Notes: a model not told the origin generated them from the sequence alone. 64,000 nucleotides of DNA from Endomicrobiales bacterium (GCA_963796955.1 CAWCNJ010000005.1:200598-264597), one strand, 5' to 3'; positions 1-64,000 are shown, counted from the first letter of the stretch. Numbers and translations are program-made.

Positions 1-5
1 CCGCG

Positions 6-596
6 ATGGGTGATCTTGAAAAGTTTATTCACGCAAGATCAGAAATTCCGGCGCTGATCAAGGCCGCCCTGATCCATAGTCAATTTGAAACTATACACCC
101 ATTCATTGATGGTAACGGAAGAACCGGCAGGCTGTTGATAACATTTTACCTTTGTCAGCAGGGAATGCTGGAAAAACCCGTCCTTTACCTGTCGGAATAT
201 TTCAAGAAACACAGAGACCTCTATTTTGCCCTTCTTGATGGCTACCGGAGGGGAAATGTTCAGCCTTGGTTGGAGTTTTTCTTAAAAGGTATCGTAAATG
301 TTGCCACCGAGGCAGCCATTACCTCAGGCAAAATAGTCTCATTGCGAGAGAAAGACCTGCACACTGTATCAGGGTTGGGCAGGGCCAGCAAAAATGCGGT
401 CGTCCTTCTTAAGAATCTTTACAAACAGCCGATAATTAACGTACGCAAGATCCAGGAAGTTACTGGCGTCTCAAGGGAAGCCGCTAATACCATCGCGAAA
501 CGGTTTATGGATCTGGGTATATTATCATTGAAAGATGCGGGTAAAAGCTACGACCGCATTTTTGTGTATAAGAAGTATCTGACACTATTTGAATAG
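6..596 (+). CDS. Fic family protein (probably 5'-truncated by window edge)
   Basis: Fic motif HPFIDGNGRTGR, C-terminal HTH-like region. Confidence 0.9.
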   Translation: MGDLEKFIHARSEIPALIKAALIHSQFETIHPFIDGNGRTGRLLITFYLCQQGMLEKPVLYLSEYFKKHRDLYFALLDGYRRGNVQPWLEFFLKGIVNVATEAAITSGKIVSLREKDLHTVSGLGRASKNAVVLLKNLYKQPIINVRKIQEVTGVSREAANTIAKRFMDLGILSLKDAGKSYDRIFVYKKYLTLFE

Positions 597-686
597 TATA
601 ATAAAACAAACCGCCGGCGAAAACCCTCCCCTATCCTGCGGCGGCTGTAAGTAGCGGAATAATGTGAAAACCAGTTTGGAGAACAT

Positions 687-1190
687 ATGGCGAATAATTT
701 TAACTTAAGCGAGATCGTTAAGTACGGCGTACAAATTGAAAAGAACGGCAGGGATTTTTACGATCACGCCTCTAAAGCCGTGAAGGCGGAAAGGGTACGG
801 CAGGTATTTGAATATATTTCCAACGAAGAACAACAGCATATCGCAATTTTTGAGAGTATTTTAAGCAAAATTGATGAGAATACCAGGCCCGCCGGAAAAT
901 GCCCCGCCGAATACGTGGAATATCTGCAGGCGCTTATAAAAGATAACCCATTTACAAACAACAAACAGGGCTACGAGATAGCAAGGACCATAAGGAACGA
1001 TAAGCACGCCCTTGAGCTGGCTATAGCTGTAGAAAAAGATACCCTGCTATTTTACCACGAACTGAAAAAACTGCTTGCTGCCGCCTGCCAGAACGATACA
1101 GATACCCTTATCGCCAACGAACAAGATCACTTCAATAAACTAGCTGACGTATATAAAGGCTTCAACACCTTCGGTGTAAACAGAGGCTAA
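687..1190 (+). CDS. Ferritin-like/rubrerythrin family protein
   Basis: E..G..FY, EEQQH and EQDH di-iron motifs; GGAG RBS. Confidence 0.85.
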   Translation: MANNFNLSEIVKYGVQIEKNGRDFYDHASKAVKAERVRQVFEYISNEEQQHIAIFESILSKIDENTRPAGKCPAEYVEYLQALIKDNPFTNNKQGYEIARTIRNDKHALELAIAVEKDTLLFYHELKKLLAAACQNDTDTLIANEQDHFNKLADVYKGFNTFGVNRG

Positions 1191-1228
1191 GCGCACTACA
1201 CACTAACCTGTAAAAAATTCTTACAAGT

Positions 1229-1534
1229 TCAGGCGCCTTGTTTTTTATCAAGTTTTTCCAGGCCTATAATTTTTACTCCGAAGTACACTACGCAGGCTAT
1301 TACCACAAAATCAATTGATGTGCTTATAAAGTCGCCTACCTTAAGTTGCGCGGTGCCAATTTGCACGGTGGCTTCTTTCAGGGTGCCGGCAGCGCCAAGC
1401 ACCACGCCCAGCAGCGGGCTTACAATATCGGTTATAAGCGCCGTAACTAACTTTGCCACAGCACCGCCCAGAATAAAGCCAACGGCCAGGCCTACTACGC
1501 CCTGCGTGCGAATAAATTCAAAAAATCCTTTCAT
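1229..1534 (-). CDS. mscL: Short large-conductance mechanosensitive channel
   Basis: N-terminal F.EF, VVGLAVGFILGGA, DIVSP, GDFI. Confidence 0.85.
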   Translation of the reverse strand: MKGFFEFIRTQGVVGLAVGFILGGAVAKLVTALITDIVSPLLGVVLGAAGTLKEATVQIGTAQLKVGDFISTSIDFVVIACVVYFGVKIIGLEKLDKKQGA

Positions 1535-1545
1535 TGTGCCCCCGG

Positions 1546-2448
1546 TTAAAACAGGCCGTACGACAACCCAAACATTACCGTTAAACGCTTTTCAACGTCT
1601 TGCGGCCACGCCGGGTGCGGCAGCCTGTCGTAGTTGTATATTGCCAGATAACTTACCTGCATAGTTACCAGCTTAGATATTTTTACGTAAAGCGAGTTGT
1701 CCCAGCGCAGGTCACAGCCGCCTTTTAAGCCCGAAAATACGTTCGCCTCCGAAGTAAACTTAACATTCTCATTAACCGCAAGATCGTAGTTGGTTACCCA
1801 TTCAATACCCGTATTGTCACGGCGTTCTTCTATTACAGCGGTGGCCGGGTCGTCGGCTAAAGAAGATATTGCCGCGCCACCCGCCGGCAGCGGTCTTTCC
1901 TTGGCAGAGTCAAAAAATTGTTTCGCCGCAAAGCCCGCCCGGGTGCGCAACTCCTGCCCCGGTTTTTTAATAAGCCACAAGCCGTTGCCTAAAGACTCGG
2001 TATAGGTAGCCGGGTCCGTAAAGCGCCAGTTCTGGGTGTCCAGAATAAAACCAACGTACGGGTTTACGTAATGCGAAAGTTTTAGCGTGTACACGCTGGT
2101 AAAATATACCGTGTCGGCGCTGGTTTGCTCGTCAGAGCCGGCGTTCTTGGTACGGCCGTACTCTTCTTTAAGCGTAGTTATCCAGTTAGTATACGTTACG
2201 TTCCTTTCGGCAGAGGCCTCAAGCTTTGCGCCCCAGCTTAAAGAATCCTTTTCAGGCCCCGTCCAGCTATCCGAAACGTCGGTCGCATTGTAGCTGGCGC
2301 CAAGTATGCCCTTAAGCGCCCACGCAGGCCCCGCCGCAAACACACGCCCGCCCGCCAACAGCACTGCCATAAACACTATTACCTTTCTCATAAACATAGC
2401 AGAACCCCGCCTGTCCATGCCATCCTCCCTTACCAGCAATATTCCCAC
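1546..2448 (-). CDS. Outer-membrane beta-barrel protein (DUF3078-like); true start likely near 2397/2391
   Basis: Signal peptide, SWTG motif, alternating beta strands, terminal GLSYGLF. Confidence 0.65.
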   Translation of the reverse strand: MGILLVREDGMDRRGSAMFMRKVIVFMAVLLAGGRVFAAGPAWALKGILGASYNATDVSDSWTGPEKDSLSWGAKLEASAERNVTYTNWITTLKEEYGRTKNAGSDEQTSADTVYFTSVYTLKLSHYVNPYVGFILDTQNWRFTDPATYTESLGNGLWLIKKPGQELRTRAGFAAKQFFDSAKERPLPAGGAAISSLADDPATAVIEERRDNTGIEWVTNYDLAVNENVKFTSEANVFSGLKGGCDLRWDNSLYVKISKLVTMQVSYLAIYNYDRLPHPAWPQDVEKRLTVMFGLSYGLF

Positions 2449-2560
2449 ATTCTGCCAAAACCGCCGCCGCCCTTCAATACAACCAACTGATCGTTTTCAC
2501 CCTGCCGCGCCCCGACCAGTTTTTCTTGAATTACCCGTCGCGAAGAGGTACAATTAGCCT

Positions 2561-2642
2561 ATGCAAGCACCCAGGGGAGAAGCGAACAACTACAAGGACG
2601 CATAATTCAGGCCACACGGCACTATTAGCCGGGTGGTTTTTG
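2561..2642 (+). ncRNA. Candidate small RNA or terminated leader, copy 1
   Basis: TTGAAT-17-TACAAT at 2526-2554, then hairpin CCACACGGC..GCCGGGTGG plus T-run; paralog at 27681. Confidence 0.5.
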
Positions 2643-2714
2643 TTGGTGTAGGTCAATACTTCATTACTTAACAACGTCCCGGAGTTCCACGTTTGCGCAG
2701 CAACGGTAAATCAA

Positions 2715-2990
2715 GTGAGAAAACGCGATACAATTTACGCTCTAAATGAGTCTTGCGTAATCAAGTTGTCTTTTGACATAACAAAAAATCGTACTGCTGC
2801 CGAAATTTCTGTTAAGGTTATACGAGAAACCAGCAAGTTGATGAATCTGATGGCGTACGTCAACAAAGCGGACAGGCTTAAGGTCCCGCTCGGCCCGCAG
2901 TACGGCAAAATACGGCAAGAGATCGCCCGCGCACCGGACATCGTAAAGTTGCTGCTGGGGATGAATTGCGATGGGGAACCCAGGGAATAG
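2715..2990 (+). CDS. Hypothetical protein
   Basis: ORF only. Confidence 0.4.
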   Translation: MRKRDTIYALNESCVIKLSFDITKNRTAAEISVKVIRETSKLMNLMAYVNKADRLKVPLGPQYGKIRQEIARAPDIVKLLLGMNCDGEPRE

Positions 2991-3036
2991 GTTAAGTAAA
3001 TATAGCCTGACATCTTAAATTAGGAGAGTAATTCAC

Positions 3037-3454
3037 ATGGAAGACAAAGGTGGACTTACGATTTATGCGCTCAAGGATGGAGGTTCCGGGCTAACGGTGC
3101 GGCTTGAACAAGAAACGGTGTGGCTAAATATGCTTCAGATTACAAAACTGTTTAGAAGGGATAAGTCTGTTATTTCGCGGCACATCAGGAATATCTACAA
3201 AGAGCATGAATTATCAAGGGAAACATCTGTTGCAAATTTTGCAACAGATGTAGGGGATGGCAGGGTTTTTGCGGCTCGGCGATCTGGAAAACCTGTACCG
3301 CTATATGAAGGATACCCTAACCGTAACTTCCATGAACATCAACCGCTTGCGCATTGACTCAGCGCGCCAAAAAGACTTCGCCGTGCTTGTCGAAGACATC
3401 GACAAGATCAGGAAGGAAGTGAACTTGCTGAGAAAGAAGATGAAAAAAGACTGA
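3037..3454 (+). pseudogene. Truncated RhuM-like N-terminus followed by an unrelated 65-aa ORF
   Basis: ETVWL..ISRHIRNIYKE..VANFAT matches the RhuM family; similarity stops near 3250; overlapping ORF 3257-3454. Confidence 0.65.
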
Positions 3455-3518
3455 TTGCAAAAGCTGTGCGCGATCAAGGGTGAAATATAAAAACCAGACA
3501 TTCATGAACTGCGAACTA

Positions 3519-3575
3519 GTCAAAAAGTCAAGTCTGACACCGGCACACCGGCACACCGGCACACCGGCACCGGCA
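3519..3575 (-). repeat. REP-like motif plus 8-bp tandem repeat
   Basis: Minus strand GGTGTCAGACTTGACTTTTTGAC (3519-3541); plus strand ACACCGGC x4 at 3537-3568. Confidence 0.8.
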
Positions 3576-3850
3576 TTAAAGTCATGCAACGTTTTCATTC
3601 TTGTTAGACCACTCGTTACGCCTGTTGTTTCCTCAATCTCTAATAACAGCTAGCATTGACTTTCCTTTTTTGAACCAAATACAATCTCTAAACAATGCAG
3701 ATTTAACCGCCTCATAATAGGCAGGCAACATTCTTTCATGCCTAATGATGAGTGTCGTTAACAGGTATTTTATCAAATATAAGCAAATATGCAGGCGTCG
3801 CGGATTGACGTTCCGATATGCCTGCATAATGTGTGATAAACCGTATCAGT

Positions 3851-3994
3851 TTATTTTGTATGGCGGTGGTGGTCAGGTGCTTGTGTTAGAACAGATGCAG
3901 CCACTGACTTTACCGCTTTTGACGATCTTCCATCGCGTAGCAGTTTAGATGCGATTCGCGCAATACGGTACGAAGTTCTCTCATTTTGTGCCAT
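3851..3994 (-). CDS. 47-aa basic protein missed by the ORF track
   Basis: MAQNERTSYRIARIASKLLRDGRSSKAVKSVAASVLTQAPDHHRHTK; RBS GAGGTG; downstream hairpin near 3788-3828. Confidence 0.75.
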   Translation of the reverse strand: MAQNERTSYRIARIASKLLRDGRSSKAVKSVAASVLTQAPDHHRHTK

Positions 3995-4103
3995 AGTATA
4001 GCTCACCTCTCTGTTAATACCATTCAATATAGCTTGGTTTCACTTTGAATAATCATTCGCTATTTCTTATCGACCTACAATGTTTCTAAGAATTAGACCT
4101 GCG

Positions 4104-4199
4104 AACAAATTATATATTAAACTAACAAATTATATTTATTGTGTCAAGTTTTAAGGACTTAATAATGTTATTGACATATAAGAAATTATCTGCTACAGT
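4104..4199. promoter_or_regulatory. Divergent sigma70-type promoters with direct-repeat candidate operator
   Basis: TTGACA-17-TACAGT (4171-4199, +); TTGACA-17-TAGTTT (4147-4119, -); AACAAATTATAT at 4104 and 4124. Confidence 0.6.
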
Positions 4200-4205
4200 C
4201 TAAGC

Positions 4206-4862
4206 ATGCACACCATCCAACAGCAGTTGCTTGCCTTGTCTAAAAAGAAAAATCTGGCGCAGTTAAGTTTGCGAGAAATGGCAAATCATATCGGAATGCC
4301 AGGCGAATCTCCTCAAAAAATAAAGCATCATCTTATGCAGTTAGAGAAAAAAGGGTTTTTGAACATTGATCGTGCTACGGGCAAGATGGATCGTTCTTCG
4401 GCCTCTCCTGGATGGGCCCAGGGACTATTACAGACGACCTCAAATATTTTTTCAATTCCTGTCATCGGCACTGCAAATTGTGGTCCTGCCACTATCTATG
4501 CTGAGCAGAACTTTCAAGGCTTTCTACGTGTTTCAAGCAGGCTTGTGGGACGTTCAAAACCTAAAGGTTTATATGCAATCAAAACAAGCGGCTCTTCGAT
4601 GAATAGGGCAGAAATTAACGGAAAGCGTATTGAAGACGGCGATTATGTAATAATTGATAGCCTTGATAAAACTCCTCATACCGGGGATGTGGTTGTTGCG
4701 ATTGTAGATAATAAAGGGACAATTAAACGTTTTATAGATGATAGAGAAAATGGACAAGTTGTTCTTCGTGCAGATTCGTCCTTCGATTATGAACCGATCT
4801 ATCTTCATCCAGATGATGATTTCAGCATAAGCGGAAAGGTTATTGGCATAATAAAGAATTAA
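4206..4862 (+). CDS. LexA-like repressor (wHTH plus S24 peptidase)
   Basis: SLREMA..HL..LEKKGF, ANCG cleavage site, catalytic GSSM and IKR. Confidence 0.88.
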   Translation: MHTIQQQLLALSKKKNLAQLSLREMANHIGMPGESPQKIKHHLMQLEKKGFLNIDRATGKMDRSSASPGWAQGLLQTTSNIFSIPVIGTANCGPATIYAEQNFQGFLRVSSRLVGRSKPKGLYAIKTSGSSMNRAEINGKRIEDGDYVIIDSLDKTPHTGDVVVAIVDNKGTIKRFIDDRENGQVVLRADSSFDYEPIYLHPDDDFSISGKVIGIIKN

Positions 4863-4929
4863 ATTACAGGGCTTGAAATATGCTATAATCCATTTAGTTT
4901 ATGTGTTATAGCCTTCAAGTCTAAAAGGG

Positions 4930-5982
4930 TTGAAGGTGAAAAAAATGAAAAAAATGCGAAAAAAAATTATTCTTTCCGAGACACCAGCAAAAACAATTCG
5001 ATTTGTCGATTTGTTCTGCGGCATAGGGGCATTTAGGCTTGCCATTGAATCAGCGAGCAGGGGTCTTAACATCATACCGGAATGCAAATTCTCTAGCGAT
5101 ATTGATCCCAATTGTCAGAAACAGTATAACGATAATTTCAGTGAGTTTCCTAATGGCGATATAACGAAAGTAGCTGCCGAAGATATACCAGATCATGATA
5201 TTCTCTTGGCAGGCTTTCCGTGCCAACCATTCAGTATTATTGGCAATATGAAAGGTTTTGCGGATATAAGAGGCACACTGTTTTTTGATATTGCAAGAAT
5301 AATTGAAGCTAAAAATCCCCAAGCTTTCGTGCTTGAAAATGTGAAACTTCTGAAAGGACATAATGAGGGGCGCACGATTTCTCGAATTATGGAGACTTTA
5401 CGGGATTTAGGATATCATGCGGATTATAGGGTATTCAATGCGCTTGATTTTGGCTTGCCGCAGAAGAGAGAAAGAATTTTTATAGTTGGTTTCAAAAATC
5501 CATGTTCATTTGAATGGCCTGTTGGCAATGTGCCGATGAAGCCTCTTTCGAAGATTTTAGAAAAGAATGTATCTAAACAACATTACGCTTCCGAAAGAAT
5601 ACGGCAAAAGAGGCTCAAGCATTTAAAGCCTACAAAAGAGCCAATGATCTGGCATGAGAATAAAGCTGGTCACGTAAGCGCATATCCGTACTCATGCGCA
5701 CTAAGGGCGGGAGCATCCTATAACTACTTGTTAGTTAACGGGGAAAGAAGATTAACTCCTCGTGAAATGTTTAGATTGCAGGGTGTTCCAGATTCTTATA
5801 AAATCATATGCAATGATTCGCAAGCTAGAAAACAAGCTGGCAATAGTCTGCCGGTTCCTATGGCGGAAGCAGTGATAAGGAATGTTCTAAAGTCGCTTGG
5901 GAAAGATGACAAAAGTTATCCGTTATCGTATCCCTCAATCGAGAAACAATTATTTTGGTGTGAGAATCCAATAAACCCATAA
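4930..5982 (+). CDS. DNA cytosine-C5 methyltransferase
   Basis: DLFCGIG, GFPCQPFS, ENV, PQKRER, KQAGNS motifs. Confidence 0.97.
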   Translation: MKVKKMKKMRKKIILSETPAKTIRFVDLFCGIGAFRLAIESASRGLNIIPECKFSSDIDPNCQKQYNDNFSEFPNGDITKVAAEDIPDHDILLAGFPCQPFSIIGNMKGFADIRGTLFFDIARIIEAKNPQAFVLENVKLLKGHNEGRTISRIMETLRDLGYHADYRVFNALDFGLPQKRERIFIVGFKNPCSFEWPVGNVPMKPLSKILEKNVSKQHYASERIRQKRLKHLKPTKEPMIWHENKAGHVSAYPYSCALRAGASYNYLLVNGERRLTPREMFRLQGVPDSYKIICNDSQARKQAGNSLPVPMAEAVIRNVLKSLGKDDKSYPLSYPSIEKQLFWCENPINP

Positions 5983-6716
5983 TGAAAGGTCCTAAGCTCA
6001 GGATTGTAGACAAATACGGTGCTCCATATCCATTGAACAAGTTTCCTAAAGATTTTGCTTACAACTTAGGAAGAGAGATAGTTTATTTTCTTGCATCAAG
6101 AGGCACTCCAAGACTGGAAGGCACTGATTGGGAAGAGATTTTTGCCAGATTGGTTGGCGCGCAATGGAAACCCTCCAACGTTGGGCTTGATGATATTATT
6201 TCTGGTAAGACAGCTTGGGGCGCAAAAACCGTTAAAAATGCTAACCCATTTAAGGCTTCAGCAATTCGTCTAATATCTGGCCGCAATTCTCCCATTTATT
6301 CTTTTGGAGCTGGTGAAATAGTTAATTGCGATCCCGATGAATTAGGCAAGCAAATATTGGCAATATGGAACGCGCGTGTAGCTGAAGTGCGCTGTGCTTT
6401 CAAAAATCTTAGAACAGTCGTACTGATTAAATCCGACGATTTGCTCGAACTTTCTGCGTATGAATTTAATACTGAAGAGTTTTCTCAAGAAGGTTATTAT
6501 TGGGAATGGAATAAAAATAAAAATTTAACTGGATTTGACGCAAAGACGAAAGAACACATCTTTACATGGCAACCTCACGGCTCCCAGTTTACAGTGCTAG
6601 AAAAAGTTCCTGAACAACGAGTTGCAATCCGCATTAAGAAACCTCCCAAGTTAGATAAAGAAACCATCCTCAAAACCCTCAAGTTTGACAACTCCTGGAT
6701 ACAGGTAATTAAATAG
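5982..6716 (+). CDS. Putative type II restriction endonuclease
   Basis: Overlaps the MTase stop and precedes vsr; degenerate PD-(D/E)xK pattern WE..GLDD..WGAKT. Confidence 0.6.
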   Translation: MKGPKLRIVDKYGAPYPLNKFPKDFAYNLGREIVYFLASRGTPRLEGTDWEEIFARLVGAQWKPSNVGLDDIISGKTAWGAKTVKNANPFKASAIRLISGRNSPIYSFGAGEIVNCDPDELGKQILAIWNARVAEVRCAFKNLRTVVLIKSDDLLELSAYEFNTEEFSQEGYYWEWNKNKNLTGFDAKTKEHIFTWQPHGSQFTVLEKVPEQRVAIRIKKPPKLDKETILKTLKFDNSWIQVIK

Positions 6717-6722
6717 CTTTCT

Positions 6723-7136
6723 ATGGACAATGTTTCTCGACAAGAGCGTTCTCGTATAATGTCTCTTGTTCGATCGAAAGGAAACAAATCCACTGAGCTC
6801 AAGTTTGTTACATTACTAAAAGAAAACGGTATTAAGGGGTGGCGAAGATCCTACAAATTGACAGGGAATCCTGATATCGTTTTTCCTAAGAATAAGATTG
6901 CTGTTTTCATTGATGGTTGTTTTTGGCATAGTTGTCCGGTTCATTTAAGATTACCGTTCGACAATAGGGTATACTGGAAGGGAAAAATTGCTCGAAACGT
7001 AAAAAGAGACAGGCTAATTGTCAAAACACTGAGGGCAATGGGGTGGCGCGTAATAAGATTTTGGGAGCATGAATTAAAAGGTTCAAATAGATATGGCCTG
7101 GCAAAGTTAAATAAAATTAATTTGCTGATGAAATAG
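6723..7136 (+). CDS. vsr: Very short patch repair endonuclease
   Basis: RSRIMS, GNPDIVF, FIDGCFWH, FWEHE. Confidence 0.95.
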   Translation: MDNVSRQERSRIMSLVRSKGNKSTELKFVTLLKENGIKGWRRSYKLTGNPDIVFPKNKIAVFIDGCFWHSCPVHLRLPFDNRVYWKGKIARNVKRDRLIVKTLRAMGWRVIRFWEHELKGSNRYGLAKLNKINLLMK

Positions 7137-7234
7137 ATGGGTTCTAGTTAAAACAGGTTAGGACATAGTGACATAGGAAATGCGGGACGCCCTTAGGCAA
7201 TAAGGTATTGAATTAGCGGCAATCGGGGACGTTG

Positions 7235-7522
7235 AAAAAGGCAACGGGGTCACCTATTGAGGAAGTTGTCAAGTAGGTGATAACAAAAAATAAGGTGCGC
7301 CTTGCACCGTCGAAATAGTAGTAGATGTGTCCGTGCTGCAAAGATGTAACTATTTGGAACCCGTTTGGCTATCTCAAGAAGCTCCCCGATAGTTGGGGAC
7401 TTCAGTCACCTATCGGCAGCGTTCGACGAAGCGAACCTCCAAAAGGCAACGGGGTCAGCCCTTGAAACCGGGAAGTTGGGGTCAGAAACCGGGAAGTTGG
7501 GGTCAGGCCTCAACTATTGACA
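7235..7522 (+). repeat. Cluster of REP-like motifs with a 21-bp tandem duplication
   Basis: AAAAGGCAACGGGGTCA at 7236 and 7441; GAAACCGGGAAGTTGGGGTCA x2 at 7464-7505; GGGGTCAGGCCTCAACTATTGACA at 7499-7522. Confidence 0.8.
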
Positions 7523-7563
7523 AGACAATTTGATTGGAATACTGAAGTTGTTAGAAGATACGA

Positions 7564-8037
7564 TTGAGGGAGAACGTGAAAAACAAATTTATTTCTGAAT
7601 CTTTGTCCCACATATTTAAAGGCATCGATGGGCTCAAGGCGGCCTTTCCGGATTCTAAGCGGCAGTTTACCATTGATGGCCGTTTGGTAGGAGATATCGG
7701 CGAAGTATTGGCCGCGGTTGCATATGACATCATACTTGATGAAGTGTCGCAGCCAAAGCACGACGGCACAACCTCCGACAATCGCAGAGTACAAATAAAA
7801 GCAACCTTCCAAGACCACCTCACGTTTAGCTCTATTCCTGATTATTATTTAGGTATTGCAATTGATAAAGATGGCCGATGGGAAGAAATATACAATGGAC
7901 CAGGTAGATACATTGCTGAGAGATATGCGGGCAGAAAAGGTATTGGTTCGAATTTTCTAAGATTTCCCAACAAAGATCTTCGTGAGATATCGACTAAGAT
8001 CCCCACGAACGAACGCATAAATAAGAGAAATATATGA
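7564..8037 (+). CDS. Small restriction-endonuclease-fold protein (DUF6998-like)
   Basis: FTIDGRLVGDIGE..HD..VQIKAT. Confidence 0.7.
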   Translation: MRENVKNKFISESLSHIFKGIDGLKAAFPDSKRQFTIDGRLVGDIGEVLAAVAYDIILDEVSQPKHDGTTSDNRRVQIKATFQDHLTFSSIPDYYLGIAIDKDGRWEEIYNGPGRYIAERYAGRKGIGSNFLRFPNKDLREISTKIPTNERINKRNI

Positions 8038-8600
8038 AGAACAGCAATGTTGTATTCCTGGACCTTGAAACCACCGGTGTTGCACCGAAATTCGATAAAA
8101 TTGTTGAAGTAGGATTGATACGGGTTGAAAAGGGCAAGGTAGTAAAGAAATACAGCCAGCTGGTAAAACCTCCATTTAAAATACCTTTTGCTGCTCAAAG
8201 TGTTCACGGCATCAGCGACGCTATGGTGAGAGATATGCCTCCTATTAAAGAAATCAAGAGCGAACTCGCCGAATTACTTAGAGACGCCTACATAATAACG
8301 CATAGCACGAATCATTTTGATATGCACTTCCTGAGGAATTCGTTGGGCGAAAACTTTGTTGATATGGCTAAACATATAAATCTCTTATTCTTATCAAGAA
8401 AATTGGATAAGGAGTTCACTAGTCACAAGCTTGAAAGTGTGGCAACAAGGTATTCGGTAAGGCTTAAAGATCAGCACAGAGCACTTTCAGATGCCAACAC
8501 AACTTATGAGTGCTTCGTAGGATTGTGTAAAAGACATAACATCGATGATATTAATAAAATTGTTGCCCTCTTGAGAGTGAAAGCCAGGCGAAAAGAGTAA
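8034..8600 (+). CDS. DEDDh 3'-5' exonuclease (DnaQ-like)
   Basis: DLETTG, FD, HRALSDA. Confidence 0.92.
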   Translation: MKNSNVVFLDLETTGVAPKFDKIVEVGLIRVEKGKVVKKYSQLVKPPFKIPFAAQSVHGISDAMVRDMPPIKEIKSELAELLRDAYIITHSTNHFDMHFLRNSLGENFVDMAKHINLLFLSRKLDKEFTSHKLESVATRYSVRLKDQHRALSDANTTYECFVGLCKRHNIDDINKIVALLRVKARRKE

Positions 8601-8758
8601 GATATCGGAACAGGCGGTTCATAAAGGGTACGGTGTCAGACCTAAGTGACTTAAGTAACTCGCCAGGGGATGTTCGGAGTGAGTTAACTAGTTAGCGGTA
8701 GTTGTGTAATTATAAAGTTGTACTTGACATTTGCACAGACGTGTGGTACTATTCTTGT

Positions 8759-9919
8759 ATGATAATAACGCGCGAGATAAATAAAGAGTTGCTGTGTTCC
8801 GCCAAGAAATATCCCGTGGTTACCATCACGGGGCCCCGCCAGTCTGGAAAAACCACCCTTGCAAAAACCGCATTCCCCAAAAAGCCATATTTTAGCATGG
8901 AGGACCCTGATGTTCGCGAGGCCGCTATCGGTGACCCGCGTGGGTTTTTTGCCGGCCTTAAGGGCGGGGCGGTTATTGATGAAATACAGCGCGCGCCGGT
9001 GTTGTTGTCATATATTCAGGGCATCGTTGACAAAACGGGGAAAACCGGGCAATTCATTCTTACTGGCAGCCAGCAGCTTGAGTTGGCCGGCACCATTTCG
9101 CAATCTCTGGCGGGCAGAACCGCGATGCTTAAACTTCTGCCGTTTTCCATTGCGGAACTTTCCCAGATGCGGAAACAGCCGCAGGTTGATGATATGCTCT
9201 TAAGCGGTTTTTATCCCAGGGTACATGAGAAAAAGATACAGCCGGCAAAAGCTTACCGGGATTATTTTGAGACCTATATTCAACGGGATCTTAGGCAGCT
9301 GATACAGATAAAAGACCTGCACCTATTCCAAAAATTTGTCAGGCTGTGCGCGGGCAGGATAGGCAGCATATTTGTAGCTAGCAATCTTGCTAATGAGGTT
9401 GGGGTCTCTATTACTACCATACAATCATGGGTCTCTATACTAGAAGCTTCCTATATAGTATTTTTGCTGCAGCCATATTACGAAAATATAGGAAAACGGC
9501 TGATTAAATCTCCAAAAATGTATTTTTATGATGTTGGCGTAGCGTCATATTTGCTGGGCATTGAAAATGTTACGCAAATGATGCGTGACCCGTTGCGCGG
9601 ATCATTAATAGAGAACCTGGTGCTTATGGAATTGGTGAAAAAACGGTTGAATGCCGGATTGGATCCCGCGTTGTATTTTTATCGAGACAGCCATCAAAAC
9701 GAAGTGGATGTTGTTTTCAAGACCGGGAATGAACTGGTTCCTTATGAAATAAAATCCGCCCAAACATTCCAAATGTCATGGTTCAAGCAGCTTAATTATT
9801 TCTCAGGTGTATTTGCTGGCCGTGTAAAGCGCGGTTATGTGGCCTACACGGGCGAGCACGAACAGAAGATTGGAATATTTCAGCTGATCAAATACAGTAA
9901 CGCAGCAAAGTCGCTATAG
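8759..9919 (+). CDS. AAA_14 ATPase with DUF4143-type C-terminus
   Basis: GPRQSGKT, IDEIQ, ILTGS, EVD..EIKS; promoter TTGACA-17-TACTAT at 8724-8752 suggests a leaderless start at 8759. Confidence 0.9.
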   Translation: MIITREINKELLCSAKKYPVVTITGPRQSGKTTLAKTAFPKKPYFSMEDPDVREAAIGDPRGFFAGLKGGAVIDEIQRAPVLLSYIQGIVDKTGKTGQFILTGSQQLELAGTISQSLAGRTAMLKLLPFSIAELSQMRKQPQVDDMLLSGFYPRVHEKKIQPAKAYRDYFETYIQRDLRQLIQIKDLHLFQKFVRLCAGRIGSIFVASNLANEVGVSITTIQSWVSILEASYIVFLLQPYYENIGKRLIKSPKMYFYDVGVASYLLGIENVTQMMRDPLRGSLIENLVLMELVKKRLNAGLDPALYFYRDSHQNEVDVVFKTGNELVPYEIKSAQTFQMSWFKQLNYFSGVFAGRVKRGYVAYTGEHEQKIGIFQLIKYSNAAKSL

Positions 9920-9948
9920 AGTATCGGTGTCAGACGAGATCATATTAA

Positions 9949-10434
9949 ATGAAGACAGGCATTTATAAGAACATTGTAGTTATTATTGCACTCGTGGGGC
10001 TTGGCGGCTGCGCGACAGTTTTTAACGACCAGGAGCGAAGTGACTTGGTGCGTCTTGAAAACAACGGTGATTCCGCGCTTTTGCAAAACAAGGCGGTTAC
10101 CAGAAGCATATTACTTGCTCATTTTAAGAAATGGAAGGGCACAAAGTACGTATACGGCGGCTCGGGTAGAAATGGCATTGATTGCTCGGGATTCATCTAC
10201 CAGGCATTCTTATCAGAGTTTGGCATACAACTGCCCAGAGAAAGCATCGTACAGGGCGAAGTCGGCTACGATATTCCCGTTGAACTTCTTCAGCCGGGTG
10301 ACCTTGACAATCAGGGACGTTGTCAAGATGTCAAGATACTGAATAGTTCGACCATAGCACTAAGGCAGGAATTATTTGAAACGATCGTTTCCTGTCCGGT
10401 AGGCGGGCTGAAACTCAACGGGGTCAGCTCTTGA
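9949..10434 (+). pseudogene. Truncated duplicate of the NlpC/P60 lipoprotein
   Basis: Near-identical to 10476 up to PGDL, then unrelated tail; lacks the catalytic His. Confidence 0.85.
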
Positions 10435-10475
10435 AACTGGAAGCAGTGGAATAGTGTCAGACGAGATTGTATTAA

Positions 10476-10991
10476 ATGAAGACAGGCATTTATAAGAGCA
10501 TTGTAGTTATTATTGCACTCGTGGGGCTTGGCGGCTGCGCGACAGTTTTTAACGACCAGGAGCGAAGCGACTTGGTGCGTCTTGAAAATAACGGTGATTC
10601 CGCGCTTTTGCAAAACAAGGCGGTTACCAGAAGCATATTGCTTGCTCATTTTAAGAAATGGAAGGGCACAAAGTACGTATACGGCGGCTCGGGCAGAAAT
10701 GGCATTGATTGCTCAGGATTCATCTGCCAGGCATTCTTGTCAGAGTTTGGCATACAACTGCCCAGAGAAAGCATCATACAGGGCGAAGTCGGCTACGATA
10801 TTCCCGTTGAACTTCTTCAGCCGGGTGACCTGGTGTTCTTTAAGCTGGGCGTAAACCAGAACCACGCGGGAATATATCTGGACAATAACGATTTCATCCA
10901 TGCCGCATTAAGCAAAGGCGTAACGCGCTCCAGCCTGAATGACCCATACTGGCATGCCAGGTTCTGGAAAGCCCGAAGGGTCAGCAAATAG
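10476..10991 (+). CDS. NlpC/P60 (C40) peptidoglycan peptidase lipoprotein
   Basis: Lipobox LGGC, GIDCSGF, HAGIY, FIHA. Confidence 0.93.
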   Translation: MKTGIYKSIVVIIALVGLGGCATVFNDQERSDLVRLENNGDSALLQNKAVTRSILLAHFKKWKGTKYVYGGSGRNGIDCSGFICQAFLSEFGIQLPRESIIQGEVGYDIPVELLQPGDLVFFKLGVNQNHAGIYLDNNDFIHAALSKGVTRSSLNDPYWHARFWKARRVSK

Positions 10992-11127
10992 GGGCTATCC
11001 GGGACGGAGTCAACTTGATAACTTAACGGTACTGTGTTGGGGCATGGGACACTGATCCCGATCAATGGGAATCTATAATGAATAATAGGGACATCCTTGG
11101 GTAATTAGTTGTTGAAAGGAGCGGGAA

Positions 11128-11376
11128 ATGCGGCGCAATAGCAGGGGGATCTCTATCGTTGGGGTTGTGGTGGCGTTGTTGGTGATCGGCGGTTTGTATC
11201 TTTGGTACACGCGGGGCGGGCTGAAGGACGCGGCCCGCAATGCCCAGGACCGGTACACGGGGGATGTTATCGGCAAAGTGCAGACGAAAACGCTGGCCCA
11301 GGACGCGGCCAACAAGGCGAATGACGCCGTAAAGAATATGGAAGACCAAACTAACAAGGCCCTGGATCAGAATTAA
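11128..11376 (+). CDS. Small membrane-anchored protein with prepilin-like N-terminus
   Basis: RG-ISIVGVVVALLVIG; lacks Glu at +5. Confidence 0.6.
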   Translation: MRRNSRGISIVGVVVALLVIGGLYLWYTRGGLKDAARNAQDRYTGDVIGKVQTKTLAQDAANKANDAVKNMEDQTNKALDQN

Positions 11377-11397
11377 CTTAAGAGGTGACAAGCTGAC

Positions 11398-11649
11398 ATG
11401 AAAGCGACCGTGAAGCGCTGCGGTAAGATCATCGGGCGCGGTCACAACCGGAGGGTGCAAAAGATAGGCGAAAACACAACCTTCAAGGGCCCGGAAAGCT
11501 ACTCTCGCAGGCGAGGCGTAAAACTGATAAACCTTAACCTTCCCGAATGCAAGGAAATGATGAAGAGCTTTACAGCCGGAAAACCGAAATTATGGAATGA
11601 AGACATCGGGGTTTGTAGGGGTCGCAGACAAGTAGATCGTCAACAATAA
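11398..11649 (+). pseudogene. Cytosine/nucleoside deaminase remnant with internal deletion
   Basis: IIGRGHNRRVQ joined directly to IGEN..F..WNEDIG; HAE and PCxxC absent. Confidence 0.75.
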
Positions 11650-11662
11650 GGGCGGACAGCTG

Positions 11663-12442
11663 ATGAAAAAACGTATGCCGGTTATATTTATCGGGCACGG
11701 CTCACCGATGAATGCGCTGCAGGACAACGCGTTTACAAAAACGCTTCATGTGGTGGCGCAAAGCATGGAAACGCCAAAAGCTATTGTCTGCATTTCGGCC
11801 CACTGGCAAACCAACGGCACATATATTACCGGTTCGAGCGAACCGGAGCAGATCTACGATTTTTACGGTTTCCCGCAAGAACTGTATGACATTAAGTATA
11901 AACCGAAAGGCGCGCCGGCGCTTGCAAAAGAGACGAAGCGGCTTTTGCTGGGCGCTAATGCCGGTTTAGACATGGCCCGGGGTATTGACCATGGGACGTG
12001 GGCTGTGCTTAAACACCTCTACCCTCAGTGCAATGTTCCGGTAATTCAGATCAGTCTGGACGCGGCGAAACCCTCGCGGGAACATTTTGCTATTGGCAGG
12101 TTGTTATCTGAGTTACGGAATGAAGGTGTGCTTATCATAGGAAGCGGCAATATAGTTCATAACCTCTCTATGATAGACTGGGCACAGTTCGCAAAACACT
12201 CGCCCGGGTGGGCGCTGGATTTTGACAGATATGTTAAAGACGCACTGAACGCAGGGAACGATGATAAACTTATAGCCTACGGCGACAACCGCAGTGCGGC
12301 CTATGCCGTTGCAACAAACGAGCATTATCTCCCCATGCTGTATGCCTGCGCTTTAAGGAGCAAGGGGGAAAAACTCGAGTACATCCATGAGGGTTTCCAG
12401 CACGCATCAATTTCAATGCGCAGTTTTGTGATAGGGTTATAA
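11663..12442 (+). CDS. ygiD: 4,5-DOPA extradiol dioxygenase (LigB fold)
   Basis: GHGSPM, SAHW, DHG, GSGNIVHNL, EHYLP. Confidence 0.9.
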   Translation: MKKRMPVIFIGHGSPMNALQDNAFTKTLHVVAQSMETPKAIVCISAHWQTNGTYITGSSEPEQIYDFYGFPQELYDIKYKPKGAPALAKETKRLLLGANAGLDMARGIDHGTWAVLKHLYPQCNVPVIQISLDAAKPSREHFAIGRLLSELRNEGVLIIGSGNIVHNLSMIDWAQFAKHSPGWALDFDRYVKDALNAGNDDKLIAYGDNRSAAYAVATNEHYLPMLYACALRSKGEKLEYIHEGFQHASISMRSFVIGL

Positions 12443-12542
12443 TAGAGTAACCTGCTATTTTGTCAGGAAGTTGCCAACGATGGCAAAATAGCCGCCAATA
12501 TCGGAAGACAAAAATGAATAGAGCAATACAGTTGGGGCGGAT

Positions 12543-13049
12543 ATGAAGAAGAAAGTAATCGTCAACGATATGATGCAGAAGAATTACTGTTATGAATTGG
12601 TTGAGAAACCGGGTTGCAATTTTGATGAGCGTTTTAATCCGGAATTGACGCCGAAACAGATGCTGAGGCTGGGTGTCTTTGGCGGCAAATATATGACTGA
12701 TTGCCGGAAAGAATTTCCCGCGGATTGGTTTGCCGGCGCGAAATTGTGCCGCGAACGGCATGATGCCTCGCTGAATTATTTTAAGGTTAACGCCAGCCAG
12801 CCGCTCTCCGTGTGGCGAAAGAAAGGGTGGATATACAGCTCCGATCCGAGAGGCTGGTTCCAGTGGTACTGTAGGTACTATAGCGGGCGGCGCCTGCCTG
12901 CTGAGGACAATATCCAAATAGTACGGTGGCTTGCCATTCGCCGCCATGGAGCGCAGCTGCGAAAGAATTGCGCGCCCGGAGATATTGCGTGCAGGCCCAG
13001 ACAACGCCAGGCGTTGTTACACTGGGCGTATGACAGCAGGGAAATATAG
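12543..13049 (+). CDS. Conserved hypothetical Trp/Arg-rich protein
   Basis: LTP..ML.LGVFGGKY and DPRGWFQWYCRYY.GRR. Confidence 0.75.
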   Translation: MKKKVIVNDMMQKNYCYELVEKPGCNFDERFNPELTPKQMLRLGVFGGKYMTDCRKEFPADWFAGAKLCRERHDASLNYFKVNASQPLSVWRKKGWIYSSDPRGWFQWYCRYYSGRRLPAEDNIQIVRWLAIRRHGAQLRKNCAPGDIACRPRQRQALLHWAYDSREI

Positions 13050-13076
13050 AAGACCCCATATTTATAAGGCGGTGCG

Positions 13077-13463
13077 ATGGCTTACATTGTTTGGCAGCGT
13101 AACTATTCTGTAGGCGTTCCTTCCATTGACTTGCAGCATGAAAAACTGGTCGGCATAATTAATACCTTATATGACCGTGTAAGCAATGGGAAGGCGTCGG
13201 AAGGGTTTAGTGAATTATTGAACCAATTGCGCGCCTATGCTGATTATCATTTTCGTCACGAGGAAATTTTGCTTGGGGATGTAAATTATAGCGATCTAAA
13301 AGAGCAAAACAGCAGTCACAACGCTTATCGCGCACGAATGGCTGCACTGTCAGGCGCGGAGTGCGACCCCACAGAGTTGCTGGCGTTCCTTAAAGATTGG
13401 TGGGTGAACCACATAACCAAATCAGACATGCTGTATAAAGATGCGCTTAAAGGAACACCGTAG
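13077..13463 (+). CDS. Bacteriohemerythrin
   Basis: W..YSVG..ID.QH, HF..EE, WW.NHI..D. Confidence 0.92.
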   Translation: MAYIVWQRNYSVGVPSIDLQHEKLVGIINTLYDRVSNGKASEGFSELLNQLRAYADYHFRHEEILLGDVNYSDLKEQNSSHNAYRARMAALSGAECDPTELLAFLKDWWVNHITKSDMLYKDALKGTP

Positions 13464-13498
13464 ATCGATAGAGTCGGTCTTGCCGAAAAAGGATTTTT

Positions 13499-13900
13499 AT
13501 GTCAACGAGCATGCGCTACGAAATAGACACGCAGGCGGGCCTTGTGTGTATTACTTACACGGAAAACCTTCTCAGTTTTTTTGAATGGAATAAGGTAATG
13601 AACCTTATTCTTCATGACCCGCTTTTTAAGCCGGGGTACGGCTTTCTGATCGATCGCCGCAGTATTACCGTCGTCCCGGAAAAGGGTTTCGGTAAAAGTG
13701 TTGCTTTGTATATCCAGGCGCATATTCAGGAATTGCGGGATAGCCATTTCGCGGTGGTCGTCAGCGGGCTGGCGACGTATGGGATAATGCGTATGCTGCA
13801 AGGGTTTATGGGCGAGACCGAGCATTTTATGATATATCGCGATATCGAAAAAGCGAAGCAGTGGCTGGCAGAAAAAGCCGCGGGCACCGTGGAACGCTGA
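13499..13900 (+). CDS. STAS/SEC14-like (SpoIIAA-like) protein
   Basis: LIDRR, AVVV..YG..RM, A..WL pattern; similar to 31277. Confidence 0.6.
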   Translation: MSTSMRYEIDTQAGLVCITYTENLLSFFEWNKVMNLILHDPLFKPGYGFLIDRRSITVVPEKGFGKSVALYIQAHIQELRDSHFAVVVSGLATYGIMRMLQGFMGETEHFMIYRDIEKAKQWLAEKAAGTVER

Positions 13901-14083
13901 TAAGAAATACCCACGCGGCACAATGGGAGATAGGATGCGTTTAAAACGGGTGAATACCGCCGAGAAAGAAAAAGCATCGAATGTGATACAGCGTCTACGC
14001 GCGGACTTTTCCATAGAGCATGTTGTTGAAAAAGACAGGTAACACCGGCAGGGTTTTAGATATTAATACGTACTAAGGAAGCT

Positions 14084-14326
14084 ATGGCTGAACACACGTC
14101 TAAAGACCCTTTGCACGGGGTTACCCTGGAAAAGATACTTGAGCACCTGGTTACAACCTATGGCTGGCCGAAGCTTGCAGAGATCATTGTTGTGCGGTGT
14201 TTTTATAACGAGCCGAGTATAAAGTCCAGCTTAAAGTTCCTGCGCAAAACACCCTGGGCGCGCAAAGCCGTTGAAGACCTGTGGGTACGGACAACCGCCC
14301 GCCAGGCCCAGGAACGGCGCAGTTAG
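14084..14326 (+). CDS. VF530 family DNA-binding protein
   Basis: [26 protein letters not shown]. Confidence 0.92.
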
Positions 14327-14364
14327 ATATTCGATAATGTTGTGACATTGTAGAGCGCATTGGC

Positions 14365-15321
14365 TTACCCTACCAACACCCGCAGGCGCCGCGGTTCTTC
14401 TCCCAGCCAGGCGGGGTTGGAGGCAGTGCCGTCGAATAGGGATGTAGTTTTGAACGGCTCGAATTGGCCGTGCGCGGCAGCCGAGGCTGTTCTTTGCAGC
14501 AGCGCGCTCACCTGCTCCGCGCTGAGCGGGCGGAATGTGCGGGCCGCCTCGAAGGCCTGATCAAGTATTTTCATGCTGTCTATCCCGGTTATTACCACGG
14601 ACGTCGGAAGGTTCATGGCGTAATGCAGACATTCCACGGCGCTTACCGTTTTGGAGCTGAGTATTATACCGTCGGCCATGCATTTCATTCCTAGAACACC
14701 GATGTTATGTTTTACCAGTTCCGGCAGCACCTCTTTTTCAAAGCTTCTGAAATGCGCGTCCATAACGTTCAGCGGCATCTGAACGGCATCGAATGAAAAA
14801 TTGTGCGCGGCCGCGACCGCGAGCATACGCAGATGTATCTTCGGGTCTTTGTGCCCCGTAAAGCCGATGAAGCGCAGCTTGCCGGCCTTGCGCGCGGCGA
14901 TAAGGGCGGCATTCGCGCCTTCCTCATCGAAGATCCTGTCGGGATCATCGAACCTGATAACCTCATGGTGCTGCACAAGGTCAATGGTCTCTACCTTCAG
15001 CCTGCGCAGCGATGCCTCCAGCTGCCGGGTAGCCTCCGAGGCCGAGCGTCCGTCTATCTTGGTCATAAGGAACGCTTTTTCCCTGTAGCCCTCGCCCAGC
15101 GCCTTGCCCATGCGCAATTCGCACGCCCCGTCGAAATAATCCCAGGAATTATCCATAAAATTAATACCCCGGTCTATGGCTGAGCGTACAATGCGCATGC
15201 TTAACTGTTCGCTGACAGCCGGCTGCCCCAGGTGCCACCCTCCAAGGCCGATAGCTGAGACCTGTTCGCCGGTACTGCCAAGTAATCTGTATTGCATCTC
15301 TTCAACAGGGATAGAATTCAT
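14365..15321 (-). CDS. Aldo/keto reductase
   Basis: VSAIGLGG, GINFMD..Y, TK, SLRRL..IDL. Confidence 0.92.
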   Translation of the reverse strand: MNSIPVEEMQYRLLGSTGEQVSAIGLGGWHLGQPAVSEQLSMRIVRSAIDRGINFMDNSWDYFDGACELRMGKALGEGYREKAFLMTKIDGRSASEATRQLEASLRRLKVETIDLVQHHEVIRFDDPDRIFDEEGANAALIAARKAGKLRFIGFTGHKDPKIHLRMLAVAAAHNFSFDAVQMPLNVMDAHFRSFEKEVLPELVKHNIGVLGMKCMADGIILSSKTVSAVECLHYAMNLPTSVVITGIDSMKILDQAFEAARTFRPLSAEQVSALLQRTASAAAHGQFEPFKTTSLFDGTASNPAWLGEEPRRLRVLVG

Positions 15322-15506
15322 AGAATAGCTCCTGATTATTGAACTGCCGATATTCTTCTAATGTCCATGACCAGCACTTTTATATAATTAGTAGATATCG
15401 ACAGGCTACCATAATGAAGGGTTCAAATTACATAGTCCGATACCCCCGGCGGCTGTCCGTATTCTGGAGGTTTGTCGGGGTGCACCGGCCCCGGACAATA
15501 CGAAAT

Positions 15507-15540
15507 AAAAGACCACACCCTGTTACCGTGTGGTCTTTTT
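15507..15540. terminator. Bidirectional intrinsic terminator
   Basis: AAAAGACCACAC..GTGTGGTCTTTT. Confidence 0.75.
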
Positions 15541-15589
15541 GTTTAGAGTTACTTGAGCGATTTGTTGTTAATGGAAGGTGAATAACCCG

Positions 15590-16141
15590 CTATTTTGTAA
15601 GGAAGATACCGACGATAGCAAAATACCCTCCGCACAATGCCAATATGGAGCCGACGTACCATAGGGGACGCCGTTTGGTGATCAATGTAACCGACGAGAG
15701 CATTATGGCTATCTGCAAAAAGATAAGGGCAATGCTTAGCTTGCCTGAGCGTTGTTGATTCAGTAGTTTATCGGCTTCCATTGCTTCGGCTTGTTTCTTG
15801 ATGTCGTCCTTTTCAGCGCCGTAGCGAGTGATGTTGGAAGCATCCAGCTCTATGGTTTTATCAAATTGCTGCTGAACGCTTTTGGTGAATACACATCGTT
15901 GGGCCGCCAGCTGAAGTTCCAGATTCTGTTTTTGTATCTCGTAAGCGTGCTGTTTTATGCTTTTGGCCTGGTAGTACGACCACTGGTTGGTTATCTGCCC
16001 CTGCAAAAGGGCGGTGCGCGACGAGTATTTGCCCATATACAACGTTACAACGCCCGCAACAACGGCCATTATGGACAGTGACAAAGCAACCCATATGGTC
16101 CAGGTTTCTGTTTTGTTATCGCTCACTTTTTCGCTCCTCAT
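15590..16141 (-). CDS. DUF4337-like membrane protein
   Basis: NQWSYYQAKSIK, LQIAIMLSS. Confidence 0.8.
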   Translation of the reverse strand: MRSEKVSDNKTETWTIWVALSLSIMAVVAGVVTLYMGKYSSRTALLQGQITNQWSYYQAKSIKQHAYEIQKQNLELQLAAQRCVFTKSVQQQFDKTIELDASNITRYGAEKDDIKKQAEAMEADKLLNQQRSGKLSIALIFLQIAIMLSSVTLITKRRPLWYVGSILALCGGYFAIVGIFLTK

Positions 16142-16239
16142 TTCGCTGAAGTGTGAACATTATACAAAAGTTCACATAAATCCTACAAACAACGCATATT
16201 TTAAAAGGGAATAATTTTTCTGAACTTACTGCTGGTGTG

Positions 16240-17145
16240 TTAATGGAAGTAGTCGCGGGCGCCGGTGTCTTTTGAGGAGTTCAGGAGCGGCAGAATAAAG
16301 GCATTATATTTTGCTTCCGTGCTTGTCGGGTACTCATTGAGTATCTGCTGGTACAGGCGGATCGCGTTGTCGCGGGCGGCTGGGCCCTGCCGGGCGAAAT
16401 AGCCGGAGCGCACGGCGGTGAAATCCAAACCGAGTGCGTCCAGCTGCGGGGCGGGGATAACAGAGAGGCACCACAAAGTGTCGTAGGCGCGCGCCAGCGA
16501 ATAAAGCGCTTCCAGTCTATAGCGTGTGTCGGGGTGATCGTTCAAAAACCTGGGGATCTCAACAATAACTACTTCCGCGAAACAATTGTGCGGCGGCAGG
16601 TCCATGAAGGCAGATTCCTTGCGGTAATCGCTTTCCGTCGGTGAATTAAGAAGGTCGATAAAACCTTTCTGTCCCCACATCGTACCGGTGAAATGTTCGC
16701 TGAGCGTGATAAGCGGCGGGTCCACCAACCGGTTTGCCGGATCCTTGTCATACGATATCCCGAATTTCTTAAGTTCCTCCGCGCCGTTGACAGTGGTGTA
16801 TGCGGGAAAGCCGAGCGACAACAGGTAATACGCGGCGGCTGTCCTCTCGTCCGATAATGAAGCGCCGTAACAGGTGTTCAATAATTGCAGTAAATCTCCG
16901 CTTGTGGCACGCGGGTTCCCGCACAAGGAGCCTTTTGCCTCGGACAATAGCCGGGCCCGTTCGGCACCCCTCACAAAATATTTCTCCTGCAGGGCATGTT
17001 TCAGCCCGCCTTTGATCCTGGCCGTATCGTTTTGCGGCGCGGCCGGTATTGTCTGCGGTCTTTGCGGAGCCATGGTCTGGCATCCAACAAGAAATGCCGC
17101 AAACAGCGCACAGCCTAAAGGTAAAAAAATACTTTTTGTATTCAT
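16240..17145 (-). CDS. Hypothetical lipoprotein with TPR-like helices
   Basis: Lipobox LVGC; YQQILNEYP. Confidence 0.65.
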   Translation of the reverse strand: MNTKSIFLPLGCALFAAFLVGCQTMAPQRPQTIPAAPQNDTARIKGGLKHALQEKYFVRGAERARLLSEAKGSLCGNPRATSGDLLQLLNTCYGASLSDERTAAAYYLLSLGFPAYTTVNGAEELKKFGISYDKDPANRLVDPPLITLSEHFTGTMWGQKGFIDLLNSPTESDYRKESAFMDLPPHNCFAEVVIVEIPRFLNDHPDTRYRLEALYSLARAYDTLWCLSVIPAPQLDALGLDFTAVRSGYFARQGPAARDNAIRLYQQILNEYPTSTEAKYNAFILPLLNSSKDTGARDYFH

Positions 17146-17238
17146 ATAACGATTATAACCCTTTCCTGCGTCCCATTGCAAGCGCCTTGTATTAATTCTA
17201 CTTACATTGTATACTGGTGGCGAAACGAAGGGTTACCA

Positions 17239-18207
17239 ATGACGAAGCGATCTATTTTGCGATGTAGTTATTTTCTGGGCGTGCTGCTTTGTGCTTGTTC
17301 GGTTGCGTCGCACGCGGACCTTGGCGTTGAAAATACCCAGGGGCCCGGTTCGTACCAGGACAGCGTATTAAACCTCGATGCGGATCTGACAAACCAATTA
17401 AATTTTGCAATTGGTTATGAGCAGGCAGCCAGTTCTACCTCAACTTCCGGGGACATTACTAAAACCTACACCGCCGCTCTTACCTTCAAGCCGCTTGGGC
17501 ACTATTCATTCGGTCTGAATGGTTCTAACTCGCCTGAAATGAACGACGCCAGATCGACCGGCTGGGGCGCAAATTTTTCGTACACCAGCGCAATGCCGGA
17601 AATCAGTTCAGATACCGTTGCTGCCGGCGAGAAAGAAGCCGGGCCTGAAAACTTCACCTGGGGCTTTTCGGCGGCATATGGAGCAAATATTTTGGGTGAA
17701 TATATCGATTACAACACTTATCAGAAAAAGTCATTAAGAAAGGGCAAGTTTATTCTTCTCGCAGTCGACCACTCAGACTGGTACTCACTGAAGCAAACAG
17801 TATGCAGCCCCGGCCTCACTTGTACTCTTTTCCAACTGATCGATCTCAACGCCGGCTATTCACGCTATTCTTACGATAAGGACATTGGTATATTTTCGCA
17901 GCGGTTGACGAGGTTATCCGGATCAAAAGGCGTGAAGAACGCGAACTTCGGCGCCGCTACCGGAGCAATCGACGGCTTTCCGGACAATAGTGCCTGCGCC
18001 GGTATCGCGGTATCGCCGCTTGACTGTTTAAAACTTGAGTATGCATGGTCACGGACAGTATATGTGCTTGATCAGCCGCAGGAGGATTCGTCCACCTTCA
18101 CGTTGTACTATACGGTTCTGTCAACTCTGCAATTAAAAGCCGCTTATAATATATTGTCCACGAACGTGGTGTACACAACACTCGGCTTAAAATGGTTATG
18201 GCAATGA
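17239..18207 (+). CDS. Putative outer-membrane beta-barrel protein
   Basis: Signal peptide, amphipathic strands, terminal GLKWLWQ. Confidence 0.6.
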   Translation: MTKRSILRCSYFLGVLLCACSVASHADLGVENTQGPGSYQDSVLNLDADLTNQLNFAIGYEQAASSTSTSGDITKTYTAALTFKPLGHYSFGLNGSNSPEMNDARSTGWGANFSYTSAMPEISSDTVAAGEKEAGPENFTWGFSAAYGANILGEYIDYNTYQKKSLRKGKFILLAVDHSDWYSLKQTVCSPGLTCTLFQLIDLNAGYSRYSYDKDIGIFSQRLTRLSGSKGVKNANFGAATGAIDGFPDNSACAGIAVSPLDCLKLEYAWSRTVYVLDQPQEDSSTFTLYYTVLSTLQLKAAYNILSTNVVYTTLGLKWLWQ

Positions 18208-18337
18208 AACCTTTTTTCAATGTATGCAGTCTAAGTTGTGGTTGGCGACACTGAAAGGAGGTGAGGAGCAGTCACGCCAGGTATAGTTACATTAATAAGC
18301 GGCGGGGGAATACTGTTGTTAATCAGGAGAGATACCT

Positions 18338-18679
18338 ATGTGGAAAAAAATTTTAGCGGTCGCGGTCTGTGTGGTGTCGGTGACGGGTTCTATCGTTTTT
18401 GCGGAAACCCCGGTCATTAACGCACGGGAAAAGAACCAGATGCACCGCATTAAGCAGGGTGTAAAAAGCGGTAAATTAACAAAGGAGCAGGCCAAACAGC
18501 TTCGCTCTGAGGTCAAAGCCGACAAGCAGGAAAAGCGGGACATGATAAAGGCAAACGGCGGCAAGCCTCTTACGGCCGAGCAACGCCAGAGCCTGAAACA
18601 GAATTTGAACCAGAGCAGCAAGCAGATCTATCAGGAAAAACACCCCGGCGCACCGGCTCCAACCGGCACCGCTCAGTAA
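18338..18679 (+). CDS. Secreted small helical protein
   Basis: Signal peptide; NAREKNQ..RIKQGVKSG.LT; terminator at 18705-18751. Confidence 0.75.
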   Translation: MWKKILAVAVCVVSVTGSIVFAETPVINAREKNQMHRIKQGVKSGKLTKEQAKQLRSEVKADKQEKRDMIKANGGKPLTAEQRQSLKQNLNQSSKQIYQEKHPGAPAPTGTAQ

Positions 18680-18770
18680 CATCTTAGCTTAGACGATTCA
18701 CCTTAATACATCCATTGCGTTCAACGTCCCGAACACAATGGATGTATTTTTATTCGCCATGGTCATCCAG

Positions 18771-18824
18771 GTCAGTCACGGAGGCATGGAAGGCATTTTT
18801 TGCCGGTATGGGATTTGGTACTAT
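18771..18824 (+). promoter_or_regulatory. GTCA-N44-(-10) promoter
   Basis: GTCAGTCACGGAGGCAT..TGG TACTAT. Confidence 0.55.
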
Positions 18825-18852
18825 TGCATATCAGCTGTAAAAGGAGGATACC

Positions 18853-19101
18853 ATGGCAAAAGCAATAGATCCGGTATGCGGTATGGAAGTGGATACGGAC
18901 TCTGAATTTACCAGCGAATACAACGGGGATACGCTGTATTTCTGCTCTGAGGAAGATAAGGAAGAGTTTGATAAACATCCTGCCAGATATTATGGTAAAG
19001 AAGGTTCGGACGAGAGCGAGGAAAACGAAACAAGCAGTGCAGCCGAAGAAACAGCCAAAGCCTCCGGCGGCAAAAAGCCGGCCAAGGCAGGAAAATGGTA
19101 A
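18853..19101 (+). CDS. YHS domain protein
   Basis: DPVCGM..YFCS. Confidence 0.9.
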   Translation: MAKAIDPVCGMEVDTDSEFTSEYNGDTLYFCSEEDKEEFDKHPARYYGKEGSDESEENETSSAAEETAKASGGKKPAKAGKW

Positions 19102-19189
19102 GAACGTAAAATTAAATATGGTTTTGGGGGCGCCCGCCATGCAGCAGTAAGGCGGGCGGCCCCGGGTGGTATCAGCGGCAACTAATAAA

Positions 19190-19774
19190 TTAGATGCCGC
19201 TGAATTTTATTGCGAACACCAATGCAAGACCGTCCAAATCGTTGTTATGCAGGTTCTTTGTGTCGGCCCCCGAAACCAGGCGGTAATGCAGGCCCAGGTC
19301 GAATTGAAAATGATCCGTCAGATCGACCAGGGCATTAAAGCCCGGTTCAAAAACGAAGATAGTGCTGTCGTCGCTGCTCGCCCCCGTCGTTGAATTGTGC
19401 AGCGCGGCCCTGCCGACCCCGAAAAGGCTGACTACCGAATAGTGTATCGTGTCCACGCGTTCGAAGAAATATTCTATTTCAAGGCCGCCGTACGTTAATT
19501 GATGGTACAGCGTATCACCGGTGTCGCTGGTCCCGTTCGATTTGATGGAAGCGCCGCCCAGACCGTACAGGCCGCCCCCCAGGGCGAGTTTGTTGTCCAT
19601 TATCACGCCGCCGCGCAGGCCCGCTATAATGCCGGGATTGTTGCTGAGCGTGGTCGCGTCGACGACGGCCGCGGCATAACCGCTTTTCTCCGGGCTGGAA
19701 CCCACAAGGGATTCCTGCGCCATAACAGGCGTCACCAGCAAAAACGTGAAAATACAAATAAGAACTTTATTCAT
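19190..19774 (-). CDS. Outer-membrane beta-barrel protein
   Basis: Signal peptide, YGGL.IEY, FVFEP, YRLV. Confidence 0.7.
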   Translation of the reverse strand: MNKVLICIFTFLLVTPVMAQESLVGSSPEKSGYAAAVVDATTLSNNPGIIAGLRGGVIMDNKLALGGGLYGLGGASIKSNGTSDTGDTLYHQLTYGGLEIEYFFERVDTIHYSVVSLFGVGRAALHNSTTGASSDDSTIFVFEPGFNALVDLTDHFQFDLGLHYRLVSGADTKNLHNNDLDGLALVFAIKFSGI

Positions 19775-19794
19775 ACTGCCTCCAGTTAATTAAG

Positions 19795-20742
19795 TTAAAC
19801 AGCCGCGGTCACCCGTCTGGGAAATTGCATTGCCCGGTTCAATAAATATTTGTTGAACCAGCGGGCGGCCTCCCCTGCCGCCTGATCGACGTACACATCC
19901 TGGTCGTAAAGGTCTATGTGGTTCGTGGTGTCTATCCAGAAGAATTCTTTCGCAATAGCAAGCCCCTCGTAAAAGTTACGGGCGTTGTCCGGCACACAGA
20001 AGTTATCGTGCGTGCCGTGTATTATCAGCGTCGGCGCCTGCATCTCTTTGGCGCTGTCCACCGCGTTAAACCTTAACAATCTTTCATATCCCATGACCGC
20101 GAACCGGTTAACGTAGTTCGGCGAATAACCCCTGGCCGTGCCGTAATACAGGAAAGGTTCTTCCGTGGGCATGGCGGCATTCGTGTCCGCGGGGTCCTTT
20201 GTCACCGCCTGTATATATTCCACCTCGCCGCTTTTCTGGAACTTTCCTTCCGCCGTTCTGGACCGTGCGATGATCTTGTTATAATCTTCTTCGCCAAGCC
20301 AGGTCAGCATCGCCTTCGGGTCGTGGTAGCAGCCGGCGATGCCGACAAAAGCTTTCACGCTTTTAAGCTGTGTCAGCGCTTTCGCCATATAGCCGCCGCC
20401 GGCGCAAATGCCCACTGCCCCCACTTTCGTGTGGTCAACATCGGTGCGCATCAACAGGTACGAGACGGCGTTTTGAATGTCTTCCACCTTCTTGTCCGGT
20501 GCTTCCAGCTGCCGTGGTTCTCCTTCGCTTTCGCCGTAAAACCGGTGGTCGAACGTTAAGCAGAGATAACCGTGGGCGGCAAGCCTGCGCGCGTAGACCG
20601 CCGTTACCTGGTCTTTCAGCCCGGTCATCGGCCCGTCGAAGACCAGCGCCGGGTACTTTTTCCCTTCCCGGTATGCATCGGGAAAGAACACCAGTCCAAC
20701 CAGCTTTTTTCCTTCACTTATGAATGTCACTCTTTCTTCCAT
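19795..20742 (-). CDS. Alpha/beta hydrolase
   Basis: FDHRFYGESEGEPR, GICAGG, HG..D, HIDLYD. Confidence 0.9.
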   Translation of the reverse strand: MEERVTFISEGKKLVGLVFFPDAYREGKKYPALVFDGPMTGLKDQVTAVYARRLAAHGYLCLTFDHRFYGESEGEPRQLEAPDKKVEDIQNAVSYLLMRTDVDHTKVGAVGICAGGGYMAKALTQLKSVKAFVGIAGCYHDPKAMLTWLGEEDYNKIIARSRTAEGKFQKSGEVEYIQAVTKDPADTNAAMPTEEPFLYYGTARGYSPNYVNRFAVMGYERLLRFNAVDSAKEMQAPTLIIHGTHDNFCVPDNARNFYEGLAIAKEFFWIDTTNHIDLYDQDVYVDQAAGEAARWFNKYLLNRAMQFPRRVTAAV

Positions 20743-20775
20743 AGCACGGCCCCCGGTAAGAATTAGTTGTAAAAC

Positions 20776-20829
20776 ATTATAGCGCTAAAAGCCGCTATGC
20801 GCGGTACGGGTATTCCATAATTCCCTGAC
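20776..20829 (-). promoter_or_regulatory. GTCA-N44-(-10) promoter
   Basis: GTCAGGGAATTATGGAA..TATAAT. Confidence 0.65.
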
Positions 20830-20910
20830 TTATTCCCTAGAATAATTTCCCGCAATGAGCTAGAATATACCTGTAGGCGCGTTCAGGAGGATACTATCGA
20901 TCTCTCCGTT

Positions 20911-21654
20911 GTGACGAATGAAGAGCTTTTGAAACTGCGGTTCCGCGACCTGGGCCTGCGCATTCAGGGCACCTGGCTTGAAGGGCGGGTAGCCGCGCTC
21001 TATAGCGAGCTTTCTTCAAAAGGCCTTAATTTTCGCCCGCCCTGTTATCTGGCGGACGAGTGGCTCACCCCGGACAAAGAACCGGTTATCGGCATACCTT
21101 TCTACCTGGCACACCCCCGTCTGAAAAAACTGGAACAAAAAATGATGCATGACGTGGAAGGCGGCGATCCCGCAGGCTGCATGAAACTGCTGCGCCACGA
21201 GGCCGGCCACGCGATAAACTACGCGTACCGTTTCTATCGGCGCGAAAGCTGGCGCGCCGTTTTCGGGCGTTTCGGCGCGCCGTATCCGGACCGCTACCAC
21301 TACCATCCCGCCAGCAGGAATTTTGTGCTGCACCTGGACGACGGCTACGCCCAGTATCATCCGGACGAAGATTTCGCGGAAACCTTTGCCGTCTGGCTTA
21401 CCCCCGGCCTGAACTGGCGCATACGCTATGCGGGCTGGAAGGCGCTGCACAAGCTGGAGTACGTAGACGCTCTGATGCGCCGCATCGCGCACCGCCGGCC
21501 CGTTGTCGCCACAGGTTCCAAACACTGGAATATAGCCCGTCTTACCTCTCAACTGGCCACGCATTACAGAAAACGCCGGGCCTTTTACGCGGTGCCGCTG
21601 GCAGCGCCGTGTTTTGAAAAACACTGCATCAAGAGGCCGCATGAAAAAGCTTAA
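20911..21654 (+). CDS. Putative zinc-binding metallopeptidase
   Basis: LRHEAGH, HPDEDFAETF. Confidence 0.85.
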   Translation: MTNEELLKLRFRDLGLRIQGTWLEGRVAALYSELSSKGLNFRPPCYLADEWLTPDKEPVIGIPFYLAHPRLKKLEQKMMHDVEGGDPAGCMKLLRHEAGHAINYAYRFYRRESWRAVFGRFGAPYPDRYHYHPASRNFVLHLDDGYAQYHPDEDFAETFAVWLTPGLNWRIRYAGWKALHKLEYVDALMRRIAHRRPVVATGSKHWNIARLTSQLATHYRKRRAFYAVPLAAPCFEKHCIKRPHEKA

Positions 21655-22669
21655 GGTTTTGTTATTGCACGACGGCGAAGCGGCCATGCCTGCGGAAAAA
21701 GCGTTCGACGGTTTCAGAAAATCGCCGGAATGGAGCACCGAGATCGCCGTCTACCAGGCGCTGCAGGCACACGGCCATGCTATTTCCAGCACCGGGTTTA
21801 ACAACGACCCCGTTATATTGCTGGATACCATAAAGAAGACCGCCCCGGACGTGATATTCAACCTGGCGGAATCGTGCCTCGGCGAATACTGCCACGATCA
21901 CAACATCCCTTCGCTTTTGGAACTCGCCAGGGTGCCCTACACCGGCTGCGGCCCCATGGGGCTGATGCTCTGCAATAATAAAGCGCTGACAAAAAAAGTG
22001 CTTACCTATCACAACATCCAGGTGCCGCAGTTTTGCGTTTATCATATAGGCGAAACCGTTAAGTTCCCGGCCGCGAATTTCGCTGCCCCGTATTTTGTTA
22101 AACCCCTGCAGGAAGAAGCCTCCGCCGGCATATCGCAGCGCTCCTGCGCGAAAACAGGGGAGCATTGCCGCGAGCGCGTGAACTTTGTCCATCAGCATTT
22201 GCAGAAGGATGCAATGGTGGAGCAGTATATCTCCGGGCGCGAACTCTACGTCGGGCTTTTCGGCAACGGGAAGAATATAAAAGTGCTGCCGCCCTGGGAA
22301 CTGAAATTCGCGAACGCCGAGGCCGACGAACCGAAGATAGCGACCTACCGCGCCAAGTGGGATGACGCCTACCGGAAAAAATGGGGGATCACCAACGAGT
22401 GTGCCGGCCCCATCGCCGAACCGGTCGCGGCGAAGATCCATGATATCTGCAAAAAAGCCTATCAGGTGCTGAACCTGGACGGCTACGCCCGTTTCGATAT
22501 GCGCCTGACGAATGACGGAGAAGTATACATTATAGAAGCGAACGCCAACCCGGAGCTTGCGCGCGGCGAAGATTTCGCTGCTTCCGCAGAAAAAGACGGC
22601 ATTCTCTACGAACAACTAATAGAAAAACTTCTGCACCTTGCCCTGCAAAGAACACCCCGCGCCGTCTGA
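21641..22669 (+). CDS. D-Ala-D-Ala ligase-like ATP-grasp protein
   Basis: FNL.E, PYTG, VKP..E.S.GI, GRE, RFD.R, EANANP. Confidence 0.88.
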   Translation: MKKLKVLLLHDGEAAMPAEKAFDGFRKSPEWSTEIAVYQALQAHGHAISSTGFNNDPVILLDTIKKTAPDVIFNLAESCLGEYCHDHNIPSLLELARVPYTGCGPMGLMLCNNKALTKKVLTYHNIQVPQFCVYHIGETVKFPAANFAAPYFVKPLQEEASAGISQRSCAKTGEHCRERVNFVHQHLQKDAMVEQYISGRELYVGLFGNGKNIKVLPPWELKFANAEADEPKIATYRAKWDDAYRKKWGITNECAGPIAEPVAAKIHDICKKAYQVLNLDGYARFDMRLTNDGEVYIIEANANPELARGEDFAASAEKDGILYEQLIEKLLHLALQRTPRAV

Positions 22670-22678
22670 AAAACGGTA

Positions 22679-23542
22679 TCAGCCGTTAATTACCTCGCCA
22701 CCGTTAGGGTGCAGCACCTGCCCCGCCATGAAGGACGAATCCCGGGAAGCTAAAAAGACATACGACGGTGCTACTTCTTCCGGCTGGCCCGGCCGGTGCA
22801 TGGGCGATCTTTTACCGAACTCGCTTACCTCATCGGCCGCGAAGCTTGAAGGCACCAGCGGCGTCCATACGGGCCCCGGCGCCACGGCATTCACGCGTAT
22901 ACCCTTCGGCAAAAGGTTGGCGGCAAGCGAGCGGGTAAATGCGACGATCGCCCCTTTGGTGGCGGAATAATCTAACAGCCTCGGACTGCCGCGATAGGCG
23001 GTGACGGAAGCGGTATTGATAATGGTGCTTCCCTGCTTAAGGAACTTCACCGATTCCCGGACCATATAAAAATAGGAGAAAATATTCGTCTTAAAGGTCC
23101 GTTCCAGCTGCTCGTCGCTGAGGGTGCGAATATCGTCGCTAATGAATTGCACGGCGGCGTTGTTCACGAGAATATCCAGATGGCCGAATTCCGACAACGT
23201 TCTTGCCACCGCCTCTTTGCAAAAGGCCGGGTTTGCCACGTCGCCGGATGTAATGATGCATTTTCTGCCGGTCTCTTCCACCATGCTTTGCGCTTTGGCC
23301 GCGTCGGCATGCTCATTGTAATACACAATAGAGATATCCGCACCTTCCTTGGCAAAGAACAATGCCACCGAACGGCCTATGCCGCTGTCGCCGCCCGTAA
23401 TAATAGCGACCTTGTTTTCCAGTTTCCCGCTGCCCCTGTACCACTCTCCCTTTTCCAGGGGCTGCGGTCTCATGACGTCCTCTTTGCCCGGTACCTCGTT
23501 TTGATGTTGCGACGGGATCTCGTATTCCAGTGTTTTCGTCAT
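22679..23542 (-). CDS. SDR oxidoreductase (stress-associated YhxC/YghA type)
   Basis: TGGDSGIG, YSATK, QVLHPNGG. Confidence 0.92.
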   Translation of the reverse strand: MTKTLEYEIPSQHQNEVPGKEDVMRPQPLEKGEWYRGSGKLENKVAIITGGDSGIGRSVALFFAKEGADISIVYYNEHADAAKAQSMVEETGRKCIITSGDVANPAFCKEAVARTLSEFGHLDILVNNAAVQFISDDIRTLSDEQLERTFKTNIFSYFYMVRESVKFLKQGSTIINTASVTAYRGSPRLLDYSATKGAIVAFTRSLAANLLPKGIRVNAVAPGPVWTPLVPSSFAADEVSEFGKRSPMHRPGQPEEVAPSYVFLASRDSSFMAGQVLHPNGGEVING

Positions 23543-23568
23543 AATTCCCTCCTTGTGCGGCCGCAACT

Positions 23569-23622
23569 AATATAATAAATCCCGCGCCCGGGAAACAGGT
23601 ACTTTTTCTTCCTATGCATGAC
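23569..23622 (-). promoter_or_regulatory. GTCA-N44-(-10) promoter
   Basis: GTCATGCATAGGAAGAA..TATATT. Confidence 0.55.
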
Positions 23623-23716
23623 GCTTTTTCCCGCCGGAGCGGCAAAGTAAAACCGCGTACTGCAAAAATGGAAAAGTGTCATTGCCGGGTACAGGAAAGT
23701 TATATATCGTGACGGT

Positions 23717-25027
23717 ATGTTTAAAAATTTACTGGCATTCATGAACGAAGGCATATGGAGGGTGCGGCTGAGCCGATGCCCGGTGGTATCCTGCCATTTC
23801 ATAAAATATCTGCGCATAGTGTTAACGGCTTTCCGTCGATTTGATGCCGACAAATTACAGATGCGGGCCTCGGCTCTCACGTTCTATACCATGCTCTCCG
23901 TCGTGCCGATAGTGGCTATGGCGCTTGCGATATCGCGCGGTTTCGGCCTGGACCAGGTATTGCAGGCACAGCTGCAGAAAGGCGGCACGGCATGGCAGGG
24001 AAGCGCCGTGCAGATGATATTCCATTTCGCGCACTCTATGCTGGCGCAAAGCAGCGGCGGCCTGATAACCGGCCTCGGCATTTTGGTATTGTTCTGGACC
24101 GTTATTTCCATGCTGGGTAATATTGAGGAGGCCTTCAACGATATCTGGCACCTTCAGCGCGCCAGAACGCTCGCCAGAAAAGTGGCGGATTATCTTTCAG
24201 CCGTACTGGTGGGCTCCGCGCTGATCATAGCCTCGGGCAGTGTTACGGTGCTTATCGCCGGTAAAACCATGAACGCAGCCTGGTCGGCAAAACTTCCGGC
24301 CCTCTTCGACCCGCTTTTCGCGCTGTTCTTTAACGTGCTCTCATACGTTATTATCTGGTTGTTGTTCACGTTTACGTATATCTTCATGCCGAACACCAGG
24401 GTAAGCCTGCCCGCGGCGTTTACGGGCGGCATTGTGGCCGGAACGTTGTTTGAAATGGTGCAGTGGGCCTACATAAAATTCCAGATAGGCGTCGCAAGCT
24501 ACAACGCGATCTACGGAAGTTTCGCGGCACTGCCCTTGTTCCTGGTATGGCTTCAGTTAAGCTGGCTTATAGTACTTTTCGGCGGTGAGATGGCACATGC
24601 CACGGAGAGCGCCGAGACCTACGGTTTTAAACCTGAAGTGGACCTGAGCGCGACCGAGAAAGACATACTGTCGCTCTGGGTGCTGCATTACATAGCCCTG
24701 CGTTTTTCAAAAGGGGAAAAACCGGCGAACGCCAAAGAGATCTCGGCCACCCTGACGATACCGCTGTATCTTACGCAACGGCTGCTGCAATTCCTGATGC
24801 GGATACACCTGGTTTCCACAACAGGCACCGAGCACCATTTGTTCCAGCCGGCTGCCAACATCAGCAACCTGCGCCTGCGCGACGTGATAGATGCCCTGGA
24901 TACAGAGCCGCAAGCCGCGACGCCGCCCATTGATGCCCCGGAACTGGCGTCTATCCGTGAAAGCCTGGTGAAGTTGGCCGATTGCGCGCGCAGTTCGCCG
25001 GTCAATACCCGGCTGATAGATATTTAG
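23717..25027 (+). CDS. YihY/BrkB family membrane protein with C-terminal wHTH
   Basis: ASALTFYTMLS, AFNDIW, YNAIYGSFA. Confidence 0.92.
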   Translation: MFKNLLAFMNEGIWRVRLSRCPVVSCHFIKYLRIVLTAFRRFDADKLQMRASALTFYTMLSVVPIVAMALAISRGFGLDQVLQAQLQKGGTAWQGSAVQMIFHFAHSMLAQSSGGLITGLGILVLFWTVISMLGNIEEAFNDIWHLQRARTLARKVADYLSAVLVGSALIIASGSVTVLIAGKTMNAAWSAKLPALFDPLFALFFNVLSYVIIWLLFTFTYIFMPNTRVSLPAAFTGGIVAGTLFEMVQWAYIKFQIGVASYNAIYGSFAALPLFLVWLQLSWLIVLFGGEMAHATESAETYGFKPEVDLSATEKDILSLWVLHYIALRFSKGEKPANAKEISATLTIPLYLTQRLLQFLMRIHLVSTTGTEHHLFQPAANISNLRLRDVIDALDTEPQAATPPIDAPELASIRESLVKLADCARSSPVNTRLIDI

Positions 25028-25040
25028 CGGAGGTGAATAT

Positions 25041-26182
25041 ATGCTTACGATAAAACCTGTAACAACATATGAAGAATTCCTGAAACTGGAGCCGGTCTGG
25101 AACAGGCTGTTGGCCGAAAGCGACAGCGACATGGTCTTTATGACCTTTGAATGGTTCAAGCACTGGTGGCAGATGTTCGGGCAGGGAAGCGAAATGCTGA
25201 TACTGGTCATGAGAGCTCCCGGTGAAGATGTCTGGCGATAGTGCCGCTGATATTTAGAAAGACCACGCTCAGGGGCCTGCCGGCGCGGGTTGTTTCGTTC
25301 ATGGCCAATTATCATTCGCCCCGCACAGGGGCTATTATCTGCAATTCAGGTCATAAGGTCATGTACACTGCCCTTAATTACTTGCGTTCCCACGGGTTTC
25401 GCTACGACGTGCTATGGCTGGACATGCTGGAGAAGGGTTCACTGGCGGACCTGCAGATAAAAGAAGAGCTGGGCGAAAAAACCAAATACCGGGAAATGGA
25501 AGGCGAACGCTCGCCGTATCTGAACATCGAAGGAACATGGGAGGACTATTTAAAAAAATGCAAAAAAGGTTTTCGTAAGAACCTTAAGCACTCTTTGAAC
25601 TATCTTAATGATCCGCACTACGAGCTGTGCCGCTATCAGGGCGGCAGCGCGCAGGCGTTAACGGACGATGTGATAAATATTTCAAAGCGCACCTGGAAAT
25701 ATACGCAGGGCACCGGCATGGCCGGCACTCCGGAGCTGATACGTTATTACCGCTCCCTTATCCAAATGCTGGCGGCTAATGGCTGGCTGCGGTTAACCGT
25801 TCTAAAATATAAAGCCATACCGATAGCCTTTTCCTTCACTAGTGTGTATAAAAACCGTATGTACGGCCATCAGATAGGGTACGACCAGTCGTATAAAGAC
25901 ATCTCACCCGGTCAGATAACTTCCGGCAGCGTTATAAAAAGCGCTTTTGACAACGGCAACACCGAATACGACTTTCTGGGAAAAGATGAAGCCTACAAAA
26001 TGGAATTTACCGCCACCTGCCGCAGGCACAGCAAGTACTATTTATTTAACGATACATTGATGGGAAATGTTTTGCATACCCTGGAGAACATAATAATCCC
26101 GGGCGCAAAAACCATTTTTGGATCATATACAAGGGGGAACTATGACAACCAAAACCCAAGAGATGCACGTATTGGTAATTAA
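25041..26182 (+). pseudogene. GNAT acetyltransferase (CelD/BcsL type) split by one frameshift near 25230
   Basis: W..L..F.TFEW in ORF1; GYD..Y..SPG, YDFLG..YK in ORF2; may be a sequencing indel. Confidence 0.75.
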
Positions 26183-26654
26183 ACGCGTTTTTGACGCCAC
26201 CAGGGACCAATTGTGGCATGTATGGACGGAGCCCGACCTTTTAAAGATGTGGTGGGGTCCAAAAGATTTCAGTGTGCCACACTTGAAAATGGACTTTCGT
26301 GCAGGCGGCAAATATCTATCGTGCATGCGCAGCCCCGAAGGCAAGGAGTACTGGAACACCGGCGTCTACGAGGAGATCGCAAAGCCCGTCCGCCTGGTGA
26401 TGACCGATTCTTTCGCCGACGCGAACGGCACGGTGGTGCCTGCTTCTTACTACGGCATGGAGGGTGATTTCCCGCTTGAACTGCGCGTGACCATTACCTT
26501 TGAAGAACAGGATACCAAAACCAAAATGACGCTGGAACATGCCGGCATGCCCGCGGGCGACGCCAGCGACGGCGCCAGGGTCGGCTGGAACGAATCCTTC
26601 GACAAACTGGATAAAGTGCTGAAAGGCGTGGTAGCGGAAAGCACGTCCAAATAA
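26142..26654 (+). CDS. SRPBCC/AHSA1 domain protein
   Basis: R.FDA..WT.P..WWGP, GW..FDKL. Confidence 0.9.
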   Translation: MTTKTQEMHVLVIKRVFDATRDQLWHVWTEPDLLKMWWGPKDFSVPHLKMDFRAGGKYLSCMRSPEGKEYWNTGVYEEIAKPVRLVMTDSFADANGTVVPASYYGMEGDFPLELRVTITFEEQDTKTKMTLEHAGMPAGDASDGARVGWNESFDKLDKVLKGVVAESTSK

Positions 26655-26668
26655 CCACCGATGTCCTT

Positions 26669-27529
26669 TTAAAAGTCATACACACACAGCACGGAAACGT
26701 TGTTGCCGGAAACCATGGGAAAAAACGCGAAATAAGAGGCTTTCCGGTATGCAAGTGCAGGTGTATGTTTTTGCAGGGATTCTATTTCCCTGGCAGTATA
26801 GTAACCCAAGGCCGCCCCGGGGATAAGGTCCGAGGCCCAGTGCTCGTCCAGAGCCACCATTGAGATCGCGGTAAGAGAAGCTGCCGTATAGGCGATAACG
26901 GGTATGGCCGGGGTATCTGAGAATTCGGTAGCGATGATCGTAGAGAACGCGAACGCGGTAGACGTATGTCCCGAAGGGAACGCGAGATCTTCGACAGACC
27001 TGGGCCCCGGGTACCAGGTATCATACGACAGACCGGTATTAGGCAGCGGCCGTTGCAAAGTCAGTTTGATAGCGCCGGTAAAGATGGAGTTTACGATCAT
27101 TGTCTCGGCGCAAAGCATGCCCGCCCTCTGGTATGTTTCATCATCGTTGAATTCTCCGTACAGGTACAGCAACGCAAGGATCACTATGGGGTACGAGCCA
27201 TCCCCAAAATGCGTGAAAAAGCGGGGGACGATATCGGAAGCGGCCGTCCTGTTTTCCTGTGAATAATTCCGTATATGCGTGTCCTGCGTATAAAGTATGC
27301 CGGCCCCAAGAGCAACGATCCCAACTCTGCTCCAATCCGTTCTTGTGAAATAAAACGGCGCGATAGCGGTGGATCTTAAGTAGTTATATGTTATCGGGAA
27401 TTGCTGCAGGTTCAAATCGTAATTATCGTTACCATCGGCAAAACTATATGTAGCGCAGCATTGAAGGCTCAAAGTCACGGCTAGTGCTAAAACAACTTGA
27501 GCGATATTTGTTTTGGAAATAGTGATCAT
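26669..27529 (-). CDS. PAP2 family phosphatase
   Basis: K..RP, FPSGH, HWASD. Confidence 0.88.
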   Translation of the reverse strand: MITISKTNIAQVVLALAVTLSLQCCATYSFADGNDNYDLNLQQFPITYNYLRSTAIAPFYFTRTDWSRVGIVALGAGILYTQDTHIRNYSQENRTAASDIVPRFFTHFGDGSYPIVILALLYLYGEFNDDETYQRAGMLCAETMIVNSIFTGAIKLTLQRPLPNTGLSYDTWYPGPRSVEDLAFPSGHTSTAFAFSTIIATEFSDTPAIPVIAYTAASLTAISMVALDEHWASDLIPGAALGYYTAREIESLQKHTPALAYRKASYFAFFPMVSGNNVSVLCVYDF

Positions 27530-27557
27530 GGTTACCGCTCCTTAGTGGGGTACGTTC

Positions 27558-27610
27558 ATTGTACAAAAGACCCACCTGTTCCGGCTGTATACATTCCGCT
27601 TTTAACTGAC
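27558..27610 (-). promoter_or_regulatory. GTCA-N43-(-10) promoter
   Basis: GTCAGTTAAAAGCGGAA..TACAAT. Confidence 0.6.
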
Positions 27611-27680
27611 GCATTTCCCTGAGAACGAAACACCTACATTTTTTCTTGAGAAATACGTTGCAAAGAGTTACAATTATCAT

Positions 27681-27751
27681 ATGCGATCAATCGGGGGGCG
27701 ACCTTGCGTCATATCGAAACCACACGGCTAAATCAGCCGGGTGGTTTTTGT
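27681..27751 (+). ncRNA. Candidate small RNA or terminated leader, copy 2
   Basis: TTGAGA-17-TACAAT at 27646-27674; hairpin AAACCACACGGCT..AGCCGGGTGGTTT; paralog at 2561. Confidence 0.5.
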
Positions 27752-27804
27752 AACGGTTGGGCAAAATGGGGCGGTGGAAGTACGCAAGAACTTTTTGAAA
27801 CTGA

Positions 27805-28593
27805 GTGGACCGGGGCAGCGGGTACCACGATCTGGCTGGCGCTACATTATTCATGATACTTTATGGGAACACGGCGTGGTATTCCATCGCGATCTCGTTG
27901 TTTGATAGTTTGTCTACAACGCAACAGATAATTATTTTCGTGCTGCTGCTTTCTACGGCTAAGCCGTTGCGGAACTCGTTAAGTTATCTTGCCGGGCTGA
28001 TGGGGGCGTATTGCGCGTGCGGCGTCGCGGGGTATCTGACACTGGACACGCTGCGCCCGTTACTGAGCAAGCTCTTTCCTTCTTCCGCCGGTCTGTCTAA
28101 CCTGAGCTATTATCGCTCAGAATTTATCATGGGCGTTATAATGGCGGCTATCGGTGTGTGGTACTTTTACCGGAAACACCCTGCAGAAAAGAGCCGCCTT
28201 GAAAACGGTATTCTGGAAAAGCTGCGAACCATGACAAGCCTGTTCGCTTTTTGCGCGGGGGTGGTGGTATCGGTGACCTCGTTCCCTATGTCGCTGCCGT
28301 ATCTGGCCGCCCTTGGCATGTATTCTGTGCTGCACCTGAAGCTGTCTGTGGCGGCAGGATATATACTGCTGTATAATATTGGCTACTCTCTGCCCATGCT
28401 GCTTGTATTGTGTATTTATCTAATAGCCCGGAGCGGTTCCGAAGATGATAGCGCGATGCTGCACGAAAAAGCTAAAAAGCTGAACCTGCACCTTACCTCC
28501 TGGACGTTCGCGGGCCTTGGTCTATTCTCCATGGCAGACGCAGGCTGCTACTTTACCATAGGCCGTGCGATCATCAAAGGCAGATTGTTTTAG
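27805..28593 (+). CDS. GAP/Sap family membrane protein (start uncertain)
   Basis: DSLS, LPYLAA, LYN..P; several TM helices. Confidence 0.65.
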   Translation: MDRGSGYHDLAGATLFMILYGNTAWYSIAISLFDSLSTTQQIIIFVLLLSTAKPLRNSLSYLAGLMGAYCACGVAGYLTLDTLRPLLSKLFPSSAGLSNLSYYRSEFIMGVIMAAIGVWYFYRKHPAEKSRLENGILEKLRTMTSLFAFCAGVVVSVTSFPMSLPYLAALGMYSVLHLKLSVAAGYILLYNIGYSLPMLLVLCIYLIARSGSEDDSAMLHEKAKKLNLHLTSWTFAGLGLFSMADAGCYFTIGRAIIKGRLF

Positions 28594-28676
28594 ACGTCAG
28601 AACAACGAGGCACGATGGTGATCGACAAAAAAGAGATCAAGCGCGAATATAGTAATATGGCTAAAGGAACGTAACA

Positions 28677-29075
28677 TTGAAAAGAAAAAGTAAGATGATC
28701 CCCAAAGATGAGTCCGGCTGCAAGGGGTGCCCGGCGTACTGCTGCCATGACCTTTCCATGGTCATAACGCGGCCCGTGAACGCTACTGAGGTTGACGAAT
28801 TACGCTGGTATTTGCATTACGATACCGTGAATATTTATATTTCCAACCACCGGTGGCATATTCTGGTAAAGGGCAGATGCATCTACCTGAACAAAAAAAA
28901 TATTTGCGATATTTACCACAAACGTTCCCGCAGGTGCAGGGAACATAAAGCGACCAACTGCGAGCGTCACGGCGGTTATCACGATATACTGCTTAAAACG
29001 CCGGAAGACCTGGACAACCATTTGCGTAAAGAAAAAGCCAAACGGGCCAGGCGGGCAAAGAGGGCGATACGGTGA
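28677..29075 (+). CDS. YkgJ family cysteine-cluster protein
   Basis: C..C..CC, C.YL..C.IY..R..CR. Confidence 0.85.
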   Translation: MKRKSKMIPKDESGCKGCPAYCCHDLSMVITRPVNATEVDELRWYLHYDTVNIYISNHRWHILVKGRCIYLNKKNICDIYHKRSRRCREHKATNCERHGGYHDILLKTPEDLDNHLRKEKAKRARRAKRAIR

Positions 29076-29557
29076 ACACAAAAGCGTTGGAGCTGGTTTA
29101 CAAGACGCATAAGGACGGCAGGGAAAAGGCCATACTGCTCGGCGACCTGATATTGCAAGTGGACGGCACCGGTTTTCACGAAGACATTCAGGATACCCTG
29201 AAATTCTTTTATACGCACATTCCCTTGCATTTTGCCTATGAAGAAGTGATGATACGCGCGCTGCTGAAGAGCGCCGATCTGAACGATGATGAAGCGGCCG
29301 TTATTGATAAAATACTGCGGGAGCACCAAACCCTGTCGTCGGCTTTTGAAAGGATAAATGTTCACGCATTAAAAATGCATAACGGTTTCGATAAAGCGCA
29401 AAAAGAAGATTTCCTACAGCTGGTGACCGACACGGTGGAGTCCCTGATACAACACACTGAATATGAAGACCGGTGCTTGTACCCGATGGCCGATCCTAAG
29501 ATCAGCGATAGTCTGGCAAAAAGTATCGAGCAAGAAATGCGCAGGATGGTTCACTAG
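29072..29557 (+). CDS. Hemerythrin-domain protein
   Basis: HF.YEE, EH, H...E..LYP. Confidence 0.8.
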   Translation: MNTKALELVYKTHKDGREKAILLGDLILQVDGTGFHEDIQDTLKFFYTHIPLHFAYEEVMIRALLKSADLNDDEAAVIDKILREHQTLSSAFERINVHALKMHNGFDKAQKEDFLQLVTDTVESLIQHTEYEDRCLYPMADPKISDSLAKSIEQEMRRMVH

Positions 29558-29558
29558 A

Positions 29559-29864
29559 ATGCGCACGCGCCGCACGGAACTGGAAACATATACGGTCGGG
29601 ATAATGATCGGCATGTATTGCCGGGGGCGGCGCCATGCGTCTTCCGGACTGTGCGGGGATTGCACCGCGTTGCTGAATTATGCGCGACAACGTACGGCCA
29701 ACTGTCCGCATGGAGAAGCTAAACCGGCTTGCTCAGAATGCAGGATCCACTGTTACACTGCCGGCATGAGGGAAAAGATGCGCTCGGTAATGAAGTTTTG
29801 CGGGCCCCGTATGCTGCTGCTGCACCCGATACTTACGATCCGTCATTTTTTCAGACAGCCTTGA
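29559..29864 (+). CDS. YgbA (nitrous oxide-stimulated promoter) family protein
   Basis: MI.MYC..H..LC..C..CP..KP.C..C..HCY..GPRM. Confidence 0.88.
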   Translation: MRTRRTELETYTVGIMIGMYCRGRRHASSGLCGDCTALLNYARQRTANCPHGEAKPACSECRIHCYTAGMREKMRSVMKFCGPRMLLLHPILTIRHFFRQP

Positions 29865-29892
29865 GAGTATTACGATCTCGAAAAGGGGACCT

Positions 29893-30876
29893 ATGCGAAT
29901 CAGCTGCGCAGCGACCGTTGTTCTTATGCTGGCTCTGTGCCCTCAGCGCGGATTTTGCTTTGAAACCGCCTACAACGCCGGTGTAGAGAGCAAAATCATC
30001 CTGGTGAGCACGGTTACCGCCGCCGGCCAGCCGGTAGCGTATCCCTTGACGAGAAAACCCGAGGTCACCGCCATGAAAGTGGTGCTGCGTCCGGGGCAGG
30101 AAACGGGCTGGCACTACCACGCCGCGCCCGGGTACGCCTACCTGATCTCCGGTGAATTGACCGTCGACTATGAAGGCGCGCCGTCACGGGTTTTTAAGGC
30201 CGGCGAGGCTTATTGTGAAGCGGTCGATACGCCCCATAACGGAAAGAACAGCGGCAAAGAAGATACGGTCCTGGCGGTGTTCTTCACCGGTGTGCAGGGG
30301 CAGGAGCTTTCCAACACCGCCCAGCCGCCCAACCCCGCGTTGTCGACGGAAGGAATTGTTTTTACACTGCGGCCGAAACAACCCTGCGCCGTGGACAATA
30401 CACTGGCTGTAACTGCCTCCCGCATTGTTGAAAAAGTTCTGCCCGACTACGATTCTATCGTCAAGGTGTCGCTTGATGTTAATACGCCGGCGAAAAGCGG
30501 CTCGCTGCGCCTTACCTCCGATGGGCGCCGGATCATCTGGGAAGGGTATGAGTTCACTTATCTCGGCGGCTCTCCCCGGGAGGTGTACATCAGGGTGCTG
30601 AGGATACCGGAAGGCGAATATGTTCTGCTGCCGGAGAAACCCTGCAAGGTAGACGAACGGCTGAGCATAACCGCTACCGGCATTGTTGAGAAAACCATGC
30701 CGGCAAACAGCGCGCCGGTAATAAAGATCACGCTGTTGTTAAAAACGCCGGAAAAACGGCAAACCATAGAATTATCGTCTGATGATACCGGCTTCGTGTG
30801 GAATGGCTACGAAGTTCTGTATCAGGGCGGATGCATGGATGAGATACTGTTAAAGGTAAGGAAAACGGAGCAGTGA
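29893..30876 (+). CDS. Secreted cupin with duplicated C-terminal domain
   Basis: PG.ETGWH.H, E..H.G.N; two ~80-aa repeats. Confidence 0.8.
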   Translation: MRISCAATVVLMLALCPQRGFCFETAYNAGVESKIILVSTVTAAGQPVAYPLTRKPEVTAMKVVLRPGQETGWHYHAAPGYAYLISGELTVDYEGAPSRVFKAGEAYCEAVDTPHNGKNSGKEDTVLAVFFTGVQGQELSNTAQPPNPALSTEGIVFTLRPKQPCAVDNTLAVTASRIVEKVLPDYDSIVKVSLDVNTPAKSGSLRLTSDGRRIIWEGYEFTYLGGSPREVYIRVLRIPEGEYVLLPEKPCKVDERLSITATGIVEKTMPANSAPVIKITLLLKTPEKRQTIELSSDDTGFVWNGYEVLYQGGCMDEILLKVRKTEQ

Positions 30877-30897
30877 CCAACGCAGTGCAGGAGTTAT

Positions 30898-31263
30898 ATG
30901 GAGAAAAAAATATTTTATCAATGTTCATGCGGCTCGGTGTGGAAAACCAGGGAGGCTTTCCTTGCCGACAGTGATATTATCATCGCCGGGTACCAGGCGC
31001 TGCTGCGCCAGGTGCCGGAAGGCAGCTATCTGTTCGACCATGCCGCATGCCATACGACCTTCGCCGTGAAGGTGCAGGAGTTCCTGGCCCTGTGCACGGG
31101 CCCGGTTCACCGGCGCTCCAGGTTCAAGAGCCCGCAATGCAAGGGCTATTGCCTGGAAAAAAATATCCTGGAAGTGTGCGGAGCGGATTGCAGCAACGCG
31201 TGGGTGCGCGAGCTTATTAAGCTCATACGGGATTACCCCAAGACGGGTAAGAGAGTAACATAG
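30898..31263 (+). CDS. Cys-rich hypothetical protein
   Basis: CSC..W..FL.D, H..C.TT, C.GYCL..C..C. Confidence 0.7.
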   Translation: MEKKIFYQCSCGSVWKTREAFLADSDIIIAGYQALLRQVPEGSYLFDHAACHTTFAVKVQEFLALCTGPVHRRSRFKSPQCKGYCLEKNILEVCGADCSNAWVRELIKLIRDYPKTGKRVT

Positions 31264-31276
31264 TGCTATTTCGGTA

Positions 31277-31699
31277 TTGAGAGGGACAACCATGGGAAGA
31301 TTCGTCGTTAAATACATCAAGGAAAAGGATCTGTCCATCGCTGAACATTCGGGCGATTGCACCGTTGAGGACGTGGCGAACGGGATCAAAAAATATTACG
31401 AAGGCCCAACCTGCAAATTCGCTATCACTGATTTCACCAATACCAGCCCCGCCGGAAAAGTTACCGGCGAGGAAATATCGCACCTTTCGGAGTGCATGCA
31501 TAAAGCGAGCGCGGCCCGCACGCCGAACTCCTACGATCTGATAGTGGTGCCGGACCTGCTGATGTACGGCCTGGCCCGCATGTACGCGACCTATCTTAAC
31601 CTCAGCGCCAAAAACGAGACCGACCTTAAAACCGAAGTGTTCCACTCACTGGAAGACGCCCTGCATTGGGTTGATACCCGCATCAAACTCTCTCTTTAG
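31277..31699 (+). CDS. STAS/SEC14-like protein
   Basis: IVV..YGLARMY, F...A..W. Confidence 0.6.
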   Translation: MRGTTMGRFVVKYIKEKDLSIAEHSGDCTVEDVANGIKKYYEGPTCKFAITDFTNTSPAGKVTGEEISHLSECMHKASAARTPNSYDLIVVPDLLMYGLARMYATYLNLSAKNETDLKTEVFHSLEDALHWVDTRIKLSL

Positions 31700-31832
31700 A
31701 CACCGGTTATACACACCGCCGGCGGCAATGTGACGTATGTGAATAGGGGCCATGAAGATAGCGGTCACTATTGACTCAATACCCTCATTTGCATACAATC
31801 CACGTAAGGCGCTTTAATGACGGGGGGAAGGT

Positions 31833-33404
<1,572 letters not shown>

Positions 33405-33453
33405 TATAACGAGACGAAGGACGCGCCGGTCTTACTGACCACGCTATAAGATA

Positions 33454-33483
33454 AGCCGCGGCTGCCGCCGCGGCTGTTTTTTT
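33454..33483 (+). terminator. Intrinsic terminator
   Basis: AGCCGCGGC..GCCGCGGCT plus T-run. Confidence 0.75.
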
Positions 33484-33616
33484 GGCAGGTATACTCAGCG
33501 ATTTCGAAAAGCCATAGTGGTAAACAGGTCAGTGCCTGTTATTGAAAAACAATAAACTTCTTAATACCATTATGCGGCGGCTTAGCTGCCGGGAATTCTC
33601 ATACATGGGGGGAGTA

Positions 33617-33841
33617 ATGAAAAAGGAAGAGTTCTGTAAGAAATTGGCTGAAGCTCTGGATGTTGAAAATGCCGGTTTTGACCAGCACGCAAGCTTACAG
33701 GAGCTGGATTCTTTGGCTGTTATGTCGATAATAGCGGTTGTGGATGAAAGCGTTCAAAAGAAGCTTTCCGCGGCGGAATTGATGAGTTTAACAACCGTGG
33801 GAAGCCTGATGGAAAAGATAGGGTGGCAGGAATTCGCCTGA
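33617..33841 (+). CDS. Acyl carrier protein
   Basis: LDSL motif, TV..L; acidic, 74 aa. Confidence 0.85.
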   Translation: MKKEEFCKKLAEALDVENAGFDQHASLQELDSLAVMSIIAVVDESVQKKLSAAELMSLTTVGSLMEKIGWQEFA

Positions 33842-33844
33842 GCC

Positions 33845-34597
33845 ATGATCTCCTTACAAGACAGGCATATTGTAGTGACGGGAGCCTCGTCGGGGATCGG
33901 CCGCGAGTGCGCGCTCAAAGCCAGTAAGGCGGGGGCACATGTTACGTTGATCGGCCGGAACATTGAAAGGCTGCAAAAGACACTGGATGATTCCGATAAA
34001 GGCGATCACGCGTTCTATCCCTGCGACCTTACGCAGTATGAACAAATTGAAAGCGTAATAGAGAACGCCGTCAAGCGCGCCGGGCCCGTTTCGGGCGTAG
34101 TACACAGCGCCGGTATGGAGATGACGGTGCCGCTGCGTAACATGAACGCCGCGGCCTACGATCGCCTATTCGCGGTGAACGTTTTCTCGGCATTTGAAGT
34201 TTCCAGGATCGTAACGAAGGCGAAATATCTGTCTTCGGGCGGCGCCAGCATTGTTTTTATCAGTTCGGTGATGGGCGTTATCGGTAAGCCCGGAAAAGCC
34301 GGGTATTGCAGTACGAAAGCCGCTTTGCTGGGCGGCGCGCGGGCGCTCGCCCTTGAGCTGGCCGGTAAAAAGGTGCGGATTAACAGCGTCCTGCCCGGGG
34401 TTGTTTCGTCGGAAATGTCTGAAAACATGTTCAGCTCTTTGCCGCAGCCGTCCAGGGACGCTATCACTGCGGCGCATCCGCTGGGGATCGGCAAAACAGC
34501 AGATGTAGCTAACGCCTGCGTGTTCCTGCTGTCTGAACTTGCGTCGTGGATAACAGGGGCCGAGCTGGTGGTGGACGGGGGTTACAGCGCGCAGTAA
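33845..34597 (+). CDS. SDR oxidoreductase (FabG-like)
   Basis: TGASSGIG, YCSTK, VDGG. Confidence 0.92.
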   Translation: MISLQDRHIVVTGASSGIGRECALKASKAGAHVTLIGRNIERLQKTLDDSDKGDHAFYPCDLTQYEQIESVIENAVKRAGPVSGVVHSAGMEMTVPLRNMNAAAYDRLFAVNVFSAFEVSRIVTKAKYLSSGGASIVFISSVMGVIGKPGKAGYCSTKAALLGGARALALELAGKKVRINSVLPGVVSSEMSENMFSSLPQPSRDAITAAHPLGIGKTADVANACVFLLSELASWITGAELVVDGGYSAQ

Positions 34598-34612
34598 AGC
34601 AAGGGGGATGCA

Positions 34613-35236
34613 ATGGGCGTGTTAAGCGCGATCGTGGGGATATACAGGAGCTTTAGTGAAAAGATAGAGCTGAACAAATACAATGATTTTACCATCGCCG
34701 AGTACCTGCGGAAAAAGGGCGCCAGGATAGGCGACAACTGTTGCATCTGCATACGCGACCTGGGCAGCGAGCCGTTCCTGATAAAAATAGGGAATAATGT
34801 AAGCATATCGTCGGGCGTCGGCCTGGTGACCCATAACATCGCCTGGGGTTTTCGCAATGTGATACCGGACCTGCAGGCATTCGGGAAGGTAGAAATAGAG
34901 GACAATTGCAGCATCGGTGCGGGCGCGGTCATACTGCCCGGCGTAACGGTCGGCAGGAATTCTATAATCGGCGCGGGCGTTGTCGTTTCAAGGAGCGTGC
35001 CGGCGGACTCCGTGGTATTGAGCGGTCGGCCCACCGTATGCAAAGGTATGGTACATGAGTATTTTGAATTTATACGTGAGAAATGGAAACAGCAAAAACC
35101 CGAAGGATACCTGAGCGACTACGAGAAAGAAAAAAGTAAAAGCCAGGTGAAACTCCACGAGTATCGCAACAGGCCGCACAATAAACGGCTTTTAAGGGAA
35201 CACCTTGAAAAAGTCATGTGGGGAGGTGCGCAGTGA
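34613..35236 (+). CDS. Hexapeptide-repeat acyltransferase
   Basis: EPFLI.IG.NV, ILPGVTVG. Confidence 0.88.
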   Translation: MGVLSAIVGIYRSFSEKIELNKYNDFTIAEYLRKKGARIGDNCCICIRDLGSEPFLIKIGNNVSISSGVGLVTHNIAWGFRNVIPDLQAFGKVEIEDNCSIGAGAVILPGVTVGRNSIIGAGVVVSRSVPADSVVLSGRPTVCKGMVHEYFEFIREKWKQQKPEGYLSDYEKEKSKSQVKLHEYRNRPHNKRLLREHLEKVMWGGAQ

Positions 35237-36237
35237 GCGAGGCAAAAATAGCCGAGGTAGCGTACTATTTGCCCGAAACGGTCTTGACTAACGACGAGCT
35301 TGCCATGCAATTTGGCCGGTGGGAGGCGGCGACCATTGAAAATAAGATCGGCATAAGAAACCGCCACATCGCCGGGAAAGACGAGACCGCGCTTGATATG
35401 GCGCGCGCCGCCTCAGAAAAAGTATTCAGGGAATATGACAAACATAAGATCGATTTTCTGGTCCTGTGTACGCAAAGCCCCGATTACTATCTGCCTACAT
35501 CCGCCTGCATCCTGCAAGATATGCTGGCCCTGCCAAGCAGCGTCGGCGCCTTTGATTATAATCTGGGGTGCTCGGGCTATGTGTACGGGCTCGGTATAGC
35601 AGGCGGCCTTATTGCCGCCGGTATCGCGCGCTCCGTGCTGTTGGTAATGAGCGAAACGTATTCAAAACATATTCACCCGGGGGATCTGGGCAACCGTACC
35701 ATTTTCGGCGACGGCGCCGCCGCGACCATCGTAGATGCGTCGGAGGAAAAAAGCCTGGGTTCCTTTGTGTTCGGCACCAACGGTAAAGGTATGCGCAACC
35801 TGATAGTGCCGAACGGCGGCCTGCGCGCCAGATACAATAAAGACGACGCGCTGATAACGGACCAGTCCGGGAATATGAGAACGGGCAACGACCTGTACAT
35901 GAACGGTCCCGAAATATTCAATTTTACGATAGAGACCGTGCCGCTGGCGGTAGCGGCAGCGCTGGAAAAGAATAAGATACGCCTGGAAGACCTTGACTAC
36001 GTGATATTCCACCAGGCGAACAGCTATATGATAAACCATTTACGAAAAAAGCTGAAGATACCCGCGGAAAAATTCTATGACGATATTCTGGAAACCGGTA
36101 ATACGGTGTCTGCGACTATCCCGATAGCCTTAAAGAACGCCCTGGACAACGGCACTCTGGAAAAAGGGGACACGGTGCTGCTGTGCGGCTTCGGCGTCGG
36201 CTTTTCCTGGGGCGCCACGGTCATAACTATCAGGTGA
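35233..36237 (+). CDS. Ketoacyl-ACP synthase III family
   Basis: NLGCSG, FGDG, HQAN, GNT, GFGVG.SWG. Confidence 0.93.
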   Translation: MSEAKIAEVAYYLPETVLTNDELAMQFGRWEAATIENKIGIRNRHIAGKDETALDMARAASEKVFREYDKHKIDFLVLCTQSPDYYLPTSACILQDMLALPSSVGAFDYNLGCSGYVYGLGIAGGLIAAGIARSVLLVMSETYSKHIHPGDLGNRTIFGDGAAATIVDASEEKSLGSFVFGTNGKGMRNLIVPNGGLRARYNKDDALITDQSGNMRTGNDLYMNGPEIFNFTIETVPLAVAAALEKNKIRLEDLDYVIFHQANSYMINHLRKKLKIPAEKFYDDILETGNTVSATIPIALKNALDNGTLEKGDTVLLCGFGVGFSWGATVITIR

Positions 36238-36238
36238 C

Positions 36239-36670
36239 CTATACGGCAACCAGGTTCAGGGCCGATTCTATAAGCGCAAGATGGCGCCGTTCCTCGCTGT
36301 AGTTTACCTGCAGTAGTCCTTTTATGTCACCGGGAAGATCCATTTCAGATGTCTGCCTGTAGCGCTTATTGGTCAGTTTCTCATAGAGGCGCATCGCCTC
36401 AAGCGCCGCTTTTGTGCCGAAAACACTGTTGAGCGCTTTAAAGCCTTCGGTCATAGGTACCTGCTCCTGCGCGTACGGATCACCGCCCAGATTTTTGCTT
36501 ATCTGCGTCAGCGCCGCGAGATGGTGTTGATGGTCTTTTTTGATCTGCTGCAGGTCGGTGCGTATTTTGATATCGGTAACCTTATTAATGGCCTGGTCGT
36601 AAGCGCCCACTGTTGAGGATTCCAGTTTGAAAAGCGCGTCGATCTCTATAAGGATCTCATTATTTTCCAT
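36239..36670 (-). CDS. Ferritin-like DUF2383-type protein
   Basis: AYDQAI, DH..H, E..TN, EERRH; paralog of 42562. Confidence 0.8.
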   Translation of the reverse strand: MENNEILIEIDALFKLESSTVGAYDQAINKVTDIKIRTDLQQIKKDHQHHLAALTQISKNLGGDPYAQEQVPMTEGFKALNSVFGTKAALEAMRLYEKLTNKRYRQTSEMDLPGDIKGLLQVNYSEERRHLALIESALNLVAV

Positions 36671-36699
36671 AAGCTGCTCCTCCGTGCGATATTTTGCTT

Positions 36700-39600
36700 C
36701 TATTCTTTTAATGCACGCCCGCCAGCTCCCTTTCTTTCCTGGCCGGCGCAAGCGGCGCTTCCTCCGGGAACTCGGTTTCCTCTCTGCGCTCGATGGCAAG
36801 CAGCAGATACATTGCCGGCACAACGAACAGGGTGAACAGCGTTCCGATGGAAATACCCGTACATGATCACCAGCCCCATGTTGAAGCGGCTTGCCGCCCC
36901 GGCGCCGGAAGACATCACCAGCGGCACAACGCCCAGCACGGTCGCCGCCGTCGTCATAAGTATCGGGCGCAGGCGGATGGTGGAAGCGGCTACTATCGCC
37001 TCGTAATTTGCTTCAAGCCTTCACGCTGCTGGTCGTTGGCGAACTGCACGATTAAAATACCGTGTTTGCTTATCAGGCCTATCAGCGTTACCAGGCCCAC
37101 CTCCGTATAGATGTTCAGGCTCGCGCCGCCGACCCCCAGAGAGATGAACATCATCGCCCCGCAGATGGACATCGGCACGCTGATAAGCACGATCAGCGGG
37201 TCGCGGAAACTTTCGAACAGCGCCGACAGCGCCAGAAAAATAACGATCAGAGAAAAGAAAAATGTCAACACCAGCGCGCTCGATTCCTGCACGAACTGGC
37301 GTGACTCGCCGCTGTAGTCCACCGAGTAGCCGGGCGGCAGCGATCTTTTTGCAATGCCCTGCAGGGCGGCAAGCGCTGTGCCGAGCGTGACGCCGGGCGC
37401 CGGCACCGCCGATATCGTGGCCGAGTTCAACTGCTGGAAGTGGTTTATGGATTCCGGCTCAACGCTTCTTTTTAATGAGGCCACGGTAGATACGGGCACC
37501 GTCTGGCCGCCGGCGACCGAAATATAATATTCCGTTAAGCTGTTCCGCGGTTCAGGCGGTGAGCGCTGCATGACCTGCGGTATCACCTTATACGAGCGCC
37601 GCCCATGCTGAAATAATTCACGTAGCCGCCGCCCAGCATTTTAGCCAGGGCGCCGCCCACGTCGCTCATGGTAAGGCCCAGCAGCGCTGTCATATCCCTG
37701 TTGATCTCGACGCTGATCTGCGGTTTGTCTATCTTAAGGTCGGAATCCACATACGTGAACAGGCCGGTGTTGCGCGCCTGTTCTTCAATATCGTCGGAAA
37801 CAGAGTTGAGCCGGTCAAAAGATTCCGTGGTCAGCACCACGAACTGCACCGGCAGCCCGCTGCCCCGAACCGGGCAGCGGGCGGCGGCTGAAAGCAGACC
37901 CCCTTCAGGCCGGTTATCCCATCCAGTTCTTTCTGCACCAGCGGTTGCAGGGCGGCCGCGCTGCGCTTTCGCGCATCCCAGGGTTTAAGCACCAGTCCTG
38001 CGATGCCGGAATTAAGACCCTGAATACCTTCGAACTGGAAGATATGGTCTTGCTCGGGAAATTTCGATAGTTGCTGAATACGCCTGGCGGGTATACAACC
38101 GCGTCTGCGCGAGCGAGGCGTTCGGCGCGCCCTGCAGGGAACTGATGATCACCCCCTGGTCTTCCTGCGGTGCCAGTTCATTCTTAGATGTGGTGAACAG
38201 AAAATAATTACTGAGCAGGATGATGGCCGCGAAAACCACGATCACCGGCAGATATTTCAGCGCGCCGAGCAGGACGTCGCCGTAACCGCGTTCCTTAATT
38301 TCTCGAATTGCCGGGTTACCAGATCCTCAAAACCCGCTTTTTTTCTGCCGGCTTTCGGCTGTAAGAACCGGGCGCTCATCATCGGCGAAAGCGTCAGCGC
38401 TATTATCGCTGATATAGCCACGGCACCCGCTAACGTGTAGGCGAACTCGGTAAACAGCGCGCCCGTAAGGCCGCCCATGAAACCGATAGGAATATAGACC
38501 GCGATAAGCACGACGGACATGGCGACGATGGGCCCGGCCAGTTCCCGCGCCGCATCCAGTGCGGCCTGCATGGGCGTCGCGCCGTGCTCTATGTGGCGCT
38601 GAGTATTTTCCACCACGATGATCGCGTCATCCACTACCAGCCCAATAGCCAGTACCAGCGACAGTAAGGTCAGCAGATTGATGGTGTAGCCGAGGACCAG
38701 CATAATAAAAAATGCCCCGATCAGCGAAAGGGGAATGGCGATAGTCGGGATGATAACGGAGCGCCCGGAGCCGAGCGTTAAAAATATAACGGCCGTTACT
38801 ATCAACAGCGCTTCCACGATAGTGGTAATGACCTCGCGGATGGAGGAATCCACATAGCGCGTCGCGTCGTAGACTATGCGCCCGCTCAACCCCGCGGGCA
38901 GCTGCTCTTGAACGGAGGGGAATACCTTGCGCACGCCCTTGGCCACCGTCAGCAGGTTGGCAGAGGGCGCCACCTGAATGCCGATAAAGACCGCGCTTTG
39001 CCCGTCGAATGAAACGGCGGTGTCGTAATCGTCCGCGCCCAGCGTTACATTCGCAACGTCGCCCAGTCTCACTATGGCGCCGCCGGCGGATTTTATGGCC
39101 ATGTTCCTGAATTCGTCGGCGGAATGCATACCGGTAGCCGCCGTCAGCTCTACCACCACCATGGAACCCTTGGTCCGCCCGACGGCCGAGATGAAATCGT
39201 TCGATGTCAGCGCGTTGTTGACGTCCGTGGCGGTAACGCCGTGCGCTGCCATTTTGGCGGGATCCAGCCACGCGCGCAGGGCGAATTGCCGCTCGCCCAG
39301 TATCTCCGCCGTCTGCACGCCGGGCACCGTCTGCAGGCGCGGCTGCACCACGCGTATCAGATAATCGGTTATCTTGTTCGTGGGAAGAGCGGTGCTGTAA
39401 AAGCCGATGTACATGGAATCTATCGTCTCGCCGGTCTGCAATGTCAAGACGGGCTGCTGCGCTTCCCGCGGGAGCTGGTTAAGCACCGCGTTCACTTTGG
39501 CCGATATTTCCGTCAACGCTTTGTCTGCGTCGTAATTAAGGCGCAGGTAGGCCTGGATGGTGCTGACACCGAGCAGGCTTGTCGACGAAAGGTAGTCTAT

Positions 39601-39828
39601 CCCGCTGGCCTGGGAGATGGCGGTCTCCAGCGGCGTGGTGATAAAGCCCGCTACCAGCGCGGGGTCCGCCCCGAAATAGGTTGTGGAAACCGTGACGACC
39701 GCGTTCTGTGTCACCGGATATTGCCGCGCCGGCAGCAGCCCGATGGAGCGCAGGCCCAAAACCAGTATCAGCAGGCTGACAACGGTCGCAAGCACGGGAC
39801 GTCTGATAAAAAGGTCGGTGAATTTCAT
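36700..39828 (-). pseudogene. RND efflux permease (MexW/MexI type) broken by several frameshifts
   Basis: FIRRPV, GLVVDDAI, PQEDQG, FES..P, KHGILIV, MTT spread over ORFs 38257, 38012, 37583, 36993 and 36700. Confidence 0.88.
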
Positions 39829-39829
39829 A

Positions 39830-40930
39830 TTACTCGTCTTCCGCTTTGGGCGCGGCATCAAAGGCGGGCTGGATCGTGTTGTTTATGGCTACCGGGCTGC
39901 CGTTGCGCAGTTTCAGCTGGCCCGCGGTTACGACGGTGTCGCCTTCTTTGATGCCGCTGACAATGGCCACCTGGTCGCCGCGTGTAGTGCCCGTTACCAC
40001 CAGCGCCTGCTTGGCACGGCCGTTCTCTATCAGGTACACCACATCGCCGTACGGATTATAGGTTACGGCAGTCTGCGGCAGGGTAAGCAATTGCTCGGGT
40101 TTTCCCACCTGCAATTCCACGGTGGCGTACATACCCGGCAGCAGCAGGTGCCGGGTATTTTTCACCGTCGCCTCGATCCGAATATTGCGCGTGGCAGGAT
40201 CAACGTTGGGATCTATGCAGGTGATGGTGCCGCTTGAGACGTCCTGCGGGTAGGCGTTGACCGTGTAAACAACCGTTTGCCCTACGGCTATTTCTGCGAC
40301 GCGCTGCTGCGGCAGGTAAAAGTCCAGATACAGATTGTCCAGCGACTGCAGGCTTACGATTGGGGTGCCCGGGTTAATGAACTGGCCGGGGTTGATGTCA
40401 TTTATCCCAAGTTTACCGTCGAAGGGGGCGCTAATGCTCTTTTTAGCGACAAGCTCTTTTTGTTGCAGAGCCTGCGCGAGTTTGCTTTTTGCGTCGGAAG
40501 TCGCCGCATCCAGCGCCTCCCGGCTGATGGCTTGCGCCTTAAACTGTTTTTTGTCGCGTTCCCATACTGTTGCGGCCTGCCGGGCCTGTATCTCCAGAGA
40601 ATGCAGCAGCGCGATATCGGAATCCGCGTTCAGTTGTACCAGCAGGCTGCCCTTTTTCACGATATCACCGGGCTTAAAATGAATGCTCTGCACAATGCCG
40701 GCTACCTCGCTCGTCACAAAAACGCCGCTGATCGCCCGGGTGCTGCCCACGGCTTTCAGCTGCGGCTGCCAGGTTTGGTAGCCGCTTTTCATAGCGGATA
40801 CCGCTATGGGTTTATCCTTGAAAGAACCCATGTATTTTTTTGCCATCATCGCGCCGAAAGATTTATACCCGAAGACACCGCCGAACACCAGCGCCGTGAC
40901 CGCGAGCATGATAAGCATACGTTTAGTCAT
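39830..40930 (-). CDS. RND periplasmic adaptor
   Basis: G.V..I.F..G..V.KG, I.APFDG, L.PGM. Confidence 0.92.
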   Translation of the reverse strand: MTKRMLIMLAVTALVFGGVFGYKSFGAMMAKKYMGSFKDKPIAVSAMKSGYQTWQPQLKAVGSTRAISGVFVTSEVAGIVQSIHFKPGDIVKKGSLLVQLNADSDIALLHSLEIQARQAATVWERDKKQFKAQAISREALDAATSDAKSKLAQALQQKELVAKKSISAPFDGKLGINDINPGQFINPGTPIVSLQSLDNLYLDFYLPQQRVAEIAVGQTVVYTVNAYPQDVSSGTITCIDPNVDPATRNIRIEATVKNTRHLLLPGMYATVELQVGKPEQLLTLPQTAVTYNPYGDVVYLIENGRAKQALVVTGTTRGDQVAIVSGIKEGDTVVTAGQLKLRNGSPVAINNTIQPAFDAAPKAEDE

Positions 40931-42377
40931 TGTTCCACCATCCGCCGCCCAGCGCCTGAAAAAGCGCGGCCGTATCGGCATAGAGCGCCGCCTGGGCCTG
41001 GACGAAATTAAGATAAGCTTCCTGGTACTGCTGCTGCGCGCTTAAAAGGCTCGGGTAACTTATCGCGCCGAGTTCAAAACGGGTCTGCGTAAGATCGACG
41101 GTCTTCCGCGCCGTCTGTTGTGCTTCCGTTCGCAGGGCAAGGGTTTCCGTATCGCTGTTAAGAGCCCGCAAGGCGTCAGCGACATTTTGGAACGCGATAA
41201 GCACGGTCTGTCGGTATTGCGACGCTGCCTGCTCATAGGCATCTGCCGCCGCCCGCCGCTTTGCCGTAAGCTCTCCGCCGTGATAGACCGCCTGCTGTAG
41301 GGAAAGCCCGTAGGCCCAGGTGTTGGTCTCATCCTTGAAGAGCGTGTCGGCAGAGTCCGCCTGCCAGCCGTAGTTGGCTGTTAAAGAAATGTTCGGCAGC
41401 AATTTCGCCGCGCTGACCCCGATCTGCGCGGAAGCCTGATGCAAAAGAGATTCCTGGGCGCGCACATCCGGCCGGTGCCGTACCAGCTGCGCCGGTACGC
41501 TGAGCGGTAATTTTTCCGGCAGGGTAAATTGCTCCAGGCTGAATTGCGGCAGCGCGGCCGCCTGCGATGGCAGTATGCCGCACAGAACGGCCAGCTGCGT
41601 GTGTGCTTGTTCAAGCGTTTTTTGCAGCTGCGGCATTTGCGCCCTGGACTGGGCCAGCAATGTCTGCTGCGCCAGCACGTCCGGCTGGGCCGCGGCACCC
41701 GCGCTTACACGGCTGCGGATCACCGTCAGCTGGGTTTCTTCGTCGGCGATTATCTGCTCGGTGGCCGTTATCTGCGCCCGTAACGAGGCTTCACGCACGG
41801 CGGTGGTCACGATGTTCGCGGTAAGCGCCAAGTGCGCCGCCTTCAGCTGAAAGTCCTGATAGTCCTCGAGCGCCTTAAGCGTTTCCACCTGCCTGCGGCT
41901 GCCGCCGAAAACATCGAACGTATAGGAAACGTTGACCGATGCGTTATACAAGTCAAAAACCGTCGTTCCCAGGGCGGGGATGCCGAAAGAGGTGCCGTTG
42001 AATTTCTGGCGCATCGCCGAAAGCGTTGCATCGACGGCCGGATAATAGAGCGCGTCTGTCTGGGCCCGTCTCTGCGCCTGCGCATTTTTCAGGGCCGCGC
42101 GTGCGGCTGAAAGGGTCGGGCTGTTGTCCAGCGCCGTGCGGATCAGGGCATCAAGGGGTGCGCAGCGGAACAGTTCCCACCACTGCGCCGGCAGGTCGGC
42201 ATCCGGTTCAAAGCTTTGTGCCCCGGGGGCCGTTGCCGCATGCGCTGTCGTCGCGGGAAGCTTTTCAGCGGTATAAGAAGAACCTATATCCGGCGTTTTC
42301 GGCGAAGCGAAGCGCGGCCCGGCCGCGCACCCGGCTAAAAACACTGCATTCATAAGGATAATGAGTTGGTAGTTCAT
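40923..42377 (-). CDS. Efflux outer-membrane lipoprotein (TolC/OprM family)
   Basis: LAGC, WW..F, RPDV, QALGGGW. Confidence 0.93.
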   Translation of the reverse strand: MNYQLIILMNAVFLAGCAAGPRFASPKTPDIGSSYTAEKLPATTAHAATAPGAQSFEPDADLPAQWWELFRCAPLDALIRTALDNSPTLSAARAALKNAQAQRRAQTDALYYPAVDATLSAMRQKFNGTSFGIPALGTTVFDLYNASVNVSYTFDVFGGSRRQVETLKALEDYQDFQLKAAHLALTANIVTTAVREASLRAQITATEQIIADEETQLTVIRSRVSAGAAAQPDVLAQQTLLAQSRAQMPQLQKTLEQAHTQLAVLCGILPSQAAALPQFSLEQFTLPEKLPLSVPAQLVRHRPDVRAQESLLHQASAQIGVSAAKLLPNISLTANYGWQADSADTLFKDETNTWAYGLSLQQAVYHGGELTAKRRAAADAYEQAASQYRQTVLIAFQNVADALRALNSDTETLALRTEAQQTARKTVDLTQTRFELGAISYPSLLSAQQQYQEAYLNFVQAQAALYADTAALFQALGGGWWNND

Positions 42378-42478
42378 ATATGTGACCTACCTTACCATAC
42401 TGGAAGGCCGCATGAAATGACTTCCGTTATAGAAATACTGTCCGCACATTCCGGTCAACGGCTCCTGCAGATGCGGCG

Positions 42479-42532
42479 GTCAGGGAAATACGGTTATACA
42501 TCATTGCGGCGGTTATTCCGGTGTGCCATAAT
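42479..42532 (+). promoter_or_regulatory. GTCA-N44-(-10) promoter
   Basis: GTCAGGGAAATACGGTT..TGC CATAAT. Confidence 0.65.
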
Positions 42533-42561
42533 GGACTCAACGTTGTTTAAAGGAGGCATGT

Positions 42562-43002
42562 ATGGATAACACACAGATGCTGGACAAACTGGGCTCGCTT
42601 ATCGAGCTTGATTCATCGGCTATACGCGGCTACGATCAGGCCATAGAAAAGATAGATCAGGAGGATATCCGCACAGAGCTGGCTTCCTTCAGGGATGATC
42701 ACAAACTGCATGTGCAGGAACTCTCTCTCGTGGTTCGCGGCCTGGGCGGGGAGGTGCCCACCGCCCCGGTGCAGGGCGCTCTGGTCTCCATGTTCACCGC
42801 TTTGCGCAGCGTGACCGGCACGAAGGGCGCTCTTGAAGCCATGTACACCAACGAGAAAATGACCAACAAAAAGTACGCCGAAGCGACGCTGCTTGATTTT
42901 CCCGTGGAAGTAAAAAAAATAGTTCTCAAGAATTACGAAGATGAAAAACGCCACCTGGCGTATGTGGAGTCAGCGCTGGAACTTGCGCCGCTGGCAAAAT
43001 AA
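42562..43002 (+). CDS. Ferritin-like DUF2383-type protein
   Basis: YDQAI, DH..H, NE..TN, DEKRH; terminator at 43021-43065. Confidence 0.85.
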   Translation: MDNTQMLDKLGSLIELDSSAIRGYDQAIEKIDQEDIRTELASFRDDHKLHVQELSLVVRGLGGEVPTAPVQGALVSMFTALRSVTGTKGALEAMYTNEKMTNKKYAEATLLDFPVEVKKIVLKNYEDEKRHLAYVESALELAPLAK

Positions 43003-43089
43003 GCGAAAAGATACATTATCAACCGCCCGGGTATCGTCAATAGGCGATGGCCGGGCGGTTTTTTTACCGTTTTGTGTTTGATAAGAAAA

Positions 43090-43143
43090 GTCAATGTATG
43101 GCGAACAGGTGCTATCAAACTCCCGGTGATAAAAATACATAAT
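43090..43143 (+). promoter_or_regulatory. GTCA-N44-(-10) promoter
   Basis: GTCAATGTATGGCGAAC..CATAAT. Confidence 0.55.
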
Positions 43144-43171
43144 GACACAATACCAATTCGGGGGGATTACC

Positions 43172-44734
43172 ATGCAGACAATTTACGAAAGTTTAAAAGG
43201 CGGCTTAAAGCCTTTCAGCGATCTGGTCTTGAGCCTGGGCAAAAAGCGGGAGGCGGCGCAGGAATCGCTCTTTGAGAAGATCAGCTCTTTTATGCTGGAT
43301 AAGGATTCGGGGCGCAATTTGCTGTTGAAGGTTATAGAGAAAAACGTGGAGAAGCTGTTCCGGGAAGCGAACGAATCGGGCATCGGGTATATTGCGGATG
43401 TAAAAACGCAATACGCCGTCTCTCTGGCGCGTCGGATAAAACACAATCTGGACAGGGGCATCATATCTAAAACGTACATGAAAAGTATAATGAAAACGCT
43501 GTACTACGGTCTTTTTTACAACAATAAAGAGTCGCTGGACTACAAGAAGACCTACGGCACGCTGCCGCCGGCATTTGTCACTATCTCGCCGACACACCGC
43601 TGCAATTTGAACTGCGACGGCTGTTACGCGGCAAGCACGGACAAAACGGTTTCATCGCTGCCCTACAAGGTAGTGGACCGTCTGGTAAATGAAATGCACG
43701 ACCTTATGGGGTCGCGCTTCATAGTGTTCAGCGGCGGGGAGCCGTTCTTCTGGAAAGATGAGGGCAAGGGGATCATTGATATCGCCGAAAGCCATCCCGA
43801 CATGTTCTTTATGGTGTACACTAACGGCCTGCTGTTGAATGAAGAGACGATAAAGCGCCTGACGACCACCGCCAATCTCAGCCCCTCCATTTCAATAGAG
43901 GGTTACGGGGACCTGACCGACGCGCGCAGAGGCGCAGGCACGTATGCGAAAATAATGCAGACAACGGAGCTCATGAAAAAATACGGCTTTCCATTCGGTC
44001 TGTCGGTGACCGCCTCGAAAAAGAATATCGAGCTGCTGCTGGAGGACTCGTTCTACGAACATTTTTATGAGACGGTAGGCGCCACGTATATGTGGATGTT
44101 CCAGTATATGCCGATAGGAAGGGCGAAAGATACGATCGACCTGATGCTGACGCCCGAACAGCGGGTCAACCTGCTGAAGAAATGGGAACACCTGCTGTTC
44201 GATAAATCCTATTTCGTCGCCGATTTCTGGAACTCCGGGGCCGGCAGCGACGGCTGCATCGCCTACGGCAGGCGCGGCGGATATTTTCATGTGAACTGGA
44301 AAGGCAACATTTCGCCCTGCGTCTTTATGCCGTACTGGAAAGATAATATCTACGACCTCTACCGGGACGGCAAAACCATAAAGGACGCCCTCTTCAGCGA
44401 TTATTTTGTGCGGGGCCGGGAATGGCAAAAGACAAAAAATATCTTTACGCCGCAGGCGGACAACCACTTCGCGCCCTGTTCCATACGCGATCATCACGCG
44501 CAGTTCAGGAAAGACATATTGGCTGCCGATATTAAGCCCGACGACGCGAACGCCGGCGCCGCCCTGCAGGATCCCGAATATTATGAAAAACTTACCCGGT
44601 ACGGCACAGAGATCGGACGTCTTACCTTCCCGCTCTGGCAAAAGCGCGTAGGGCCGCAAGCCGGTCTCCGGAGCGTTGCGGACACTGGAACGCAACCGGT
44701 CGCCGTTGCCGCAACGGAAGCAAGCGGATCATGA
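43172..44734 (+). CDS. Radical SAM protein with SPASM/twitch-like C-terminus
   Basis: CNLNCDGC, SGGEP, TNG, GCIA..G.I.PC. Confidence 0.93.
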   Translation: MQTIYESLKGGLKPFSDLVLSLGKKREAAQESLFEKISSFMLDKDSGRNLLLKVIEKNVEKLFREANESGIGYIADVKTQYAVSLARRIKHNLDRGIISKTYMKSIMKTLYYGLFYNNKESLDYKKTYGTLPPAFVTISPTHRCNLNCDGCYAASTDKTVSSLPYKVVDRLVNEMHDLMGSRFIVFSGGEPFFWKDEGKGIIDIAESHPDMFFMVYTNGLLLNEETIKRLTTTANLSPSISIEGYGDLTDARRGAGTYAKIMQTTELMKKYGFPFGLSVTASKKNIELLLEDSFYEHFYETVGATYMWMFQYMPIGRAKDTIDLMLTPEQRVNLLKKWEHLLFDKSYFVADFWNSGAGSDGCIAYGRRGGYFHVNWKGNISPCVFMPYWKDNIYDLYRDGKTIKDALFSDYFVRGREWQKTKNIFTPQADNHFAPCSIRDHHAQFRKDILAADIKPDDANAGAALQDPEYYEKLTRYGTEIGRLTFPLWQKRVGPQAGLRSVADTGTQPVAVAATEASGS

Positions 44735-46119
44735 GAATATTACTTGTCTATCCAAAGACCACCGTTCTTTACAAGGCGTTCAGCATCGATATTCCGCCGC
44801 TCGGGTTGCTGTATGTCGCCGGTAATTTAAGACAGCACGGCCACATTGTCTCTATCCTCGATGAAAATGTGAACGGCCCGGTGGAGCAAAACGATATGGC
44901 ACAATACGACGTGATAGGTCTGGGCCCCAGTACCTGCTGTTACAACAGGGCGCTTACCATAGCGGCACGGGCCAAGGAAATGAAAAAGTTCGTCATGATG
45001 GGCGGTTTTCACGCCACCTTCATGGATGAGGAAACGCTCAGGACCGGTTTTGTGGATGCCGTGGTGCGGGGAGAGGGGGAAGTGACATCCGCGGCGCTGG
45101 CTGACACGCTGGCGGGCGGCGAAGATATCGGCACCGTTCTAGGAGTCAGTTATCTGAACGGGAATACCCTGGTCAGAACGCCGGACCGCCCCGTGCTGGA
45201 GGACCTGGATTCGATCCCCTACCCTGCCCGGGACCTGATAGATATTTCCAAATACCGGCTTTTCCTGGAAGGGAAACCCGTGACGCCGTTCTCCACCTCC
45301 CGGGGCTGCTCGCACGACTGTCATTTCTGCGCCGCGACAAAATTCAACGCACGGCGTTGGCGGGCGCGCCGGCCGGAACTGGTAGTGGATGAGATGGAAT
45401 ACGCGCTTAACAAGCGTCAGGGCGAAGGTTTTATCATAACCGACGATAATTTTACCGTCAACCCCAAACGGGTCAGGGAGATCTGCGGCCTGATACGCTC
45501 ACGGGGCCTGCATATTCCCTGGTGGTGCATGTCGCGCACGGACGTGCTGGTGAACAACCGCGACATAGTGAAAAATATGGCGGACGCCGGCTGCAAGACG
45601 GTATTCCTGGGGATAGAAAGCGGCAAGGAGGATGTGCTCTCCGATATGAACAAGCGGGCGACGACGGCCATGGCCAGGGAAGCGGTGGATATTCTGAACG
45701 ACGCCGGCATCGGGGCGTACGGCAGCTTTATTATGGGCGACATACGCGAAACAGCGGCGGATATTAAAAAAACGATAGCGTTCAGTAAAAGCCTGAAGCT
45801 GGAGGTCGCGCAATTCTCTATTATTACGCCCTTCCCGGGCACCGAACTGTACAAAAACGTCAAGGACAGGATCAGTGACACCAACTGGGACCATTATGAG
45901 GGGCTGCACAGCGTTATCAGACTGGATACCCTGTCGAAGAAGAAAGTTGAGAATCTTCTGCTGAAAGCCTACCTGGGTTTTTATCTGCGGCCCAGGATAC
46001 TGTGGTTGATATTCAAGAATATCATCGTGCGCAACAGATCCCTGAAGGTGATCTGGACTCTCAGCTCCGCATTCCTCAAACGCATCTTTAAGGACACCGC
46101 GCCCGTTACCGCCAAATAG
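44731..46119 (+). CDS. B12-binding radical SAM protein
   Basis: PPLGL, GG.H.T, GEGE, SRGC...C.FC, GIES. Confidence 0.93.
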   Translation: MRILLVYPKTTVLYKAFSIDIPPLGLLYVAGNLRQHGHIVSILDENVNGPVEQNDMAQYDVIGLGPSTCCYNRALTIAARAKEMKKFVMMGGFHATFMDEETLRTGFVDAVVRGEGEVTSAALADTLAGGEDIGTVLGVSYLNGNTLVRTPDRPVLEDLDSIPYPARDLIDISKYRLFLEGKPVTPFSTSRGCSHDCHFCAATKFNARRWRARRPELVVDEMEYALNKRQGEGFIITDDNFTVNPKRVREICGLIRSRGLHIPWWCMSRTDVLVNNRDIVKNMADAGCKTVFLGIESGKEDVLSDMNKRATTAMAREAVDILNDAGIGAYGSFIMGDIRETAADIKKTIAFSKSLKLEVAQFSIITPFPGTELYKNVKDRISDTNWDHYEGLHSVIRLDTLSKKKVENLLLKAYLGFYLRPRILWLIFKNIIVRNRSLKVIWTLSSAFLKRIFKDTAPVTAK

Positions 46120-46146
46120 AATGTTCTGGTAAAGAAAGGAGAGTGT

Positions 46147-46605
46147 ATGACCGTAAAAACCGAAGAGCTTAACAGGATGCTGGTACTGCAGGAGATGGGT
46201 CAGGTGGAAGACTCGGCGTCCTATCTTGCCGATGATTTTAAATTTTCAGGGCCCGTGCCGGAACCGCTGAATAAAAATCAATTCGTCTCGCTTATGACGG
46301 GTCTTACGACCGCGCTGCCCGATTGGCGATTCAATCATGTCTTTCTGGAAGACCGGGGCGATACGGTACGCATGAAAATACGGGTTACCGGCACCAATCT
46401 TGGTTTGATAAGCCTGCCCCAGCTCGGCCTTGCTTCTCTGGCGCCTACGCGTAAAAGGGTCGCGCTGCCGGATGAACCGGTTGAAATAGTATTCCGGAAC
46501 GAAAAGATAATTTCTATCAAGATCACGCCCGTGGACGGCGGCGGTATCCGCGGCTTATTCGATCAATTGGGGATAGAGCTGCCCGCACCGGCCATGGCGA
46601 GATAG
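46147..46605 (+). CDS. SnoaL-like/ester cyclase (NTF2 fold)
   Basis: LADDF, A.PD, TGT, PT.K.V, QLG. Confidence 0.75.
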   Translation: MTVKTEELNRMLVLQEMGQVEDSASYLADDFKFSGPVPEPLNKNQFVSLMTGLTTALPDWRFNHVFLEDRGDTVRMKIRVTGTNLGLISLPQLGLASLAPTRKRVALPDEPVEIVFRNEKIISIKITPVDGGGIRGLFDQLGIELPAPAMAR

Positions 46606-46624
46606 TACACCAGCGGGGAATCAA

Positions 46625-46678
46625 GTTACTGAATTGCGAATACAGGCAATTTGCTCTCGGGTCCGATAATGGTATCGT
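46625..46678 (+). promoter_or_regulatory. GTTA-N44-(-10) promoter
   Basis: GTTACTGAATTGCGAAT..TGG TATCGT. Confidence 0.45.
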
Positions 46679-46716
46679 AATTATGCAGTACTATAAAAAG
46701 AAGATGGAGGAACATT

Positions 46717-46968
46717 ATGAAGAGCATGAGGATAGTTATTACGTTGATGCTGTTGGGAGCCGGTTCATTGGGCCTGGCGTATGCCCAATCATCCCAGGAG
46801 GTAATGAAATCTACCGAAACTCAAACTGAGAAGGTAAGCATGACCTCGACCAACGACGCAGGGACGAACAGTTCCGATACGAACACGAACTACGATTCGA
46901 AAACAAGCACGTCCAGTTCGACCGGCACCGGGACGAATACGGACATGGGTACCGGCACCACTAAATAG
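46717..46968 (+). CDS. Secreted Ser/Thr-rich low-complexity protein
   Basis: GGAGG RBS, signal peptide ending AYA; terminator at 46991-47029. Confidence 0.75.
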   Translation: MKSMRIVITLMLLGAGSLGLAYAQSSQEVMKSTETQTEKVSMTSTNDAGTNSSDTNTNYDSKTSTSSSTGTGTNTDMGTGTTK

Positions 46969-47046
46969 TGCGCCGTACCGGTCCAAGAAAAGCCGCCATG
47001 ATAGGTAATATCATGGCGGCTCTTTTTTTGTCCCGGTGCTGCGGTG

Positions 47047-47775
47047 TTACAGCATTATCTTGATACCGATCTCGGCAATGAGACCGCTGAAATCATATTC
47101 AAGCTTGTTGCCGTTCAGATCTTTGACGACCGAATCTTTGGTGACGCCGAGCAAGGTGTTATCTTCCGATGCTTTTTCCTCAGAGACCTTCACATACCGG
47201 TAGCCCGCGTCTATGCCGATGGAGACCGCGCCTGAAAGCCGGTAGTCCCAGCCCAGAAGCGCGTTGCCCGCAAAGCCCGTGCCCTTGCTGTCAACAGAGG
47301 TGTCGAGGCCGAAGGGCGTTGTTACCTTTGTTGTGTTATAGGCCGTGGCGTAGCCGCCGAACAGTCCGGCACTGACGCAGGAATGGTTGGCAAAGCTTGT
47401 GCCGTCTTCATATTTCTTTATGAAGAACCTGCCGCCCACCATTACCGGCAGCGCCCATTGGTCGCTTTTGGTTTCAGCGAACGCGGTTGATATCTTACCG
47501 GTGTTAAGCATCAGATATTCAACCCTTGGTCCTATCGCCCACCGGTCACCGACATGGAACAACAGTTCCGCGGCGGCCGTGCCCGCGTTGTCCGTTTTAT
47601 CCACCGTACCGCCCGTCAGGGAACCGATCTGCTGCTGGGTATCGTTGAACTTGCTCATGTCTACGGTGGCGTATCCGCCCCACAGGCTCAGGCTTATGGT
47701 ACTGGTCTCGTCGGCAACACCCGCGGCGGCAAGCCCCGCTATCAATGCAAATAGTACTATCCATGTTTTTTTCAT
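47047..47775 (-). CDS. Outer-membrane beta-barrel protein
   Basis: Signal peptide, GYR, DFSG terminal strand. Confidence 0.75.
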   Translation of the reverse strand: MKKTWIVLFALIAGLAAAGVADETSTISLSLWGGYATVDMSKFNDTQQQIGSLTGGTVDKTDNAGTAAAELLFHVGDRWAIGPRVEYLMLNTGKISTAFAETKSDQWALPVMVGGRFFIKKYEDGTSFANHSCVSAGLFGGYATAYNTTKVTTPFGLDTSVDSKGTGFAGNALLGWDYRLSGAVSIGIDAGYRYVKVSEEKASEDNTLLGVTKDSVVKDLNGNKLEYDFSGLIAEIGIKIML

Positions 47776-47860
47776 ATAACCTCCCTAGCTTCTTTAAAAG
47801 TACCCGGCAGCAAACCGTGGTTCACCGCCGGGTAAAAGTATCTCCTATCGTTTGTGCCGC

Positions 47861-48301
47861 TTAGCGTACGGCCGAAGGCGTGGCGGTCCTGATGGAATTT
47901 TCAAGATCGTCCATCGCGTTCTCTACGCTCTTTGTGCTTTCAGAGGTAGAGGTCGGCTTCAGGTTGTTCAGCATGCTCTTAACCGAGGTCCTCTTTCCTT
48001 TTAATTCAGCGATGGCCGTATCCATTTTATCGCGCTCGGCGCCCGACATATTATCGGCGTTCTTTTTAAGGGCGTCGATCCTGTTGTCTGCGGCGCTCAG
48101 CCGGTTCTTCATGGTCTCCTTGAATCCGTTGATGTTGGCCGTCCCGGTGCCCGTATCGCCCCAAGACGAGTCCTTGTTCGTCGGTGTTGTCATCGTGTCG
48201 CTGGAACTTTGACCGCTGTAGTTCATCTCCGCTGACGACACTGAAGCCATCAAAGACATCCCAAGGAACAGGTACAGTATAAACGAAGCTGTTTTTTTCA
48301 T
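47861..48301 (-). CDS. Secreted coiled-coil protein, paralog of 51591
   Basis: Signal peptide; FK..K.RL..SVK.ML.NLK..DLEN. Confidence 0.75.
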   Translation of the reverse strand: MKKTASFILYLFLGMSLMASVSSAEMNYSGQSSSDTMTTPTNKDSSWGDTGTGTANINGFKETMKNRLSAADNRIDALKKNADNMSGAERDKMDTAIAELKGKRTSVKSMLNNLKPTSTSESTKSVENAMDDLENSIRTATPSAVR

Positions 48302-48363
48302 TTTTCCTCCGTGCTGCTGGTATTTACATTCGTTCAGGCTTAACGCCTAACGCTGCATGCATA

Positions 48364-48417
48364 ACTGTAGTATATACCGCTGTACTAAGACATTGTCTGT
48401 TTCACCATCACGGTGAC
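48364..48417 (-). promoter_or_regulatory. GTCA-N44-(-10) promoter
   Basis: GTCACCGTGATGGTGAA..TACAGT. Confidence 0.6.
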
Positions 48418-48430
48418 TTAAATTTCCGCC

Positions 48431-48886
48431 TCAAATAATGGCCGGGGCCGGGTGGCGGCTGTAGGTGCCTGTCAGACTTGCCTGCGCGATGATATGACCG
48501 TGCATAGCTTCTTTGAGCGTATCCGTCGCTGTTCCCTCAGGCAGGCCGAGCCTGGTATCAAGCGCGTAAAGGTTGAACACATAGCGGTGCGTCCCTGAAG
48601 GCGGCCGGGGCCCCGAGTAGTTTTTTCTTTTCGCGTCATTAGTGCCCTGAACACCCGGAATACTGTCTTCCGCGATAACGGCGGTCGCGGGTGGAATATC
48701 GAAGACGGTCCAATGGATAAAACTGCCCCCCGGAGCGTCGATATCCTCCATAATAAGGGCAAGGCTTTCGGCTTTCTGCGGTACCCCGGAAATATTCAGA
48801 CATGGATTAACACAGTCTCCTTCTTCATACGAGAATCTTTCGGGCATGGCCTCGTGGTCTTTAAATGCATTTGAAGTTATGTTCAT
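48431..48886 (-). CDS. YbhB/YbcL (PEBP) family protein
   Basis: D.DAP..HW, GP.PP..HRY.F..YALD. Confidence 0.92.
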   Translation of the reverse strand: MNITSNAFKDHEAMPERFSYEEGDCVNPCLNISGVPQKAESLALIMEDIDAPGGSFIHWTVFDIPPATAVIAEDSIPGVQGTNDAKRKNYSGPRPPSGTHRYVFNLYALDTRLGLPEGTATDTLKEAMHGHIIAQASLTGTYSRHPAPAII

Positions 48887-48989
48887 ACGTCCCTCCTTAA
48901 TGGTCTGCTGCAGCGGTCACGCGTGCATTGTAATACTTACATTTTTCTTTCACAAGGCCCGTCCGTGACTTATTTCTTCCTGAATAAAA

Positions 48990-49043
48990 GTCATGTATCC
49001 TGGCAAACCGGCGATTAATTATGGCCTGCGTTAATGGCATAGT
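48990..49043 (+). promoter_or_regulatory. GTCA-N44-(-10) promoter
   Basis: GTCATGTATCCTGGCAA..TGG CATAGT. Confidence 0.55.
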
Positions 49044-49068
49044 AATACCGGCTGCATAAGACCTTTGT

Positions 49069-50040
49069 ATGGAGCATATAGTGAAAAAATTGAACATATT
49101 GACCTGGCATGTGCACGGTAATTACCTATATTATCTAAGCCGGATACCGCACAATGTCTATGTGCCGTATAAGGAGAGCAGGCCGCCGGATTACAGCGGA
49201 AGGCCGCCCGGTTTTAACTGGCCGGACAACCTGCATGAAGTCCCCGCCGAGCAGGTAAAGGAACTGCATTTGGATTGCATATTATTTCAACGGCGTTCCC
49301 AGTACCTGAATGACCAGTACCTGCTGCTGAGCCCCGAGCAACAGCGGCTGCCGAAGATCTATCTTGAGCACGCTGCGGTATGCGAGGTGCTTTCGGCGTG
49401 CGGGGTTAATGTGATCGCCGCCGATGTACAGGCGGAGGCGGCGTTGAAAGTCGCGCAAGAACTGCAGGATAAAGGCGGCTCCGCCCGGGCGGTAACGCTG
49501 GACGTGGGGGACGAAGGGCAGGCGCAAAAAGCCGTGCAGCAGGCGGTAGATGAATTCGGTGCGCTGGATATCCTGATCAATAACGCGGGAGTGGACGTTA
49601 CCTGTTCCATCGACGAGATGACCTGCGCGGATTGGGACAAAATAATCCGCGTCAATCTGCGCGGTCCGTTCGTGATGTCAAAGTACGCCCTTGAGGCGAT
49701 GCGCGCTCAGGGCTCCGGACACATCGTAAATATTTCTTCGACGGCGGCTAAACGGGCCTGGGCGAACGCCTCCGGTTATCATGCCAGCAAATGGGGCCTG
49801 CTGGGTTTCAGCCACGCCCTGCATGTGGAAGCGCGCCCGCACAATATAAAAGTAACGGCGGTGGTCAGCGGCGGCATGCGCACACCTTTTTTGCTGGACC
49901 GCTTCCCCGACATAGACCCGAATAATTTGCAGGACCCGCGCAACGTCGCGGAAACGATCCGTTATGTGCTCAGCCAGCCCGCGGGCACCGTGATCCCCGA
50001 GGTCATGGTGTTGCCCATGCGGGAAACCTCCTGGCCCTGA
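49069..50040 (+). pseudogene. In-frame chimera: glycosyltransferase N-terminus fused to an SDR lacking its TGxxxGxG motif
   Basis: TWHVHGNY..IYLEH, then NNAG and YHASK. Confidence 0.7.
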
Positions 50041-50062
50041 TCCTATAGATAGGAGTGTAATT

Positions 50063-50704
50063 ATGTATACCCTTGGAATAAACGCCGCCTTCCACGATTC
50101 CGCGGCAAGCCTGGTAAAGGACGGTGCGGTGCTGGCCGCAACCGAGGAAGAACGGTTTACCGGTATAAAGCACGGCAAGCGCCCGGTACCGTTCTCCACG
50201 TATGAGCTGCCGTTCCATGCGATAGACCACTGCCTGTCGTACGCCGGTATTTCTATGAGAGAGGTCGACCATGTGGCCTACTCCTACGATCCGGCCCTCA
50301 GGCTGCACGGCCGTCCAGAGACCGTCGTAACACTGCCGCTGCAGCCGAGCGCGCAGGCCGCGCCGGAAGGGTGGGAATCCCCGTGGGACCCTTTGTTCGT
50401 TTCCTCTATCGTGAACGCCCCCCGGCAGCTGGCGGACGGTGCCCCGCATCATCTGGCGGAACGTTTCCGCGGTGTCGATTATAACGGTCCTCAGCGCTGG
50501 CATTTTGTTGATCACCACCGGGCCCACGCCGCAAGCGCCTACCTGCCATCCCCTTTCGACGAAGCGGCGGTGCTCACGCTCGACGGCCGCGGGGAGAACA
50601 TGACCACCGGCTACAGTCTGGGCTCGCAACATACGCTGACCGAACTGGGCAGCGTGCGCATGCCGCACTCCCTGGGGCATCAGCATTGCCCAGCAGAAAA
50701 ATAG
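50063..50704 (+). pseudogene. Truncated carbamoyltransferase (NodU/CmcH N-domain)
   Basis: HDSAA, EEERF, HH.AHA, DGRGE; ends after PHSLG. Confidence 0.85.
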
Positions 50705-51029
50705 CATGTTCAACGCCCTGCTGTACAAAAAGCATCCGGAGCTGTTCCTGGAACGCATACAAGCGCAGCCGCCGCTGCGCTATTACGCGATAATCATGTG
50801 TTTTACGGCGGCACTGGCCGGCGCGTTAGCCGGCAAAACGGAAATAACGCTGGAGTTCGCCCTCGGCTGGCTGGGCCTGACGCTCTTTTTTGTCGTTGAT
50901 CGCCTGACCGGCGCTTCTATTGCGGCGCCTCATATAGTAGAGATGCTCCTTACCTCGCTCGCCGTCCCGTTCCTGTCGGTCTTTTGGCGGCTCTATGGGG
51001 CGGTAAAGTTCAAAGTCGCATATATATAA
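50670..51029 (+). pseudogene. C-terminal remnant of a membrane glycosyltransferase (GT2-like)
   Basis: PWGISIAQQKNSMFNALLYKKHP plus TM tail. Confidence 0.6.
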
Positions 51030-51031
51030 GC

Positions 51032-51511
51032 TCAGCGTCCTGCGCTCTTCACCGGGCTGCCGTATCTGCCCGTCAGGGTCCCTTCGTCCAGCAGGCGGCC
51101 GTTTATCGCATCAAGCAGCTGCCGGTATGTTGCGCCGGGGTTCAGGCCGGTCTTAGAATCCAGCGCGTAGATCTTGAAGACGTATCTGTGCACGCCGCTC
51201 GCCGGATGCGGCCCGCCGTAGCCGATAGCGCCAAAGTCGTTCCTTCCCTGTTTTGTGCCGTCGTTCAATATGCCTGCCGGCGCTATATCTTCCGTTAGCC
51301 GCGCGAGCACCGCAGGGATGTCGTACAGGAGCCAGTGCACCCAGATACCCTTGACAGAATCGGGATCCGTGCAGGTGAGCGCCAGGCTTTTTACGCCGTT
51401 CGCGGGACGGCCCCAGGACAGCGGCGGTGAAATATTCTCGCCGTCGTGCGTGTACTTTTCGGGGATCATCCCATTTTCTTTGAATACCGGGCTGGTAAGT
51501 AGAATGGTCAT
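51032..51511 (-). CDS. YbhB/YbcL (PEBP) family protein
   Basis: DPD..HW, GYGGP.P..HRY.F..YALD. Confidence 0.92.
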   Translation of the reverse strand: MTILLTSPVFKENGMIPEKYTHDGENISPPLSWGRPANGVKSLALTCTDPDSVKGIWVHWLLYDIPAVLARLTEDIAPAGILNDGTKQGRNDFGAIGYGGPHPASGVHRYVFKIYALDSKTGLNPGATYRQLLDAINGRLLDEGTLTGRYGSPVKSAGR

Positions 51512-51590
51512 AGTAGTACCCTCTCTTTTATACATAAAAGAAAACACCGTGCCGTGAGGCGACGGTGTTTTCTTTATGCGTTACGTTAAA

Positions 51591-52151
51591 CTACTGCACC
51601 CTCTGGGTTGCCGGCGTGCCTTTGATCATATTCTCCAGGTCGGTGGTCGCGTCCTCTATCTGCTGGCGATTCGCGGGGCTGGCGTTGGATTTCAAATTGC
51701 CCAGCATTTTCTTTACCGAATCTATCTTGCCTCTGAGCTGGGTGGTCTTGATCTTCATAGTATCCCTGTCGGAGGGTGATAAAGAGCTGGTGTTCTTGTC
51801 CATAGCGTCTACCTGTTCTTTAGCGGTATTGAGCCGTGCCTTAATAGAATCTTTGAAAGCGGTCGTGTTAAGGTTTTGCGAACCGGTGTTCATATCGCCG
51901 GTAGTTGCTGCGGGCTCGGCGGTATTCTCGGCGAGCTGAGCCCCCTGAGCGCCTTGTGTGTTGAAAGAGAAGGTTGACGGATCCATCTGGTAGGCGCCGG
52001 AACTTGCCCCCATATTGTAAGAGCCGCCCTGTCCGCCGGTTGTTCCGGTAGAGCCGGTGTTAGAGTAAGAACCTGCCTGGGCCGCGACGGTGAACATGCC
52101 GCAGCATACCAGTATTACTACATACCCTGCAAATGAACTGAGTTTCTTCAT
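51591..52151 (-). CDS. Secreted coiled-coil protein, paralog of 47861
   Basis: Signal peptide, G/S/T-rich linker, shared C-terminal helices; hairpin at 51541-51571. Confidence 0.75.
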   Translation of the reverse strand: MKKLSSFAGYVVILVCCGMFTVAAQAGSYSNTGSTGTTGGQGGSYNMGASSGAYQMDPSTFSFNTQGAQGAQLAENTAEPAATTGDMNTGSQNLNTTAFKDSIKARLNTAKEQVDAMDKNTSSLSPSDRDTMKIKTTQLRGKIDSVKKMLGNLKSNASPANRQQIEDATTDLENMIKGTPATQRVQ

Positions 52152-52184
52152 AGTGCCTCCTGTGTAACGATTTTTTTAGTCACA

Positions 52185-52370
52185 TCAACTTTTTTTTGGT
52201 GGTGGTGGTACTTTTGCACCTTTTTTCCGTGCCTCTGAAAGACCGATCGCAACCGCCTGCCTGGGGTTGTGCACCGTATGCCCGGATCTACCGCTTTTAA
52301 GTTTTCCCTCCTTGAATTTATGCATGTCTTCCTTGACTACTTCCTGCGCAGCGGGTGCATATCGTGCCAT
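52185..52370 (-). CDS. DUF6496-like small basic protein
   Basis: G.LKSGRSG..V..QAVAIGLSEARKKG. Confidence 0.85.
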   Translation of the reverse strand: MARYAPAAQEVVKEDMHKFKEGKLKSGRSGHTVHNPRQAVAIGLSEARKKGAKVPPPPKKS

Positions 52371-52406
52371 AGTGCCTCCCTGTAACGTAACATGCGCTTA
52401 CGACAC

Positions 52407-52460
52407 TTTTTAGCATTTAGGGTGCACTAAAATAATGGTTGCGTTCCACAATGAACTGAT
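52407..52460 (-). promoter_or_regulatory. ATCA-N44-(-10) promoter
   Basis: ATCAGTTCATTGTGGAA..AAATGC TAAAAA. Confidence 0.6.
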
Positions 52461-52532
52461 GCGTTTTGTAAAAGGCCCGTCGGGCGGCAATAGAGTCAAT
52501 GGAAAGTAGAATCGATCCATGTGCCGGAGGCC

Positions 52533-52628
52533 GCATGGGGCCGCCCCGTTGATATACTGTATCTTCAGGACGGCTCCATGCTGATATCCGACGATAAGGC
52601 AGGAGTCATTTACCGTATCAGTTATTAA
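52533..52628 (+). pseudogene. C-terminal remnant of a glucose/sorbosone dehydrogenase
   Basis: AWGRPVDILYLQDGSMLISDDKAGVIYRISY-stop. Confidence 0.8.
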
Positions 52629-52633
52629 GCAGG

Positions 52634-53554
52634 TCAGCGCACCTTTAAGACTATCTTGCCGCGGGTATGGGTGCTTTTAAGCAGCTGGTGCGCTTCGCCG
52701 GCTTTTTCCAGCGGGAAGATGTCGGTGACGACAACCTGCACATGGCCGGCATCTATGAGCTTGCCGATCTGTCTGAGCTGACTGCCGTCAGCATGCACCA
52801 TAAGACGCCGGGCGGCCGCTTTTTTAGCGAGCGCCTTTTCGGCGGAAGGCTCGTTCTTGGTTGTAACGAACGTGCCGCCGTCCTTTAATACCGCCCAGGA
52901 GCGTTCCTGCACTTCTCCGCCGATAAGGTCGAGCACCAGATCGATATCGCGCACCTTCTCCTCAAAGGGTCCGGCCTGGTAATCTATCGCTTCGTTCGCT
53001 CCGATGGTTCTAAGGAACGCCAAATCCTGTGATGCGGCCGTGCCGATCACGTACGCGCCGGCGTTATGGGCGAACTGTACCGCGAAACCGCCCACGCCGC
53101 CCGCCGCGCCCTGTATGAATACCCGATGGCCGGTTACCAGGTTGCCCAGATCAAAAAGCGATTGCCAGGCCGCCAGAGCGGCAAGCGGTACCGCCGCCGC
53201 CTTTGTAAAATCCAGTATGGCGGGCTTCGGCGCCAGGTTTTCCGCCTTGGCGACCGCGTACTCCGCGTAGCCGCCCGAATAGCCTATCATACCGAAGACG
53301 GCGTCGCCGACGGCAAAGCCTTTGACCCGTTCACCGGTTCTTTCGATAACGCCGGCAATATCGCCGCCGGGGATAAGAGGAAGGGGGAACGTTCCCTTAT
53401 AACCGCCTTCCCGTATTATCACGTCTACCGGGTTCACGCCTGCTGCTTGCACGCTTACCAGTACCTCGTCTTCCTTCAGCGCCGGGATCTTTTCTTCCTC
53501 ATACCGTAAAACCTCCGGACCCCCGAATGTGCGTTCAATTATCGCATGTGGCAT
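52634..53554 (-). CDS. NADP-dependent (quinone) oxidoreductase, MDR family
   Basis: GVNPVD, GAAGGVG, GKIVL. Confidence 0.93.
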   Translation of the reverse strand: MPHAIIERTFGGPEVLRYEEEKIPALKEDEVLVSVQAAGVNPVDVIIREGGYKGTFPLPLIPGGDIAGVIERTGERVKGFAVGDAVFGMIGYSGGYAEYAVAKAENLAPKPAILDFTKAAAVPLAALAAWQSLFDLGNLVTGHRVFIQGAAGGVGGFAVQFAHNAGAYVIGTAASQDLAFLRTIGANEAIDYQAGPFEEKVRDIDLVLDLIGGEVQERSWAVLKDGGTFVTTKNEPSAEKALAKKAAARRLMVHADGSQLRQIGKLIDAGHVQVVVTDIFPLEKAGEAHQLLKSTHTRGKIVLKVR

Positions 53555-53600
53555 ATATTTTCTCCTTTAGTCAAATTTCAGTCAAAACTGCATACTATCT

Positions 53601-53654
53601 TTTTTAGCATTTAATTTCTGTAAAATTCATCGTGGCGCTCCACCGGTCACTGAC
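53601..53654 (-). promoter_or_regulatory. GTCA-N44-(-10) promoter
   Basis: GTCAGTGACCGGTGGAG..AAATGC TAAAAA. Confidence 0.6.
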
Positions 53655-53711
53655 GTAATTAATCGTTGCCTTCCCGTGAAATATAGTGTAAGCTCGCTGA
53701 AGGGCACAGAC

Positions 53712-53764
53712 GTCAGCGAAAGGCGGTTCGGCGACAGGTTGAGCCCTGTATATATTGGTATAAT
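53712..53764 (+). promoter_or_regulatory. GTCA-N43-(-10) promoter
   Basis: GTCAGCGAAAGGCGGTT..TGG TATAAT. Confidence 0.6.
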
Positions 53765-53792
53765 CATAAAAAGCAAACTAAGGAGTTACTAC

Positions 53793-54266
53793 ATGAATCC
53801 GCAACGCATTTTGATGTTCGCATTGCTCAGCATCGCGCTGTTATCCGCTGTAGCATGTGCCCGGGATGAGGCAGGGCTTGGCATTATGATCGGCGCTCCG
53901 ACGGGAGTAAGCGGAAAGCTATGGAAAAGCGATACCAGGGCCTTTGATGCCGCTCTCGGCTGGTCACTTTCCGGTACCGAATCATTCTACATGCACGCCG
54001 ACTACCTGGTGCAGGATCCCCGGCAATTCACCGTGAGCGAGGGAACCATGCCGTATTATTACGGTATCGGGGCCCGGCTGCGCAACGACAATGGTGAAGA
54101 GGGCCGTTTCGGGGTGCGCGTGCCGCTGGGCCTGGAATATCTTTTGCAGGACGCCCCGATAAACATATTCATTGAGATAGCGCTGGTGCTGGACCTGACG
54201 CCTAAGACGGAAGGCGATCTGAACGCCGGTGTCGGCGTACGCTATCGTTTTAAAACGCCCCGCTAA
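53793..54266 (+). CDS. Small outer-membrane beta-barrel (DUF3996-like)
   Basis: GLG..G.PTG.S.K, G.R.P.G, GVRYRF. Confidence 0.75.
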   Translation: MNPQRILMFALLSIALLSAVACARDEAGLGIMIGAPTGVSGKLWKSDTRAFDAALGWSLSGTESFYMHADYLVQDPRQFTVSEGTMPYYYGIGARLRNDNGEEGRFGVRVPLGLEYLLQDAPINIFIEIALVLDLTPKTEGDLNAGVGVRYRFKTPR

Positions 54267-54313
54267 ACCGCCGTTCGTGTTGACGTTTGTCTCCAAAAAC
54301 GTATAATAAAGGT

Positions 54314-54691
54314 GTGAAAAAGAAAATACTGGTCGTTGAAGATGATCGGCAGGCCGCGATGGTGCTGCAGGTGCGGTTGAACGCGGCCGGCTATGAGGCC
54401 TACGTTGCCTACAACGGCGAAGAAGGCTGGCACCTGATACAGGCCATAACGCCGGACCTGGTGATCCTTGATGTTGAAATGCCCCTGCTTAACGGTTACG
54501 GCGTTTGCGAGCTGATAAAAGCGAAACCGGAAACAAAACATATCCCCATTCTGCTGCTTACCTCCCGCGACACCGTGGGAGACATAGACACCGGCTTCGA
54601 TTCCGGAGCCGATTCATTCCTGGCAAAACCCTACACTTGGGAACGCCTGCACAATAAGATCAAACAACTATTAATGACACCAGAGACCTGA
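54314..54691 (+). CDS. Single-domain response regulator
   Basis: VVEDD, LDVEMP, LT, KP. Confidence 0.93.
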   Translation: MKKKILVVEDDRQAAMVLQVRLNAAGYEAYVAYNGEEGWHLIQAITPDLVILDVEMPLLNGYGVCELIKAKPETKHIPILLLTSRDTVGDIDTGFDSGADSFLAKPYTWERLHNKIKQLLMTPET

Positions 54692-54716
54692 AGTCCCCCT
54701 CGTCAACCCAAACTAC

Positions 54717-55835
54717 ATGAACCTACAGGAATTAGGCTGGAACGATTTTTTTGAGGCGCAGTATAACAAAATAAAAACAGCGGATACCTTCCCGGCCAGA
54801 GTGGCGAAGGCGCAGAGGGAAAAATATCTGTTGCTGAGCGGCCTGGGCGAGCTCAATGCGGATATTAACGGTAAGCTTCGCTTTGGCGCGCTTGGCCGCA
54901 GCGATCTTCCGGCGGTCGGGGACTGGGTGGTCGCCCAAAGGCGCAAAGAGGGCGACGCGGTATCCATAGAGGCGATATTGCCGCGGCGGAACAAGCTCTC
55001 CAGGAAAGTCGCCGGCACGACGGCGGACGAACAAGTGTTGTCCGTTAATCTTGATATGGTTTTTCTGGTCAGCGGCCTGGATAATGACCATAATATCCGG
55101 CGCATAGAGCGCTACCTGTCGCTGCTGAGCGATTGCGGACTTGACGCCGTCATAGTGTTGAACAAGACCGACAAGTGCGCGGATGTTGAAGCGCTGGCGG
55201 CCGAAGTGCGCGGTGTTGCCGGCAGCGCTCCCATCGTTACCGCAAGCGCGGTGAATAACGAGGGATTGCACGAGCTGGAAAAATTTATTTCAACGGGCAA
55301 AACGATCGCCCTGGTCGGGTCGTCCGGCGTCGGAAAATCAACGATCATCAACGCTTTGCTGGGAGCGGAAAAACAAAAAGTCGGCGCGGTGCGCGAAAGT
55401 GACAGCACCGGCATGCATATTACCACCCACCGGGAGCTGTTGGTATTGCCCAATGGCGGTATGTTGATAGATAACCCGGGTATGCGCGAGGTGCAGGCAT
55501 GGGCGGGCAGGGATGTGCTGGAAAACACGTTCGCTGATATAATAGAAATGGCGCGTTCCTGCAGATTCGGCAATTGTACGCACACGAACGAGCCGGATTG
55601 CGCTATACGCGCGGCGCTCGAGGCCGGCGCTCTGGACGCAAAACGGCTGGAAAACTATCATAAGCTTAAGCGGGAGATAGATGCACTGGCTGAGCGCAAA
55701 CAGGCGGTAAGCTTGTTGAACGCGAAGATCGTGACCGAAAAAAAAGTAAAAAAGTCTTCGAAAGAAGTTAAGAAATTAAGGAACATACAACGAGAGCAGG
55801 ACAGGAGAACACATGAGCGAGAATATGGAGAATGA
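54717..55835 (+). CDS. rsgA: Ribosome small subunit-dependent GTPase A
   Basis: VGDWV, NKTD, GSSGVGKS, DNPG, C.F..C.H..EP.C. Confidence 0.93.
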   Translation: MNLQELGWNDFFEAQYNKIKTADTFPARVAKAQREKYLLLSGLGELNADINGKLRFGALGRSDLPAVGDWVVAQRRKEGDAVSIEAILPRRNKLSRKVAGTTADEQVLSVNLDMVFLVSGLDNDHNIRRIERYLSLLSDCGLDAVIVLNKTDKCADVEALAAEVRGVAGSAPIVTASAVNNEGLHELEKFISTGKTIALVGSSGVGKSTIINALLGAEKQKVGAVRESDSTGMHITTHRELLVLPNGGMLIDNPGMREVQAWAGRDVLENTFADIIEMARSCRFGNCTHTNEPDCAIRAALEAGALDAKRLENYHKLKREIDALAERKQAVSLLNAKIVTEKKVKKSSKEVKKLRNIQREQDRRTHEREYGE

Positions 55836-56196
55836 CGAAGCAGTGGAGACCGATAAGAACGATCAGGCACTGAAAGACATGATCGGCCGCATGCAGCAGC
55901 AGCTGACGTACCTGGAAAAAAAGGTGGATGTGCTGATAGCGAAGCTGGACGAAAAACCGCGTATCGCCGTACAGTCACCGTTCAGACCGCCGCAGCCGAG
56001 CGCGGCGCCCTACAAGGAAAGAAGTTCCTACCCGCCGCGTTCGTTCAATCGCGAGGGTGCCAATGAAGCTCCCCGGCCTTTCGGACCGGGCAGTGCAAAA
56101 GGCCGGGGTTTTAAAAAGCCTTTTGGCGGCGGTAAGCGCCCGGGGTTCGGAGGGAAACCTTTTCACTCAAAACGTTCGGGCGGTTTTCATAAGTAA
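55813..56196 (+). CDS. Hypothetical coiled-coil protein with basic disordered tail
   Basis: MQQQL..LEKKVD; G/R/F-rich tail. Confidence 0.65.
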   Translation: MSENMENDEAVETDKNDQALKDMIGRMQQQLTYLEKKVDVLIAKLDEKPRIAVQSPFRPPQPSAAPYKERSSYPPRSFNREGANEAPRPFGPGSAKGRGFKKPFGGGKRPGFGGKPFHSKRSGGFHK

Positions 56197-56273
56197 AAGG
56201 TCGTAACGATACATACATGTCCCGGTTATGAAACAGCCTTACGCAAGGCACCCAGACCGAAAGGAAGGGTGTC

Positions 56274-57377
56274 TTGCTTGTGTATACGGCGTTTGAAAAT
56301 GATCCGCTGTTGTTCGCAAACCCTGGAAAGATAATTACCTGCGACAGCTATGCGGCGCTTGAAAGTTCATTTGGGATGCTGGAGTCCGCGCTGGCGAAAG
56401 GATACTGGCTGGCCGGATATATTTCCTACGAGGCCGGTTATGGTTTAGAGGCTACTCTCGCCCCGTGCCGGCAAAAAAGCGATTTCCCGTTGCTGAAATT
56501 CGGCTGTTATAAAAACCCGGTCGACGGCGGCGGTTTGTTCGAAAGCGGTCCCGCGATCCCGTTCCTCACCGGCCTCAACGCCTCCGTCTCGTTCGACGAA
56601 TATCGGAAGGATATCGCAGCGATACACGCAGCCATCGCCGCCGGGGACGTGTACCAGACCACCTATTGTTTAAAACTGAAATTCGATCTTCACGGCAGCG
56701 GCATCGCGCTCTTCTCCCGCCTGTTCAAGGATCAGCCTGTTCCCTATCCCGCGTATATAGCCAACGGCACGGTCGAGATACTTTCCCTTTCACCGGAACT
56801 GTTCATGAAAAGTTCCGCCGGCCGGCTGATCACCAAACCTATGAAAGGCACGTGGCCCCGCGGCGCTGGACCGCTGTCCGACATCGCCGCACGGTTCAGC
56901 CTGAAATACGATACCAAGAACCGGGCTGAAAATGTTATGATCTGCGATCTGCTGCGCAATGATCTGGGCAGGATGGGCAATGATGTGAAAGTGGACAGGA
57001 TCTTTGAGGTGACGGGCTACCGGACGCTGTATCAGATGACCTCCACGGTTTCGGCGAACGTTGAAAGCAACAAGCCTCTCATCGACATATTCCGCTCATT
57101 GTTCCCGTCCGGCTCGGTTACCGGTGCGCCAAAGCTCAAGGCAATGGAACTGATACACGCCCTCGAGCGCGAAAAAAGGAAAATATATACCGGGGCAATA
57201 GGATATATTACACCCGGCCGCGATCTGTTCTTCAATGTGCCGATACGGACCATCCTGCTGGAAGACGGCCGCGGCGAAATGGGCGTCGGCGGCGGTATCA
57301 TCTGGGATTCCACCGCCCGGGGCGAATGGGATGAAGGGCTGCTGAAATCAAAATTCCTGAGCGCTCTCGTCAGATAA
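56274..57377 (+). CDS. pabB: Aminodeoxychorismate synthase component I-like
   Basis: SPELF, PMKGT, AEN.MI.DLLRNDL, SVTGAPK. Confidence 0.85.
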   Translation: MLVYTAFENDPLLFANPGKIITCDSYAALESSFGMLESALAKGYWLAGYISYEAGYGLEATLAPCRQKSDFPLLKFGCYKNPVDGGGLFESGPAIPFLTGLNASVSFDEYRKDIAAIHAAIAAGDVYQTTYCLKLKFDLHGSGIALFSRLFKDQPVPYPAYIANGTVEILSLSPELFMKSSAGRLITKPMKGTWPRGAGPLSDIAARFSLKYDTKNRAENVMICDLLRNDLGRMGNDVKVDRIFEVTGYRTLYQMTSTVSANVESNKPLIDIFRSLFPSGSVTGAPKLKAMELIHALEREKRKIYTGAIGYITPGRDLFFNVPIRTILLEDGRGEMGVGGGIIWDSTARGEWDEGLLKSKFLSALVR

Positions 57378-57382
57378 ACCGT

Positions 57383-58408
57383 TCACATCAGCCAGCGGCT
57401 CTGTATCAGCTTATACGAGCACAGATAGGTTGCGGCTCCGCACATGAGCAGGAATGTAAGCTCGCATGACCATGCTGAAATTCCGCTGTTGTCCAGCAGG
57501 ATCGCTCTGAGCGGGCCGTACAGCCTGAAAGAAGGGATATACACCGCCATGTTGCTGAGCGCGGATGAGAAGTCGGCCAACGCAGGCGGGACCAGCAGGC
57601 AGATATAGAGCAAAATGCCCCAGGTGCGGGCGCTGGCCTGCGTGCGGCACAAAAAACCGAGCGCGATACCGAAGGAAATAAAACAAAAACTCCCCGCTTC
57701 AACGAATAAAAGATATTGCGCGATCTTCGCGGGATATACCTGCACCGGCAGGTGCAGCAGCAGAGCCGCGCAGTTGACCAGGATCATGCCGGAAAGCAAT
57801 TTGGCGAACATCCATTCGGATTCCCGCATCGGTGTCTGCAGCAGGCCCAGCAGCAATTTTCTTTCTTTTTCGTCGGCGACCTGCGCGGGTACCAGGATAC
57901 AGCTTACCAGCAATACCATTAAGAGAACCCAGAGCGGCAGCATCTGTATCTGCACCCCGCTTTGCTGGAGAGAGACCACCGACGTGATCCAGCTGCTTTT
58001 GATCCCGGAGGCCGTTTTTTGCAGGGCCGAAAAATTTTCCAGGATCGACGCTGTGCCGAGGGAATTATTTTTAAGGACCAGTAGTTTTAAACCGCCCCGC
58101 TGTTCCTCGTTGTTAATCAACATGCCGTCCAATTCTTTTTGCTTCAACCGCCGTACGCCTTCATCGAATGACACGTCGCACAGCGTAAAGGCGCCCGGTG
58201 CTGCGGCAAGAGTATTTGTTATAACGGCGGGGTATACGTTATGCTCGAGCAGCCCGATCTTGCTGGCGTGAACGGTGCCAACCGTCTGATCGGTGAGTTT
58301 TAAGGAAAGGAACACAAAAGCCGGGATGAAGAATATAAGAAAGACCGATCTGTTCTTCCAGCAGGCTGCCAGATCGTTCAATACCAGCGCCGCGATGCGC
58401 GCGATCAT
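57383..58408 (-). CDS. ABC-2 type permease
   Basis: EKE..L..TP; multiple TM helices. Confidence 0.85.
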   Translation of the reverse strand: MIARIAALVLNDLAACWKNRSVFLIFFIPAFVFLSLKLTDQTVGTVHASKIGLLEHNVYPAVITNTLAAAPGAFTLCDVSFDEGVRRLKQKELDGMLINNEEQRGGLKLLVLKNNSLGTASILENFSALQKTASGIKSSWITSVVSLQQSGVQIQMLPLWVLLMVLLVSCILVPAQVADEKERKLLLGLLQTPMRESEWMFAKLLSGMILVNCAALLLHLPVQVYPAKIAQYLLFVEAGSFCFISFGIALGFLCRTQASARTWGILLYICLLVPPALADFSSALSNMAVYIPSFRLYGPLRAILLDNSGISAWSCELTFLLMCGAATYLCSYKLIQSRWLM

Positions 58409-59094
58409 ACGTACAGCTCCTGATGGACAGGCGAGCTAAAGTACGTTGCGGGCGGTCCGTCGAAAACAACGCTGCCCCGGTGCAGCACGATAAGACGGGA
58501 GGCGAGTGCGCGTATCTCTTCAGGTCTGTGGGAACTGAAAAGAATAGTTTTTCCGTCGAGATTTGTTTTTTTTACGAGCCGGTGTACCTCCCGGGTCATA
58601 TCAAAATCCAGGCCGGATGTCGGCTCATCCAGCAGCAGCACAGGCGGGTCGGGTAGTAATGAGCGGCCTATGCTGACGCGTTGTTTCAAGCCTTTGGAAA
58701 GGTTTTGCACTTTGCCGGTACGGAAGTTCTCAAGCCCGAACTCGCGCATAACCTCGCGTACCCGCGCCATGGGTAGCGCAAAGAGCCCGGCGAAAAGAGA
58801 AAGGTTATATTCGACTGAAAATGATCCGAAAAGATTCGGTTCCTCAGGCACGAAGCCGGCGTTCCGTACCAGCGCCTGCCGGTCCCTGAGGCTGCAGCCG
58901 CCGACCAGGGCCGTGCCGCTGTCGGGCACCAGCCAGCCGCCCAGTATTTTTAAAAGGGTTGATTTACCAGCGCCGTTGTGGCCGACGACGGCAACACATT
59001 CGCCTGTCCGAACGGTAAAATTTACGGAAAAAATACCCCTGGATCGCCGGTATCTTTTGGTAAGACCCTCAAGACATATCTGCATGAACCTCAC
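58405..59094 (-). CDS. ABC transporter ATP-binding protein
   Basis: GHNGAGKS, LSKG, LDEP. Confidence 0.95.
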   Translation of the reverse strand: MRFMQICLEGLTKRYRRSRGIFSVNFTVRTGECVAVVGHNGAGKSTLLKILGGWLVPDSGTALVGGCSLRDRQALVRNAGFVPEEPNLFGSFSVEYNLSLFAGLFALPMARVREVMREFGLENFRTGKVQNLSKGLKQRVSIGRSLLPDPPVLLLDEPTSGLDFDMTREVHRLVKKTNLDGKTILFSSHRPEEIRALASRLIVLHRGSVVFDGPPATYFSSPVHQELYV

Positions 59095-59103
59095 TGCCCC
59101 CCG

Positions 59104-59166
59104 TCAGATCAGCCGCACCAGTATTATTACCAATATCACAACGATCAACAATCCGATCAATCCCAT
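59104..59166 (-). CDS. 20-aa hydrophobic peptide missed by the ORF track
   Basis: MGLIGLLIVVILVIILVRLI; RBS AGGGGGG. Confidence 0.65.
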   Translation of the reverse strand: MGLIGLLIVVILVIILVRLI

Positions 59167-59250
59167 GGTGCCCCCCTGTTAATGCGGCAGTTAAAGGCCG
59201 CAGCAGTGTAAGCATCACACGGCTGCGGCCGTTCCATTGTAACCCTGCTT

Positions 59251-59787
59251 TTATTTGCTGATGCCGACCTTCTCCCTGATCTCTTTTTCCGTGCCGACGT
59301 CCATGCCGCCGGTGCGTTTCAGGATATCTTCAGCGCGGTCCTTGGATATGGAATCTTTGGTGTGCACGGAAAGCAATATCTCGCCGAGCGCGATCCTGTT
59401 CTCATATCTTTTGGCCTCGTATTCCGGCATACCGATGCCGGTAAGGGCTCCGGCGATACCGCCGATGGTCCCACCTGTTCCGGCGCCGGCCAGTAATGCC
59501 ATGATCGGTCCCGCCGCGATAAATGGCCCGATCCCCGGGATGGAAAGCAGTCCTACGCCCGCCAGCCAGCCAAGAACGCCGCCGATGATACCGCCCGTTA
59601 AACCGCCCGTTGTTGCGCCTTCGGGAGCTTTCGTAGTCTTTTTAAAGCCCAGGTCGCTTGCTGTTTTTTCGGCCGCCAGCAGGGATATATCGGTATTAAT
59701 GAATCCCGCGTCCCTCAGCTCGTTCAAAGCCGTTTCTACTTTTGCCCTGTTGGAATAGATCCCAAATACTGCTTCATTGTTTGCCAT
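59251..59787 (-). CDS. General stress protein (glycine-zipper membrane type)
   Basis: IPGIGPFIAAGP, G.PEYEAKRYE. Confidence 0.85.
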   Translation of the reverse strand: MANNEAVFGIYSNRAKVETALNELRDAGFINTDISLLAAEKTASDLGFKKTTKAPEGATTGGLTGGIIGGVLGWLAGVGLLSIPGIGPFIAAGPIMALLAGAGTGGTIGGIAGALTGIGMPEYEAKRYENRIALGEILLSVHTKDSISKDRAEDILKRTGGMDVGTEKEIREKVGISK

Positions 59788-59827
59788 AGTACTGCCTCCT
59801 TTTTGTATATAACCATCCCCGATGTCA

Positions 59828-60226
59828 TTATTTCTTTTCAGCGATATCCAGCTGATCCACCACTTTTCCCTCGCCCGCCAGCGCCGTTGCTTTTTTCACC
59901 ACCGCCGTTTTTTCGCTCTCCGACCTCACGGGGCCTTTTAGTGTGACCACGCCCTTGACCGTAATGATCTTGACATTGTGGGCGTAGGCGGACAACGTTT
60001 TGTCGTCGACGATAGCCCTGCGTATCCGTTTTGATAATTCTCTGTCCGTCACGGAGCCGCTTTGATCGCCGGCGTTAGGCTCATTCAGCTGCATTTCGGT
60101 CTTGTTGACCCCGGTATTATCGCCGGCGTTGGTTGTTGTGCTCTGCTGTACCGCAAACGCGCTGCCGCAACATGCCGCGCTTAAAACCAGTATCGCGATG
60201 CATAGTATGGATCTTATGTTGAACAT
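59828..60226 (-). CDS. BON domain protein
   Basis: IRRA..LS..AHNVKII..G.VTL.GPV. Confidence 0.9.
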   Translation of the reverse strand: MFNIRSILCIAILVLSAACCGSAFAVQQSTTTNAGDNTGVNKTEMQLNEPNAGDQSGSVTDRELSKRIRRAIVDDKTLSAYAHNVKIITVKGVVTLKGPVRSESEKTAVVKKATALAGEGKVVDQLDIAEKK

Positions 60227-60265
60227 AGTACTGCCTCCCTTATGGTCTATTTCACGCCTTGCATG

Positions 60266-60383
60266 AATGTAGCATTAAGGCCCTCGTGCTTCATATTGTC
60301 GGTTTCCACAAGAAGCTGATGAAAGTCCCGTCAGCGGCAGGGGGAAACGCACCCTTTGTTATACGGTGAAATTTTGAGACAAT
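60266..60383. promoter_or_regulatory. Back-to-back pair of (G/A)TCA-N44/45-(-10) promoters
   Basis: Minus: ATCAGCTTCTTGTGGAA..TGC TACATT; plus: GTCAGCGGCAGGGGGAA..TGA GACAAT. Confidence 0.6.
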
Positions 60384-60437
60384 GTGCCGACAGTGCAGGA
60401 CTACAGCAGGATCATTCACTTCACAGGAGGCAGGAAC

Positions 60438-61025
60438 ATGAAAAACAAGATGAACGGTTTAAGAAATTGGATACTGGCCTGCGTTATAGTGCTTGCGGCG
60501 CCCGCGGCGCTGCTGGCGGATTACGGCACGGGGATCGGCGAAAAATTCCTTTCCATCGGCCCGCGCGCCACGTACTCAACGCCGAAGGACGCCAGCAAGG
60601 GCGACTGGTTCGCCGGCGGCCAGGTGCGCCTGCATCTGTCCCCGGGTTTGGGGCTGGAAGGTTCCGTGGACTACCGGCGCAACGATTTTGGGAATAACAC
60701 CACTATAAAATCATATCCCGTGCAGGCGAGCATCCTTGCCTATATCCTGCCGGGCGCGGTGGTAAGCCCCTTCCTGCTGGGCGGCGGCGGATGGTATTAC
60801 ACGGAAGTGGATATTCCCGGCATGGATAAGCAAACCTCGTCGCGGTTCGGGCCGCACGCCGGGGCCGGCATCGAATTCATTATCAACGAATACCTCTCTC
60901 TCGACGGCACCTACCGGTATATCTGGCTGGAGGATATTACATCCAAAGGCAATGCGAATGTGCTGGACAAAAAATATAACGACAGCGGTTCCATGGTGCC
61001 CATCGCCTTGAACTTCCTGTTCTGA
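60438..61025 (+). CDS. Outer-membrane beta-barrel (OmpA-like TM domain)
   Basis: Signal peptide, G.HAGAG, YRY, terminal F. Confidence 0.8.
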   Translation: MKNKMNGLRNWILACVIVLAAPAALLADYGTGIGEKFLSIGPRATYSTPKDASKGDWFAGGQVRLHLSPGLGLEGSVDYRRNDFGNNTTIKSYPVQASILAYILPGAVVSPFLLGGGGWYYTEVDIPGMDKQTSSRFGPHAGAGIEFIINEYLSLDGTYRYIWLEDITSKGNANVLDKKYNDSGSMVPIALNFLF

Positions 61026-62071
61026 TGCTCGTTCCGGACCTGACGTTCGCCTGGCAATTGGCCCTTCTCGCAGCGGTCTCAGCTGCGGCAGGGTCAATTG
61101 CCTATACGGCGGTGCTCTCCGTTTTAAAAAAGATCGCCCGTAACAACGCTGTGCTCAACGCTGCGATCGCGGAAGGTTCCGTGCAGCCGTTGCGGCTGCT
61201 GATCCCGCTGTTGCTGGCAAGCCTGTTCCTGCCGTATGCTCCCGACTCCGTTCGCCAAGAATATCATCGGTCACTTTACGGGCATTTTGTGGACCATCTC
61301 CTTCGCGTGGCTGGTGATACAGGTGCCCGCGGTGCTTAAAACCTATATCCTGACCGTCTACCGGATAGAGAACAAGGATAATCTTAAAGCCCGGGCTATC
61401 TATACCCAGCTGGAGGTCTTGCAAAAGCTGGTCATTTTTATCGTCTCGGTGCTGGCTGCCGCTCTGATCCTGCTGAATTTTAACCGGGTGCGTTCGCTGG
61501 GGGCCAGTATCCTGGCCTCTGCCGGTATCGTCGGTATCATCGCGGGCTTCGCAGGGCAGAAGATACTGGCGAACCTGCTGGCCGGCATACAAATAGCGAT
61601 CGCGCAGCCCATACGGCTGGAGGACGTGGTCATCGTGGAAAGCGAATGGGGCTGGATCGAAGATATTTCGCTGACCTATGTAATAGTGCGGCTCTGGGAC
61701 CTGCGCGGGCTGGTGCTGCCTATTTCGTATTTTATAGAAAAACCTTTTCAGAACTGGACGAGAAAGACAGCCGAGCTTTTGGGCACGGTCGTGGTATACG
61801 CCGATTACACTATGCCCGTGGAACCGTTACGGAATGAACTGCGCCGGGTACTGGAAAGCAGTGTGCTGTGGAACAGGATCTCCTGGGGCCTGCAGGTGAC
61901 GAACGCGACCGACCGAACGCTGGAGCTGCGGGCCTTGATGAGCGCGAATGATTTGGCTCTCTGTGGAATTTACGCTGCGAGGTACGGGAAAAACTGACTG
62001 CCTTTATGGTGAACAGCTACCCGGCTTGTCTGCCGCTGCAGCGAATAAATGTTACTGGCGGAAAAAAATGA
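61025..62071 (+). pseudogene. MscS-family channel with about two frameshifts
   Basis: GFAGQ..LANL.AG, G.IE.I..TY, NWT; tail LWNLRCEVREKL in another frame. Confidence 0.85.
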
Positions 62072-63935
62072 ATGAACGTCGCCTTGCCGCGGGTGCGGAG
62101 ATCACGGCCGAAGGAAAAACCCATTTCCGGTTGTGGGCGCCGGAGCACCGCCGTGTTGAATTAGCGCTGGAAGCAGGCTCCGGCACACCGAACTATATTG
62201 CCATGCAGCCCGAAGAAAACGGCTATTTCTCCTGCCTGGTCGGAGGCGCTCCCGACGGCACGCGCTACCGGTACCGGCTTGAAGGTGATAAACTCTATCC
62301 CGATCCTGCTTCGCGGTATCAGCCGCAGGGGCCGCACGGCCTGTCTCAGGTAATAGATCCGTCGGTATTCCCCTGGTCGGACGGTGGCTGGAAAGGCTTG
62401 CGCACGCGCGGCCTGGTCATAAGTGAGATCCATATCGGTACGTTCACTCAAGAAGGCACCTGGGAAAGCGCGGCAAAAGAACTGGCAGGCCTTGCGGAGA
62501 CCGGTATCACGGCGGTGGAAATAATGCCGGTGGCGGATTTTCCAGGAGCATTCGGCTGGGGTTACGACGGTGTGAACCTGTACGCCCCGAGCCGCCTGTA
62601 CGGTACGCCCGACGATATGCGCCGTTTCGTCGACCGGGCTCACCAATTGCACCTCGGCGTTATATTGGATATTGTATATAATCATCTGGGGCCGGAAGGT
62701 AATTACCTGCCCGCGTTCTCAAAATACTATTTCAACGACGGTAAGGATACCGAATGGGGCACCAGTATTAATTACGACGGTTCCCAAAGCGGGCCGGTGC
62801 GGGAGTTCATCGCGGGCAACGCGGGTTACTGGATAGACGAGTATCATATCGACGGCCTGCGATTGGATGCTACGCAGTCCATGTACGACAACTCGAAACC
62901 GCACATCGTTGCCGAAAATCGGCGTCCGGGCTCAGTCGCGGGCGCAGGGACGCGGTATCGTGATCATCGCTGAAAACGAGTCTCAGGATAGCGGGATCGT
63001 CAGGCCGTCGGCGCAGGGCGGGTATGGCCTGGACGCGATCTGGAACGTATGATTTTCACCACAGCGCCTCGGTCGCGCTTTGCGGCAGGCGGGAAGCGTA
63101 TTTCACCGATTATGCAGGCGCGCCGCAGGAATTTATTTCTCTGGCAAAGCGCGGTTTCCTGTATCAGGGACAGTGGTACACATGGCAAAAAAAAGGTCGC
63201 GGCACCAATACAGTCGGGATCGCACCTGAAAGCTTTGTCTGTTATTTGCAGAACCACGACCAGATAGCCAATTGCGGCGGCAGGTGCTAAAACGAACTGG
63301 CAAACCCCGGTTGTTACCGTGCCCTGACCGCGCTGCTGCTGCTGGGCCCCTGGACGCCGCTGCTCTTTCAGGGTCAGGAATACTCCTGTCCGTCCGCTGT
63401 TCTTATATTTTACCGATGTATCCGGCGATATCGCCCAGGGGGTGCGCGGCGGCCGCAGGACATTCCTGTGCCAGTTCAAAAGTGCGGCCTCGGAAGAAAT
63501 GCTGAAATTACTGCCCGATCCATTCAACAGAAAAATATTTGACGCCGGACAATTCTGATGGTCGTTTTAGAAAACCAATAGACGCAGGCTTTAACGCTGC
63601 ACCGGGACCTGCTCGCCTTAAGAAGGACGCAGCCCGTGTTGGCTGGCCAGGGCGCCGGGGGGTTGGACGGCGCGGTGCTGGGGAAGGATATGTTTGTATT
63701 GAGGTTTTTTGACGACGGCGGCGACCGGCTGTTGGTCGTTAATCTTGGCGTTCAGCAGGAGCTGCACATAATGCCGGAACCGCTGCTGGCGCCGCCGGCC
63801 GCATGCGACTGGCGTGTAGAATGGCACAGCGAAAAGCCTCAATACGGCGGTAACGGCGTCGGTCCGGTACATGAGTACGGTCCGTGGGTCATTCCAGCCA
63901 TGGCTGCCATTGTGCTGGCACCGGTCATAACATAG
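62068..63935 (+). pseudogene. treZ: Malto-oligosyltrehalose trehalohydrolase with multiple frameshifts
   Basis: PDPASRYQPQG, WGYDG, VYNH, GLRLDA, IAENE, QNHDQ spread over several frames. Confidence 0.88.
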
Positions 63936-64000
63936 CGGAGGAAAACTGTCTAACTCTATAAATATAATATCCATGAGAGAACAACTGAAGATCTGATCCA

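Follow-up and report, generated by a model that had tools for sequence, protein, structure and literature searches.

Fourteen predicted promoters in a 64,000-nt stretch of an Endomicrobiales genome (Elusimicrobiota; the whole stretch is termed the window) share a short element at a fixed distance from the -10 box, which raises the question of what recognises this element and with which sigma factor it acts. The original prediction placed GTCA-type cores upstream of these genes; all 14 were found in place, on the same strand as the downstream gene and 79-116 nt 5' of its start codon, with a -10-like hexamer following after 44 nt in 11 sites, 43 nt in two (PAP2, OMP 53712) and 45 nt in one (BON). 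The sites (the element being a putative operator) and further features of the window are as follows; ranks are those in a model built from sites of other genomes.

18763..18824, plus strand: element and -10 of the YHS gene (18853); rank 332, among the three weakest sites
20776..20837, minus strand: element and -10 of the alpha/beta hydrolase gene (19795-20742); rank 20
23569..23630, minus strand: element and -10 of the SDR gene (22679-23542); rank 35
27558..27618, minus strand: element and -10 at 43 nt, PAP2 gene (26669-27529); rank 14
42471..42532, plus strand: element and -10 of the DUF2383 ferritin-like gene (42562-43002); weakest site, rank 505
43082..43143, plus strand: element and -10 of the radical SAM operon (43172-46605); rank 41
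46617..46678, plus strand: element (GTTA variant) and -10 of an 83-aa gene (46717-46968); rank 7
48364..48425, minus strand: element and -10 of the sll1863-family stress protein gene (47861-48301)
48982..49043, plus strand: element and -10 of the ORF 49069-50040, followed by a carbamoyltransferase fragment
52407..52468, minus strand: element and -10 of the DUF6496 gene (52185-52370)
53601..53662, minus strand: element and -10 of the zinc-type oxidoreductase gene (52634-53554)
53704..53764, plus strand: element and -10 at 43 nt, gene 53793-54266 and receiver gene 54287-54691
60266..60328, minus strand: element and -10 at 45 nt, BON/OsmY-like gene (59828-60226) and YflT-like gene (59251-59787)
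60322..60383, plus strand: element and -10 of the beta-barrel OMP gene (60438-61025); rank 197
15403..15465, minus strand: further candidate site beyond the 14, aldo-keto reductase gene (14365-15321); 24.2 bits in the own-genome model
31833..33404, plus strand: soluble PAS-PAS histidine kinase, candidate input, one of eight phosphotransfer-domain paralogues
31771..31799, plus strand: promoter of the PAS kinase, a plain TTGACT-N17-TACAAT lacking the element
54287..54691, plus strand: single-domain receiver, 21 nt past the end of the preceding gene (54266) and probably part of the transcript from the 53712 promoter

No family match was obtained for the 83-aa gene or for the gene at 53793, which had been called an OMP. 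The gene 47861-48301 belongs to the sll1863 family (NF052504, 40.2 bits, cut-off 35). The ORF 49069-50040, formerly listed as a 'GT remnant', matched SDR proteins with its C-terminal portion; its N-terminal 100 aa gave no match. The distal half-sites of the divergent BON and OMP 60330 promoters overlap.

The extended form RTCAG-N7-YGGAA occurs five times in the window against 0.43 expected, a count reached in 0 of 100 shuffles, and four of the five are sites noted earlier. In 31 operon-head upstream regions between 18 and 62 kb of the window, a region picked on the basis of the earlier finding, the histogram of GTCA to -10 distances showed the anticipated peak at 44 (9 cases; 0-2 at any other spacing), and GTCA came first among 256 tetramers for such a peak. 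When EM was run de novo on the window's full set of 46 operon heads, with no hand picking, the motif again emerged as the top model, with a log-likelihood of 212 compared with 154-170 for four shuffles, which were run with fewer starts. For a held-out test, an upstream-block matrix without -10 information was trained on the 14 sites and used at a threshold of 8 bits. It revealed 67 new intergenic matches elsewhere in the genome, 17 of them with a -10-like hexamer at exactly 44 nt, compared with a mean of 2.3 over 29 other spacings (corrected P about 1e-8). Loci of relatives contained 60 sites, 54 of them at 44 nt, versus 2 in reversed controls. The model built from other genomes' sites placed 11 of the 14 window sites within the top 71 of 4.2 million positions, the YHS, DUF2383 (42479) and OMP 60330 sites being the weakest; the radical SAM site, lost from the iterated own-genome model, yet ranked 41.

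That the element is a chance pattern or a non-regulatory repeat family is extremely improbable. In favour of chance are the shortness of the core, the manual choice of the first sites and the 540 matches within coding sequence that the upstream-block matrix also gives at 8 bits. Against it stand the held-out spacing peak, the de novo recovery and the excess over reversed controls in the relatives' loci, and spacers have diverged while the motif columns stay fixed. Loose IUPAC patterns gave low contrast in the own genome (e.g. 22 at the right spacing vs 6-17 shifted); matrices and a stricter pattern took their place. With training restricted to the 14 window sites, a matrix added about 23 sites, giving about 37 in the genome; the iterated own-genome model reached 25, 31, 32, 34 and 36 sites in five rounds and had not converged, so the total of 36-37 is approximate. 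The aldo-keto reductase site is part of the iterated training set and of the de novo EM result, and scores below 6 bits in the foreign-only model. On the window's operon heads, EM also yielded a motif without GTCA that scored 210, near the 212 given above.

The element proved larger than the 4-nt core first described, measuring about 35 bp, and extends from about -68 to -35 rather than from -60 to -45. It is made up of a direct-repeat pair of 21-bp period (consensus GAA-N4-GTCAR ... GGA-N8-AT), to which the GTCA core belongs. The column-profile correlation over 110 sites of other genomes showed its maximum at lag 21 (0.155), followed by lag 20 (0.109), and column tables of own and ortholog sites showed two sub-boxes in each repeat. 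Spacings between TTGACA and TATAAT peak at 17 in the whole genome (65 vs 3-14 at other spacings). Placed from the -10 with this 17-bp spacer, the conserved T past the second repeat is the first base of the -35 position, and the T and the G that follow it are each found in 18 of 24 ortholog sites. In an ordinary TTGACA-N17-TATAAT promoter the -35 box would begin just at the end of the second repeat, and the proximal half-site touches or overlaps the -35 hexamer as positioned from the -10; this accounts for the fixed 44 nt. Since the window contains no Rfam match and no tRNA or tmRNA, the element is not a known RNA.

As noted before, the sites have no TTGACA -35 box, the 14 matching 0-3 of six positions at the 17-bp spacer. 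Other -10-like sites do not match significantly better (at least 4/6 in 81/496 vs 2/36 regulon sites; P 0.10), and 'weak -35' is therefore a description, not a demonstrated peculiarity of the regulon. The proposal of one activator acting through housekeeping-type -10 boxes, and not of a SigB- or EcfG-type sigma factor, fits every test run: an EcfG-type promoter consensus was matched in 0/14 sites and a SigB-like one in 1/14, over the ribosome-binding site. A sigma-54-like string was matched in 1/14 sites, far upstream of the -10.

It is quite unlikely that the activator works with a short RpoS-like sigma factor (G000:C8:501378) rather than RpoD, the circuit then being an activator plus a stress sigma. 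The best family match of this protein is RpoS with 261 bits (below the cut-off; RpoD 258), and many sites of the family f24 have TATACT as their -10. A C at -13, the hallmark of RpoS promoters, is however present in only 15 of 110 foreign sites, and the geometry is that of the genome's housekeeping 17-bp spacer. Nor does the sigma gene track the motif: it occurs in most of 80 genomes with or without the motif and the regulator described below, and was not found in the regulator genomes G203 and G247.

The window had been reported to hold no cognate regulator, and the likely one was found on contig C9:

G000:C9:41814-42584, outside the window: receiver-AraC response regulator (REC + HTH_18)

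This is the only AraC gene in the assembly. Its C-terminal double-HTH AraC domain matched HTH_18 with 73 bits (cut-off 33.6), and the AlphaFold model (mean pLDDT 83) displays seven helices in residues 132-233. The recognition helices are conserved, and the phospho-acceptor pocket is intact, with D9, D10, D52, T80 and K102 invariant in 96 homologues. The family comprises 458 proteins at E <= 1e-40, which databases label 'YesN/AraC family'; no NCBIfam equivalog cut-off was reached among the 25 best matches. In the regulator cluster the motif lies 5' of a REC-kinase, of the regulator itself and of a receiver. On these grounds the element is probably the operator of the genome's sole AraC protein, which when phosphorylated would activate a general stress regulon.

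Motif and regulator co-occur across genomes. The strict pattern was found in 27/36 Elusimicrobiota genomes with the regulator vs 22/364 without it (400 genomes), within f24 in 18/20 vs 1/27, and in Omnitrophota in 8/21 vs 9/230, leaving 9/36 and 13/21 regulator genomes of the two phyla without a match; these counts overstate significance because the pattern was tuned on sites including some of the same ortholog loci and kin genomes are not independent. A best site of at least 20 bits was present in 5/5 full-length ortholog loci vs 0/24 receiver-only loci, and 3.3-kb regulator loci carried a site in 22/29 cases in one set and 10/22 in another. Among metagenome regulator loci, 40/80 had a site; 49/50 sites were on the regulator's strand (reversed control 1), and only 9/50 lay directly 5' of the regulator gene, for which 75 loci had room.

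Linkage cannot tell a regulator from a target, and the element might be bound by a different factor (LytTR, CRP/FNR or one missed by the assembly), the AraC gene being no more than a target; we consider this very unlikely. A period close to 21 bp is also known from LytTR operators, and the assembly, 81% complete, lacks the ~575-aa RpoD that 5/5 relatives have, so another regulator could be missing too. Against this, the 81%-complete assembly gave 0 LytTR gene matches, the site is not the CRP/FNR palindrome TGA-N6-TCA (T at -8 in 3/14 own and 7/110 foreign sites; -8 and -7 mostly G), and among the genes of this cluster only the regulator, kinases and receivers recur in 62 regulator loci tested.

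Eight of the genome's 23 H-box kinases have 26-60 of 60 residues in common in the phosphotransfer domain, the remaining 15 at most 15. The eight are soluble proteins of PAS/GAF/CheB-CheR types. Both the PAS kinase at 31833 and the receiver at 54287 (earlier 54314) had been suggested as signal sources. For the kinase, one of the eight, this is supported by 38/60 residues round its His shared with the regulator-cluster kinase; the receiver looks like a co-transcribed target instead, its first helix being unlike those of the cluster receivers. The kinase subfamily is present in 20/36 Elusimicrobiota regulator genomes vs two weak matches in the 364 without the regulator. It was not found in 16/36 regulator genomes, and one site in f24 lies 5' of a receiver-PilB-type ATPase gene, so the output may differ there.

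The stress role and the co-regulation of the targets are suggested by their gene families. Own-genome targets include Ku-LigD, ferritin-like, rubredoxin, hemerythrin, AHSA1, lmo0937-family, sll1863-family, BON and DUF2383 genes, and those of relatives Ku, AHSA1, BON, YtxH (twice), MsrB, an OsmC-like fragment and pirin. Ku-LigD, DUF2383, BON, YflT-like, YtxH, lmo0937 and sll1863 are typical general-stress families. ku and ligD are described as stress-regulon genes in PMC6379672. Numerous other targets lack a name or act in metabolism (alternative complex III, TonB receptors, pyruvate oxidoreductase).

With the same regulator and operator, the regulon might respond to a single cue, the oxygen or redox state. 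Own sites lie 5' of alternative complex III, cytochrome c assembly, rubredoxin, hemerythrin, ferritin-like and flavin oxidoreductase genes, those of relatives 5' of multicopper oxidase, MsrB and the OsmC-like fragment, and the kinases are soluble PAS/GAF proteins. We regard this as unlikely, because the Ku-LigD, BON/OsmY, YtxH, YflT-like, lmo0937- and sll1863-family genes are not oxygen-specific and eight kinases with varied sensors suggest several inputs.

For a general stress regulon under the receiver-AraC regulator we propose the following mechanism. Up to eight soluble PAS/GAF/CheB-CheR kinases, including 31833, would phosphorylate Asp52 of the regulator directly or via neighbouring single receivers. 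Two protomers would next occupy roughly -68 to -56 and -47 to -35, with each sub-box (GGA/GAA or GTCA/GCNA) taken by one HTH. As in class II activation, the proximal protomer may touch sigma-70 region 4 and so offset the poor -35 box. The motif 5' of the regulator, its REC-kinase and a receiver would provide positive feedback, and the predicted output is a set of DNA end-joining, ferritin-like, redox, envelope and osmotic proteins.

The operator design is that of classical AraC/XylS systems. According to PMC3878776 and PMC3870299, 21-bp direct repeats are a reported design of REC-AraC and other AraC operators, including those of Bacteroides hybrid two-component systems (PMC3878776). XylS at Pm and related activators are similar in having a double-HTH domain, two direct repeats with two sub-boxes each and a proximal repeat that meets the polymerase site (PMC5481539, PMC3870299). 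Here, however, the sequence differs, a receiver replaces the effector-binding domain, and about 37 promoters are concerned instead of one catabolic operon.

YesN-type REC-AraC proteins are partnered by a sensor kinase in the membrane and by a nearby sugar-uptake locus. No such pairing was found at the regulator cluster: C9:30-50 kb contains no sugar transporter, and the neighbours are soluble HisKA kinases and receivers. The receiver plus AraC architecture is shared with the Bacteroides systems (PMC3878776), YesN and Geobacillus XynC/AraT, but those mostly serve local sugar-use regulons with one sensor, whereas several kinases, all soluble, are present here. Pneumococcal YesN is reported to switch on an oxidative-stress operon and to have no clear motif (PMC11034029).

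In a search of mostly open-access texts, we found no published description of the motif, the regulator or a multi-kinase receiver-AraC stress regulon. All general stress responses known to us act through alternative sigma factors (RpoS, SigB, EcfG). Whether Elusimicrobiota, Omnitrophota and other uncultured lineages use a further design seems evenly balanced: many soluble kinases would act on one receiver-AraC activator, which would direct sigma-70 polymerase to a Ku-LigD/ferritin/OsmY-type regulon, with no stress sigma and no anti-sigma. The alphaproteobacterial Pak-SdrG-PhyT-PhyR-EcfG response similarly combines several stress kinases, single-domain receivers and one response regulator, with ku and ligD as targets, but its output is the ECF sigma factor EcfG, freed by partner switching (PMC5898713, PMC6379672); here the kinases are of HisKA type and the output is a predicted DNA-binding activator at sigma-70-type promoters. 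If this holds, a two-component AraC activator does the job of a stress sigma in phyla with almost no regulatory biology. The analysis names a candidate regulator, delimits a putative 35-bp operator, and points to candidate kinases and to dozens of unnamed genes that probably act in stress; the motif lets the regulon be read from other genomes of these phyla, and the predictions are testable in E. coli or in vitro, the organism being uncultured.

Structure matches to the regulator included Geobacillus XynC/AraT (PDB 6swl, 6swi, 3lsg) as well as MarA/SoxS/Rob/RamA and GadX (E 1e-6 to 7e-5); in the fold search receiver domains dominated the matches and nothing was added. MarA/SoxS/Rob/RamA and GadX belong to the AraC family, activate stress regulons of many genes and can do so from beside the -35. 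None of them has a receiver domain, and Mar-type proteins bind as monomers to one 20-bp box in more than one position and orientation, in contrast to the tandem pair at one fixed position and the receiver-containing regulator found here. In a search of 50% clusters the AraC domain was likewise present in longer fusion proteins, and it merged gradually with the wider family.

All 14 GTCA-type cores that the original prediction had placed ahead of stress genes in the window (G000:C5:200598-264597) are present, each oriented as its gene, and a -10-like hexamer follows after 44 nt in 11 sites, 43 nt in two and 45 nt in one. Genes were called in the source assembly (2.1 Mb, 11 contigs, rated 81% complete) with our own hexamer-based script, which gave 1820 genes. 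A histogram of GTCA-to-(-10) distances at the 31 operon heads between 18 and 62 kb of the window bore out the proposed spacing peak, with nine cases at 44 nt and 0-2 elsewhere; GTCA at 44 nt ranked first among the 256 tetramers at these heads. At the remaining 588 heads the top enrichment was TCAG at 42 nt, with GTCA at 43-44 nt within the top nine. Run on the complete set of 46 operon heads in the window, de novo EM returned the motif as its best model. It also retrieved a weak motif-like sequence at window 33529, ahead of an ACP-FabG-acetyltransferase-FabH operon, but this lies below the matrix thresholds. A matrix of the upstream block only found 67 new intergenic matches, 17 of them with a -10 at exactly 44 nt compared with a mean of 2.3 at other spacings. 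With a model from 110 foreign-genome sites, themselves picked with the G000 matrix, 11 of the 14 sites ranked within the top 71 of 4.2 million positions, and the YHS, DUF2383 and OMP (60330) sites at 197-505. An AcrB-type gene split in three pieces (window 36993-39861) and an EF-Tu gene in pieces (G000:C5:32936-34144) suggest indel errors in the assembly; such errors may account for some of the 43- and 45-nt spacings and for apparent pseudogenes.

The GTCA core is real; it is not the whole element, as the site alignment shows further conserved blocks. Counted from the G of GTCA as 0, these are GA at -7/-6, GTCAR at 0-4, GGA at 13-15, C at 22 and AT at 24-25. After 22 free bases follows TAnnnT at 48-53, with T at 43 and often TG at 45-46. 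The blocks from -7 to 4 and from 14 to 25 are direct repeats, and profile correlation is maximal at a lag of 21. Ordinary promoters of the genome are of the form TTGACA-N17-TATAAT (65 cases at a spacer of 17, 3-14 at others). With a 17-bp spacer upstream of the -10, the -35 box begins at the conserved T at 25, which is followed by T and G, each in 18 of 24 ortholog sites. Because repeat 2 ends at the start of the -35, the 44 nt equal 21 (rest of repeat 1 to end of repeat 2) plus 6 (-35) plus 17. Assuming a start 7 nt past the -10, the half-sites would lie near -68 to -56 and -47 to -35. The 14 sites match the -35 hexamer poorly, at 0-3 of 6 positions, though other -10-like sites are not significantly better in this. 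At window 60317-60333 the distal half-sites of the divergent BON and OMP promoters overlap on opposite strands, and these promoters may compete or share a protomer. Further divergent pairs occur at G000 C9:40357/40395 and C5:150862/150885, and such pairs recur in relatives.

A 21-bp direct repeat is the design described for AraC-family operators (PMC3870299, PMC3878776 and, for XylS, PMC5481539). The assembly contains one AraC gene and one LuxR-type gene, and no LytTR gene was found in it. The AraC gene (C9:41814-42584) encodes a receiver and an HTH_18 domain with an invariant phospho-pocket, and its closest titled homologue comes from an Endomicrobiales genome; G000 itself is placed in Endomicrobiales, within Elusimicrobiota. 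It is flanked by a receiver-kinase on one side and by a PAS-kinase and then three receivers on the other. The motif stands upstream of the receiver-kinase, the regulator and one receiver of this cluster; the sites at C9:40395, 41702 and 44249 all came from the first matrix, prior to the regulator search. The motif is very likely the operator of this receiver-AraC regulator. The same AraC domain is also found in longer proteins of 400-780 aa (P0123-P0272), some of which have at least two AraC-like stretches or long C-terminal extensions past the receiver-AraC part.

Across genomes, the best site reached at least 20 bits in 5/5 loci with full-length orthologs (Endomicrobiales, Elusimicrobiales, Omnitrophota and Schekmanbacteria) versus 0/24 receiver-only loci. 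Further regulator loci had sites in 22/29 (three of the 29 duplicate loci of the previous comparison), 10/22 and 40/80 cases. Among 400 Elusimicrobiota genomes, 36 were regulator-positive (AraC domain E <= 5e-19; five weaker matches counted as negatives), and a strict motif pattern occurred in 27 of these (65 matches) versus 22 of the 364 others; family f24 had it in 18/20 genomes with the regulator versus 1/27 without, and Omnitrophota in 8/21 versus 9/230 (two control matches), the significance of all these counts being overstated because these regulator loci partly served to tune the pattern and related genomes are not independent. The 22 pattern-bearing negatives have one match each, ten of them a single, nearly identical sequence from genus g52, and the reversed pattern gave eight matches in 401 genomes. 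In 24 stretches selected around regulators and pattern matches we found 60 sites of at least 17 bits, 54 of them at 44 nt, and two in reversed sequence. The genes behind relatives' sites encode Ku, AHSA1, BON, YtxH (twice), MsrB, pirin, an OsmC-like fragment, dienelactone hydrolases, TonB receptors, receivers and the regulator; no Pfam family matched 19 of the 58. In one relative (G119) all nine strict-pattern matches lie on the regulator's contig (C26:53112-142774), so that here, as in the window, the regulon forms an island.

The PAS kinase of the window (31833) aligns closely around the His with the kinases of the regulator cluster. Eight of 23 H-box kinases have 26-60 of 60 residues around the His in common; the remainder have at most 15. 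By hydropathy all eight lack membrane helices (one flagged stretch is within a receiver domain), and N-terminally they have PAS, GAF, CheB-CheR or receiver domains, or in one case a short unassigned stretch only. The subfamily was detected in 20/36 regulator genomes, mostly adjoining the regulator, and weakly in 2/364 others, with at most 14 candidates scored per genome. By established two-component logic, shared phosphotransfer helices point to shared receivers, and the eight would pair with the same ones. No operator accompanies the plain sigma-70 promoter of the PAS kinase, as would suit a sensor that is always present. Input from multiple kinases to the regulator appears reasonably probable. 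Kinases of the subfamily were not seen in most f24 genomes, and in one genome of this family (G214, L130:11062-13137) a site adjoining the regulator lies ahead of a gene for a receiver fused to a type II/IV secretion ATPase; f24 may have redirected the regulon.

Two short group-2-like sigmas and one ECF sigma were detected; the long RpoD of relatives was not found in the 81% complete assembly. The RpoS-like short sigma is widespread in genomes with and without the motif, and C at -13 is not enriched at the sites. RpoD is the likelier partner and the short sigma a less likely one; class II activation with RpoD is probable. Ahead of an acylphosphatase gene and that of the RpoS-like sigma, a tandem duplication of about 120 bp precedes an apparent tRNA gene (G000:C8, L017:3621-3830).

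An iterated matrix, not yet converged, found 36 intergenic sites of at least 17 bits in the genome. Fourteen fall in the window (3% of the genome), comprising 13 of the predicted sites and a new one at 15457. An extra 23-bit site, which extends into the end of the gene before it, lies 85 nt upstream of ku, and ku is followed by ligD. Other sites precede genes for a ferritin-like protein, rubredoxin, hemerythrin, alternative complex III, cytochrome c assembly, AHSA1, DUF748, AsmA, SnoaL and fatty-acid hydroxylase, and one precedes a flavin oxidoreductase, followed by NmrA, an lmo0937-family gene and a CheB-CheR-PAS kinase. We lean towards general stress rather than a narrower cue as the signal to which the regulon responds. 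The operator would act in the manner of XylS/AraC class II sites, and the protein is a regulator of the receiver-AraC type, so neither is new in kind; our literature search found no description of a stress regulon of this design. Similar wiring is described in Sphingomonas, which combines numerous kinases with single receivers and one regulator (PMC5898713); in rhizobia, ku/ligD belong to the EcfG targets (PMC6379672). Unlike in the Sphingomonas/EcfG systems, the output here is a predicted DNA-binding activator.

An operator also precedes a 475-aa membrane protein with a weak Cache match and a C-terminal PAS, without kinase domain (G000:C5:60952-62379), and a 471-aa PAS protein in G119 (L115:14336-15751). 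ORF 49069 consists of about 100 N-terminal residues without family match, possibly of glycosyltransferase origin, fused in frame to an SDR and followed by a carbamoyltransferase fragment; this region (window 49069-51029) resembles what a deletion would leave of a longer operon. Window 4206-9919, of low GC (0.39-0.44), encodes a LexA/S24-type repressor, cytosine methylase, Vsr, DUF6998, exonuclease and an AAA/DUF4143 protein, and looks like a separately acquired module.
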